NCBI RefSeq assembly: GCF_004010195.1
Contig: NC_057718.1
Location: 80,060,555 to 80,099,291 of the forward strand
Direction: 5' to 3'
DNA length: 38,737 bases
Source of the DNA: Chiloscyllium plagiosum
Taxonomy: Eukaryota
Shown: positions 1 through 38,737 of the stretch, in pieces
Layout of the letters: every line of letters starts with the position of its first letter
How positions within the stretch are numbered: the first letter of the stretch is position 1
The notes under the pieces: generated by a model
Seen by the model: only the letters and a program-made list of their open reading frames with translations
Told to the model about the DNA's origin: nothing
Databases searched by the model: none
Translations under genes and position numbers: made by a program

Positions 1-470
1 ATTATCTCAGTCTCTGGAATAACAGTCCAGTGATAATACCACTAGGCCACCACCTCCCCATAATAGTGTTGGTACTAATGATGATAATTAGTTGGCTCTT
101 GCCCCACTCCAGGTTCCACCTCAGGTCTGAAGAGATGTTCTTAATCATGGAACCAGGCAGACAACATAAGACTTTGGGACTCAGAAAGCAGGATCTATAT
201 CCCCAGTTATATTGCCCCACACCAGAATAAAATTCCTATTTCCTTCCTGAACATGTACGGATCCCTATACCACAATGTCATGGTCAGTTTCCTCATCTTC
301 CCTCTCATCCACACAGCCTGTGAGAACATCATAACTGTTGGACAACTGCAGAGACTGAAGCTCCTCAAGCGCTATTCCTAGGGCCTCTATACTGGCCTCA
401 CTTGGAGTCATACCCACCTGTCTTTAATGATTAGATCACTTAAATTGCTTACAATGAAGGGTGTGACCAC
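1..470 (-). mobile_element. CR1 LINE ORF1 (esterase) fragment, decayed, cut by the window edge
   Basis: Minus ORF 2..220 has CCLPGSMIKNIS...IIIISTNTI, resembling the ORF1 esterase segment (VCCLP...VVLVHIGSNDI) of the CR1 at 11180-15900. Confidence 0.7.
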
Positions 471-737
471 TATTTTAATAAGAAATTTTCTCATTGATAA
501 AAATGTATTCACTACATTTAGCTTAATTCATACCCACACATAAACAAACCCTGGAATTCATTGCCCCACTTCATGGAGCGTAAAGCCAGTTGGAGCTCTC
601 AAGAAAACTGAAATGTCAGGTAACCCAACTCTGGTAATTAAAGGTTGTGAAATCAGTCATGAAACATGCAGGTCTTAAGTCAACAGACAGTGTTATACCA
701 ATTCTGACTTTTATTAACATTTCAGACAGTTTATTTT

Positions 738-995
738 TAAACAAAAACAGAAATTTCTGGAGGAAGTAAGCAGATCTGGCAGCATTTGTGGACAGAAAAC
801 AGAGTTAAGTTTTTGGGTCCAGTGACCCATCTTCAGAATTGTGACAGAATTGAAAAAAAATTTTTATCTTGATGACAGGGGGTGGTGGAAAAAGGAGTGA
901 GCACATCGATGGAGACAGAGCCCAGAGACAGAGTGAGGAAAGAAAGTCAAATACTAGTTTTTCGTAGATGCTGAGTTCTGAAGAAGGATCACTGG
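738..995 (-). mobile_element. Penelope-like element terminus fragment (family B) with decayed hammerhead motif
   Basis: Similar to the terminus at 29580-29800. Minus strand 802-840 reads CTGAAGA-T-GGGTC-ACTG-GACCC-AAAAAC-TT-AACTC; a partial inverted copy GAGTTCTGAAGAAGGATCACTGG lies at 973-995. Confidence 0.75.
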
Positions 996-999
996 TAAT

Positions 1000-1380
1000 G
1001 GTAATTGCTGCTAGGTTAAAATTTTATTCTAAATTGAAGATTAATTGATCTTGGTCAACTAGACATATTAAAGGACAAATGGAAAAGACAGAGATATAGT
1101 AATACGGGTTCAACCACAAATCAGGTCAGGCAGCATCCAAGGAACAGGAGAATCGATGTTTCGGGCATAAGCCCTTCCTTAGGAGGCTTATGCCCGAAAC
1201 GTCGATTCTCCTGTTCCTTGGATGCTGCCTGACCTGCTGCGCTTTTCCAGCAACACATTTTCAGCTCTGATCTCCAGCATCTGCAGTCCTCACTTTCTCC
1301 TCAACCACAAATCAGCCAGGATTTCATTTAATGGTGGAATATGCTTTAAGACCAAAATGACCGTATCCTGTTCCTGAGGT
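1000..1380 (+). mobile_element. Old CR1 3' end fragment, interrupted by a fold-back insertion
   Basis: atcagccaggatttcatttaatgg...cctgttcct resembles the CR1 3' end at 6089-6165. Confidence 0.6.
1125..1300 (+). mobile_element. Mini fold-back PLE-terminus insertion 1 (family A)
   Basis: 52-nt inverted arms 1122-1173 and 1185-1236 (1 mismatch); 15-bp TSD TCAACCACAAATCAG at 1110-1124 and 1301-1315. Confidence 0.9.
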
Positions 1381-2686
1381 GATTGGGGCTTATAGCTGTG
1401 CTTTTACAATCTGGCATTTCCATGTTGCCTTGCTTCTCCGGAAGTAGCCCTAACTGGCATTCAACGATTATCTCACGACAACTGACAACTTCTTGGAGAT
1501 TTTGTATTCAATCTTTTGTGGCACCCATTGATGTAAATCATCCAGCCACATGGATTTACATAATTTTAACTCTTTTTACTTTTATTCGAGCCTGAGAATT
1601 TTATGCAATCACACCAGAGTCACTAGCTGACATACAAATCTTTCTATTAGGCTGCATGCTAATATAATAACTATTTTCTGAACTAATCAGGCAGCGAGTT
1701 AACTTTTTTTAGTTCATCAACAATTTTCATTCTGTATTCTTAAGGGACTCTTCTTTCTTGACAATATTCCTGTTGTCATATGCTGGAAGAATTTCTTGCT
1801 GTAACATTTAGTATGTAGGTCTATGTTCATTTCTAGATCTCCATTTGCATTAATGACTGCCACTTCTTATTTTTTTTGTAAGTTTAAATTCTGTCATGCT
1901 GGAGGGAATTAAATATGTAACCATCACAAATGCCTACATAGTATGAAGAAGCAAACTGTGTGATGTGAGTTGATGGAATTTAAGTAAAAGCTGCCTTAAA
2001 GAAGTGATGCACTTCCTGACCTACCAGAATGCCCCTTCCACTGGGACACATAGCTGAACGGCATTGGGGAGTGAACAAATGGTTCTCACTGCAATTTGCA
2101 TGAATAGCACAGTAACAATCAGATAATTAGACATTTTTTCTGACAGTTAATTAAGACAAAAGGAGACAACTATTCCCAGAATACAACAGCTATTAGCGAG
2201 CACTTCTCTTCTGATTGAATCTCAAAGCTGGCCTTTAAGGTGAAAATGGCATTATTCTCATCAGCACTTTAAACATCAAGTAAAGGAGATTTTGTCCCTT
2301 GGTCCTTGAACACAATAAATCTACCATTTGTATTTTGTATCCTCTGAACTGCGCGTAATTTATCACTTTATTGAAAAGGTTCCATTATGCTAATGTTTTA
2401 CAAAAATCACTTGATCTTCTATGAGGTCAAAAGGCCATTTTTCTATGCATATGTTTGACTATGACTGATTTCTAATGTCACTGAAAGCAATACAAAAAAT
2501 ATAATGAAGATTATTCCCACATAGAGAAGTGTAAGAGAAAGAAAAGCATTAAGAGACCTCAGCGACAGTGCATTTAGAAAAAAAACTTAAGTCTATGCAA
2601 ATTCTGAAAGAAAAAAAGTCATAAAATAACAATATGAAAGCAATTAACTATTTTTAACAATGACCTTTATTGGTTCAGAGCACACA

Positions 2687-5040
2687 GAATCATGGAGTAA
2701 TAGAATTATACAGCACAGAAGGAGGCCATTAAGTCCAACATGCCTGTGTCAGCTTTTTGAATAAACTACCAATAATCCCATTCCACTGCTCTTTACCCAG
2801 AGCCCTGCAACCTTTTTTCACTTCAAATACATATATGATTTTCTTTAGAAAATAATTACTAAATTTCCTTCCACCACTCTTTCAAATCAGATCATTACAA
2901 ATCAATGTGTAAATTATTTTTCTTCATGTTACCTTTGATTCTTTACCTTAAATATGTATCTATTTGTTACCAAACTTTCTGTATTGAAAGTTTTTCTCCT
3001 TATTTACCCTATCAGAGTCTTTCAAGATTTTGAACAATTTTATTAAACCTCCCCTTAACATAATCCAAATGAAAGAAAGCAATACTAGTTTTTCTAATGT
3101 CTAAATCATGATTGAAGTCATTCTTTCCTGGTACCATGGTAACAAATCTCTTCTGCACTCTCTCAAAGCCTTGACATTCCCCCTAAAACGTAGTACCCAG
3201 AATCTGCCATAATATACCGGTTGAAGTCAAAATGTATTTTTTTTAAAGATCAAGAACATTGTTCTTGTTTGATTTTTAAGTCTACTTTTTATGAAATCAA
3301 GGATCCGGTAAGACTTTTTAAAAGCCTGCACAACTTGCCTTGCTACCTTCAAAGATTGCTTTATACATTCCCAGGACTCTCAGTTTCTCCAGCCCCTTTA
3401 AAAGTCTACTTTTTAGCTTTTTTTTCTCCTTATTCTTTCTTGAATCACCTTCCATTTCTTTACATTAAATTTCATCTGCTATGCATATTTCCCATGTCAC
3501 CACTCTATGTCCTTCTCTTTCTCAGTTTGCATCATCGGCAAAGTTTAAAATTATGGCCTTTAAGTGAAAATCCAAGTCACCATACATACTATTAGCAATA
3601 GCCTCAAAACCAACCTCATTACACATTTGCCTCCAGTCTGAAAAATAACCATCAACCAATATTCATTACTTCCTGACCTTTAAGCATTTCATTCCATGCA
3701 TTTCAATTACTTTAACTATTTACAATATGCACAATCAATATTTTTAAAAACTCTGTATATTCATCTGTTGCATTATACTCAAACAGACCTCTCCATTACT
3801 TCATCAAAGAACCCAGTCAGGTTGGGCAAACATAATTTGTTTTTAAGAATCCAAACTGGCTTTCATTTATTAACCCATTTTTACAAGACCAGTTGAACAT
3901 TCCTGAATTCACCAAACCTCCAGTACCACTTGATAAAGCTAAAATGAGATGAATGATTGTGGCTAGATCATCTGCAATTTCCACTCTTGCTGCCCTTAGC
4001 AAACTAGACTGCATCATCTCAAGACCAGATGCCTTTCAATTGTTAATTTTATCTGCATTATCCATTTTCATTAATGAAAGCAGATGTAAAGTATTAGTTT
4101 TATACCACAAAAACATCTAAATAATTTTCATAGTCTTTAATCGATTCCTTCATTCTTTTGACTACCTTTTTACTATTTGTCCATTTCTAAATGTGTAAAT
4201 GTATGGATCTAAGATGATGGCAGAGTAGGACGCTTCAGCAGAGGTTGTCTGATCCATCTGTTTCTTTCCCTTTTATTTCTCACATGATAGTCTTTCAGCG
4301 GCTTATGTGGTGTTTTGCCCTGATCTCTCAGCAATACTTGGTGGTCTGTTGGCAGTTGATGGTGGTCCCTCAGCCCAGTCTCTTGGTTTGGCATGGCAGT
4401 ACCTTGGCATGTGAGTGGGTCCTAGAAGCAGCAAGAGGAGATCGGGGAGGTGGCAGCTTCAGTGGAAGCAGCAGCAGCAGCAATGGCATTGCAACCCCAA
4501 TCGACAAGAACAAGCATTGAGGGAGGTCCCCCAGTATCTGTGGCGGTGATATCGAGAACAGACAGCTGAAGTTTCCCAGACAGTGAGATAAGTGGAGGTT
4601 TCATCTAAGACTACTGAGTTTTTAAATTAACAAAGTTTTTAACTTTGTTTTCTAGTTTAAACTAAGAAAGACTTTAGCGTTAACTATTGCCTTACTTCTT
4701 TATTTTTCTACTTGTTTTTTGAAGGCAATGCTTAACTATTTAACTCTGTTCTCTTACTACTTTGTACCTAAGTTTATTGTACCTAGGGATCTTTTATGTA
4801 AGATGGTGCCTTTTGTGGTGACATTATACACTTTTCAGCATACTCCTGTACTTCTGTTCTCAAATACACTTCACAATAAAAGCTAAAAGACTTTGTCTTT
4901 CTTTTGATGTTACTCATTTTCTGTTCTCATTCACTCTTTTTGCCCTATTTTCCAGTTCTGTCAGTACTTTTTGAAATTACCTGATTCTTTCCAATGAATT
5001 ATGAAGCTAATATTTAATATAATCCTCCTGTTTTATTTTA
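2687..5040 (-). mobile_element. Old CR1 LINE (3' end and ORF2 remnant), interrupted at about 4200-4886
   Basis: Starts with agaatcatggagtaatagaattatacagcacagaaggaggcc, like the CR1 tail at 24631. Minus ORF 3817..4017 LLRAARVEIADDLATI matches CR1 ORF2 RLLREAQEEIAGALADI. Confidence 0.75.
4205..4886 (+). mobile_element. Non-autonomous SINE-like insertion with LINE-type 3' tail
   Basis: GC-richer 5' half, T-rich middle, ends ...cacttcacaataaaagctaaa. It splits an otherwise continuous CR1 remnant. Family not identified. Confidence 0.5.
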
Positions 5041-5829
5041 ATTTAATCCCAGGAAGTTAATTTGAATACTTCCTGAAAACGGGTGTGGAGATCAGAGTAC
5101 ATAATTATTCTGAAACTGCACATTGCATTGCAAGCAATGCATCAATATTTTGCTGCCCACTGTTTTACATTGTTTTTGTTTGCAACCGATGTTACCTGCA
5201 CTGATCAATGGATTCGTGCATTTGAGGAAGAATTAATATCATAAATTGCTAGTGTTACTGAAAGACAACTTGGTCTTGTTAAAGATAAGGTGCATTGTGG
5301 TGACAGAAAGTCACAGTCACTGTTTTGATACTTTGAGGATTGCTGTCATGCTGCAGTAAAGAGGCTTGTACATTCTGTTGATTCAGAGAGCAAGAGTTCT
5401 CAACTGTTAGCCAGGCCATCATGATGGTATGGTCAAAGCCAATCCAAAACAAGTTCTCAATGGAGATTCTGGCAGAAGATATTAGTGTGATATCAATGGC
5501 TGCAACAGCAGATGAAGGCTGCAGCAGTGGGGAGGTCCCCAGTCATTGAAGTCTTCCTTGCCAGGAAGCTGGATCTACTTTCTGTCAAGGACTCTGTCTG
5601 ATGATATGCAAGAGCATTCTCACATTAAAAGCATAGGGCGTTTACCTAGAGGAGACCAGTTCCACCCCTCACAAACATCTAACAAATATGTGGTCAGAGA
5701 CATGTCTCTAGATAGGGCTAATCAACCACACAAGGACCCACAGAACCCATTACCAGTTACATGGAATTTCCTCGGTGGACTTTTAGTAAGTGATTGCTGA
5801 CAACAACTTTGAGAAATGGCTGAACATGT

Positions 5830-6165
5830 AACATAGTATGTTACAAGAGTTTTTGATTATATTCTGAAGGCTTTAATGCAAGAGCTAAAGAGAAACAGAG
5901 TTTTCCTATATCTAATTGAGGACACTGAGTCACAAACTCAGGAATTAGTAGGATGAAGTAACAATGGAGATTTACAGCTGTTGATGCTAGATCAGTTGTT
6001 AATTTTAAATTTGAGTCAGATAAACCTTTGTTAAGCAAAGGTATTAAGGGATATGGGCCAAAGGCAGGTACATGGAGTTGGGCCCCCGATCAGCCATTAT
6101 CTCAATAAATGGCAGAACAGACTGGAAGGGCTGAATGGCCTATTCCTGTTTCTGAGTTCCTATGT
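5830..6165 (+). mobile_element. CR1 3' end fragment
   Basis: aagggatatggg...gatcagccat...gaagggctgaatggcctattcctgttt...cctatgtt is a typical CR1 3' stem-loop/tail region. Confidence 0.7.
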
Positions 6166-6789
6166 TAACATCAGGAGTGTGGCTCCAGGCAAACTGATCC
6201 AATGCAGGAAGAAGTTTCTGAATCTGACACAAATTCTCAAGATGAGTGGTTTCAGTCTTAAAATGGGGTATCTGAATGCTAGTGCATCCACTGTTCGATT
6301 CGCTATACCCAATCATTCATATACTAACAATCTTTATCACTTCTCAACCCTTCATTTTTATCTCATCTACATGCACTTAGCCATATTCCAAGCCTCACAT
6401 CCATGCTGACAACTTGCAAGATTGACAATTCAATCAAGACAAGCATATACCCCTTGTAAATTTATGATTATGTTAAAGTACATTTAGATGCAAGGTTATT
6501 TTCTTTTGTTGCTATGTAAGTAGCTTGATTGCCTAAGAATAAATCTTTATTTTGAAAAAGAGCAATTTTTGCATGATATTAACATATATCTTTGAGAGCC
6601 ATACATTAAACTGATGTCAATCATGATCTCCCTTAACAATATATGATGAATTATTTTGGTGACTTGTTAGACAGTCGCTGAGCAGCATTGGTAGGAGTCA
6701 GACATATTGTACTTAGCTCCTAGTGGATACTATCTGTCTACAGTTGAATCTTGGGTAGAAAAGAACATAACAGCCATGATGCCTTTCCT

Positions 6790-6907
6790 TAAGATGATTT
6801 GGAGGTGCTGGAGTGTACAAGGAGGTGCTCAAAGGAGCAGTGCTTAGAAATAGTGCTTCCAAATAAACTTGTTGGACTATAACCTGGTGTTGTGTGATTT
6901 TTAACTA
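6790..6907 (+). mobile_element. PLE family C terminus fragment
   Basis: tagtgcttccaaataaacttgttggactataacctggtgttgtgtgatttttaact is the near reverse complement of 33362-33417. Confidence 0.75.
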
Positions 6908-7034
6908 TCTTTGCAATGACTGTTATAACCACTGTGAGTCTGGCATCATATCTATGTAAGATAAGGTACAAGATAAGAATGTCAAGGGTTTTTGACTGAA
7001 GAACGTGAATGAACCAGATGGTTTAAATGATAGG

Positions 7035-8185
7035 AGACAGTAAGGACTGCAGATGATGGAAGTCAGAGGTGATAGATGTGAAGCTGGAAGGGCAGAGCAG
7101 GTCAGACAGCATCTGAGGAGCAGGAGAGTCAAAGATTCAGGCCAAAATCCTTTGTCAAGACTGGGGAGGGGAAGGGAGCCCACTTGTATATAGAGGGAAG
7201 GAGGTGGGGCTGGGAGAGGGGTAGGTGGAATGGTGGTAGGTGAAAGAAGGTTTCTTGTGATTGATCATTGGGAAAGATGAAATGGACAGGTGAGTAGGAA
7301 GATGGACAGGTGAGGACAGGTCAGGGAGGTGAAGAGGAGGGGTGAGGTTAGACATGGAATGAGGCTTGTGGAGGAGGGGTTTTGAAGCTGATGAAGTCAA
7401 ATGTTGAGGCCATTGGACTGTAAGCTTCCAGGCGAAAGATAAGGTGTTATTCCTTCAGTTTCCGTTTGGCCTAACTCTTGACAGTTGAGGAGGCCAAGGA
7501 TGGACGTGTCGACGGGGTATTGGGAGGGGGAAATTAAAGTGGATGACAACTGTAAGATCAGGTTGGTTAATGCATACTGAGTGCAAATGCTCCATGAACT
7601 GGTTCCCGAGTTTGTGTTTAGTCTCCCTGACATAGAGGAGACCAAATCAGGAGCAACGGATGCAATAGATGAGGTCGGATGACGTGTAGGTGAATTTCTA
7701 ACGGATCTGGAAGGATTATTTAGGGCCTTGAACAGAGGTAAGAGAGGAGGTGTGGGGGCAGGAGTTGTACCTCTTACTGTTGCAGAGAAAGGTATCAATT
7801 GTAGTGAAGAAGTTGGTGGGGGGTGTAGAGTTGACGATGGAGTTGCAGAGTGAGCAATCCATGTGGAAAGCAGACAGGGGTGAGGAAAGAAATGTCTTTT
7901 TAGTGGTAGGGTCTGATTGAGGTGGTATAAATGTTGGAGGATGAGACAATGGATTCGGAGGTTGATGGGGTGGTTGGTATCGTTATTGTTGTTGAGTCAA
8001 TTTCCAGAGATGGAGACAGAGAGGTACAGGAGGGGGAAGGAGGTGTCAGAAATGGTCCAGCTGAATTTGAAAGTGGGGTGGAAGGTAATGGTGAAGTTGA
8101 TGAATTGTGGGAGCATGAGGCAGCACCAATGCAGTCATCAATATAATAGAGGAAGAAGTGAGGGCTGGTGCTGGTGTAGTTGCAG
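7035..8185 (-). mobile_element. Penelope-like element (family A-related), minus arm: GIY-YIG region, 3' UTR and terminus
   Basis: Minus 7620-7680 encodes NLIYCIRCS*FGLLYVRET (GIY-YIG). Terminus aggactgcagatg...gcaggtcagacagcatctgaggagcaggag matches the mini elements. Inverted homolog of about 8890-10030. Confidence 0.85.
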
Positions 8186-8189
8186 AAGA

Positions 8190-10040
8190 GGGACTACTTC
8201 ATGAATCCTGCGAAGATAATTGCTGATAAGGGTGGCCCGGTGGTAGCATGGCGAACTGACCAATACATGGCTGAGACCAGATGCAAACTCTCTGACACCT
8301 CCACTTACCATCCCTTGACCATGACCTCTGATCACCAAGACATCATCTCCCAGACCATCAAAAACCTCACCATTTTGGGAGATCTCCCTTCTACAGCCTT
8401 CAATGTGATAGTTCCCCAACCCTGCATCATCCATTTCTATCTCCTACACAAAATCCTTAAACCAGACTGCCCCGCTCAATCCAAGTCATTACCTGCTCCT
8501 GCCCTACCAAGCTCATCTCCTCTTACCTCAACTCTGTTCTTTCCCCTTTGTATAGAAACTCCTCACCTACACTCGAGTCACAACCCACTTCCAAAACTTC
8601 AATTCCCTGGCCCCCAACATCTCATCTCTACCCTTTACACCTGCATCCTTCACAAGGAGGGCCTAAAAGCCCTTTGCTTCTTCCTCTCTTGTAGGCCCAA
8701 CTAGTGCCCCTCCACTGACACCCTTATTCGCCTGGCAGAACAGGTCCTCACCCTCAACAACTTTTTATTTTATTCCTCCTATTTCCTACAAACCAAAGGG
8801 GTAGCCATAGGCACCTGCCTGGGCCCCAGCTATTCCTATCTCTTTGTAGGATTCATGGAACAGTCTTTCTTTCGCAACTACACCAGCATCATCCTTCACT
8901 CCCTCCTTCGCTATATTGATGACTGCATCAGTGCTGCCTCATCTCCCCGTGAGGAGCTCACGTAGTTCATCAACTTCGCCAACACCTTCCACCCCACCCT
9001 CTAATTCACCTAGACCATTTCTGACATCTTATTACCCTTCCTGGACCTCTCCATCTCCATCTCTGGACATGGACTCAGCACTGATATCCATTTCAAACCC
9101 TTTACTCCCACAATTACCTCGTCAACACCTCTCGCCCACCTCCTGCAAAGATGCTACCCCATACTACCAATTCCTCCACCTCCACTGCATCAACTCCCAA
9201 GATACTCCAGGACATCGCAGATATCCTTCTACTTTACGGACCATAGTTTCCCCTCCGCAGTATTTAAGGATGCCCTCAACCATATCTCCTCCATCTCCTG
9301 CACTTCTGCCTTCAAACCCCTTGCTCCCAACAACAATGATAGAGTCCACTTAGTCCTCACATACCACCACACCAATCTCCAAAACCAATACATCATCCCA
9401 TGATATCATCCCATGACAGTTCTGCCAGCTACAATCAGACCCCACCACCAAAACGATATTTCCTTCCCCACCCCTGTCTGCTTTTCACAGTGACTGTTCA
9501 CTCTGAGACTCCCTCATCAACTCTACAATGCCCACCAAATTCTCTTCCACACAGTACCTTTCCCTGCAACTGCAAGAGGTGCAACTCCTGCCCCTACACC
9601 TCCTCCCTCACCTTCGTCCAAGGCCCTAAGCAACCTTTCCAGATCTAACAGAGATTCACCTGTACGTCATCCAACTTCATCTATTGCATCCGTTGCACCC
9701 GATGTGGTCTCCTCTATATCGGGGAGACCAAATGCAGACTTGGGGACCAGTTCACAGAGCAACTGCACTCAATACGCATTAACCAACCTGACCTTCCGGT
9801 TGCCATTCATTTCAATTCCCCCCTACCTTCCAACCCCCAGTCATCCTTGGCCTCCTCCATTGTCAGAGTGAGGCCAAACAGAATGGAGGAACAAAACCTT
9901 ATCTTTCGCCTGGGAAGCTTATAGTCCAATGGCCTCAACATTTGACTTCATCAGCTTCAAAATCCCTCCTCACTAAGCCTTATCCCATATCTAACCTCAC
10001 CCCTCCTCCTCACCTCCCTAACCTGTCCATGTTCCTACAT
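8190..10040 (+). mobile_element. Penelope-like element (family A-related), plus arm: RT + GIY-YIG, pseudogenised
   Basis: ADKGGPVV, GVAIGT, RYIDDC (YIDD 8912-8923), CNCKRCNSCPY and SNFIYCIRCTRCGLLYIGET (9670-9729); many frameshifts and stops. Confidence 0.9.
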
Positions 10041-10720
10041 TTGAGAGAGGGTGCTTGTGGGGTGTGAATGTGGGGGCATATCTGTGAGCGTATGAGAGAG
10101 AGCTTGTGTATGAGAGAGGGTCTGCGTGGGTGTATGGGTCTGTAGGAGTGCATGTGTGTGTATATATATGTGTATGTGTGAGAGAGAGACAGAGAGAGCA
10201 AGAGAGAGAGAGAGAGTATAGTGCAGTGAGGTCACCTGAACCCAAGGTCCCGGTTGAGGCCAGCCCCATGGGTACTGAACTTGGCTGTCAGCCTCTGCTC
10301 GGCCACTTTGCGTTGTTGCCTGTCCTGTAGTCTGCCTTGGAGGATGGTCACCTGAAGGTCCAAGGCTGAATGTCCCTGACCACTGAGGAGTTCCCCGACT
10401 GGGAGGGATCATGTCTTGTTCTTGATGTGCATGTTGTAGTTTGGTGTAGTTTTGGTGTAGTGCTTGGTGTAGTTTTGCTGCTTTGCCTGTTTGGCAATGT
10501 CACGTAACTGTACTGCTGCATCCTGGGTGCAAGCTGAGAGTGTGGACTCCATCTTGATTTCATGGTTGTGGCGCCTGCTATAGAGTTGGTGCACAAAATG
10601 ATTTAGGAGTTTGCAAGAGTTTAGGTGGCAAAGTTTCTCCACATACTCTATGTTGTAGGTTGATTTGAATGGGCTCGTGATCTGTAATCCTTTTTTCTGT
10701 GTCATTTTGCCAATCAAGGT
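10041..10720 (-). mobile_element. PLE family C inverted arm (N-terminal ORF piece fused to the GIY-YIG C-terminus and microsatellite-rich 3' UTR)
   Basis: ORF 10409..10717 ends ...YNMHIKNK, overlapping the start of the plus arm (NYTIYMHTKNK). 10090-10220 resembles the 3' UTR at 33985-34050. Confidence 0.75.
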
Positions 10721-11182
10721 GACAAACTACACCATTTACATGCACACCAAGAACAAGAACTGGAGAAACTTGGCATCAAGACCAGCAGTAGCCAAGACCC
10801 CGGCACCACAGTGGAAAATGTTATCACCACGGGGAAATCAATCGTCAACTTAGTAGATCACACCCTTCAACTGGAAGAGATTGAAGTTCTTAGCACGGGG
10901 CTCAATTTCTGGTACCCATGGATCTTGCAGCAGACACAGAGGAATTCATCAGATGAATGAGACTCTGGGAATTCTTTCAAGATGCCAGCAGTGATCCCAA
11001 TGAGCCCACCGACGAACTGGAACAGTCATCACAGAGATCCGTAGAGGAGCGACCAAAGAAGAAGTCAACGTGGACCCCACCAGAGGGCTGCTGACCTGGG
11101 CTTGACATGTGTGCTGAAACTGTCAGGAAATATATAAATGCCAGATTCATCAGCCGCACCCACAAGGTAAAGCAAAACAAGG

Positions 11183-11540
11183 TAGGCCTCCATTCTGACA
11201 GAGCGGTTAGGAGAGAAGGTAGAGAGAAGCGAGGGCTGTTGGGAAGGGTAAGTTTTCCCACTTAAAAAAAGAATTACCTCAGGAGTTGGGCCTCCATTTT
11301 GACAGAGCGGCAAGGAGAGAAGCGAGCGCTGCCGGGAAGGGTAAGTTTTCCCACTTAAAAAGGGACTTACCTCAGGAGTCGGGTCTCCATATTGACAGAG
11401 CAGCGACGAGAGGTGGAGAGAAGCAAGGGTTGCTGGGAAGGGACTTACCTTGGGAGTCAGGCCTCCATTTTGACAGAGTGGCGAGGAGAGAAGATGGAGA
11501 GAAGCGAGGGCTGCCGGGAAGGATAAGTTTTCCCATTTTT
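11183..11540 (+). repeat. Tandem array of about four 80-100 bp monomers in the CR1 5' UTR
   Basis: Unit ggcctccattttgacagagcggcgaggagag...gaagcgagggctgccgggaagg starts near 11185, 11288, 11381 and 11460. Confidence 0.9.
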
Positions 11541-11768
11541 TCCTGTCTGGGAGCAGCGGGAGACACAGCGGAAGTGGAGACCAAGAGAGTGCCGGGAAGG
11601 TAAGGACTTAGTATATATTTGGGCTGCGGCTAAACCCGAGATCCCTCCCGCTCATCTCCTCTAACCAGAAGAAAAAGATTCTGTAAGGTAAAGCGTTTTT
11701 TTATCTTTCTTTTTCATATTTAAGTGCATTGTTTGGTTGTAGTTAGTTATTATAAAGGTAGGCTTACA

Positions 11769-12705
11769 ATGGCAGGGGCCTTCAGACCCGTGGCGTGTGC
11801 CTCTTGCTTGATGTGGGAGCTTAGGAATGTTGCTGACGTTCCTGACTCTTACACTTGCAAGACGTGTGTCCAGCTGCAGCTGTTGTTTGACCGCATGACA
11901 GCTCTGGAGCTGTGGATGGACTCATAGTGGAGCATCTGCGATGCTGAGGAGGTCGTGGATAGCACGTTTAGTGAATTGTTCACACCACAGGTTAGAATTG
12001 CTGAGGGAGATTGTGAATGGGTGACCAAAAGGCAGAAAAAGAGTAAGAAGGCAGTGCAGGTGTCCCCTGCGGTCATCTCCCTCTAAAACAGGTATACTGT
12101 TTTAGATACTGTTGGGGGAGATGGCTCACCAGGGGAGGGCAGCAGTTGCCAATATCATGGCACTGTGGCAGGCACTGCTGTTCAGAAAGGTGGGAAAAAG
12201 ACTCGTAGGGCCATAGTCATTAGGGATTATATTGAAAGAAGAATAGACAGGCGGTTCTGTGGCCAAAAATGGGACTCCTGGATGGTGTGTTGCCTCCCAC
12301 TTGGGTCAGGGATGTCACCGATTGGCTGCAGAGCATTCTTAAAGGGAAGGGTGAACAGCCAGTTGTCTTGGTGCATATAGGCAGCAACGATATAAGTAAA
12401 AAACGAGATAAGGTCCTGAAAGAAGAATTCAGGGAACTAGGAGAGAAGTTAAAGAGGGTAAAGAAGGTAGTGATCTCAGGACTACTAACAGTGCCACATG
12501 CTAGCCAGCGGAGAAATGAAAAAATAGGCAGGAAGAACATGTGGCTTGAGGGATGGTGTATGAGGGAGGGGTTCAGGTTTGTTGGACATTGGGACCAGTT
12601 CTGAGGAAGGTGGGACTATTACAAAATGGATTGTCTACATCTGAACCAGACCGGAACCAATGTCCTTGGGAGAGTTTTTGCTACTGCTGCTGGGGAGATT
12701 TTAAA
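11769..12705 (+). pseudogene. CR1 ORF1: CxxC...CxxC zinc finger, coiled coil, SGNH-type esterase
   Basis: ATG at 11769; CASCLMW...YTCKTC, VVLVHIGSNDI, DCLHLN; stops and frameshifts. Confidence 0.85.
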
Positions 12706-13367
12706 CGAATGTGGCAGGGGGCTTGGAACCAGAGGGGAAGACAAGTAGACAGCGAGATGGAAATTGGAGACTGTAAGAATCATGAAGTTAGCGTTGATAA
12801 AATAGCATTAATAAGGGGAAGATGGGGCAGACAGCAGATGAACGCAAAAGAACTGGTGGCCTGAAATGCATCTACTTTAATGCAAAGAGTACAGTGTGTA
12901 AGGCAGATGAGCTTAGGGCTTGGATTGGTGCCTGGGAGTATGACATTATTGCAATCACTGAGACTTGGTTGAAGGAAGGGCATGATTGGCAACTAAATGT
13001 TCCAGGATATAGACCGCTTCAGACAGGACAGGAGGGAAGTAAAAGTGGGGGTGGAGTTGCACTGCTGGTCAGGGATGATATCACAGCTTGGGTAGTGAAG
13101 CATTATGGGTGGAGCTGAGAAATAAGAAGGGTGCAGTTACATTGTTGGGGCTGTATTACAAGCCTCCCAACAGTGAGCGTGAGGCAGAAGAACAAATACG
13201 TAAGCAGATTATGGAAAGATGTAGAGGCAATAGGGTAGTGGTGATGGGAGATTTTAATTTTCCCAACATTGACTGGGATACACTTAGCGTCAGAGGTCTG
13301 GATGGGGTAGAATTTGTAAGAAGCATACAGGAGATTTTCTAGAGCAGTATGTCAATAGTCTGATGAG

Positions 13368-13547
13368 ATTCTGGATTAGAGGTACTGGAAAAGCACAGCA
13401 GTTCAGGCAGGTATTCCTGATGAAGGGCTTTTGCCCGAAACGTCGATTTTACTGCTCCTCGGATGCTGCCTGAACTGCTGTGCGTTTCCAGCACCTCTAA
13501 TCCAGAATCTGGTTTCCAGTATCTGCAGTCATTGTTTTTACCTTTTA
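13368..13547 (+). mobile_element. Mini fold-back PLE-terminus insertion 2 (A-related subfamily) inside the CR1 endonuclease
   Basis: 45-nt inverted arms 13366-13410 and 13466-13510 (2 mismatches); 14-bp TSD AATAGTCTGATGAG 13354-13367 and AATAGTCCAATGAG 13548-13561. Confidence 0.88.
13411..13452 (+). ncRNA. Minimal type I hammerhead ribozyme motif, core intact
   Basis: CTGATGA (13417-13423), A, GGGC-TTTT-GCCC, GAAA (13437-13440), CG, TC; predicted cleavage after C13444. Stem I is weak. Confidence 0.8.
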
Positions 13548-16500
13548 AATAGTCCAATGAGGGAAGGGGCCATATTGGACCTGGTAATGGGGAATGAGCC
13601 AGGACAGGTGGTAGAAGTTGCAGTCGGGGATTTCTTTGGGAACAGTGACCACAATTCTGTAAGTTTTAGAATACTCATAGACAAAGATGAGAGTGGTCCT
13701 AAGGGAAGAACACTAAACTGGGCCAAGGTCAATTATTTCAAAATTTGGCAGGAGCTGGGAAATGTGGACACAGCTATTTGAAGGGAAGTCTGCATTTGAT
13801 ATGTGGGAGGCTTTCAAAGATAGGTTAAAGATAGTGCAGGATAGGCATGTCCCGTTGAAGGCAAAGGATAGGAAAGGCAAGATTTGTGAACCGTGGATGA
13901 CAGGAGAAATCGTACGACTAGCCAAGAGGAAAAGGGAAGCGTACATAAGGTCCAGGCAGCTAAGAACAGAATGGGCCCTAGAGGAATATCGGAAGAGTAG
14001 GACCAGTCTTAAATGAGGAATCAAGCGGCTAAAAGGGGTCATGAAATAGCTTTAGCGAACAAAATTAAGGAGAATCCCAAAGCATTTTATTCTTATATAA
14101 GAAGCAAATGGGTACTTAAAGAAAGGGTTGGTCCATTAAAGGCTAATGAAGGAAAGCTGTGTGTCGAACCTGAGAGAATGGGTGAGATTCTGAATGATTA
14201 CTTTGCATCAGTGTTCACAAAAGAGAGGAACATGATGAATGTTGGGATTAGAGATAGAAGTTTGATTAGTCTGGATCAGGTTGACATAAGTAGGGAAGAT
14301 GTGTTGGCAAGGCTAGAGGTTATTAAATCCTCAGGACTGGATGGGATCTATCCCAGGTTGCTGAGGGAGGCGCAAGAGGAAATAGCTGGGGCCCTAGCAG
14401 ATATCTTTCTGGCATCCTTAAACAGATGAGGTGCCGGAAGACTGCTCACATTGTTCCTCCTGTACAAGAAGGGTAGTAGGGATATTCCAGGTAACTACAG
14501 ACCAGCGAACCTGACGTCAGTGGTGGGAAAGTTGCTGGAGTAGGTACTGAGGGATAAGATCTAATGATATTTAGAAAAGAATGGGCTCATCAGGTTTTGT
14601 GCGGGGGAGATCGTGCCTTACCAACTTAATAGAGGTCTTTGAGGAAGTGACCAAGTTCTTTGAGGAAGTGACCAAGTTGATAGATGAAGGAAGGGCTGTT
14701 GATGTCATATACATGGATTTTATTAAAGTATTTGATAAGGTTCTACATAGTAAAGTAATATAGAAAGTGGAGTCACATGGTGTGCAGGGTGTTCTAGCTA
14801 GGTGGATAAAGAACTGGTTGAGCAACAGGAGACAGAGAGTAGTAGTTGAAGGGAGTTTCTCAAAATGGAGAAAGGTGACCAGTGGTTTTCCACAGGGATC
14901 AGTGCAGGGGCTACTGTTGTTTGTGATGTACATAAATGATCTGGAAGAGGGCACTGTTGGTATGATCAGCAAGTTTGCAGATGACATGAAGATTGGAGTA
15001 GGAGAAAGCATAAGGGAGTCAAAGAACACAGGAGAATATAGATAGACTGGAGAGTTGGGTGGCAAAGTGGCAGATGGAGTTCAATCCAGGCAAATGTGAG
15101 GTGATGCATTTAGGCAAGTCTAATTCTAGAGCAAATTATACAATGAACGGAAGAGCCTTGGGAAAGGTTGATGAGCAGGGAGATCTGGGAGTGCAGGTCC
15201 AATGTACCCTGAAGGTTGCTGCACAGATGGATAGAGTGGGCAAGAAGGCATATGCTTGCCTTCACCGGACAGGGTATTGAGTATAAGAGCTGGCAAGTCA
15301 TGTTGCAATTGTACAAGACATTGGTTCGGCCACATTTAGAATACTGTGAACAGTTCTGGTCACCACATTACCAAAAGGATGTGGACGCTTTGGAGAGGGT
15401 GCAGAGAAGGTTTATGAGGAGGTTGCCTGGTATAGAAGGTGCTAGCTATGAAGAGAGGTTGAGTATATTAGGTTTGTTTTCATTAGAAAAAAGGAGATGG
15501 GGGGGGACGGGGACCTGATTGAGGTCTACAAAATCATGAAGGGTATAGACAGAGTAGATAAAGATAAGCTTTTTCCCAGGGTGAAGGATTCAATAACGAG
15601 AGGTCACGCTTTCAAGGTTGAGAGGTGAAAAGTCTCAGGGGGATACATGCGGCAAGTGCTTTACACAGAGGGTGGTGAGTGTCTGGAACGCGTTGCCATC
15701 AGAGGTAGTGGAGGCAGGCACGGTAGATTCATTTAAGATGCATCTGGACAGATGCATGAGTAGGTGGGGAACAAAGGGATACAGATGTTTAGAAATTGGG
15801 TGACAGGTTTAGACAGTGGATTTGGATCGGCTCAGGCTTGGAGGGCCGAAAGGCCTTTTCCTGGGCTGTAAATTTTCTTTGTTCTTTTCTTTGTTCTTTA
15901 GCACCCAATCACAACACAATGCCATCCATGCTCTCAAAACCAATCACAATATTGTCATCAAACAAGCAGATAAAGGAGGAGACATCATCATTCAGAATAA
16001 ACTGCCTATTGCAAGGAAGTGTACCAACAACTGAAGAACCAGGAACACTATAGGCAACTGCCAGCCTATCTGACCAAAGAGCACACCCATGAACTAAAAC
16101 ATTGATCTTTGATGCAGTCGTTCAGAGCCCTCATCCCATGTACTTCTTGCGTAGGAGACTTCTACTGCCTACTGAAGATACACAAAGCTAACACACCAGG
16201 ACATCCCATCATATCAGGCAATGGGACCCTGTGTGAGAACCTCTCTGGTCATGTCAAAGGCATCTTGAAACCCATTGTACAGGGGACCCCCAGCTTCTGT
16301 TGCGACACTACAGATTTCTTACAGAAACTCAATACCCATGGACCAGTCGAACCGGGAACATTCCTCGTCACAATGGATGTTTCAGCACTCTATACCAGCA
16401 TTCCCCACAATGATGGCATCGTGGCAACAGCCTTAGTACTCAATACCAACAACTGCCAGTCTCCGGCACTATCCTACAACTCATCCGCTTTATCCTCGAT

Positions 16501-18229
16501 CACAATGTTTTCACCTTTGACAACCAGTTCTTCATCCAGACACATGGAACAACTGTGCGGACCAAATTTGCACTCCAATATGCTAACATTTTCATGTACA
16601 AGTTTGAACAAGACTTCTTCTCTAAGCAGGACCTCCAACCAACACTATACACAAGGTATATTGACGACATTGTCTTCCTCTGGACCCATGGCGAGGAATC
16701 ACTGTAACAATGATACAGGGATAACAACGAGTTTCATTCCACATCAAACTCACCATGGACTTTCTTTAGTATCTGCCTCATTCTTGGACACATGCATCTC
16801 CATCAAAGATGGGCACCTCCGCTCCTCATTGTATCGCAAACCCACGGATAACCTCATGATGCTACACTCCTCTAGCTGCCACTCTAAACACATTAAAACA
16901 GCCATCCCCTATGGACATGCCCTATATATATATACACAGGATCTGTTCAGATGAGGGGGAATGTGACAGACACATGGAAGTACTCAAGCATGCTCTTATA
17001 AGAACAGAGTACAATGCTCAACTCATCGATCTCCAGTTCCGACGTGCTACTGCGATAAACCGTAATGACCTCGTTAGGAGACAGACATGAGCTGCAACCA
17101 ATAGGGTACCCTTTATGGTCCAGTACTTCCCGGGAGCCGAAAAACTATGCCATGTTCTTTGCAGCCTGCATAACATTATCAATGAGGATGAGCACCTCGC
17201 CACGATCTTCCCCACATCTCCACTTCTTGCCTTTAAACAACCATCAAACCTCAAACTGATCATTGTTCGCTGCAAACTCCCTGGCCTTCAGGACAACACC
17301 ATACATACTGCCCCGGCAGCTGCTGCAAGACGTGTCAGAATGTCGACATGGATACCACCATTACACATGGGGACACCACCTACCATGTATGTGGCAGGTG
17401 CTCATGTGTCTCTGCCAACGGTGCCTATTTCATATGCTAAAGGCAAGGATGCCGTAAGGCATGGTACATTGGCAAGACCGAGCCCACACACACACACAAA
17501 CACACACTCTCCTCTGGACTGACACACCCACGCAGACAGTCTCTCATCCACAAGCTCTCTCTCATACACTCATGCATACACCCCCCACACTCACATACAC
17601 ACATATAAGTTTGTGGAGTGAATTTGTACTTGCAGAATTACATTTTATTTTGCACAAAAATTGCATAAACCCATGAAACATTCTGTGAATCTCACTTTAG
17701 AAATAGAATCAGCCTGACCTAACATTGGGACACAGACAGACTTTAACTTCACACCTTCAATGCATTATCTGAGCTGAGATGACACCTGTTGTTAAAAGCT
17801 ATCTTGCGAATGTAACTTTTAAAAAGTTCTGGGATTTACATATGAAGGAACTGAAACTAACATGATTTTTCTAAAAGATGAAAGACACAAGCTAAATTTG
17901 TTTAATATTACATTCCATGACACTGCAATCCTGTTGCAATAAATTCTGTGTCGTATGATTCTGCTCCACAACCACCCAATGAAGGAAAGCTAATCCTTTC
18001 TTTTATAATCTATGCCTGTATTAGTAAACCTTAAGATATGGTATGCCTTATTGATTTCTTTCAATCTGTCCTGCCATCTTTAAGTATGGTGGCAGCAAAA
18101 CTACCAGATGGATCTTACACTATCCCAAACTGCAGTGAGGAATCATCATACCACATGATGGCAATGAGTTGCAATATACAAGGCACTGGCAGCTATCTGT
18201 CAGAGACTGGTTGAGCAAACAGTCAGTAG

Positions 18230-19680
18230 TTGGATAGTCTTGGCTATAAGCCCTTAGCATGGTTTTTAATGTCTGGTGCCACCTTTCTAGTGGAGAAAGT
18301 GAGGACTGCAGATGCTGGAGATCAGAGCTGAAAATGTGTTGCTGGAAAAGCGCAGCAGGTCAGGCAGCATCCAAGGAACAGGAGAATCGACGTTTCGGGC
18401 ATAAGCCCTTCACGTCGATTCTCCTGTTCCTTGGATGCTGCCTGACCTGCTGCGCTTTTCCAGCAACACATTTTCAGCCACCTTTCTAGTGCCTCCTGCA
18501 TTTCTGGATGGTATGCAGTAGGCTTGAATTGTTTTATTTCTAAGCTGTCCATAACCTCCTTGAACAATTTTGATGTAAAATGTGACTCTTGACATGACTG
18601 CATCTCTGTGGTTGTCTGTATCTAGTAAAAAAATTGAGTAACTCTTCTACAATCCTTTTAACTGCGATATTGTGTTATGGAACGGCTTCTAAAACCTAGC
18701 GGACACATCCATTATTGTCAACAAACACTGATTTCCACTTTGTTTTAGGTTGGGATCCCACACTATCAATTAAGAGTCTTGTAAAAGGTTCCTCAAATGC
18801 AGGAATTGATATTAAAGGTGCAGATTTTATTACTGCCTGAAGTTTTTCAATTACCTGACATGTATGACATGTCTGGCAAAATTCAACTCCATTCTTATGC
18901 AGTCCAAACCAGTCGTAATATTTTGTATTTTAGTTTGAATTTATCTTAAATGACCTCCTACTGGTAATTAATGTGCTACCCGCAACACCCCCTTTGTACA
19001 ACCCCACTGGTAATATGCTTTGATGAACTTCTGCCCATTTCTCATCTGACTGAATATGTGATGGTCTCTATTTCCTCATTAAGACATCATTTAAGATAGT
19101 AGCACATAGAGATACACTCAGATTCTTCTTCTGTGTATGCTTTTTGATACAATTGCTTCAGTTTTTCATCTTTCTGTTGTAACTCAGTTAATTTCTCTGA
19201 GCTAAAATTATCCTCCACCTGCACCTGTTTTGTCTCAACCATTCAACTTCCTTATCTGTATTCTTTGATTTCTCCTCCTGTTTCAACTGGTGACTTTGTG
19301 ACCTTGTTACCACAGAGTCAGGAAAAATCCCAAGATATGCTTCTTGTAAGACCTCAATTGCCTGATTTTCCACTGGCTTTTCAAGCACAGAGGGCAGCAG
19401 TCCTACCTGTGAACTAGCTGTATCGTTAGCAGGGATGAACTGATTTCCTGCAGCCGAGAGCTCTTCCATTATCCCTCCCACGACTTCTCCATTTCTCTCT
19501 GCTCACTCTAACCTCACTCGACATAATTGAACAATCCTCGTCTCACCGTGAATTCCATGTACTAACACTTTTTCTGGCTTCACTTCTCCTCATCTCTCAA
19601 CATCAAAAACTGACACAATCCTGTATCTCTTAATAACTGTTACCACTTTATTTGATGCTCCTGGCCTGTGCAAGTAAACC
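18230..19680 (-). pseudogene. pol remnant: aspartic protease + integrase
   Basis: LRDTG at 19619-19633; FCQTCHTCQ near 18856-18882; TAYHPEMQEALERWHQTLKTML, split by the insertion at 18293-18476. Confidence 0.85.
18293..18476 (-). mobile_element. Mini fold-back PLE-terminus insertion 3 (family A) inside the integrase
   Basis: Perfect 67-nt inverted arms 18327-18393 and 18412-18478; perfect 15-bp TSD GCCACCTTTCTAGTG at 18278-18292 and 18477-18491. Confidence 0.93.
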
Positions 19681-19851
19681 TTACCTTCTCAAGTAAATAG
19701 TTTAAGAAGATGGGGCACTTGCTCCTTAATCGACCTCTAAACAGGTTGGACATTCTGCTGCCACTGTGCTTTCCTTTATCACTTCAACAAAATTCACTGG
19801 CTTATCCTGTTTTCATACATCTGTCTTCTCAGTGCTTTTCCTAACCCATCA

Positions 19852-21044
19852 ACACTGTGATTTCATGTGGCCTACTTTATTGCAGTGAAAACACTACAGC
19901 TTTTTAACTTGCTTTTCCCCTTCATGCGTTTCCTTTTTACCCTGTAGTAAGCTATCTTTATGACCTTCATCGAGATCTGTTTTCCCCAATTTCTATCCTT
20001 CATGATAGAAATTGATGGTGGAAGCCAAACTTTGATTTATGAACTAACTTATAATCATCAGCCATTTCAGTTGCTAATCTTGCCGTTTTAACCCTCTGCT
20101 CTTCCAAATGAGTACTCAGTATTTCAGGAAGTGAGTTTTTGAACTCCTCCAAAATAATTGTCTCTCTAAGATTGTCATAGGTTTGCTCTATTTTTAATAC
20201 CCTTATCCACCTGTCAAAATTACTTTGTTTGATCCTTTCAAATTCAATGTTTGTCCGAACAGGGTCCCTCCTTAGATTCCTGAAACCTTGTTTGTAGGCT
20301 TCAGGTACAAGCTTATCTGCACTTAAGATGGCTTTCTTCACCTCCTCATACTCCCCAGACACCTCCTCTAATAGTGATGCAAATACCTCACTAGCTCTAC
20401 CTACTAGCTTTGTTTGGATCAACAAAACCCACATGGTCACTGGCCACTTTATTTGTTTAGCCACCTTCTCAAATGAGATGAAAAGAGCTTCGACATACTT
20501 CTCATCAAATTTAGGCAATGCTTGGACATACTTAAACAGATCCCCACCATGCTTTTGGCTACGATGGGCTTGCTCACCTTCACTAAGCCTACCTTCCACC
20601 TTCAGCTCCACCCTTTCAAGCCGGCTTTCCTGTCTAAGTACCAATTTATGAAGTTCAAACTCTCGCTCTTTCTCTCTTTTCTCTTCCTCCTTTTCTTCTT
20701 CCTCTTTCTCCCTTTCTTCTGCTAGGGCCTTCCCCTCCATTTCCTTTTGTTCTGCTAAAGTGATTCTGTCCTTTTTGTTTTGTTCTGCCAGGGCAATTTG
20801 TTCTTTTTCTCTTTCCTCTGCTTTTAATCAAAATTCAAAATGCTTCATTTTTTTCTCTTTTTTTTGCCTCTAACTCAAACTGCTTCATTTTCAATTGAAT
20901 TTTAGCCACTTCCAAAGATTCTGATGGTGTTTCTAGCAAATTTAAATGCTGAGCTAATGCTGCAATTATACCTCCCTTTCTCATGGATGAAGGCAACTCC
21001 AACTCCAGGTTGTCTGCCAATTCCAGCAGCTTTGCCTTGCTCAC
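19852..21044 (-). pseudogene. gag: charged coiled coil, capsid/SCAN-like domain, CCHC zinc knuckle
   Basis: ORFs 20835..21044 and 20000..20740 (LPKFDEK...FEKVA...WP...LVPEAYKQGFR...IILEEFKNSLP); CFHCNKVGHMKSQC at 19852-19893. Confidence 0.88.
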
Positions 21045-21228
21045 CTTTTGAAAAGCCCCAATGTCACTTTTTCCACCCTCAGAAAATTCCTAGTGACTGA
21101 AAGAGCTAATACTGTTTAAACCAACCGAATTCAACACCCAGAACAAAGGACGGTAACACCTACCACTCGCCGCCTTTGAGTCCAACAACCCTAATCCCAA
21201 ATTGGAACTATAGAAAAAACCCCAACAA

Positions 21229-21237
21229 GAGCCCCCA
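21229..21237 (-). promoter_or_regulatory. Primer binding site complementary to the tRNA-Pro 3' end
   Basis: Minus strand TGGGGGCTC lies 3 nt after the LTR end; tRNA-Pro ends ...GAGCCCCCA. Confidence 0.75.
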
Positions 21238-21240
21238 ATT

Positions 21241-21805
21241 TGTTATGGACCAGGCCAGACCCCCTCAAAACAATTTAAGAAGATAGTCTAGACCCTAACT
21301 TTTCTTTATTTTAAAGGCAGATGTGGAGTGGATATTCCAGGTGTGATGGAGCTGGTCAAACCACTCAGCTTTAAGCTAAACAGAATTTATTTAAACACGA
21401 CAGTTGAAACACGAACAAAAGAAAACAGAATTTAGAATAACTTAACTATTTGAAAACTCAACTGACTCGATATAGCAACATAACTAAAGCGCTGTCCCAA
21501 TTACTGTAACATCCCATAAACACATCCCTTGGCAAAAGGTAAATTCAAACTCAGGTTCTTACAGGCAGGAGAGATTTCAGAGAGAAAGCCAGTCAGGAAC
21601 CATCTTGTGAAGCTTGGAATCTTTCTCCACTGCAGCAGCTTCTGACTGTTACAGCTACACCAAACCAGAGAAAACCTGAACTGGGAGAACTGACTACTCC
21701 CCTGCCATTGTTAAACTAGGCTCTGCCCAGACATTTCGGCACCCCTGTCTTTATGACCTCTCTTAAAAAAACCCAAGGACAAAATAAAGTGTTAGCATTG
21801 TCACA
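21241..21805 (-). repeat. 5' LTR (about 565 bp) of the Gmr1-like element
   Basis: Minus strand begins TGTGAC, ends ATAACA next to the PBS and contains AATAAA. No second LTR in the window, so the outer boundary is less certain. Confidence 0.7.
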
Positions 21806-22059
21806 ATGTCTCTCTGCCTTTCATCTATTTTCTCCTTCTTTACGCTGTATTTCAGTTCCCCTACCTTTGCACAATTTGCTTAAGCCCTCTGCGACTAATT
21901 AGAAGGTGAGGTGCAACATGTCATCCGGAAATAGGTACCCCTTGCCTCACAGTCAATCTCAAAGGTAGAACATGAAGAAAGGTCAGAAGAAAAAGTTTAA
22001 ATTGATTCAAATGTCAGGGGTATGTTGTGTATTTTTTTAAAAAACTCTTAGGTCTTTAC

Positions 22060-22294
22060 CTGAAGATTCATAGCAGCTAAGATGACCCTGACCTCCATTT
22101 CCAAGGACAGCTTTGAGATTCATAGGATGACTTGGAAAGACAGATGCACTGAGATCCATCTGATTTAAGATGTCCGCTTTACCTCCATTTCTTTTCCACA
22201 GAATGCCAGTGGTTGTATCAGTAGGTGGGTTTTGAGTTAGTTGAGAAGTGGTTTGGACCACATGAACAGTACTTTGCTGGATCAGGCCACAACT
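22060..22294 (-). CDS. Candidate internal coding exon of an unidentified host gene (235 nt, phase 0 to 1)
   Basis: Acceptor ttctctttttctgcttatag|AGT, donor TCAG|gtaaag; one frame open throughout (SCGLIQQSTVHVVQTT...HLSCYESS); sequence does not look like a repeat. Protein not recognised. Confidence 0.45.
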
Positions 22295-22749
22295 CTATAA
22301 GCAGAAAAAGAGAACTAATCAAATTCAAAGTTCAGAATGGGCAATAAATTATTTAGAAGGGATTTTGATCTAGAAACCATCTTTTTTTCTCATATCAGAT
22401 TACCAACAATAATTCAGAAGGAAATTTATACAAACATACAGAAGCATTTTTAGATGAACACTTTAAACACACATCACTGCTTTAAGCTATCAAACTTACA
22501 TCAAGAAGTAAACTGCAAAGTTCCTGCTTTGAATGCAGTAAAAAGACACACCAAATTAGACAGGGGCAGGCTTGTGGACTAATGTAGTTAAAGTTTACAT
22601 CTTTCTTCCTTTGTTTATATTTACATATATCTACACTTTCTTCTGTTTAAAAATTCATGGGAGTAAATTTAGATAACCATTGAAGTTCTGCATGAGAATC
22701 TCAATGAGTGGTTACTTCATCCATTTTCATGCACTATCATTTGTTGAAT

Positions 22750-23010
22750 ACCCCTCATTACCCTTGAACTGAGTGGTTTGCAAGGCTGTTTCAAAGAGCA
22801 GTTAATCACATTACCGTGGAACTGGAATCAGATGTAGCCCAGATTAGGGAAGGATGCCAGACTTCCCCCTCTGAAGGATTTTACTTACAAGACAGGATTT
22901 TACAACAAGCAATGATTGGTCACTATTACTGAGACTAGCCTTCAGTTCCACATTTTATTAATTGATCTTAAATTCTACAAACTGTTGTGGTAGAATTTGA
23001 ACATGAATCT
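22750..23010 (-). mobile_element. Old tRNA-derived SINE (possibly SacSINE1/DeuSINE-like)
   Basis: Minus-strand B-box-like GTTCAAATTC near 22994-23003; related decayed copies at about 6930-7030 and 35030-35240. Confidence 0.6.
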
Positions 23011-23269
23011 GTGTTATTCATCCTGTGATATTACCACAACAGCACACATCAGACACACTCATAAAGTATAACAAATGGTGCATACCATCTCATGCCACCC
23101 GCTCATATTAATTATTTCTGCACACATATATCAGCAGGGAACATAATTTATTTTTATCTGCAATATCTGCAGCAAGCCAGCACATTTTGAGAGGGAGGTG
23201 GATTCTGACTGGAGCATGTGATGGGTGTCACTCTGCAACTGAATCTGACTTAATAATGAATGAAGAATG

Positions 23270-23880
23270 GCTGACCATAGCCATTCTTTGGTTTGCTGTG
23301 CTAGCTGTAATACGTCATGGCTTCCACCAGGATAGCGGACATTGACCTACATTGACACTGCTATGGTCACACACCAGCTTCACATTTAGGAAGTAGAAAT
23401 CTTTTCATTTCAGGTGACTGGAAGAGTTGGTATTAAACACTTGAAAAGCAATGTCTTTGCAATTATTGGCACCCTGAACCATGGAGAGGCTTTCAGTGTT
23501 CGAAAACACTTGTGCTCATTCCACCTAATTCTGGAAAATGGGAGTAATATGGAGTTATTCCTCTTTGCATAGAAAGCTTCAATGACCTCCCTTGTGCAAC
23601 AGTGTACAATAGCAGCAGCCTGGAAGGAATCAGATACATTTAAGTTCAAGTCAGTTTCAGAGCCTCTAAAATGTGATCCTTGCTCTGCTCTGCAATTGCC
23701 ACTGTAGCAGTTGGAAGATTTCAGTGACAATTTCCATAATGAAGCACAGGCATCTCTAAAAGAGATCACTGCAGAAGTTTAGATGGAAAGTTACTCCACG
23801 AATACCCTGGAGGAATTAGTTCTGATTTCTTGCTGCCAGTTTCTTTCCTGTCCCTTCCCTTTCTAGCAGCTTGTCATCTG
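23270..23880 (-). pseudogene. PIF/Harbinger DDE transposase relic
   Basis: Across frames: SDSFQAAA.VHCCTREVIEAFYAKRN, MVQGANNCKDI (cf. GAIDCTHI), FYFLNVKLVCDH, VNVRYPGGSHD (cf. YPGSxHD), WL. Confidence 0.85.
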
Positions 23881-24249
23881 CATCCAGCTTGAGTACAGTA
23901 TTGACCATTATTAAAAATAAATCATTATATTATTCAAGTAAAACTAAAGGAGTGAAGAATTTTCAGCAAAACATACATTGAAACTGATACAAGTGAGAAG
24001 GGTTTGCTTGATTACCTTGACCAATCAAAAAATGTAAGACAGATAGATCTTTGTGTTTCATCCAGAGTGATTTTTTGAAACAATACAAATACTACAATGT
24101 CTGAATAAATCTTCCTTTATCATTTAGGTTGTAGAAGTCCTTAAAACCTTAGTGAAGTGTAAAATCATACAAAATAGGAGGCATTTATCCCATTGCGCCA
24201 TTTTGAATCTTTGAAAGAGCTATTGAATTCATTCCACTCACAAGGCTCC

Positions 24250-24580
24250 TTCATTCAGAAGGCAGCTTCCAAACCACTGAACTCTACCGCTTAGAAGGAC
24301 TGCAGATGCAAGTGGTCAGCAGCAACTGAAAGCTCCCCTCCAAGCCACACACCATTCTGATTCAGATTTATAATCACCATCCATCCCTTCACTGTCACTC
24401 AGCCAAAATGCCTAATTTCTTTTCGTAACACCACTTTGGCTGTGCCAACACCATATAAGCTGCATCTGATCAAGAGGGCAGCTAACCAAGCTCAAGAAAA
24501 CAACTCACCACCGCCTTCTCAAGGGCATTCAGGAGTGGTTTTAAATGCTGGCTTGGCGAGTGAAGCTCACATTCTATGAA
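24250..24580 (+). mobile_element. Old LINE 3' end fragment
   Basis: caccaccgccttctcaagggc...aaatgctggc...cacattctatgaa; an inverted homolog lies at 37279-37350. Confidence 0.55.
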
Positions 24581-25179
24581 AGGAAAACTAAAGCTTTCCT
24601 GTTGAAATAGAACATGCTTGGGAAATAAGGTGATAGAATCATAGAATTTTACAGTATAGAAGGAGGTCATTTGATCCGTCGTGTCTGTACTGGCTCCTAA
24701 AAGGCTCCAGCTAGTTCCATTCTTCAGTTCAATCTCCATAGTCCTCTAAACTCATCACTTACAAATACATATTCAGCTCTCTTTTGAAACCTCCCATGGC
24801 ATCTGCTTCCACCACTCTTCCAGGCTGTGCATTCCAAATGCTAATAACTCTCTAAGAGGTCTTTCCATATCTCACTCCAGCTTCTTGCTGATAGTCTTGA
24901 AATTATGATGCCTCGCTGCTGACATACCAACAAAAGGAAACAGAATATCATTCTTTGACCTGACAAAACTGTTAGTAATTTTGAACACCTCAATAAGGTC
25001 ACCTCTTAATCTTCTCTACACGAAGAGAATAAGCCCAATTTCTCTAATCATTCCTTATATCTAAAATCCATCACTCTTATAAATCTCCTTTTCACTTTTT
25101 CCAGTGCTTTAAAATCCTTCCTTAGATAAGATGCCCAGAATTGAACATAATACTTCTAATGTGGTCTGACCAATGATTT

Positions 25180-25351
25180 CGACGTTTCCGGCATAAGCCC
25201 TTCTTCAGGAATTCCTGAAGCCATTCCTGAAGAAGGGCTTATGCCCGAAACATCGATTCTCCTGTTCCCTGGATGCTGCCTGACCTGCTGCACTGTTCCA
25301 GCAACACATTTTCAGCTCTGATCTCCAGCATCTGCAGACCTCACTTTTTCC
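25180..25351 (+). mobile_element. Mini fold-back PLE-terminus insertion 4 (family A)
   Basis: 34-nt inverted arms 25179-25212 and 25223-25256; perfect 14-bp TSD CTGACCAATGATTT at 25166-25179 and 25352-25365. Confidence 0.92.
25221..25260 (+). ncRNA. Minimal hammerhead motif, with a second copy on the minus strand at 25179-25212
   Basis: Plus: CTGAAGA (25227-25233)-A-GGGC-TTAT-GCCC-GAAA-CA-TC. Minus: CTGAAGA-A-GGGC-TTAT-GCCG-GAAA-CG-TC. Confidence 0.75.
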
Positions 25352-27004
25352 CTGACCAATGATTTGCAGAGCTGTCGCATCACTTCCTTGCTTTGATACT
25401 CTATGCCTATATTGATTCACCAAAGGATTCCAGAAGCCTTCTTAAGAACTGTTTCAACTTAACTGGCCACCTTCAGAGAATTATGCACTTCAACCCGAGG
25501 TCCCGCTGAGCCTGTACTCCCCTCACAATTATGCCATGAAGCCAGTATTGTTGTTCTGTGTTTCTTCAGCCAAAATGCATTACCTAACTTTTCTCTGCAC
25601 TGAAATTCATCTGCCAGGTATCTGCCCATTTGGCCAACTTGTCAATGTCCCATTGAAGTCGCCCAGGATCATTGTCACAATTCACTATTCTCAATAGCTT
25701 CGTGTCATCTCAAATTTAGAAATGTTGCTCTCAACACTCATCTTATAATCATTAATGTAAAACAGAAAAAGGAAAGGTCCCAACACTGATCCCTGGGGAA
25801 CACAATTTTCAACTCGTCTCCAAGCTGAGAAATATCCATCTATACCTACCCACTGTTTCCTATCTTTTAGCCAACTTCTAAACCATACTGCCAGGAACCC
25901 ATCAATCCCAAACATTTCTAATTTACTAACTAATCTGCCATGTGGCACTATATCAAATGTTTTCTGAAAACTTCACAGCACTACCCTCATCTACTGTCTG
26001 TATAACCTTGTCAATAACACAATTAAATTTGTCAGACATGCCCTGCCCTTGACAAAGCCATGCTGACTATATAGCATTAACTTATTTTTCCCTAAGTATA
26101 TTTATCTTATCCCACATTATGGCCCCCACTAGGTTTCCCGTTGTTGATGTCAAGTTGACAGGGCTGGAGTTTCCTGGGTTATCCTTTGCAACGTTCTTAA
26201 ACAACAGCATCACATTTGTAATCTTCCAGTCTCCTAGGACTAACCCTGAGTTCAGCGAGACCTGGAAAATTACTGTCAAAGGTTCCGCAATTTACTCCCT
26301 TACCTCTCGCAGCAAGCAAGGAAGTGTGCCATCCGGGCCTGCTGACTTCTCTACCTGGATTGCTGCCAGTCTATTTAGTACTTTTTCTTTATCTATTGCT
26401 AAACTGCTCAGTTGCTCAACACGCACATTTTCAATTGGGCCATTGTCACCATTTTATAGCTTGGTAAAAACAGAAGCAAAGTAGTCACTTCCTACCTCGA
26501 CTGTACTCTTTGCTTCAGTGAGCAGCTTACCCTACTTGTTCCTTATGGGCCCCATTCTTTCAATAATCTTTTACTACTAATATGTTTGAAGAACGTTTTG
26601 CTATTTGTTTAGTGCAGCCTGCAATCCTTTCCCCACTTCCTTTTAGACTCCCTTAGACCAGTCTTAGCCTCTCTTCCGCATTTGAGACACTCTTCCTAAT
26701 GTCCATTGCGTTATTATTCCAATATCCATCATATGCCTCCTTCTCCTTCCTTATTTTCTCATCAATATCCTTAGTCATCCGTATTTGGATACTCCATATT
26801 TATTTCTAATGGATATGTACCTAGATTGCACCTTATTCATCTCTCTTTTGAAAGACTCCCATTTTTCATCCCCTGTTTTATCCATCAACATACATTCCAA
26901 TCAACATGCCCCAGTTCAACTTTTAGACCTCCAAAATCTGTCTTTTTCAAGTCTGGGATCCTAATCCTTGTTTCATTTTTATCCTTTTCCAATTTAATAT
27001 TGAA

Positions 27005-27342
27005 GAGGAGAAAGTGAAGACTGCAGATGCTGGAGATCAGAGTCGAGAGTGTGGTGCTGGAAAAGTACAGCAGATCAGGCAGCATTTGAGGAGCAGGAGA
27101 ATTGATGTTTCGGGCATAAGCCTGTGGGCCGGGGGACTGAGAGATGTATGGGAGGGTTGTCGGGTTGGGGAAAGGTAGCTGGGAATGTGACAGATAGATG
27201 AAGGTGCGGGTGGAAGTGATAGTCTGACAGGAAGGTGGGCAATGGTGCTGGGGCTCCTGATGAAGGGCTTATGCCCAAAACGTTGATTCTCCTGCTCCTT
27301 GGGTGCTGCATAACATGCTATGCTTTTGCAGCACCATGTTTT
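27005..27342 (-). mobile_element. Fold-back PLE-terminus insertion 5 (older, longer)
   Basis: Minus terminus plus 3' UTR, then an inverted arm from 27255 with CTGATGA-A-GGGC-TTAT-GCCC-AAAA-CG-TT. TSD CAATTTAATATTGAA 26990-27004 and CAACTTAATATTGAA 27343-27357. Confidence 0.85.
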
Positions 27343-29579
27343 CAACTTAATATTGAACTTCATTATATTACAATCACAATTTCCAATGTACCCCACCACA
27401 TTCTCCACTCGGACTGCATAATTTCCTAGGACTAAAGCCAGCACAGCTTCGTCCCTGTTGAATGGAAATACACTATTTCAGAAAGTTCACCTGAACACAT
27501 TTCAGGAATTTCTCCCCTTCTGGGCCCACACCCTACCTTTTTCCCAGTGAACCCTAAGATTATTAAAATCACCAATTATAGCAACTCCACTTGCCCTGTA
27601 GATTTCCACAATCTGCCTACAAATGCTCTCTTTGGTGGACTATAATTAATACCTCAAATTCCACATCCAACCATCTAGATTCCAATTCAGGAACTACAAT
27701 TCATTCAAAGGCAATTTTACTATCTTTGATAAAAACTGCTACAACACCTCCCTTTTTACCTGTTTCTACAGAAAACTTGAGAACCCAGGATATTGCTTAT
27801 CCAGTCCTGTTCTGGCTTGAGCCACATTTCTGTCAATGCTACTATGTCACAGAGCAACTTCTGTTTCCAGTTCCGCAATTTTGTTCATTCTACTCCGTAC
27901 GCTTTTATACATACAATTTTATCCTGCCTTTATCCCTTTCTTCTTCAGTGGAAGGCGACTATCTCTTTGTTTACTGTCAACACTCAGGCCTTCTCTCACT
28001 TCCTTGTCCCCATTTCCTATCTTCTCTCTTTTGCCCTCTTTGGTACTTCCAAACTAGGCCTATTAGTCCAGCCATCCCCGCCTTACAAGATTAAATCCAC
28101 CCCCAATACATTAGTTACTCTCTCAGCCAGGAGATTAATTTCATTTCTGCTCAGGTTAAGCCCATCTCTTTTGAACAGCTTTCTCCTTTCCTAAAAGTGA
28201 TCCCAATGTTCCAAAGCTCTACACCCATCCCCTTCTACACCATCGCTCAAGCCATGAACCTACCTACCTGATCTACCTTTGCCTAAATAACAACACTTGT
28301 GGCACCGGTATTATTTCTGAGATGACTACCTTCAAGGTCCTCTGTTTCAACCTAACTCTTATAACTGATCCTGCAAGACCGCCAAGCTATCCCTGTCAAT
28401 ATTGTTGGTTCCCACATGGACCACAACTACTGGTTGCTCACACTCCCTTTCCAGAAGTTTATCCAGGAATTCCACTGTGTTCCAAACTCTTGCAACTGTG
28501 AGGCAACAGAATAACATGACTCACGATCTAAGCTGCAAACGAGGCTGTCTATCCCTTAGACTAGTGACTCACCTACAATCTTTCTAACCTGCCTACTAGC
28601 CTCTCTCTCTTTTCCCAGAGTAGCTTTGGGCAACATGGTCCTGTCATTCACCTTGAGTCATCCACACCCAACTCAGTCATGTTGTTCACTCAGTAGGCAT
28701 CTAAAAATTCACACCTGTTAGACAGCTCCAAGGAGTCTTGGATTTCCTGGGCCTGCTGTCTCTTTTCTTTTCAGTCAGCCACTCATCGCCACCTCTACTT
28801 TTTGCCCATTTAGCACAAATGGAGTGACCACCTTCTGGTATGACTGCTCCAGAAATCTCTCTCCTTCTTGTACAGTGCACAGTGAAAAAGAGTCACTGCT
28901 CCAAATCAGCAATATGTTGCTCATGGACTACTACCCTTTGAACTTCAAGTATCTGTGACCATCCTGGATATCTTATGGATCCAAAACATTCCACATTTTT
29001 ATGCCACACACATCACAAGCTTTCCCAAAGTTCCTGCCATCTATATAGGTCAAAATGATGCACACTGCTGAGGCTCTACAGTTTCTAAGCCAAAAAGAAA
29101 TACTTTAATACCCCTTCTCTCTCTTTTTGCTTCAAAGAGTGAGGGAAATACAATATAATAATGAAATGTTTCGGTCTTCACTGTTCTTTGACACTTTCCC
29201 TCCACAATCCGTCTGTTAGTTGTGATCAGCAAGCCGATTCTCCCAGAATCCCCTTGGTTACTTCTCAGTACCACACCCTGTCCTCAGATGCCATGGATGT
29301 AGGAAAGCTGTGAACAAAATGGAGGGAGAGGAAGGGGTTTCTCGGCAGAAAGCCACATCTTCTCAGGTTGGTTTAGCAAACATTTCTCCTATATGAACCT
29401 CAGTAAGGCACAATGACTGGAATTTTAAGATGTTGCAATTATTCTGTCACAATTTGGGAATTCGGGGGCACCCCTAACTCAGTCAGTTGTGGGAAATCCA
29501 ACTCAATTTGTGAGCAGCAGGCAGCTAACTGTCTGCCATCAGTGTTCATATCTTCTTAAGGAACAAAGTGTCCCTTTCA

Positions 29580-31535
29580 CAAATAAAAGTAGAAGTTGCT
29601 GTAAAAGTTCAGCAGGTCTGGCAGCATCTGTGAAGAGAAATTAAAGTTAATGTTTCAGGTCCAGTGACCCTTCCTCACTACTGATGATAGCTAGAAAAAT
29701 GTTGGCATATATGCAGAAGATAGTGTGGAGGGAGGAGGTAAGGAATAATTGATAAGTAGGGATAGAGCCCATAGAGGGAGAAGAACAGCTGGACAGACAA
29801 AGGAGTCAATAAAAATCTAGCTAGGAGAGTGAATCGCTGTTAATGGAAACTACTAGCGGCGAACAATGGGTAGTGTGGAATGGCAGACTATGTGATTACA
29901 AGGCTGGGCATATGGTGTAGGAGGCTGGATCACAGGGGAGTTCAGGCCCAAAAAAATGATTGAACTCGATATTGAGTTTGGAGGGCTGCAGGGTTGCCAA
30001 TGAGATGTTGTTCTTCCAGATTGCGCTGAGCTTCGCTGGAGCACTGCAGCAAGCCTGAGACAGAAATATTGGTCAAATGGTATGTTAATGTGGAAGACAA
30101 CTGGGAGCTCAGCATCTTTTTTTTGTGGTCAGAACGTAGATGTTCTGTGAAGTGGTTACCCAGTCTCTGCTTCATTTCCCCAATGTACAGGAGACCACAC
30201 TGTGAGCAAGAAATTAGATCGTGTGAAGTGCAGGTAAAGTGTTGCTTCTCCTGGAAGACGTATCTGGGCCTTTGGATACTGAGGAGGGAGGAAGTAAATG
30301 GGTTGGTGTTACACCTTCAGTGGTTGCAGGGAAAGATGCCATGGAGCTGTGGGGAGTTGTTTGGAGTGAAGGAAGAGTGAACCAGAGTGTCCAGGATAGA
30401 ACTTTCCTTTGGAAGGCGGACAAGGAAGGGGAGGGGACAAGAGTCTGGTAGCGGCATCTCACTGGAGGTGGTAGAAATGGGAGCTGATGTACGTGGATAC
30501 TGGTGGGATGGTCGGTAACGACAAAGGAAACCCTATTGCGGTTGCGGGATGGAAGAAAGAGGGTGAAGGCGCGAGTACAGGAGATGGGTTGGACCTGATT
30601 GAGGAAGAAGGTGGACATTTCAGAGGCTCCCTGATCAAAGTTGGCCTATCGGAACATATGTAATGGAGACAGAGGAGCTGGGAGAATGGAATGGAGTCTT
30701 TACAGGAAACATGGTGTGAGGATGTATAGTCCAAGTGGCTGTGGAGTCAGTGGGTTTATAAATATTAATGGTCGTCTATCCTCAGAAATGGAAACAGAAA
30801 TGTCGAAGAAGGGGAGGAGGAGTCAAAGATAGACCATGTGAAAGTGAGGGTGGGGTGGAAATTGGAAGCGAAATCGATGAGCGTTTTCAATTCTAGATAA
30901 GAGAGGGAAGCAGCACTGATGATATCATTGAAATATCATATAAAGAATTATGTGTCATGTACCACATGAAGTGACAGGCATAACTGGGGCCAATGCCACC
31001 CCTCTGACCTGAAGACAATGAGAGGAGTTAAAAGAGAAGTTGTTGAGGGTGAGGATGAGCGCGGCCAAGCTGATGAGGTTGGTGGTGGGTGGACACGGTT
31101 CAGGCCTTTGCTCAGGAAGAAGCGGAGAGCCCTGAGACCATCTGGTGAGAGATGGACGTGTAAAGGAATTGCAGATCCATAGTAAAGAGGAGCCAGCTGG
31201 AGCCTGCAAACTGAAAATCACAAAACTGGCATAAAGTATCAGAGGAATCATGGATGTACATGGGCAGGAACTGGATCAGGGAGAAAAGACTGAGTCAAGA
31301 TTGGAAGAGATGAGTTCTGTAGAGCAGGAGCAAACTGAAACAATGGGTCTGCCTGAGGAGTCTTGCTTGTAGATTTTTGGAAAGTGGTAGAAGCGAGTTG
31401 TGTGGGGTTGGGGGACTATCAGCTTGGATGCAGTGGGGCAAGATCACCTGACGAAAGGAGGTCAGTGATTGTAGTTGATACAATGGCCTGATATGCCATG
31501 GTGGGATCATGGTCCGGAAGAAGATTGGAGGTGTC
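29580..31535 (-). mobile_element. Penelope-like element family B (RT + GIY-YIG + terminus), decayed
   Basis: Minus: CSQCGLLYIGEMKQRLGNHFTEHLR near 30135-30210, MDYTSSHHVSCKDSIPFSQ, VRGVAL; decayed hammerhead near 29646-29680. Confidence 0.85.
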
Positions 31536-32044
31536 ATTCTTCAAAGCCATTAATTTCTGCATTATTGTTATTTTTCCTCCATTAATTTATGTAATGCCTG
31601 ACTTTGAATCAATGTTAATTTAGTTGGGATTTCTGGTGTGTTGAACTAATGCAAAGTAATTATTCAACATTTCCGTCCTTTCCCTGTGTTCATTGATAAT
31701 ATTACTATTGTCAGTTGTCAAAGGACCCACATGTTTCTGATTACCCTATGTTTCCGATTATTATTGCAAAACAAAGTTGTACAGTATTCATTTCAATGTC
31801 GTTTGCCAACTTTGTTTTTTGCAACTTTTGTTTTGTCAAGTTGTTATCTTTACATTCCTCCCATTTGTCAGAACCTGTGCCACGTAACTCATTTTTGTCT
31901 GGATTTTTTATTTAATTTTCATGTTGTCCTTTTACCTATTCAGTTGTCCATGACTGCATTTGAGCAAGTAGCTTTCTTGGCCCATAGTTATGTACTGGTT
32001 CTAATTCACGCTACATTACTGTGTGAACGTCACGCAGTGATATT

Positions 32045-32470
32045 TTGTCTGGGATTGTTTCCTTCAGAGCAGCTGAGACTGAGGGACATGACTGAGATGT
32101 ATAAAATTATGAGAGGCATAGACAGGGTGGACAGGATGGAATTTTTTCCCTTGGTGGAGGGAATGAATGACCGGGGCATAGATTTAAGGTAAGGGGCAAG
32201 TCGTTTACAGGGATTGTGAGCAAAACATTTTTCACTTGGAAAGTGGTGGGAATCTGGAACTCATTGCCTGTAAGGGTGGTAGAAGCAGAAACCGTCATAA
32301 CATTTAAGGAGTATTTAGGTGTACACTTGCGATGCCAAGGCATACAAGGCTAGGGGCCAAGTGCTGGAAAAATGGGATTAGAATAGTTACATGGTTGTTT
32401 TTGATCAGTGCAGTCTTGATGGGCCAAAGGGCCTTTTTCTGTGCTGTATACATCTATGACTCTATTCTAC
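32045..32470 (+). mobile_element. CR1 3' end fragment
   Basis: LFPSEQLRLRDMTEMYKIMRGIDRVD; tail ctatgactctattcta. Confidence 0.85.
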
Positions 32471-33361
32471 TTACTAACAGATTCGTTCAATTTACTGTGG
32501 ACAGTGTTCAAGTCATCCCAATGAAGTCAGCAATATCTGAGTACTGAATTTTATTGCCTACTTTCCAGTTCTCCCTTTCAGATGGTAAGTTGAGCTTAAT
32601 CATATTATGACTGCTATTAGATAAACGCTCACATATCATTATCTGTTCATTAAATATAGCTTCATATTTATTACTAAATCTAATATGCCTAACGATGTGA
32701 AACGATTTCCTTTGTGAAAGTAAAATGAAATTCAAGAGAAGATGAAGCAATTTTCAGGCTCCTAGGTAAGTTATTGTCTTAAAATAATGAAACGAATTTG
32801 AAGGTTTAATAATACCTTTCAATGTTAGATATAATTACATATGTTTGATTAATTTGAACTTCAGGTCTGTAGTTCAAAATACAACATTCTACTGCAGTCA
32901 ATAATAGCTCAAATGTAAAATGGCCGATGGGAATAAACTGTTTAAATCGAGCTGTACCTGAACAATACATTCAGGATGTTATTCGCTGGAGAATTACAGC
33001 AAAACTAAATACCTGGCATTTTTTTTTCCAAATCTGTGACAAAGCCATAATAATATTTCTTTTTTCCCTGAATAATAACAGATCTGTGTAGAAAAAAATC
33101 CAGAATATCATGGTATAGTCACAATCTCAACTGAATTATTCGTAAATTCTTCATGCTTCTCATGCATTAGTAAAATATAGAAAACTTTGTGCAAAGAATA
33201 CTTAGAATGTCATCTTGCTACCAAATGATTGAAGAAATAGCATACATGTGTTGAAGATAAAGTTAGTGAAACACATGCGGAATAAAAGGATATGGTGATA
33301 GGATTAAACAATATAAGGAGGAAGAGTATATACATCACAATAGACAAACTGAATTGAACTT

Positions 33362-34925
33362 AGTTAAAAATCACACAACACCTGGTTATAGTTCAACAGA
33401 TTTCATTAGAAGCACTAGCTTTCAGAGCATTGCTTCTTCATCAGGTGGTTGTGCAGTATAAGATTTTAAAACACGATTTGGAGATGCCGTGTTGGATTGG
33501 GGTGTTGGACACAGAATTTATAGCAAAGGTTTATAGTGTGACATAATTGAAATTATATATTGAAAAAGACCTGGATTGTTTATTAAGTCTCTCATCTGTT
33601 AGAATGACCATGTTGGTTTCTGTTCTTTCATAAGTAAATCGTAAAACATTTTTAAAAGTGACATTCTCAAGTGAACTTTAACGATTGGTGACATGTTGAC
33701 CCAGATAATGTATTGAAGGTGTGAGCTTCCCTGTGTGAGACAGTCTGTGCCACAATGGTCAGACTGTCTCTAATCTAAAAAAATGATTTACAGAATCTGA
33801 CATGGATACATGCAGTTTTTGAGCAAAGTAAAATATAATTCTGCAAGTACATATTCACCCCACAAATTTATATGTATGTGCATGTGTGTGTGTTAGAGTT
33901 AATGGTGTCTGTGTGAGAGTGAGTGTAAAAGGGTATAGGTCTGTGAGAGAGTGTGTGTAAAAGTATGGGAGTGTATGTGTGAGCATATGAGAGAGGGTCT
34001 GCGTGAGTGTGTGTGTGTCTGTAGGAGCGTGTGTGTGTGTGTGTATATATGTAGGAGTCAGGAAGTAAATGTCATCAATATACCTGGTGTATAGTGTTGG
34101 TTAGAGGCCCTGCATAGAGAAGAAGTCTTGTTCGAACCTGTGCATGAAAATATTGGCATATTGGGGCGCACGTTTGGTCCCCATGGCTGTTCGTATGTCT
34201 GGCTGAAGAACTGGTTGTCAATGGTAAAGTTGTTGTGATCGAGGATAAAGTGGATGTAGTTGTAGGACGGTGCTCGGAGACTGGCAGTTGTTGGTGTTGA
34301 GTACTGAATCTGTTGCCGCATTGCCGTCATTGTGGGGGATGCTGGTGTAGAGTGCTGAAACGTCCATTGTAATGAGGAATGTTCCCAGTTCAACTGGTCC
34401 ATGGGTACTGAGTTTCTGTAAGAAATCTGCAGTGTCGCAACAGAAGCTGGGGATCCCTGTACAATGGGTTTCAAGATGCCTTTGACATAGCCCAAGAGGT
34501 TCTCACATAGGGTCCCATTGCCTGATACGATGGGACTTCCTGATGTATTGGCTTTGTGTATCTTTGGTAGGCAGTAGAAGTCACCTACACGAGAAGTACG
34601 TGGGATGAGAGTGCGTAGGGAATTCTGAAGGACTGGATCCAAAGTCCTGATCGATGTGTTTAGTTCATGGGTATGCTCTTCGGTCGGATCGGCTGGTAGC
34701 TGCCTGTCGTGTTCCTGGTTCTTCAGTTGTCGGTATATTTCTTTGCAGTAATCTGTTCTATTCTGAATGACGATGGCTCCTCCTTTATCTGCTGGTTTGA
34801 TGACAATGCTGTGATTGGCTTTGAGAGCATGGATGGCATTACGTTGTGTTCAGGTGATGTTCTGCTCCAGCTTGTGGATGTGGCTGATGAACCTGGCATT
34901 TATAAATTTCCTGACAGTTTCCATG
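33362..34925 (-). mobile_element. PLE family C copy with internal deletion (RT 5' half joined to the 3' UTR and terminus)
   Basis: ORF 34058..34642 parallels 16109..16954; LYTRYIDDIYF runs straight into the CA microsatellite; 3' UTR is the inverted homolog of about 17590-17970. Confidence 0.9.
33411..33449 (-). ncRNA. Minimal hammerhead motif (family C), stem II partly decayed
   Basis: Minus: ACCAC-CTGATGA-A-GAAGC-AAT-GCTCT-GAAA-GC-TA-GTGCT; stem I CAC/GTG; AGCT palindrome in place of stem III. Confidence 0.75.
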
Positions 34926-35029
34926 TCATGCATGTCATATATCTCCAAATCATGAATTGAATTTCGGTGCTTTAATTTCTATGTAACTTTGAGTAAAATT
35001 TCAAATGTGCAACACAGTTTGTTTTTACA

Positions 35030-35240
35030 TTCATTCATAGGACAAGGGTGTCATTGCATTCCCAATAAACCAACAGGTAGTTGAATCAATCACATTGCTT
35101 TGGGTCTGGAGTCAAAGGTAGATTAGATCCATGGGTAAGAATGGAAGATTTCCTACCCTAAAGGACATTAGTAAACCGGTTGAGCTTTTATGACAAAAGT
35201 TGCCATTAGGCCAGCCTTTTATTAACTTCAAATATTCAAA
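35030..35240 (-). mobile_element. Old SINE fragment related to 22750-23010
   Basis: atcacattgctttgggtctggagtca...agatttcctaccctaaaggacatt is shared with about 22805-22880. Confidence 0.55.
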
Positions 35241-35329
35241 CTTATGTGCTCTGAACTTCAGCCCTAGTTTTAGCTTTCCTATTTCAGGGGCATTGCCACT
35301 ATTTCACTGTCTTCCCCAATGTCCCATGG

Positions 35330-35680
35330 GAGATATGGCATAAAGTGTACAAACAAATGGTACAAGTAGAGATAAATAGTTTAGGTTTAAGTACCATTGC
35401 AGAAACATGGTTACATGGTGACCAAAGTTGGGAAATAAATGTTCTGAGTCTATAATATTTCAAAAAGACAAAGTATATGTAAAAGGAGAAGGAATAGTCC
35501 TGATTATAAAGGATCACATAGGGACAAGAGTGAGAAAGAATCTTGGCTTAGAAAGTCATGAAGTTGAATCAAAATGTCTGCCAACTAAGAATAGCAAGGG
35601 GCAGAGAATGCTGGTGACAGTGATTATTAAGTAGCTATACTGTTGGAAAGAGTTTAAACAAGAAATTAGTGGAATGTTAG
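35330..35680 (+). mobile_element. CR1 endonuclease fragment
   Basis: TIAETWLHGDQSWEINV and KGEGIVLIIKD. Confidence 0.65.
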
Positions 35681-35819
35681 TGAAATGAAAGACACTTTGT
35701 TGATGCTTTTCACCTTGCACTCATTAAGATATCACAAGAATATCAATGTTAAGGGGAATAACAATTTATTATTGTTTATGTTTATATATTTTTCAGTAAC
35801 GCTCAGGTTCTGTACTACA

Positions 35820-37270
35820 TTCGAACACACAAACAAGGAGCAGGAGTACGCCATTCAGACCCTCAAGACTGCTCCACCATTCAGTAAGATTGTGGCTAAT
35901 TGGATTATACCCTCAAATCCATATATCCACCTACCCCTGATAATCATTCACCCCATGCTGAACAAAAATATACCCATCTGCTTTCAACATATTCAAGAAC
36001 TTTGCTTCCACCAACTTTCCAAAAAAGAGTTTGAATGCTTTTCTGACAGTGTTGTTTATCCTAATCTATGTTTTAAATGTATGATCCGTGATTTATAAAC
36101 ACTCTCATGAAAAAAACCGTCTCCATACCTACTTTGTGAAGACCCCTCAGGATTTAATATGTTTCCATCAAGTAATCGGGTAAGCTCTTCTAAACTCCAG
36201 AAACAAGAACAAACCTAGCCTGTCCAACCTTACCATACAAGACAACCCATTGCTTCCAGGTATTAGTTGAAAAGTGTGGCTCTGGAAAAACACATCAGGT
36301 CAGGCAGCATCCAAGGTGTAGGAAAGTCAACATCTCGGGCATAAGTTCTTCATCCTGACGTGCACAGTACTCCAGATTAGGTCTCACCAGTGTCCTATAT
36401 AAGTAAAACATATCATCTCTACTTCTGATTTCAATTTTTTTCACGATGATTGACAACATTCTATTAGCTTTTACAATTACTTGCTATACTTTCGTACAAC
36501 TATCATGATGATAGAGGAATCCCAAAGGAGACAAACCCTGAAGTAAACAAATGGAACTTTAAAAAAAAGACATATAGCCAAAAGTATGGAAATGTAAATT
36601 TAGTTACTTTCTGGAAAGAAAGATTCTGGAGTGTCACGGCTCACAAGATAAGGAAGCTTCAAAGAGATGGACTTAAAAGGAAGAAATCGCAGCACAAACT
36701 GAATTGTAACCTCTTTGGAGCTATCTCAGACTGTGAACGTTCTAAAAGGCAAAAACACCCCAGCAATCTGAATGATAGATATGTTTGGAGTCTTCTTTCA
36801 AGAATACACAAGCACAGGGTATAAAACCAATTAAAGCCTGGTTTCTCTGTGTTAGTGGAAGAATGTGTCCTGTTGAGCAGAGGTGCTCATGTGTGCCAGT
36901 AGACTGCAGTGCTCCTGTGTACTAGCATGGATGTGAGCAGGAGTGTGCTGTGAACATAACATTCTTTTAGCTTTCCTGATTACTTGCTGCATTTGCATAC
37001 TAAACATCGTGATTCATGTAATGGGACACACCGATCTTTCTACATCTCAGAGCTCTGCAACCTCTTACCATTTAAGTAATGTTTCTTTATTACTCTTTCT
37101 GCTAAAATATTCTATTTGCGAGATCTTTGCCCACTCTTTTAACCTATTTGTATCCATTTGTAGCCTCCTTATGTTCTCTTCACAACTCACTTTCCTACCT
37201 ATCTTTGTGTCATCAGCAAATTTAGTTACCAAATTGTCAGTCTCTTCTCCCAAATCATTTATATAACTTT
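35820..37270 (-). mobile_element. Decayed CR1 3' region, interrupted at about 36268-36355 and 36490-36950
   Basis: VTKFADDTKIG...LQMDTNRLKEWA in ORF 37065..37253; CR1-like tail at about 35820-35900. Confidence 0.7.
36268..36355 (-). mobile_element. Decayed family A PLE terminus fragment
   Basis: ctggaaaaacacatcaggtcaggcagcatccaagg...tcgggcataag. Confidence 0.7.
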
Positions 37271-37351
37271 TTAAATTTATTCATGGAAAGTGGGTGTTGC
37301 TGGCTGACCAGCATTTCTTACCCATTCCTAATCGCCCTTGAAAAGATGGTG

Positions 37352-37855
37352 CGGAAAGTGAGGACTACAGATGCTGGAGAGTCAGCTTCAAAAAGTGTGG
37401 CATTGGAAAAGCACAGCAGGTCAGGCAGCATCCAAGGAGCAGGAGAGTTGACGTTTCAGGCATAAGCCCTTCATCAGGAATGTGGAGAGGGAAGGGCACT
37501 GAGAGATAAATAGGGGGTTGGAGGTGGGGCTGGGAAAATGTAGCTGGGAAGGTGATAGGTGGATGCAGGTGAAAGGTATAAGTGATAAGTCGGTGGAGCA
37601 GGTGGAGCAGATAGGTGGGAAGGAAGATGAACAGGTAGGACAGGTCAAGAGGGTGGTGCTGAGTGGAGGATTGTATCTGGGATGAAGCAGGGTGGGGGGT
37701 GGGGAGATTTGGAAACTGTGAAGTCGATATTGATGTCGTGTGATTAAAGGGTCCCAATGTGGAAGATGAGGAGTTCTTCCTCCAGTTATTGGGTGACTTG
37801 GATTTGGCAGTGGAGGAGGCCCAGGACTTGCATGTCCTTGGTGGCGTGGGAGGCG
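37352..37855 (-). mobile_element. Family A PLE 3' end (GIY-YIG C-terminus, 3' UTR, terminus)
   Basis: Homologous to about 7035-7530 and to the mini elements; links the mini elements to a coding PLE. Confidence 0.85.
37445..37484 (-). ncRNA. Minimal hammerhead motif (family A)
   Basis: Minus: CACATTC-CTGATGA-A-GGGC-TTAT-GCCT-GAAA-CG-TC. Confidence 0.7.
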
Positions 37856-38247
37856 TTATGGAGGCAATTCCAGAATTTTGACCCAGTGACATTGAAGGTG
37901 TATATGCTTCCTGTATTCCACTTTCTTTGGAGATTGAATGGTTTTCTATTTGATTTATTTATGTACTAAAATGTTGACTTTTCCTTTTGAATGTGTTGTT
38001 GATGTCCTCATGTTTGTCAAGGTTAAAGTGTGTAACATGCAATTTTGTCCTGGATAAAAGTTAGGATAGAACAACTCAGCACTATTCATCAGGAGGTGGA
38101 CTTTTAATGTGACTCATAACTTTGGCACAAGGACCATTTTAGCACAACCATCCAGCAGCATGAGTGGAGTTGCTCACTATCACAGATGTTTTAATGCTAA
38201 TGTGCTAAATAAATGTTCTACATCTTGAGAATACTGCTTATTCAATT

Positions 38248-38737
38248 AATAGAGTCATAGAGTCATAGAGATGTACAGCATGGTCCAGCCCGTCCATTCC
38301 GACCAGATATCCCAACCCAATCTAGTCCCACCTGACAACACCCAGCCCATATCCCTCCAAACCCTTCCTATTCATATACCCATCCAAATGCCTCTTAAAT
38401 GTTGCAATTGTATCAGCCTCAACTACATCGTCTGGCAGCTCATTCCATACATGTACCACCATCTGCGTGAAAATGTTGCCCCTTAGGTCTCTTTTATATC
38501 TTTCCCCACTCACCCTAAACCTATGCCCTCTAGTTCTGGACTCCCTGACCCTATTTATCCTATCCATGCCCCTCATAATTTTGTAAACCTCTATAAGGTC
38601 ACCTCTCAGCCTCTGACGCTCCAGGGAAAACAGCCCCAGCCTGTTCAGCCTCTCCCTGTAGCCCAGATCCTCCAACCCTGGCAACATCCTTGTAAATCTT
38701 TTCTGAACCCTTTCAAGTTTCACAACATCTTTCCGAT
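38248..38737 (-). mobile_element. Relatively young CR1 3' end, cut by the window edge
   Basis: Open 133-aa ORF LERVQKRFTRMLPGL...LRGDLIEVYKIM...WNELP; octamer tail (ATAGAGTC)n at 38249-38270. Confidence 0.92.

Follow-up and report, generated by a model that had tools for sequence, protein, structure and literature searches.

Minimal hammerhead motifs behind the coding frames of three families of shark Penelope-like elements

The window analysed (38,737 nucleotides of Chiloscyllium plagiosum DNA) contains hammerhead-like motifs in three families (A, B and C) of Penelope-like elements (PLEs), and the question raised by the locus is whether their common core and differing stems reflect selection on RNA structure, as an earlier note had proposed. 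The motifs are present at the places named in that note, and its central proposal of three PLE families with one core and compensating stems is borne out, each motif lying behind an RT/GIY-YIG frame of its own and the family-level letters keeping the boxes. We consider it very probable that three distinct RT plus GIY-YIG PLE families carry these motifs as minimal type-I hammerheads in their 3' pseudo-LTRs (pLTRs), and that what is seen here are decaying copies of master elements whose motifs would fold and cut weakly.

The minimal type-I hammerheads of A, B and C lie 250-500 nt 3' of an RT plus GIY-YIG frame and in the same sense, that is, in the pLTR of an RT-GIY-YIG element (Table 1). tblastn with relatives carrying RVT_1 and GIY-YIG identified RT followed by a C-terminal GIY-YIG with the CCHH motif in one frame; the RT and GIY-YIG motifs are legible although all PLE frames in the window are broken, and the best protein relatives are shark RT proteins (E down to 5e-80). 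Because of the broken frames, a Pfam search of 22 window frames gave no RT or GIY-YIG match (3/22 matched other families); a PDB search with P0006, a family C relative, gave no matches. The hammerhead of family A is tied to its own coding frame by the element end at 37352..37860, which carries both, and that of family C by 15903..17990, where the frame (continuous with 10730-11178 across a LINE) is joined to a hammerhead stub. The CX2-5CxxC linker is intact in family A (~9565-9590) and in the family C relatives P0003 and P0006 and decayed in the B and C window copies; going by this linker motif rather than an RT tree, all three families are likely of Neptune type. Families A and B are related, their endonuclease and RT pieces being 45-68% identical and their tails homologous (nhmmer, E down to 1.9e-5), whereas A/B and C proteins are ~30% identical and nhmmer detected no nucleotide homology between A/B and C. 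The claim that the flanks differ is thus true only in part, as all three families also have in common a short tail motif, located +25 to +31 from the cut. Inverted 5'-truncated copies and partial tandems are present, as in EN+ Penelope-like elements.

Table 1. Positions of the PLE pieces and hammerhead motifs in the window
Feature	Position	Strand	Details
Family B insertion	739..995	both	minus copy (tail, hammerhead C3 836, ~110 nt UTR) plus inverted plus-strand stub (C3 978)
Family A short head-to-head insertion	1122..1300	both	junction in first box; 15-bp duplication 1110/1301
Family C short copy	6797..6911	+	begins at first-box end; helix II GGAGC/GCUUA; inverted tail-like piece before
Older A-like element end	7033..8216	-	endonuclease, 3' UTR, strongly decayed hammerhead (C3 position ~7158), tail
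Family A-type RT, linker CX4CxxC and GIY-YIG frame	8222..10028	+	inverted partner of 7314-8216; frame interrupted by stops and frameshifts, truncated 3' ahead of its hammerhead
Family C pieces	10072..11178	both	endonuclease end 10408-10238(-); N-terminal frame 10693-10451(-), 10730-11178(+)
Family A minimal hammerhead, intact	13415..13446	+	C3 13417; cleavage predicted 3' of C17 (13444)
Family C frame	15903..17990	+	3' UTR; hammerhead stub truncated within helix II (C3 position 17976)
Family A short head-to-head insertion	18292..18478	both	15-bp duplication 18278/18477; pieces begin at U7/G8 (minus) and A15.1 (plus)
Family A short insertion, head to head	25179..25351	both	14-bp target-site duplication 25166/25352; minus copy with a single mismatch in helix II (C3 25208); plus copy C3 25227, CAU in place of CGU
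Family A insertion	27005..27347	both	11-bp duplication 26994/27347; minus piece with first box deleted, some 3' UTR; plus piece C3 27257, AAAA in place of GAAA
Family B element end	29581..31434	-	broken RT 31434-30630, GIY-YIG 30380-29942, 3' UTR, hammerhead (C3 position 29678, N17 29649), tail
Family C RT fragment and hammerhead	33365..34948	-	RT 34948-34053, 3' UTR, hammerhead C3 33444, A17 33416, tail
Family A decayed solo copy	36265..36358	-	begins in first box
Family A 3' end	37352..37860	-	GIY-YIG C-terminus (~37860-37725), 3' UTR, hammerhead C3 37477, tail

Family-level letters were taken from 12 aligned window pieces for A, from contigs of three DNA runs for B and from two to three window copies for C; CUGANGA, GAAA and U16.1 are retained in them, with an additional A between 9 and 10.1. 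CUGANGA with one extra base and G10.1 is found in the majority letters of A, in the B contigs and copies 836 and 978, and in C copy 33444; GAAA and U16.1-H17 are present at 13437-13444 (A), 29656-29649 (B) and 33423-33416 (C). Helix I is short throughout (2 bp in A, beyond which there are only U.U and A-U, 4 bp in B and 3 bp in C). In A (4 bp) and B (5 bp, copy 828) helix II is closed by G10.1-C11.1; in C its inner three pairs are Watson-Crick in both full copies and the outer two are not, so that these two are putative pairs of the family. In A and C a palindrome, 15.1-16.1, replaces helix III (ACGU and AGCU respectively), whereas neither window copy of B retains the palindromic 15.2-16.2 pair, a position absent from the 40 listed rows (of 68) of the read table.

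The stems given in the earlier note hold as family patterns but are composites of decayed copies, most of the cited ones having broken boxes. GGGC/GCCC with ACGU is complete in the copy at 13417 (CUGAUGA-A-GGGC/GCCC-GAAA-CGU-C, helix I 2 bp), the only intact one in the window, which lies together with an inverted tail piece in a short insertion (13366-13540) within a CR1-like LINE; the others cited for family A have ACAU (25227), an AAAA box (27257) or GGGC/GCCU with a broken helix I 3' arm (37477, minus strand). For family C (33444) helix I CAC/GUG and AGCU stand, while GAAGC/GCUCU has its inner three pairs, kept also in the second copy at 6834, followed by one G-U and one A.C mismatch. The B copies at 802-840 and 29646-29680 and the C copy at 33411-33449 lie on the minus strand. 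Pieces beyond those cited previously number nine in family A and two in family C (6814-6911 and 17967-17990).

In family B the copy at 836 has AAAA in place of GAAA, the element-end hammerhead has the first box GUGAGGA, and the plus-strand stub at 973-995 begins at the helix I 5' arm and stops inside the helix II hairpin. Read-level analysis covered the family B end, in DNA runs X1, X13 and X20 and RNA run X21. Contigs of the three DNA runs restore the CUGA box at 92-96% of depth (G at 29678 in 95, 94 and 92% and A at 29679 in 96, 96 and 94% of summed depth in X1, X13 and X20 respectively), and their loose-end letters read CUGAAGAA on the minus strand. As these letters give CAGUU in all three runs, GAGUU occurring only in the stub, helix I of family B is 4 bp (AGUU/AACU) and not the 5 bp (GAGTT/AACTC) that had been claimed. 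Across the front edge of the core the summed depth in run X1 drops from 118,055 to 5,044. At this edge 1,339-1,544 contigs per run have loose ends, and the 11 opposite-strand joints listed all fall within 29673-29677. In the ~2% of X21 (single-cell polyA) that was read, 467 RNA reads match the family B end; they come from both strands, 99% continue into unlike sequence and they show no pile-up of molecule starts or ends, and so are uninformative on cleavage.

A strict descriptor (both boxes, helix II of at least 3 bp, helix I of at least 2 bp and a palindromic 15.2-16.2 pair) matched the window once, at 13417, and none of 60 dinucleotide shuffles; with one mismatch allowed there were two window matches and none in 30 shuffles. 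Rfam returned no hammerhead family among 18 matches at E<=10, its top matches (mir-680 and mir-734) being head-to-head pLTR hairpins far under gathering scores; a miss would be expected for motifs lacking helix III. Pairs were read by core-anchored positions, with the register set by the core boxes, and were not counted on the 8-copy sequence alignment, in which family C is one column off register. Read in this way, six stem pairs (2.1-1.1, 2.2-1.2, 2.3-1.3, 10.3-11.3, 10.4-11.4 and 15.2-16.2) account for seven double (compensatory) changes among the three families, 10.4-11.4 occurring as three different pairs; three lineages are too few for a formal test to show the covariation significant. 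As an outside control only, a degenerate pattern spanning all three cores was run on metagenomes and gave at least 115 loci, chance matches included. Among the matches listed, helix I, whose pairing the pattern did not impose, reached 3 bp or more in 16 of 57 distinct motifs against 3.3 expected (reached in 0/5000 shuffles). None of the loci listed was similar to the window at E<=1e-5, four were near PLE-like protein matches, and the tail motif followed none of 114 listed matches, so it is not a general feature of minimal hammerheads.

This kind of motif has been known since 2014, and the locus mainly adds three shark families. According to the accessible text of Cervera and De la Pena (2014; PMC4209133), the minimal hammerheads of metazoan Penelope-like elements have the consensus NNN CUGANGAH G..C GAAAN palindrome NUH NNN, and like A, B and C they are type I with CUGANGA, an extra base before 10.1, G10.1, GAAA and NUH, a short helix I and a pLTR location; the palindromic 15.2-16.2 pair they share with A and C. 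There too a single genome can hold several families that differ by compensatory changes, and most motifs are solo or in opposite-strand pairs from truncated elements; the published alignment contains GC at 15.2-16.2 and A at 17. Helix II is 4-5 bp here compared with up to 7-8 there, and the 2 bp helix I of family A matches that reported for D. virilis; the searchable supplement holds no shark or Callorhinchus rows. A splice acceptor at the helix I front, as in D. virilis, was considered and rejected, CAG being present in B and absent in main family A and in C. Neptune/Nematis EN+ PLEs as described in the part of Craig et al. (2021; PMC8557442) available share with our families RT, a C-terminal GIY-YIG with CCHH, the CX2-5CxxC linker, a pLTR with its hammerhead, and inverted 5'-truncated copies. 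The Poseidon element PAc of Anolis carolinensis (Frangieh et al., 2024; PMC11167929, accessible part) is likewise described with a pLTR hammerhead and an uncut RNA template, and its copies extend ~85-100 nt past the cut site, as do those of family A (97 nt); PAc is a Penelope/Poseidon element without the linker finger that family A has, and its ORF starts inside the hammerhead.

The motif of the active master elements is likely to adopt a hammerhead fold and would cut weakly, as a dimer through the palindromic ACGU or AGCU, with cleavage predicted after GUC in A and probably GUU in B and CUA in C. By analogy with the Anolis element (PMC11167929, in part) the element's protein probably assists cutting. 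For the intact copy the predicted energy of a hammerhead-like fold is -7.2 kcal/mol, while a rival hairpin between the first box and CGUC reaches -12.6 and persists in the predicted dimer (-1.7 for the ACGU duplex alone), so that in these models the active form is not the preferred fold of the intact copy. Sequence is kept on both sides of the cut site, indicating that the genomic copies were made from uncut RNA. Purifying selection may have acted on the fold in the RNA phase of each master lineage. Mismatches in 9 of the 12 aligned family A pieces were 8/95 in the core, 7/72 in helix II, 3/36 in loop II and 42/364 in the tail; the core of inserted copies has decayed as fast as the loop, and selection on RNA structure, as previously argued, is therefore to be placed on the master elements and not on these copies.

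What the PLE hammerhead does (cutter, transcript start or protein-binding site) is a question for the field, and the copy ends bear on it. The short copies, solo or head to head, show target-site duplications of 11-15 bp and match coding-element 3' ends colinearly, and 8 of 13 family A pieces begin between 5 nt before C3 and the helix II base, none at the cut site. These ends, together with the depth drop, loose ends and listed joints at the core front of family B, the tail motif common to three families and the normal in vitro insertion of Anolis ribozyme mutants (PMC11167929, in part), would suit a hammerhead-shaped fold whose main role at the front of the template RNA is that of a non-catalytic signal (a protein-binding site or transcript start), any cutting being incidental. 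We regard this as possible but doubtful, as what the families have kept in common is exactly the catalytic core plus a cleavable NUH, which a binding hairpin need not keep; a reverse transcriptase stalling at a hairpin would leave the same ends, and two window-copy mismatches together with subfamily UTR divergence explain part of the depth drop and of the loose ends at 29677.

That the short copies form an independent non-autonomous retrozyme family spreading via circular RNA is improbable. They far outnumber long copies in the family B read-depth table, and the accessible part of a study of animal non-LTR retrozymes (10.64898/2026.07.22.740005) reports such pLTR-derived, short non-coding units with type I hammerheads in one chondrichthyan. 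Those units are, however, head-to-tail tandems of at least two, whereas no head-to-tail tandem of hammerhead units is present in the window, where motif-bearing direct-repeat families are 1-12 kb apart or inverted and no copy begins at the cut site. Co-option of single genomic copies by the host, with selection as ribozymes in place, could be read from the intact copy at 13417 and the RNA reads matching family B, but is very improbable, the core not being spared in family A pieces, the intact copy lying in a short insertion inside a dead LINE, and the reads behaving like passengers in other transcripts. Equally hard to credit is chance or plain inheritance without structural selection, which could appeal to the small number of lineages, the kinship of A and B and stems chosen after looking, given the empty shuffles, a register fixed by the boxes, the same architecture across metazoans (PMC4209133, in part) and a family C that, lacking detectable nucleotide homology to A/B, keeps the boxes and swaps both sides of four pairs.

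We tentatively suggest that shark PLE template RNA might begin ~5 nt before the core and be reverse-transcribed without being cut, from a start within it ~100 nt further downstream; the hammerhead and the conserved CCWG-N6-TGHR-N-TTTT tail motif would perhaps form one protein-binding/priming module of three distant families. If so, tens of thousands of short copies would map the two functional ends of the RNA and cleavage would not be part of insertion. As this genome has very many dated copies, with ends concentrated at the core front and not at the cut site, the role of the hammerhead is testable by junction counts and RNA ends.

About 30% of the window, which is repeat-rich animal DNA (GC 41.9%), is PLE-derived as measured on hand-drawn intervals. 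The longest frame of interest (16106–16954) matches 13 longer proteins (E to 5e-80), the best named matches being from the sharks Heptranchias, Scyliorhinus and Mustelus, and RVT_1 was found in all four protein relatives scanned, with GIY-YIG additionally in two. Mapping of the broken frames by tblastn with these relatives gave three groups, A, B and C (see table). A and B pieces are 45–68% identical as protein, C-like proteins match family A at about 30%, and two C pieces share 85% DNA identity. All three are EN+ PLEs with the linker typical of Neptune/Nematis, as defined in the accessible text of PMC8557442. The family-A coding end lies in a large inverted duplication (7314–8216 versus 8841–10028, arms 79–91% complementary). 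Part of the family C frame has an 80% identical counterpart in P0005, a shark protein that carries the annotation epn2 isoform; this appears to be a PLE fragment incorporated into a gene model, either genuinely or through an annotation error.

PLE frames and tail motif matches in the window
Feature	Position	Strand or orientation	Method
Family A frame	8222–9939	plus	tblastn
Family A inverted partner	7314–8216	opposite to 8222–9939 frame	tblastn
Family A endonuclease end	near 37860–37725	minus	tblastn
Family B frame pieces	31434–29942	minus	tblastn
Family C frame, two parts interrupted by CR1-like LINE	10730–11178 + 15903–17566		tblastn
Family C piece	34948–34053	minus	tblastn
Family C piece	10408–10238	minus	tblastn
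Tail motif CCWG-N6-TGHR-N-TTTT	1228, 6883, 13407, 18364, 18441, 27079, 29621, 33385, 36304, 37425		

The hammerheads of all three families are sense to their frames and lie at the place of the 3′ pLTR: about 250 nt past the endonuclease end at 37725 in A (with a second such case at 7158), about 265 nt past the stop at 29942 in B and, in C, beyond a UTR that follows the frame end near 17566 and aligns with the region upstream of copy 33444 (copies are named by core residue C3; E 2e-46). Just ahead of the C hammerhead, 33455–33530 (minus) holds a tail-like piece and a leader unlike those of the 17976 copy, an arrangement that points to two C subfamilies in partial tandem.

A sensitive search of the window gave 13 family-A pieces in eight insertions, two B insertions and three C pieces (the C stub at 17976 came from other comparisons). 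The earlier note had placed hammerheads at a set of these positions, and motifs are present there, but the stems that it described merge decayed copies. Its GGGC/GCCC helix with ACGU for family A holds for 13417, the only copy with both boxes (CUGANGA and GAAA), paired helix II, palindromic ACGU and paired helix I, but 25227 has ACAU, 27257 has AAAA and 37477 has a G-U pair and a broken helix I. The B copies at 802–840, 29646–29680 and 973–995 exist, although both longer ones are on the minus strand and 978 is only a stub; the C hammerhead at 33411–33449 is likewise present (minus strand), but its GAAGC/GCUCU stem includes G-U and A.C. Box decay in some copies was correctly noted (AAAA in 836 and 27257, GUGAGGA in 29678). 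A strict descriptor matches 13417 alone, with no match in 60 dinucleotide shuffles; allowing one mismatch gives two window sites and again no match in 30 shuffles.

The majority of 12 aligned A pieces is a complete hammerhead motif, and contig letters restore the first box in B. For family B, four sequencing runs were aligned to 29540–29960 at 80% likeness; 26,964, 28,906 and 30,611 contigs aligned to the B end in X1, X13 and X20, three DNA runs from three organisms. The two odd letters of the window B copy, 29678 (C3) and 29679 (U2.1), both revert to the hammerhead state, which takes 95, 94 and 92% and 96, 96 and 94% of summed depth, respectively, in these runs. The minus-strand loose-end letters of the contigs, CAGUU-CUGAAGAA, replace the proposed stem I GAGTT/AACTC, since they make helix I AGUU/AACU, 4 bp. 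The 40 of 68 contig-table rows listed cover neither of the two CpG positions (11.1 and 16.2), and the B palindrome is backed by only one low-agreement loose-end line. Family C letters come from window copies: a single copy supplies the first box and the triplet, and two copies supply helix II.

Pairs were compared between families with the register set by the core boxes. Pair 2.1–1.1 is C-G in A and C and U-A in B; 2.2–1.2 is U-A in A and B and A-U in C; 2.3–1.3 is G-C in B, C-G in C and U.U in A; 10.3–11.3 is G-C in A and B and A-U in C; 10.4–11.4 is C-G in A, U-A in B and G-C in C; and 15.2–16.2 is C-G in A and G-C in C. The claim of covarying stems rests on six pairs with seven double changes in all. 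The U.U of A, the 2.4 mismatch in family C and the ambiguous pairs in the outer helix II of C and the B palindrome speak against it, and formal significance is out of reach because there are only three lineages, two of them related. Selection on RNA structure, also claimed, fits the master lineages but not the inserted copies. In nine of the 12 aligned A pieces the core departs from the majority at 8/95 letters and loop II at 3/36; the corresponding counts are 7/72 for helix II, 4/18 for the CpG palindrome, 1/34 for helix I and 42/364 for the tail (counts that take in some junction letters and subfamily differences). As the core of inserted copies is not spared, structure was kept in master lineages and the window copies are fossils.

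The flanks were said to differ, but they are not unrelated: C shows no DNA homology to A or B apart from one 19-nt tail motif, yet that motif is common to all three. Its ten window matches all lie within PLE tails, 25–31 nt behind the cut site where measurable, against 0.07 on average in 200 shuffles; the pattern was written after alignment of the same copies and is therefore a lead only. None of 114 metagenome matches among those listed carries it. It is possibly a protein-binding or priming signal. Family-A tails (1204–1300, 13445–13540) are predicted to fold with GAUGCUG/CAGCAUC closing a multibranch hairpin (−17 to −22 kcal/mol), a type absent from B and C tails as delimited here.

A single degenerate pattern spanning the three cores, used as an outside control, found at least 115 metagenome loci, none of those listed similar to window DNA; at least 116 matches had flanks, 57 of them distinct among those listed. 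In these 57, helix I, whose pairing the pattern does not require, has three or more pairs in 16 versus 3.3 in shuffles (0/5000), and 15.2–16.2 is Watson–Crick in 39 versus 30.0 (40/5000). PLE-like protein matches lie near four of the loci listed (L022, L042, L054, L068). At L054 the min-HHR-like motif is preceded, on the same strand and at a distance of about 180 nt, by an endonuclease end. This control supports the motif class, not these particular shark families.

Exact target-site duplications of 11–15 bp and inverted halves mark four short A insertions; a fifth (13366–13540), judged by eye, carries 14-bp duplicates that differ at two positions. Eight of 13 A pieces begin within the stretch from 5 nt before C3 to the helix II base, three extend into UTR or coding sequence, two begin further on and no piece begins at the cut site; B stub 978 begins at the helix I arm. 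Summed X1 depth of B contigs, which is not copy number and in tail bins also contains family A, falls about 23-fold across the core front (118,055 to 5,044; 5.7 on unique flank). All 11 opposite-strand joints among those listed use 29673–29677, the pile at 29677 being inflated by the window copy's own mismatches. Even so, most copies derive from RNA that was not cut and that either ended or stalled the enzyme immediately ahead of the core. Drosophila Penelope has an internal promoter in its pLTR, as shown in the available portion of PMC2377424. Three head-to-head pLTR insertions (1131–1227, 18365–18439, 25181–25254) form hairpins scoring weakly as microRNA precursors in Rfam, which could supply double-stranded RNA if transcribed.

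The architecture is that of the min-HHR consensus in the part of PMC4209133 available, down to the palindrome and the additional base ahead of 10.1. The window motifs conform to the PLE class in every feature fully tested, and we regard their identity as min-HHR as highly probable. They are not a retrozyme array; the class is already known, and these families are shark members of it. A shark-specific description was not found in the literature searched, nor a shark row in the PMC4209133 supplement file searched; Lunse et al., Repbase or the 2026 preprint supplements may list these families, and the accessible text of the 2026 retrozyme preprint (10.64898/2026.07.22.740005) covers one chondrichthyan. 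According to the same portion of PMC4209133 no cleavage was detected for a single motif and dimers cleaved weakly; the dimer model is repeated in review PMC6765202. For an Anolis element (PMC11167929, available text) the ribozyme needed the element's own protein in order to cut, insertion persisted in core mutants and no RNA reads started or ended at the cut site. Predicted folding of 13417 (hammerhead-like monomer −7.2 kcal/mol versus −12.6 for a hairpin burying the first box, which the predicted dimer retains) agrees with weak activity. The favoured reading is that the pLTR hammerhead is a weak ribozyme, dimer-dependent and probably protein-dependent, which may act biologically as a cutter.

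Among other repeats, a CR1-like LINE (about 11180–15900; GDSL-like and endonuclease Pfam matches), with an imperfect tandem of units of about 81–101 nt at its front (11184–11538), interrupts the family C element 10730–17990 and itself contains the A insertion 13366–13540, which gives the order C element, LINE, A insertion. A 275-aa open frame at 20000–20827 (minus) with a SCAN domain (PF02023, E 2.7e-9) is probably what remains of the gag of a Gypsy-type LTR retroelement.

Follow-up and report, generated by a model that had tools for sequence, protein, structure and literature searches.

We found that the five hairpin-like inserts of the window (the whole analysed stretch of 38,737 nucleotides from Chiloscyllium plagiosum) are best read, on the basis of sequence comparisons, as insertion units of a Neptune-type Penelope-like retroelement (PLE) that lack the ORF. 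All five inserts were confirmed, each as one arm carrying the tail of the element (tailed arm) and an inverted partner arm, joined head-to-head. The inserts correspond to the two ends of an ordinary PLE insertion minus the ORF, and their ends are shared by a copy that does bear the ORF (L250). Target-primed reverse transcription probably took place twice per insert, once on each strand of a staggered cut, with each product copying the 5' leader and the two then being joined head-to-head.

Structure of the inserts in the window

A preliminary description had reported five independent insertions with target site duplications (TSDs) of 14-15 bp, and both the coordinates and the TSDs hold. Template positions are counted from the final base of the tail (position 1).

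Copy 1 lies between a 15-bp left TSD (1110..1124) and the same sequence at 1301..1315 (15 of 15 nt match). Its short inverted arm (1125..1184, minus strand) covers template positions 68 to about 120-127 and has a 3-nt microhomology with the TSD end. The tailed arm (1185..1300, plus strand) runs from position 116 to 1, is 99% identical to the young copy L019, and is without the CUGA half of the hammerhead core. Copy 2, 84% identical to the young reference, is from an older subfamily and interrupts a LINE-like coding sequence. Its 14-bp TSDs (13354..13367 and 13548..13561) match at 12 of 14 nt, with two mismatches. The tail-less inverted arm (13368..13410, minus strand), also of the older subfamily, extends from the tail boundary to about position 76, and the tailed arm (13413..13547, plus strand) starts at position 129 and includes, at 13417-13444, a minimal hammerhead core whose stem II is paired.

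In copy 3, the left TSD (15 bp, 18278..18292), which is the single copy present at the empty site of organism B, and the right one (18477..18491) match at all 15 nt; the tailed arm (18293..18411, minus strand) covers positions 2 to 120 and the tail-less arm (18413..18476, plus strand) positions about 101 to 38. Copy 4 has 14-bp TSDs at 25166..25179 and 25352..25365 (14 of 14 nt). Its short inverted arm (25180..25212, minus strand) runs from position 97 to 129, followed by a 9-nt junction insert, and retains a hammerhead core with one change that breaks stem II; the tailed arm (25222..25351, plus strand, positions 130 to 1) has a core with paired stem II at 25227-25254. Copy 5 (338 bp) is flanked by 15-bp TSDs with one mismatch (26990..27004 and 27343..27357; 14 of 15 nt). 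Its tailed arm (27005..27254, minus strand) covers positions 1 to 116 and, after an internal deletion, about 154-252, passing the hammerhead and entering the 3' untranslated region. One catalytic position of the core is altered in the tail-less arm (27255..27342, plus strand, positions 127 to about 38-40).

The earlier label 'hammerhead-centred' is apt for the position of the fold, but not for the core itself: copies 1 and 3 end before CUGA, and the full core with paired stem II is present in copies 2 and 4 only. The same description called the inverted copy variably truncated. This is right for copies 1 and 4, the shorter arms of which begin at template positions 68 and 97; in copies 2, 3, and 5 the outer end is the tail boundary.

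Evidence for genuine insertion

The empty-site check covered copy 3. Run X9, from a second, related organism, has a 407-nt contig in which copy 3 is missing and a single TSD is left. The one piece listed for a 397-nt contig of X13 is compatible with that empty site as well. The lack of empty orthologous sites had been named beforehand as an argument against the insertions; for copy 3 such a site exists. These observations confirm that the inserts were made by genuine insertion events with the TSD created on insertion.

We give almost no credence to an assembly or library artefact, i.e., to fold-back chimeras. The assembly is gapped, palindromes are error-prone, and no contig spanned a whole insert. 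Still, TSDs were found at 53 of 55 fold-backs, the orthologous empty site carries one TSD, the arms have decayed independently and so differ, and at the left junction of copy 3 a run X2 contig reads across with no mismatch, though by only 22 nt.

Abundance, size and junctions

All genome-wide counts were obtained by exact-pattern searches. A 53-mer of the terminus had 12,011 exact matches in the genome, while its reversed control had none. The samples comprised the first 22 Mb of contig C1 and three 200-kb blocks chosen by the analyst. Among the 89 young termini sampled, 55 were fold-backs; 11 of the 89 loci were unreadable due to assembly gaps, which removed long copies. In 600 kb we counted 22 hairpins, roughly one per 27 kb, and extrapolation from these 600 kb gives a genome total of roughly 100,000 fold-backs. 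The TSD length was 14-16 bp in 43 of 53 cases. The best Rfam matches of the inserts were sub-threshold miRNA families. The subfamily alleles of the fold-backs track those of the long copies.

The earlier view that the inserts are abundant non-coding products of PLE reverse transcriptase and GIY-YIG activity is supported by these data. It had left two options, a stereotyped abortive insertion, which fits, and a separate non-autonomous, ribozyme-linked hairpin element. The latter, as a MITE-, SINE-, or retrozyme-like element multiplied from a single master hairpin or a small number of them, would account for the very high copy number, for the narrow size range (most fold-backs are 160-240 bp), and for the one complex junction that L007 and L010 have in common. 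However, 51 different junction signatures were seen in 56 fold-backs, with repeats mostly at microhomology points; neither a master junction nor the single fixed internal structure of a MITE- or SINE-like master was found. The same ends also bound ORF-bearing copies and a length continuum reaching 0.4, 0.8, 2.6, and 3.7 kb, there are no tandem arrays, two of the five window copies have no core, and the subfamily alleles follow those of the long copies. A separate element is thus very unlikely. The variety of junctions, together with the empty site, bears out the earlier proposal that the hairpin is made anew at each insertion.

The parent element

The ORF-bearing copy L250 consists of an inverted tailed arm, a pseudo-LTR (pLTR), the ORF, and a tail-less 3' end, with a 14-bp TSD. 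Its reverse transcriptase matched Pfam RVT_1 with an E-value of 1.7e-6, just under the curated cut-off, and a weak match to GIY-YIG (E 0.066) was found on L252. Relatives at 42-50% carry both domains, and DKG-type and YIG motifs were seen. The parent element thus has the features of an endonuclease-positive PLE, namely, a reverse transcriptase with a C-terminal GIY-YIG domain, an inverted 5'-truncated copy beside the 5' end, a TSD made on insertion, a minimal hammerhead in the pLTR, and a tail of 30-40 bp at one end only (4 of 104 arm pairs had two tails).

Between the reverse transcriptase and the endonuclease, L249 and L250 have the linker C-x4-C-x2-C, in agreement with the Neptune motif CX2-5CxxC as it appears in the accessible text of PMC8557442. 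The putative assignment to Neptune is based on this linker motif, which Nematis shares.

At 7032..10028 the window also has an older pair from this element family, inverted head-to-head and of kilobase scale. No TSD was established for this pair, and a Pfam search of the degraded PLE frames of the window gave no domain match; remnants of the reverse transcriptase and endonuclease are 68-70% identical to L250.

Starts of the two arms

We observed that the end of the tail is where the tailed arm begins, while 46 of 53 partner arms start 33-41 nt inside and are without the outer 32-40 nt. This second start is the known PLE 'tail' boundary and not a random truncation, a fixed site that the notion of variable truncation had overlooked. 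Genome-wide, the 33-mer at positions 36-68 had 43,672 matches, and 22,731 once seven tail bases were added. Solo tail-less arms with TSDs were also found (L188, L193, L196, and L201). On each side, 25 of the 53 junctions had microhomology of at least 2 nt, compared to 15.6% expected (p=7e-8).

One could suppose that a single priming was followed by self-priming, with the cDNA (or an antisense transcript) folding back and being copied into the inverted arm. A similar idea, self-priming on an antisense template, was proposed in PMC3846280 to account for PLE inversions of the head-to-head kind. Many junctions are indeed short palindromes or templated inserts, and two arms from the same insert match in their subfamily alleles far more often than random pairs do: in 88-95% of pairs they agree at subfamily-diagnostic sites, with discordances of 6/86, 10/86, and 3/62 against 38-48% expected for random pairs. 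This agreement also fits one RNA used twice, DNA copying, or two RNAs, and the A/G discordance at diagnostic sites (15/234) exceeds the 3.0% background for any change. Moreover, a tail-less arm cannot copy a tailed arm shorter than itself, yet in 22 of the 53 pairs it exceeded the tailed arm by over 5 nt, which simple snap-back is unable to produce. In L197, L202, and L205 the tail-less arm reaches position 129 plus an extra C, whereas the tailed arm starts at 116-117. Self-priming leaves unexplained the fixed start at 33-41, the microhomology there, and the solo tail-less inserts, and we regard it as unlikely.

Inner ends of the arms and the hammerhead

The inner ends fell at positions 114-133 in 54 of 77 tailed arms and in 46 of 56 partner arms, i.e., at the 5' edge of the hammerhead and away from its cut site. 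In 600 kb, 12 cores with paired stem II were found, compared to none in 20 shuffles; a search of the terminus against Rfam gave no hammerhead match. Stem I of the predicted hammerhead has only 2-4 bp. We rejected cleavage by the hammerhead as an explanation for where the fold lies, since the ends sit 15-35 nt upstream of the cut site and only isolated arm ends lie near its predicted position (97/98).

In full-length retroposons, an extra cap-derived 5' G marks run-off at a capped end. Position 129 is the A of an initiator-like motif. Genome-wide exact patterns had, after position 129, the templated G in 19,300 cases, C in 4,332, T in 2,028, and A in 820; the C excess was absent after positions 127, 128, 130, and 131. 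The extra C occurs on both tailed and tail-less arms. When 30 extra-C loci were read by eye, the base was clearly untemplated in about 12, could derive from the partner arm in seven, and was a substitution in one; in several solo arms it could derive from target microhomology. In older subfamilies, C followed the stop in 1,120 cases and G in 3,397, in a pattern that pools subfamilies with different templated bases. The extra base at arms ending on the initiator-like A is what a copied cap would give. Run-off at a cap at 129 is a candidate explanation. Against it stand the many arms that pass 129 (the 19,300 G matches; about 20 of 30 inspected go beyond 134) and the loci at which the C could come from the partner arm or from microhomology.

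Among the data sets listed for the window, none was RNA. On L158, RNA reads came from passenger copies in host transcripts, and neither these reads nor contigs presumed to derive from RNA showed a pile of molecule starts. The reads are uninformative on the start site, because 95% of the X21 reads continue into unlike sequence and X22 yielded no reads.

Two-ended priming could also be combined with stalling near 128-130, at a folded or protein-bound hammerhead or at an RNA-RNA dimer within a longer RNA, with the C added by terminal-transferase activity. In every subfamily seen, the distance from the stop to the core downstream of it is 3-5 nt, there is a small set of arms ending at the palindromic core near 101, and minimal hammerheads are believed to function as dimers (PMC4209133). 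Nevertheless, the enzyme would already have passed stem II and the core before stopping, and the extra base is tied to one position, the A of the initiator-like motif. Folding predictions for the leader gave no significant global structure and weak local folding (z from -0.3 to -2.4). The anole enzyme read through the hammerhead in vitro, and the product length followed the template 5' end, according to the accessible text of PMC11167929. Stalling is, in our view, improbable.

A model of insertion

In the two-ended priming that we favor, the GIY-YIG domain would cut both strands about 15 nt apart and leave 3' overhangs, each of which would anneal by 1-4 nt to one of the two internal start sites. 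The reverse transcriptase would then run off the capped RNA 5' end at the initiator-like A just upstream of the minimal hammerhead, with the cap copied as C at the run-off end. The hammerhead would sit at the fold since the RNA begins there, and not through cutting there. Repair is proposed to trim and join the two cDNA 3' ends, which would explain why every junction is different. Single priming alone would give solo inserts of 95 or 130 nt, and priming on the 3' copy of the repeat would give long arms. A run-off end jumping back into the RNA would produce direct mini-tandems and, at full length, pLTR-ORF-pLTR. Direct two-unit mini-tandems are a minor class elsewhere in the genome; of 30 extended tails, nine reach at least 60 nt into the ORF, and several have a second arm, with its start at 128-130, before or after them.

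Retroviral strong-stop DNA is a short 5'-leader cDNA that is able to jump. A more tentative, and rather doubtful, extension is that PLEs insert as a two-RNA, two-enzyme complex priming both nicks, with the leader hammerheads pairing the RNAs rather than cutting, and with the run-off cDNA of 95-130 nt as a strong-stop intermediate whose jump into RNA builds the pLTR. If so, this intermediate would be preserved in the roughly 100,000 fold-backs of the genome, and the extension would replace the antisense self-priming model.

Comparison with known systems

The accessible texts of PMC3846280 and PMC8557442 describe the endonuclease-positive PLE unit as pLTR-ORF-pLTR with an adjacent inverted pLTR, a 30-40 bp tail at one end, and a TSD. 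In outline this anatomy is thus published, as are opposite-strand hammerhead pairs (PMC4209133). The head-to-head inverted arm, the one-end tail, the TSD, the pLTR reaching into the ORF start, and the initiator-like motif are common to that unit and our inserts. On the other hand, the ORF is absent here and the ORF-less form is the majority product, the TSD is 14-16 bp compared to 8-10 bp in rotifer, and the published explanation is self-priming on an antisense template. The literature surveyed contained no account of PLEs with twin priming or a cap-derived base, nor of ORF-less double ends as their predominant product; Repbase, Dfam, subscription papers, and bioRxiv supplements were outside its scope and may hold one.

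For green anole Poseidon in vitro, the accessible text of PMC11167929 reports that both strands are cut and extended, that reverse transcription starts at two internal sites bounding the tail, and that hammerhead cleavage is dispensable, with the hammerhead about 110-130 nt upstream of the starts; the same features are seen or proposed here. That source left the later insertion steps unvalidated, and the PLE cycle is called 'still undefined' in PMC8557442. Because double ends without the ORF are the most frequent product in this genome, the insertion steps become countable (cut geometry, two starts, run-off, and joining). These numbers weigh against simple self-priming and suggest a precisely defined RNA start, and copying of the first 95-130 bases of the RNA at both cut ends of the target site would expose the insertion mode of a poorly understood class.

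In L1 twin priming, two primers at one target site lead to an inversion. The two L1 cDNAs copy different parts of one RNA, whereas here the two cDNAs cover an identical stretch of 95 nt, each starting from one of two fixed internal sites.

Metazoan PLE minimal hammerheads share with ours the CUGANGA core, the extra base before stem II, the palindromic positions 15.2-16.2, and the short stem I (PMC4209133). In Schistosoma, that source reports dispersed solo hammerhead motifs and opposite-strand pairs 100-700 bp apart. It proposes self-cleavage as their role, whereas the ends here are not clustered at the cut site, and its accessible text has no TSD, arm, or junction analysis.

In annotation, such hairpins will be mistaken for MITEs, microRNA precursors, or functional ribozymes. 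Animal non-LTR retrozymes (10.64898/2026.07.22.740005, accessible text) are likewise non-coding, hammerhead-bearing, and derived from PLE pLTRs. We rejected this class for the inserts, given the head-to-head arms and the coreless copies 1 and 3: retrozymes are head-to-tail tandems with a hammerhead in each unit, while the inserts are TSD-bounded and often coreless.

Structure and abundance of the inserts

Each of the five mirror-image inserts (copies 1-5, at window 1125-1300, 13368-13547, 18293-18476, 25180-25351 and 27005-27342, with lengths of 176, 180, 184, 172 and 338 bp) was built of an inverted arm and a tailed arm, which includes the outer tail of the Penelope-like element (PLE), joined head to head. 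The preliminary description was right in seeing five insertions with target-site duplications (TSDs) of 14-15 bp: the flanking direct repeats were 15, 14, 15, 14 and 15 bp long with 0, 2, 0, 0 and 1 mismatches, respectively. The target of copy 2 was an element at window 11184-15759 that we take to be LINE-like; it carries 93-bp tandem repeats at the 5' end, ORF2 remnants and a GDSL esterase-like ORF1 (E 6.5e-5). An empty site, proposed earlier as a check, was seen for copy 3 in a second, related organism (sequence run X9, contig 25), where 17947-18277 is joined directly to 18477-18553 with one TSD. A contig of another run, X13, has a length fitting this empty site, with only its first piece among the matches listed.

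The probability of an artefact is negligible in our estimate. The inserts are real and abundant; rather than forming a new element, they represent a variation on an insertion structure already known. Inverted pseudo-LTRs (pLTRs) with a tail and a TSD are described in published work (PMC3846280, PMC8557442, PMC8969392), as are hammerhead pairs on opposite strands (PMC4209133). Retrozymes, as presented in bioRxiv 2026.07.22.740005, are tandem, while the inserts here are head to head. Their value is that of a countable record of how PLEs insert.

Positions are numbered on a real young copy (L019), beginning with the final base of its tailed end and increasing inwards. In this numbering we place the CUGANGA core at 119-125 and stem II at 106-117, and the predicted hammerhead cut separates 98 from 97. 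The term "hammerhead-centred" holds for position only: copies 2 and 4 alone have a complete core and a paired stem II, and the arms of copies 1 and 3 end short of the core. The short arm of copy 4 (window 25180) starts at template position 97, adjoining the predicted cut site, and spans the 5' cleavage fragment alone. None of the sampled partner arms (0/53), i.e. the inverted and mostly tail-less second arms, started at 97, and the position in copy 4 may be due to chance.

A 53-mer of the tail had 12,011 exact matches in the 3.56-Gb genome; a 36-mer from the ORF start had nine, with long young copies hidden by assembly gaps. In three chosen 200-kb blocks we found 22 head-to-head pairs (~1 per 27 kb), 14 of them with a TSD call, which extrapolates to roughly 100,000 pairs per genome. 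The sample of young termini was the first 90 of 100 listed 53-mer matches, 89 of them distinct, and covers only the beginning of contig C1. It was called as 57 fold-backs, 21 single arms and 11 loci running into gaps. Removal of a false pair (L002) and a two-tailed pair without a TSD (L007) left 55 fold-backs; a TSD was present in 53, and in 43 of those it was 14-16 bp long.

Outer ends and start sites

The partner arm started at positions 33-41 in 46/53 cases, so the "variably truncated inverted copy" noted before has a fixed start, except in the remaining seven. Genome-wide, a 33-mer had 43,672 matches and 22,731 once seven tail bases were added, a drop far exceeding the effect of ~3% per-site decay. 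The segment missing from partner arms is the PLE tail. For the anole enzyme, two internal RT start sites flank the tail, and both strands are reported to be cut and extended (PMC11167929); two start sites bounding the tail are thus common to both systems.

Microhomology of at least 2 nt was observed in 25/53 cases at each of the two outer junctions, compared to 15.6% by chance. A few extra template bases beyond the tailed end were frequent and, among 30 loci picked for an extended tail, nine reached at least 60 nt into the ORF; therefore, the template continues past the tail. Solo arms with TSDs were found in both tailed and tail-less kinds. Two arms of older subfamilies also occur in the window: a solo tail-less one at 36265-36354 (positions 35-123) and a long tailed one at 37354-37826.

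Inner ends and the extra base

Inner ends fell at positions 114-133 in 54/77 tailed arms and 46/56 partner arms, with a peak at 128-129 (50/188 arms in a pooled set with some overlap). They lie upstream of the hammerhead core and away from the cut site. RT stalling at the hammerhead is, in our estimate, an unlikely cause of the inner stop. Position 129 is, we presume, the A of a motif fitting the initiator consensus. An internal initiator promoter is described for D. virilis Penelope (PMC2377424) and an initiator-like motif for rotifer pLTRs (PMC3846280). RNA reads matching L158, which came from passenger copies in host transcripts, revealed no start site.

Genome-wide, the base following 129 was the templated G in 19,300 cases, C in 4,332, T in 2,028 and A in 820. 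Part of the T count reflects a palindromic overlap; decay of the templated G would yield mainly A. In the pooled set, an extra C followed 14/26 arms ending at 129, compared to 4/24 at 128, 1/7 at 127 and 1/8 at 130. Inspected by eye, 30 extra-C loci included ~12 clearly untemplated cases, seven possibly derived from the partner arm, several possibly from the target and one substitution. In older subfamilies the counts were 1,120 for C and 3,397 for G, a confounded comparison. About 20 of 30 inspected G loci extended well past 134; therefore, long arms are common too.

Origin of the two arms

Fold-backs carried 51 different junction signatures in 56 cases, and the head-to-head junction is formed afresh at each insertion, as had been proposed. 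Copying of a master element, for which many identical breakpoints were expected, is accordingly very improbable. A complex junction is shared by L007 (two tails) and L010 (one tail), 114 kb apart on C1, and that of L119 is similar; this likeness may reflect recurrent slippage or hairpin re-copying.

Subfamily alleles of the two arms were discordant in 6/86, 10/86 and 3/62 comparisons (random expectation 38-48%; background 164/5,552). Since most alleles are common to both arms, the two share a source locus or a time of origin; this fits one RNA used twice as well as two sister RNAs.

Self-priming on an antisense template is a published explanation of head-to-head inversions (PMC3846280). The tail-less arm, however, extended past the tailed arm by more than 5 nt in 22/53 cases (the opposite held in 15/53). 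Plain snap-back fails in these 22, because a copy is never longer than its template and a first strand that lacks the tail cannot provide one. For example, at L197, L202 and L205 a tail-less or shorter-ended arm ran to 129 with an added C; the tailed arm there began at 116-117. We thus consider self-priming a doubtful source of the inverted arm, a shade less likely than stalling is for the inner stop.

The mechanism that we favour, and think probable, is two-ended priming on the RNA leader, followed by run-off and joining. A staggered double nick would open the target, both overhangs would prime cDNA, RT would run off at the capped RNA 5' end, and end joining would connect the two cDNA ends. 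Direct observations concern the TSD size, the two start positions, the microhomology, the stop position, the extra base and the arm asymmetry. The literature searched (without Repbase, Dfam and key subscription papers) yielded no account of twin priming or of a cap-derived base in PLEs.

Parent element and longer relatives

At locus L250, flanked by a 14-bp TSD, an inverted tailed arm is separated by a gap from a direct pLTR; an ORF interrupted by a stop and frameshifts and a tail-less 3' end follow. Its RT motifs match RVT_1 (E 1.7e-6). In addition, the parent element carries a C-x4-C-x2-C linker and ends in a GIY-YIG-like region; the best-matching named proteins (76% and 72%) belong to a bamboo shark. 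The linker agrees with the motif given for Neptune (PMC8557442), which makes the parent a putative Neptune member. Larger fold-backs (0.4, 0.8 and 2.6 kb) share both ends with the mini fold-backs, and an older inverted pair of 3 kb lies at window 7032-10028. The mini fold-backs are the short extreme of one continuous series of insertions.

Several loci had two direct arms separated by ORF 5' sequence, all within one insertion, in the order leader, tail, 60 nt to 1.9 kb of the ORF start and a second leader, the second arm starting at 128-130. An extra G preceded the second arm at L154, L160, L166 and L246; the other loci were L155/L241, L242, L244 and L248. We read these mini-tandems as run-off cDNA that jumped back into RNA, a step that would build a pseudo-LTR. 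At L158 (1653 to 1395), RNA-guess contigs from X15 and X17, which represent two organisms, return from the 5' part of the ORF to position 130; this is either an old shared mini-tandem within a host transcript or circular RNA.

Other elements in the window

A second PLE family has two copies in opposite orientation (window 15902-17952 and 33508-34856) that are 73-85% alike and have RT-like frames. Ends of a more distant terminal-repeat family, with only the middle of the arm in common, are at window 739-835 and 29581-29677. A 275-aa frame at window 20000-20827 (minus strand) matches a SCAN domain (E 2.7e-9) and is probably gag from the remains of an LTR retrotransposon.

Follow-up and report, generated by a model that had tools for sequence, protein, structure and literature searches.

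The window, by which we mean the whole stretch of 38,737 nucleotides analysed, contains a minimal hammerhead motif within an insertion of 180 bases that interrupts a decayed LINE and is flanked by a target-site duplication (TSD) of 14 bp. Its features are listed below, with positions along the pseudo-LTR (pLTR) counted from C3 of the hammerhead as 0 and the predicted cut lying between +27 and +28.

11184..15900 (+): host, a decayed LINE, presumably of CR1 type, interrupted by the insert; outer limits approximate (domains, repeats, purine skew)
13354..13367 (+): left TSD, 14 bp; its final AG belongs to the inverted arm as well (TSD search)
13366..13410 (-): inverted arm, pLTR +49 to +93, ending at the pLTR end (P site), without tail (inverted-repeat search, unit alignment)
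13411..13416 (+): the direct arm begins here, at position -6, with the 5' strand of stem I; the G at 13410 is common to the inverted arm
13417..13444 (+): minimal type I hammerhead core with CUGAUGA, bulged A, 4-bp stem II, GAAA, ACGU and C17; predicted cut after 13444 (reading, descriptor)
13445..13510 (+): 3' strand of stem I and remaining pLTR; 13466-13510 pairs with the inverted arm
13511..13543 (+): 'tail' of the Penelope-like element (PLE), 33 nt, to the second start site (T site); the ORF follows in long copies
13544..13547 (+): TTTA, an addition of four letters separating tail and TSD, probably untemplated (direct reading)
13548..13561 (+): right TSD, 14 bp (TSD search, L067 comparison)

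The two TSD copies, AATAGTCTGATGAG and AATAGTCCAATGAG, differ at 2 positions, in a way that fits a single CpG having decayed in opposite directions; in L067, a paralogous LINE copy carries the target site once, with a gap of 0, and contigs from other sequencing runs omit about 200 letters at the insert site. The interrupted LINE retains an endonuclease piece (Exo_endo_phos, 12801-13118, E 5.9e-10) just upstream of the insert and an esterase-type ORF1 piece (Lipase_GDSL_2, 12236-12604, E 6.5e-5, below cut-off), with a tandem array of 78-101-nt repeats at its 5' end (11184-11538). Within the insert, the direct arm runs from -6 to +126—hammerhead, rest of the pLTR and 33-nt tail—and differs from the nearest copies compared at 2 of 133 positions. 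The arms at 13366-13410 and 13466-13510 are 45 nt long, 96% complementary and 55 nt apart, and the insert as a whole has a predicted folding energy of -96.7 kcal/mol (z -10.9). The AG that closes the left TSD can pair with the CU terminating the pLTR, the junction between the arms has microhomology of at most one letter, and T runs like TTTA also occur at L022, L023, L027 and L030.

Direct reading of the window places C3-A9 (CTGATGA) at 13417-13423, the extra A at 13424, stem II (GGGC/GCCC) at 13425-28 and 13433-36 around a TTTT loop, G12-A15.1 at 13437-40, CG at 13441-42, U16.1 at 13443 and C17 at 13444. The vestigial stem III is the ACGT palindrome at 13440-43. A preliminary description of this DNA had reported a complete core with an extra A after A9 and an ACGU palindrome, and the letters are as it claimed; stem I is likewise as weak as it had stated, with 3/4 pairs (C13416-G13445, U-A, a U.U mismatch, A13413-U13448). 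The order CUGANGA, GAAA, UH is present by both reading and descriptor, and the folding model gives the G10.1-C11.1 pair closing stem II a probability of 0.99-1.0, compared with 0.004-0.026 for stem I at the locus. A perfect stem I, ATTC/GAAT, occurs in one subfamily.

The motif is not a chance occurrence, since its matches are absent from shuffled sequence: allowing up to 3 mismatches, the 28-letter core occurs 5 times in the window and never in 100 shuffles, and a descriptor written for minimal hammerheads in general finds 58 hits in 1.14 Mb of the genome, against none in each of 5 shuffles. Among these 58 hits, the bulged A after A9 is found in 57 and the bulge is absent in none, while the palindrome centre is CG in 36 and GC in 10, the other 12 mostly fitting CpG decay. 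The Rfam search that the preliminary description had proposed as a check returned no family at gathering score across the whole window and, at 13200-13700, no hammerhead family even with the E limit raised to 10, miRNA-type hairpin noise being the sole output; because stem III is missing, we regard this negative as uninformative.

Other features of the window include four head-to-head insertions of sister subfamilies at about 1122-1300, 18292-18478, 25187-25351 and 27007-27346 (limits approximate), each with a 14-15-bp TSD, and solo older copies of the same pLTR family at 37351-37706 (-), 36270-36354 (-) and 7036-7340 (-). Degraded hammerheads of two other families lie at 33416-33444 (-), near 29678 (-) and near 836 (-), one family with a GGAGC-type stem II and an AGCT palindrome and one with a GGGTC-type stem II. 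A 275-aa open frame at 20000-20827 (-) has a SCAN domain (E 2.7e-9) and is, we assume, perhaps an LTR-retrotransposon remnant; two further open frames, of 282 aa at 16106-16954 (+) and 263 aa at 34058-34849 (-), have no Pfam match.

Parent element and genomic family

Judged from its sequence, the insert is the pLTR end of an RT/GIY-YIG Penelope-like element with a Neptune-type linker. Tracing the tail into longer copies reveals an ORF in which RT motifs, a C-x4-C-x2-C linker and the start of a GIY-YIG domain can be read. The order in L152 is pLTR with hammerhead, tail, ORF, RT, thumb and pLTR, with two N gaps and a hammerhead-bearing pLTR at each end; in L149 it is thumb, C-x4-C-x2-C linker, GIY-YIG, a 118-N gap, pLTR with hammerhead, tail and ORF start, and the thumbs of the two are 88% identical. 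RT with a C-terminal GIY-YIG stands beside hammerhead pLTRs in L148, L149, L152 and L154, each broken by gaps or stops. Pfam RVT_1 was found in 3/6 scanned pieces, one of them above cut-off, the L154 piece scoring 30.9 bits, and GIY-YIG in 1/6 (L149, E 0.0012, 19.6 bits against a cut-off of 22.6, in a piece interrupted by an N gap). The L149 translation has a CX2-5CxxC linker and two Cys between GIY and YIG, the features that define Neptune/Nematis PLEs (PMC8557442). The parent can thus be assigned to the Neptune- or Nematis-type EN+ PLEs by published motif definition, not by an RT tree, and the 33-nt tail, 45-nt inversion and 14-bp TSD of the window locus fit the EN+ PLE shape. The preliminary description had likened the motif to PLE hammerheads, and the same sequence indeed lies in the pLTRs of RT/GIY-YIG elements of this genome. 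No intact full-length parent was seen among the copies examined, and a PDB sequence search with the RT piece gave 0 hits. Moreover, some short copies (L123, L124, L125, L131, L138, L142, L145 and L147) have about 130-200 nt of ORF start joined to pLTR at differing points—miniature partial tandems probably made by template jumps—and head-to-tail copies (L026, L115, L119) carry two hammerheads about 250-270 nt apart.

The motif is real, but it is an ordinary copy of a known kind, and its "intact" core is not special, because ATTC followed by the core as far as G12 occurs without mismatch 24,840 times (5,792 + 19,048) in the genome. A sample of 814,185 bases, taken as blocks at round coordinates plus the neighbourhood of the window, contains 91 core matches, against 0 in a shuffle, which extrapolates to a rough copy number of about 4e5 with densities of 1 to 13 per 50-kb block. 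All core positions are kept in 44 of the 91 matches, and stem II as well in 31. The preliminary description had named stem II covariation as a test: none is found within the family, where the descriptor hits have GGGC/GCCC (43) or GGGT/GCCC (1), whereas compensated changes do separate the other families (GGAGC/GCTCC 9, GGAG/CTCC 2, GGGTC/GGCCC 1, GGGT/ACCC 1, GTTACC/GGTGAC 1), their weight limited by the fact that the descriptor itself demands stem II pairing. The palindrome similarly swaps from ACGT to AGCT between families.

Departures from the subfamily majority at non-CpG positions amount to 5.6% in the core (70/1250), 3.4% downstream (116/3451) and 4.2% in stem II; the core thus decays no slower than the downstream sequence, which gives no sign of selection on inserted copies. 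Subfamily majorities, by comparison, differ only at position 7, in loop II and in the flanks, all catalytic positions being retained. Hence we infer that active lineages keep the motif under constraint, whereas in copies such as 13417-13444 it is passive. About 2% of a single-cell polyA run (X21) yielded 667 and 1,160 family reads in both orientations, with no position where molecules begin or end in numbers; a further run (X22) had 0 family reads. The X21 reads stem from many loci, possibly of a related species, and from a type of library unable to reveal such ends, so they bear on neither expression nor cleavage.

Predicted folding, 5' ends and possible cleavage

A nearest-neighbour model, which ignores tertiary contacts and proteins, predicts an inactive hairpin for the monomer, with U4-G8 paired to CGUCG at +24 to +28; the same U4-G8/C15.2-G+28 pairing recurs in 5/5 contexts with the 13417-13444 core sequence folded alone. 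The active fold is predicted to cost 7.6 kcal/mol above the best with the arms against 5.7-6.8 without them, the closing pair of stem I has a probability of 0.004 with arms against about 0.02 without, and the palindrome-paired dimer fold is not favoured either (-10.3 vs -24.6 kcal/mol). Of what the preliminary description had proposed for the 45-nt arms, their inverted pairing therefore stands, whereas the help they were to give in closing the ribozyme does not find support in the predicted folds. Published assays found minimal hammerheads inactive as monomers and weakly active as dimers (PMC4209133), and the anole PLE hammerhead cuts only with protein (PMC11167929). The hammerhead described here, inactive alone in the predicted fold, would likewise probably need a helper in order to cut, whether the protein of the element or another RNA, and would do so in a minority of transcripts.

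The 5' ends of genomic copies bear on the template used. After dropping 44 units (next to N, at the reference limit or with a short reference), 185 ends remained: 46 fall between -6 and -2, 5 between +26 and +30. As most copies begin just upstream of the ribozyme, uncut RNA is the usual template, the window copy included. Ribozyme cleavage as the source of most 5' ends is rejected on the 5/185 near the cut. No pile-up of 5' ends was seen at a possible 3' splice site upstream, where a pyrimidine tract and a CAG stand some 17 nt ahead of C3, an arrangement known from D. virilis. A G precedes the copies starting at A(-4) in 9/13 cases, compared with 37/172 elsewhere (p 6e-4). Genome-wide, hand counts among the first 100 matches listed for each position gave G:A ratios of 53:39 for -6 and 24:18 for -4; the control at +48 had 15:34 (p 0.003 and 0.02), and that at +28 had 46:54 (p 0.11). 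A cap-like G genome-wide is thus moderately supported, one control speaking for it and the other not, and such a G could also stem from G-rich inverted arms or microhomology, as at the window locus. The letters around the start resemble an initiator consensus, and a capped start just before stem I is likely.

An indirect trace of cleavage is found in copies joined to U6. Exact patterns were searched with the joint either fixed at +28 (2 matches) or allowed from about +15 to +45 (4 matches, 4/4 of them at +28); both patterns being exact, the resulting count is a lower bound. At least 5 arms at 4 or more loci, spanning four pLTR variants, are joined to U6, all at +28—the predicted cut. The loci are L288, L289, L308 and L309 (C3:3.08 Mb, C10:45.25 Mb, C11:5.56 Mb and C31:9.51 Mb), L288 belonging to the same pLTR variant as the window locus. 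The U6 pieces score 90.4 bits at L289 and 97.5 and 95.5 bits in the two arms of L309 against Rfam U6; those at L288 and L308, of 36-40 nt, reach 21.9 and 22.5 bits, below gathering (E 0.01 and 0.007). In L309, U6 is present in both arms, with an internal U6 duplication in one. The joints retain GA instead of slipping to the T run two letters on. Hammerhead cleavage leaves a 5'-OH end. Since U6 ligation requires a partner with just such an end (PMC6789731) and the joints sit at the predicted cut, these loci constitute indirect evidence that the family cleaves in the germ line, in a minority of transcripts, and they are silent on the window locus and on dimers. They also lend indirect support to the cut after C13444 predicted in the preliminary description, lying at the equivalent bond of four other loci. 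Alternatively, some other nuclease may have made the RNA end, with a template switch there producing the U6 joint.

A reading that we consider unlikely concerns cleavage only and is compatible with the insertion model presented below. It takes the motif as a conserved, non-cutting RNA element of the pLTR—a protein-binding or start-site signal—with starts at +28 reflecting pauses of the RT. Ribozyme mutants leave in-vitro insertion unaffected (PMC11167929), the in-vitro activity of minimal hammerheads is very low (PMC4209133), and the excess of 5' ends at the cut is small: 157 purine-preceded at +28 against 88 pyrimidine-preceded at +29, beside 4,809 uninterrupted copies. Of 18 +28 copies inspected, 16 have no recognisable core upstream; some resemble short deletions or degraded junctions, and the purine bias of junction letters limits the weight of the excess. 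Such a reading, however, leaves aside that U6 is joined at exactly +28 in 4/4 loci with the GA retained, that its ligation calls for a 5'-OH, and that catalytic positions are kept across subfamily majorities and families.

Proposed origin of the inverted insertions

The arms of the insertion are a by-product of insertion formed anew each time and not ribozyme scaffolding; arm lengths, and likewise junctions, differ at every locus. Their architecture was surveyed in 1,516,758 bases, in which 229 units past a score filter (passed by 171/187 anchors in the first part of the sample) made up 190 insertions, 58 of them inverted. After exclusion of 7 pairs with an unclassifiable end, one arm has a tail end and the other a pLTR end in 50 of the 51 classifiable pairs (p 2e-14 against an expected 0.5); solo copies have 60 T, 68 P and 4 other ends; across the family, 3' ends form two peaks, at about +85 to +95 and +120 to +128. 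A TSD was found in 46/58 inverted insertions and in 0/58 controls, 30 of the 46 being 14-15 bp long; in solo copies the signal is weak (17/68 vs 1/68 in the control). The arms of a pair also share their variants: subfamily-diagnostic sites differ between arms in 19/292 cases (6.5%), compared with a background of 160/2564 (6.2%) and with 43-50% in random pairs. This agreement, together with the U6 in both arms of L309, points to one template and leads us to reject two unrelated RNAs as the sources of the arms; in three query-selected cases (L004-L006), the arms differ at variant sites by eye, which would point to two templates. Several short arms end at +49 (window 13410, L002, L288), possibly a preferred stop.

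In vitro, the anole PLE protein nicks and extends both strands, starting at two sites on either side of the tail and using chiefly uncut RNA (PMC11167929). These data, the 50/51 pairs with one T and one P end, and the pairs in which neither arm is nested in the other suggest together that each cut strand takes one start site on a single RNA. We consider it probable that the insertion in the window is a target-duplicated pLTR stub built by both-strand copying of PLE RNA, with the hammerhead a normal passenger copied uncut. The element's enzyme would cut both DNA strands about 14 bases apart at the target, and the element RNA would be copied onto both cut ends. On one strand, copying would start at the tail end and proceed to the likely RNA 5' end, 6 bases before the hammerhead; on the other, it would start at the pLTR end and stop after 45 bases. 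The two cDNA copies would then be joined head to head, giving the hairpin. The fuller claim—two-site, both-strand priming of one RNA with a 14-15-bp stagger and run-off at the capped end, and in addition germ-line cleavage at C17 with U6-ligated, retrotransposed ends—is one that we find slightly easier to accept than to reject.

The same shape could be produced by fold-back, in which a first cDNA, begun at the tail end, serves as its own primer and as template for the return strand, an endonuclease resolving the product at the pLTR end; both self-priming of PLE palindromes (PMC3846280) and endonuclease resolution, invoked for the PLE tail (PMC8557442), are published proposals. At the window locus the short arm is nested in the long one, so that the locus alone fits fold-back, and the diagnostic variants common to both arms and the TTC/GAA microhomology at many arm junctions agree with it. 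Fold-back nevertheless predicts that the tailed arm always reaches furthest 5', and this fails in 20 of 50 pairs, in which the tail-less arm extends at least 8 nt further; the tailed arm is the further one in 16, and 14 lie within 8 nt. Later loss of the palindrome centre could mimic non-nested arms, 10 of the 20 pairs differing by just 8-19 nt. In two sampled pairs there is little overlap between the arms, or none; in L288 it is plainly the tail-less arm that reaches further 5', and this arm alone carries the U6; and the window junction is without microhomology beyond one letter. We therefore judge fold-back quite unlikely as an explanation.

Finally, we hold it very improbable that the arms clamp the weak stem I shut, so that the insert would work as a ribozyme cassette, active as monomer or dimer and possibly mobile in its own right. 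The arms pair with each other and enclose the motif, with its complete core, in a 55-nt loop, but they do not lower the predicted cost of the active fold, the core folded alone is predicted to adopt the inactive pairing, arm lengths and junctions vary from locus to locus, the single tailed end with its TSD marks one insertion event, and the cores of genomic copies show no selection.

Nothing about the copy in the window points to an independent role. Taken singly, the motif is of little consequence, since neutrally decaying stubs carry such passenger ribozymes by the hundreds of thousands; greater interest lies in the family, which offers useful mechanistic clues to PLE insertion and cleavage. 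How PLE inverted repeats and tails are made has been described as still undefined (PMC8557442), and the fixed, countable ends found here give sharp in-vitro predictions (T and P ends, a 14-15-bp stagger, a start at -4/-6), while the U6 joints indicate the exact bond for a germ-line RNA assay.

Comparison with known systems

The motif closely resembles the minimal hammerheads of PLEs (Cervera and De la Pena 2014, PMC4209133): it shares the type I core, the extra nucleotide between 9 and 10.1, the G10.1-C11.1 pair, the palindromic 15.2-16.2 without loop 3 and the shortness of stem I (4-5 bp is usual for the class, and here 3/4 positions pair), as well as a genomic arrangement of mostly single dispersed copies with some opposite-strand pairs 100-700 bp apart. 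It differs in a stem II of 4 bp, compared with 7-8 bp in the Schistosoma families, and in its copy number, extrapolated to about 4e5 against roughly 2,000-9,000 in the genomes quantified there; the available portion of that paper's main text, supplements aside, names no shark. Non-LTR retrozymes are similarly non-coding, hammerhead-bearing and derived from PLE pLTRs, and are present in the one chondrichthyan sampled (bioRxiv 10.64898/2026.07.22.740005). They form head-to-tail tandem arrays, whereas the insert described here is head to head, with a single motif and no tandem array at the insertion site.

The overall architecture—a head-to-head inverted, 5'-truncated copy, a one-sided tail and a TSD—is that of Pen2a_Av-type insertions of EN+ PLEs, and the 33-nt tail falls within the 30-40 nt reported for this group (PMC3846280, PMC8557442); the inverted-plus-tail shape of PLEs has long been known (PMC3846280, PMC8557442, PMC2377424). 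The present insert differs in being the last 130 nt of the element, without ORF, and in a TSD of 14 bp instead of the 8-10 bp of the rotifer EN+ cases. PAc, a Poseidon element of Anolis (Frangieh et al. 2024, PMC11167929), shares two starts flanking the tail, an uncut template and, probably, both-strand nicking and extension and a protein-assisted hammerhead. PAc belongs to the Poseidon clade and was studied in vitro, whereas the parent here has the Neptune-type C-x4-C-x2-C linker; the main text of the PAc study does not use the two start sites to explain inverted copies and reports no RNA-seq reads ending at the hammerhead cut (PMC11167929). In a literature search limited largely to open-access papers, we found no PLE paper describing two-site both-strand priming, a cap-like start or U6 joints.

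LINE-1 offers a further parallel. The same RNA stretch is copied twice here, giving a hairpin, unlike in LINE-1, where the two parts of a twin-primed insertion are not duplicated. In both systems the two target ends prime on one RNA and the cDNAs join—by short complementarity in LINE-1, where an extra 5' G from the reverse-transcribed cap is also known—but the second LINE-1 primer anneals at a variable internal site, while both starts are fixed here (PMC2912911). The U6-joined arms likewise resemble the U6/LINE-1 chimeras formed by RtcB ligation, in which the U6 3' end with its T run is joined to retroelement RNA (Moldovan et al. 2019, PMC6789731). There, the joints are variable and the nuclease is described as unknown; here, all joints found coincide with the predicted hammerhead cut.

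What the first reader, a model, noticed from the sequence alone, without database searches (positions are those of the whole stretch)
18278..18491. Fold-back points cluster at the ribozyme; this copy looks very recent
Seen: perfect 67-bp arms and perfect 15-bp TSD; 18293-18407 is the exact reverse complement of 1185-1299. The inversion junction falls inside the hammerhead here and at 1174-1184 (CTGATGA lost), and just 5' of it at 13411, 25213 and 27255. Inference: ribozyme structure or cleavage sets where RT stalls or switches template, and the family may still be active.
Basis: partly seen in the sequence, partly recalled or inferred. Interest (0 to 1): 0.7.

Follow-up and report, generated by a model that had tools for sequence, protein, structure and literature searches.

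The report
Two-primed Penelope stubs, not ribozyme fold-backs
This 214-base mirror-image insert is a young stub of a very common Penelope-type jumping gene, missing at the same site in a related species; its two arms were likely copied separately from one RNA and joined, and arms of this family stop 20-39 bases before the predicted ribozyme cut site, likely at the RNA's capped start, which would give a testable clue to how this poorly understood class copies itself.

Summary
Observation confirmed: perfect 67-bp arms, perfect 15-bp TSD, 116 nt identical to 1185-1300. It is the end repeat of a Neptune-type Penelope-like element (PLE) with a minimal hammerhead motif. Clustering is real: in 1.79 Mb of unselected DNA, 62 of 114 arm ends lie 20-39 nt 5' of the predicted cut site, 1 of 114 within 3 nt of it. 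So cleavage does not set the point, and ends are scarcest where stem II would stall RT. 'Fold-back' is not supported: 67 of 67 TSD-flanked pairs join one tailed arm and one tail-less arm, and in 30 of 57 each arm holds sequence the other lacks. The modal end (-31) is the A of an initiator-like TCATTCC, preceded by a G absent from the element in 3,955 of 6,556 young copies, likely cap copying. The site is empty in a related species and filled in 4 of 5 same-species runs, so the copy is recent; current activity is unshown. The layout is published; I did not find the mechanism in print. This scan noted it repeatedly before, in this and other genomes.

The parts
18278..18292 (+). left copy of the 15-bp target-site duplication; last G shared with the tailed arm
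   Evidence: one copy only, at the empty site, in related-species contigs
18292..18411 (-). tailed arm: element end read on the minus strand from -22 (inside the hammerhead core) to the tail end
   Evidence: 116 nt identical to 1185-1300
18292..18326 (-). 35-nt PLE 'tail', present on this arm only
   Evidence: 67 of 67 TSD-flanked pairs have it on one arm only
18327..18393 (-). part of the tailed arm that is perfectly complementary to the right arm (67 bp)
18394..18411 (-). 18-nt spacer holding hammerhead stem II (GGGC-TTAT-GCCC); CTGAAGA core start lost, so this copy holds no complete ribozyme motif
18412..18478 (+). tail-less arm, -4 to +62; predicted cut site between 18416 and 18417; last GC shared with the right TSD
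18477..18491 (+). right copy of the 15-bp TSD
1110..1315 (.). sister insertion: short tail-less arm 1122-1184 (minus), tailed arm 1185-1300 (plus, from -18), 15-bp TSD
25166..25365 (.). sister insertion: 33-nt tail-less arm (+1 to -31), 8-nt templated filler, tailed arm from -33, 14-bp TSD
13362..13538 (.). older-subfamily sister: tail-less arm stops at +22, GT, tailed arm starts at -31; no TSD passed my score
27007..27347 (.). older sister: tailed arm to -134, 15-nt filler, tail-less arm from -29; degenerate TSD

Best explanation
This is a two-armed, 5'-truncated insertion of a Neptune-type Penelope-like element with a 15-bp target duplication, likely made when both nicked target strands each primed a DNA copy of one uncut RNA, one from the tail end and one about 36 bases further in, and the two copies were then joined head to head. 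Arm ends of the family pile up 20-39 nt before the predicted hammerhead cut site (shown). The likely cause is that the enzyme runs off the capped 5' end of a transcript begun at an initiator in the terminal repeat (A at -31), often adding a base opposite the cap (inferred). End-joining would then trim the ends and pair them through 0-3 nt inverted microhomologies or short templated fillers (microhomology excess shown, repair pathway inferred). On this reading the ribozyme only lies next to the RNA start.
For: (a) 56 of 56 TSD-flanked pairs, and 11 of 11 in a second sample fetched later, have one tailed and one tail-less arm; 59 of 67 tail-less 3' ends fall at +55..+68, median +62; 61 of 67 TSDs are 12-17 bp. 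(b) In 30 of 57 resolved elements the tail-less arm runs >=5 nt further 5' than the tailed arm, so neither can be a copy of the other. (c) Many apparently single copies carry a tiny opposite arm and stop in the same zone. (d) Arms of one element agree at subfamily-diagnostic sites: 262 of 278 against 57% shuffled; among 22 young elements 62 of 64 against 58%, none of 5,000 shuffles as high. (e) The modal end is -31, 13 of 114, the A of TCATTCC, which fits initiator consensus YYANWYY (recalled). Genome-wide exact matches fall from 30,866 at -30 to 24,005, 17,449, 14,204 and 7,596 at -39. (f) The base before -31 is G in 3,955 of 6,556 non-C cases (60%; 26% expected from composition), against 14 of the first 100 listed one position downstream and 19 of 100 one position upstream, both counted by eye. 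None of the 20 G loci among 30 viewed continues into upstream element sequence. (g) Mean inverted microhomology is 1.43 nt at 23 blunt joints against 0.70 null, p=0.002. (h) In vitro, a lizard PLE protein nicks and extends both strands, starts at two sites bounding the tail, is predicted to be a dimer and needs no ribozyme cleavage (PMC11167929). D. virilis Penelope has an internal promoter with an initiator in its terminal repeat (PMC2377424).
Against: No RNA 5' end was observed; the start site rests on genomic footprints. The stop zone is broad, with losses continuing at about 10% per base from -34 to -39 (partly subfamily variation). Of 20 G loci viewed, only 7 have a G explained by neither neighbour; 8 share it with the target and 5 with the opposite arm (by eye). 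With a looser pattern over the unselected sample G was only 5 of 44 non-C cases (31 T, mostly an older subfamily's own base; 8 A), so the excess is shown only for the exact young pattern. G+ATTC equals the first five bases after the cut site, so a jump onto a cleaved fragment could also add the G. The finding's own copy has no G and joins -22 to -4 without microhomology. PMC11167929 saw no difference in start site between the two strands in vitro, whereas the genome shows strict asymmetry. A few pairs without a TSD look tail/tail or tail-less/tail-less (35 of 91 pairs had no TSD and were left out). Arm concordance could also come from gene conversion or two RNAs of one source locus. No copy showing what follows the tail in a full-length element was found.
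Confidence: 0.62

Rival explanations
1. Two primings as above, but the stop zone is a structural or protein-bound barrier at the 5' edge of the hammerhead (helix I, a ribozyme dimer, or bound PLE protein), not the RNA end.
For: The zone coincides with the core's 5' edge and is broad. The lizard ribozyme is protein-assisted (PMC11167929).
Against: Stops are scarcest at the 3' foot of stem II. The region folds no better than shuffles, z=-0.07, and helix I is at most 3 pairs. A barrier does not explain a position-specific G.
Confidence: 0.17
2. One reading: one cDNA stalls at the ribozyme or at its cleaved end, folds back and copies itself. A related published model is self-priming on an antisense template (PMC3846280).
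For: This copy alone fits: its tail-less arm lies wholly within the tailed arm and matches it perfectly. Small snap-back fillers occur at some joints. PMC3846280 argues from palindromes at inverted junctions.
Against: 30 of 57 elements have arms that cannot copy each other. Tail-less arms end at a fixed +62 rather than at random. 1 of 114 ends lies at the cut site.
Confidence: 0.08
3. Cleavage contributes a minor class, or supplies the extra G by a jump of a cDNA ended at -31 onto the cleaved 3' fragment, which starts GAUUC.
For: 934 against 669 copies at +1 versus +2. The 25180 arm has its 3' end at +1. 20 copies show the matching tandem join, so this jump does happen.
Against: The excess is 1.4-fold, with two different letter sets and unmeasured mutation background. 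The 20 tandem joins compare with 3,955 G copies. The jump still needs a prior stop at -31. Metazoan minimal hammerheads cleave poorly in vitro (PMC4209133).
Confidence: 0.08
4. -31 is a splice junction, as the D. virilis intron ends at the 5' edge of helix I (PMC4209133), and the G is the last base of an upstream exon.
For: A pyrimidine tract precedes -31; published precedent.
Against: There is no AG before -31 (it reads TC), and the 20 G loci share no upstream exon sequence.
Confidence: 0.04
5. Assembly or library chimera.
For: Perfect hairpins can be library artefacts (general knowledge); long inverted copies carry N stretches.
Against: Perfect TSD; empty site with one TSD copy in a related species; the left junction is present in contigs of four runs from two studies; 67 TSD-flanked sisters with diverged arms.
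Confidence: 0.01

Closest known systems
Endonuclease-positive PLE insertion unit: inverted 5'-truncated copy with a one-sided 30-40-bp tail (PMC8557442, passages; PMC3846280, passages and Discussion)
   Same: Head-to-head inverted ends, tail on one end only, TSD, heavy 5' truncation, hammerhead motif in the terminal repeat.
   Different: Those papers ascribe the tail to endonuclease resolution and the inversion to antisense self-priming. In the passages read they give no junction histogram, no strict tailed/tail-less pairing and no extra G.
Poseidon element of Anolis in vitro (PMC11167929, parts 1-2 of 4 read)
   Same: Two start sites bounding the tail, both strands nicked and extended, uncut RNA used.
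   Different: Poseidon clade, AT-rich targets; the paper does not link two-strand priming to inverted copies or describe 5' run-off, and sees no strand difference in start site. This family is Neptune-type by motif.
Minimal type-I hammerheads of metazoan PLEs (PMC4209133, passages)
   Same: CUGAnGA core, 4-bp stem II, GAAA, palindromic ACGU instead of a stable helix III.
   Different: Helix I is marginal here; activity is untested; this copy has lost the core start.
L1 twin priming and retroviral minus-strand strong-stop DNA (both recalled, no call)
   Same: Twin priming: both target strands prime on one RNA and are joined by microhomology. Strong-stop: priming near the RNA 5' end and run-off at the cap.
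   Different: L1 arms are largely non-overlapping and the second primer lands at variable sites; here both arms copy the same stretch from two fixed sites. No tRNA primer or integrase is involved.

Membership tests
EN+ Penelope-like element | RT followed by C-terminal GIY-YIG endonuclease, continuous with this terminal repeat | tested here: met
   L219 aligns without gaps of N over 1,995 nt to L118 and runs into the repeat. Broken frames show GLTF, FFRRLRLRAYFF, KPADK, YIDD, LPFLDL and IIYCIRC..CGLLY in that order. Read by motif only: Pfam and PDB gave no hit on the fragments.
EN+ Penelope-like element | single intact ORF between pseudo-LTRs (partial tandem) | tested here: inconclusive
   None of 15 long loci fetched is full-length; long 'open frames' were N stretches.
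EN+ Penelope-like element | inverted 5'-truncated copy, one-sided 30-40-bp tail, TSD | tested here: met
   35-nt tail and 15-bp TSD; 67 of 67 pairs.
Neptune clade | CX2-5CxxC zinc-finger linker before the endonuclease (PMC8557442) | tested here: met
   CNCKKCKTC in L118 and L219. Nematis shares a reduced linker and was not excluded.
Neptune clade | placement in an RT tree | not tested
   No reference PLE proteins were fetched.
minimal PLE hammerhead | conserved core, stem II, palindromic positions 15.2-16.2 | tested here: met
   Column conservation over 45 rows; stem II folds. Rfam has no hammerhead hit at E<=1.
minimal PLE hammerhead | closing helix I | tested here: inconclusive
   At most C-G, U-A, a U.U mismatch and A-U; not in the predicted fold.
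minimal PLE hammerhead | self-cleavage | not testable with these tools
   Needs an assay.
self-copied fold-back (snap-back) inversion | second arm is a sub-sequence of the first | tested here: not met
   Fails in 30 of 57 elements; holds for the finding's own copy.
non-LTR retrozyme | tandem direct monomers bounded by hammerhead cut sites | tested here: not met
   Copies are dispersed and inverted, with ends off the cut site; the preprint 10.64898/2026.07.22.740005 was seen as passages.

The most novel reading that the evidence does not exclude
Every PLE integration is a two-ended reaction: an enzyme dimer primes both target strands on one capped RNA at two fixed sites about 36 nt apart near its 5' end, making two strong-stop-like cDNAs that run off the cap. 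This one rule would explain the one-sided tail, the inverted ends and the mass of short stubs, and would mean that long copies need read-through RNA from partial tandems or a retrovirus-like jump.
Probability: 0.5. Interest if true: 0.72.

Novelty: new member of a known kind. Interest (0 to 1): 0.5.

Why it matters
The PLE replication cycle is called undefined in the literature read (PMC8557442, PMC11167929). This genome holds tens of thousands of young footprints: 55,950 exact matches to one 20-mer. They give sharp predictions for an existing in vitro system: one tailed plus one tail-less product per event, both from one RNA, run-off at -31 with a cap-dependent base, and no need for cleavage. 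PLE RTs are the sister group of telomerase (PMC8557442). The single insertion is also a clean presence/absence marker between two species. The element and its layout are ordinary.

Tried and rejected
DNA search of the own genome found nothing because common words are skipped; I sampled 1.79 Mb of non-N sequence instead (18 blocks on 16 contigs plus the window). Rfam: no hammerhead family, only chance miRNA-like hairpins below threshold. Pfam on 16 window ORFs: only a SCAN domain; on 5 PLE fragments: none; PDB sequence search: none. Full-length copy and repeat-to-ORF junction: not found in 15 long loci, nor among 97 and 75 tail-downstream flanks. No RNA holder was listed as on record, and no RNA reads were laid. 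Within-species polymorphism: run X8's contig stops at 18291, at the TSD edge, at depth 5, which is uninformative; 311 joints were hidden, so an empty allele in species A is not excluded. Profile divergence upstream of -32 as an artefact: checked on joints with gaps of <=3 nt, where 47 of 68 arms still end at -36..-10. Perfect arms as proof of youth: weak, since 7 of 43 compared elements have identical arms. Literature: searches found no paper stating two-strand priming or cap run-off for PLE inversions; the library lacks most subscription journals, and supplements of the papers read were not opened.

Full report
Observation. Every measurable statement holds: 67-bp perfect arms (18327-18393, 18412-18478), a 15-bp perfect TSD (18278-18292, 18477-18491) and identity with 1185-1300 over 116 nt. 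I number from the predicted hammerhead cut site (0 = C of GAAACGTC). The left arm reads on the minus strand from -22 to the element's end and includes a 35-nt tail; the right arm reads on the plus strand from -4 to +62 and lacks it. The young subfamily has CTGAAGA, not CTGATGA. Of the other junctions cited, only 25213 has both arms just 5' of the core; 13411 joins +22 to -31 and 27255 joins -134 to -29.

Identity. Long copies run upstream into a broken ORF with GLTF, KPADK, YIDD, LPFLDL, a CNCKKCKTC linker and a GIY-YIG-like stretch with two cysteines, the motif order given for Neptune-type PLEs in PMC8557442 (passages). Pfam and PDB did not hit the fragments and no tree was built. The motif at the end fits the minimal hammerheads of PMC4209133 (passages); Rfam does not score it, and helix I is marginal. 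One 20-mer of it has 55,950 exact matches in the genome.

Histogram. I sampled unselected blocks: 1.40 Mb first, then 0.39 Mb as a check. The first gave 92 head-to-head pairs. One segmental duplicate was dropped; 56 of 91 had a TSD (the finding's own TSD was set by hand because the automatic end overshot); 48 of 56 had a resolved junction and 8 were long or N-filled. The second gave 22 pairs, 11 with TSD, 9 resolved. Pooled, 62 of 114 arm ends lie at -20..-39, 74 at -36..-10, 3 at -9..0 and 1 within 3 nt of the cut site; the mode is -31. The stop rate per 10 nt is at most 0.07 from +60 to -9, 0.11 at -10..-19, 0.34 and 0.49 at -20..-39, 0.16 and 0.10 at -40..-59, and near zero beyond -70. Apparently single copies stop in the same zone. 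Genome-wide, copies with A/G just before +1 number 934 against 669 with C/T just before +2, about 1% of an estimated 100,000 (53 sample hits scaled up; the same scaling overshoots a known count by a third). Clustering is real, but neither the cut site nor the foot of stem II is where arms end.

Not a fold-back. All 67 TSD-flanked pairs have one tailed and one tail-less arm; tail-less 3' ends have median +62, with 59 of 67 at +55..+68. A few of the 35 first-sample pairs without a TSD look otherwise. In 30 of 57 elements the tail-less arm reaches at least 5 nt further 5' than the tailed arm, and in 13 the reverse. In those 30 each arm has sequence the other lacks, so both were templated separately. 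The finding's own copy is one where self-copying cannot be excluded, but its short arm ends at the family's fixed site. Arms of one element share subfamily alleles (262 of 278 against 57% shuffled; 62 of 64 against 58% among young elements), which points to one RNA or one source locus; gene conversion is not excluded. This matches the in vitro behaviour of the Anolis element: both strands cut and extended, two starts bounding the tail, no need for cleavage (PMC11167929, parts 1-2 of 4), except that no strand difference in start site was seen there. Blunt joints carry more inverted microhomology than chance (1.43 against 0.70 nt, 23 joints); other joints have short fillers.

Why the stop zone. 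The modal end is the A of TCATTCC, an initiator-like motif (consensus recalled); D. virilis Penelope has an internal promoter with an initiator in its terminal repeat (PMC2377424, passages). Exact young-subfamily matches lose 22%, 27% and 19% at -31, -32 and -33, then about 10% per base to -39. Where the match breaks just before -31 the base is G in 3,955 of 6,556, against 14 and 19 of the first 100 listed at the neighbouring positions (by eye). Copying of the cap by RTs is recalled knowledge; my searches found no paper for it. Against: of 20 G loci viewed, 7 have a free G, 8 share it with the target and 5 with the other arm; a looser pattern in the unselected sample gave G in 5 of 44; and GATTC also follows the cut site, though the tandem join expected from a jump onto uncut RNA occurs only 20 times. 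A splice junction is unlikely, as there is no AG and no shared exon. No RNA evidence was obtained.

Age. In three runs of a related species (three samples, two studies) one contig runs from 18277 straight to 18477: the empty site with one TSD copy, with flanks differing at 4-5 of 278 and 1 of 77 bases plus one gap. In four runs of the species with the highest word share, contigs run from the left flank 12-22 nt into the element; one of these may be the assembled sample, and a fifth stops at the TSD edge. The copy postdates the split and is at least common in its species. Perfect arms say little by themselves (7 of 43 elements have them). Activity today is not shown, and no full-length copy was found.

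Prior knowledge. The layout, an inverted truncated copy with a tail on one end, is published (PMC8557442; PMC3846280, passages and Discussion), with antisense self-priming proposed. Searches found no paper giving two-strand priming or cap run-off as the cause; subscription journals and supplements were not seen. After I had reached and noted this reading, the scan's notes showed the same reading many times in this and other genomes. These are unchecked AI notes, not support; two of them prompted the cut-site test.

Verdict. A real, young, ordinary PLE stub. Shown: clustering, off-cut-site ends, strict tailed/tail-less pairing, allele concordance, G excess in the young subfamily, empty site in a relative. 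Inferred: two primings on one RNA (about 0.78) and run-off at a capped start (about 0.65); jointly with the rest about 0.6. New member of a known kind; interest 0.5 because it makes an open mechanism directly testable.

Noticed in passing
window 20003-20827 (-): 275-aa open frame with a SCAN domain (PF02023, E 2.7e-9, residues 175-264); in fishes often part of Gypsy-like elements (recalled).
   Followed up: no
window 7033-10028: Large old head-to-head arrangement of PLE ORF fragments, with nested inverted arms 79-91% complementary.
   Followed up: partly
window 25180-25212: Tail-less arm whose 3' end lies at +1, one base from the predicted cut site; it could be priming on a cleaved 5' fragment or on a 1-nt microhomology.
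   Followed up: partly
L211-L215: 20 genome copies carry a tandem duplication of the hammerhead core joined through the ATTC repeated at -31 and +2; L211 has it on both arms.
   Followed up: partly
window 1190-1270 (+): An ATG sits in the loop of stem II, as the Anolis ORF starts at stem II (PMC11167929); the frame closes after about 26 codons in the young subfamily but stays open through the tail in L118.
   Followed up: no
window 739-835 and 29581-29677: A second, related terminal-repeat family, 75% alike between the two copies.
   Followed up: no
window 11184-11538: Degenerate tandem of about 93-bp units.
   Followed up: no
window 15902-17719 and 33757-34856: Two copies of another long repeat in opposite orientation, 78-90% alike, 16-19 kb apart.
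   Followed up: no
L226-L231, L218-L225: Most long young copies carry 0.5-3.4 kb of N in the middle of large inverted repeats, which biases any junction census towards short copies.
   Followed up: partly
L225 208-454: A tailed arm followed 127 nt later by a second isolated tail with a similar flank.
   Followed up: no
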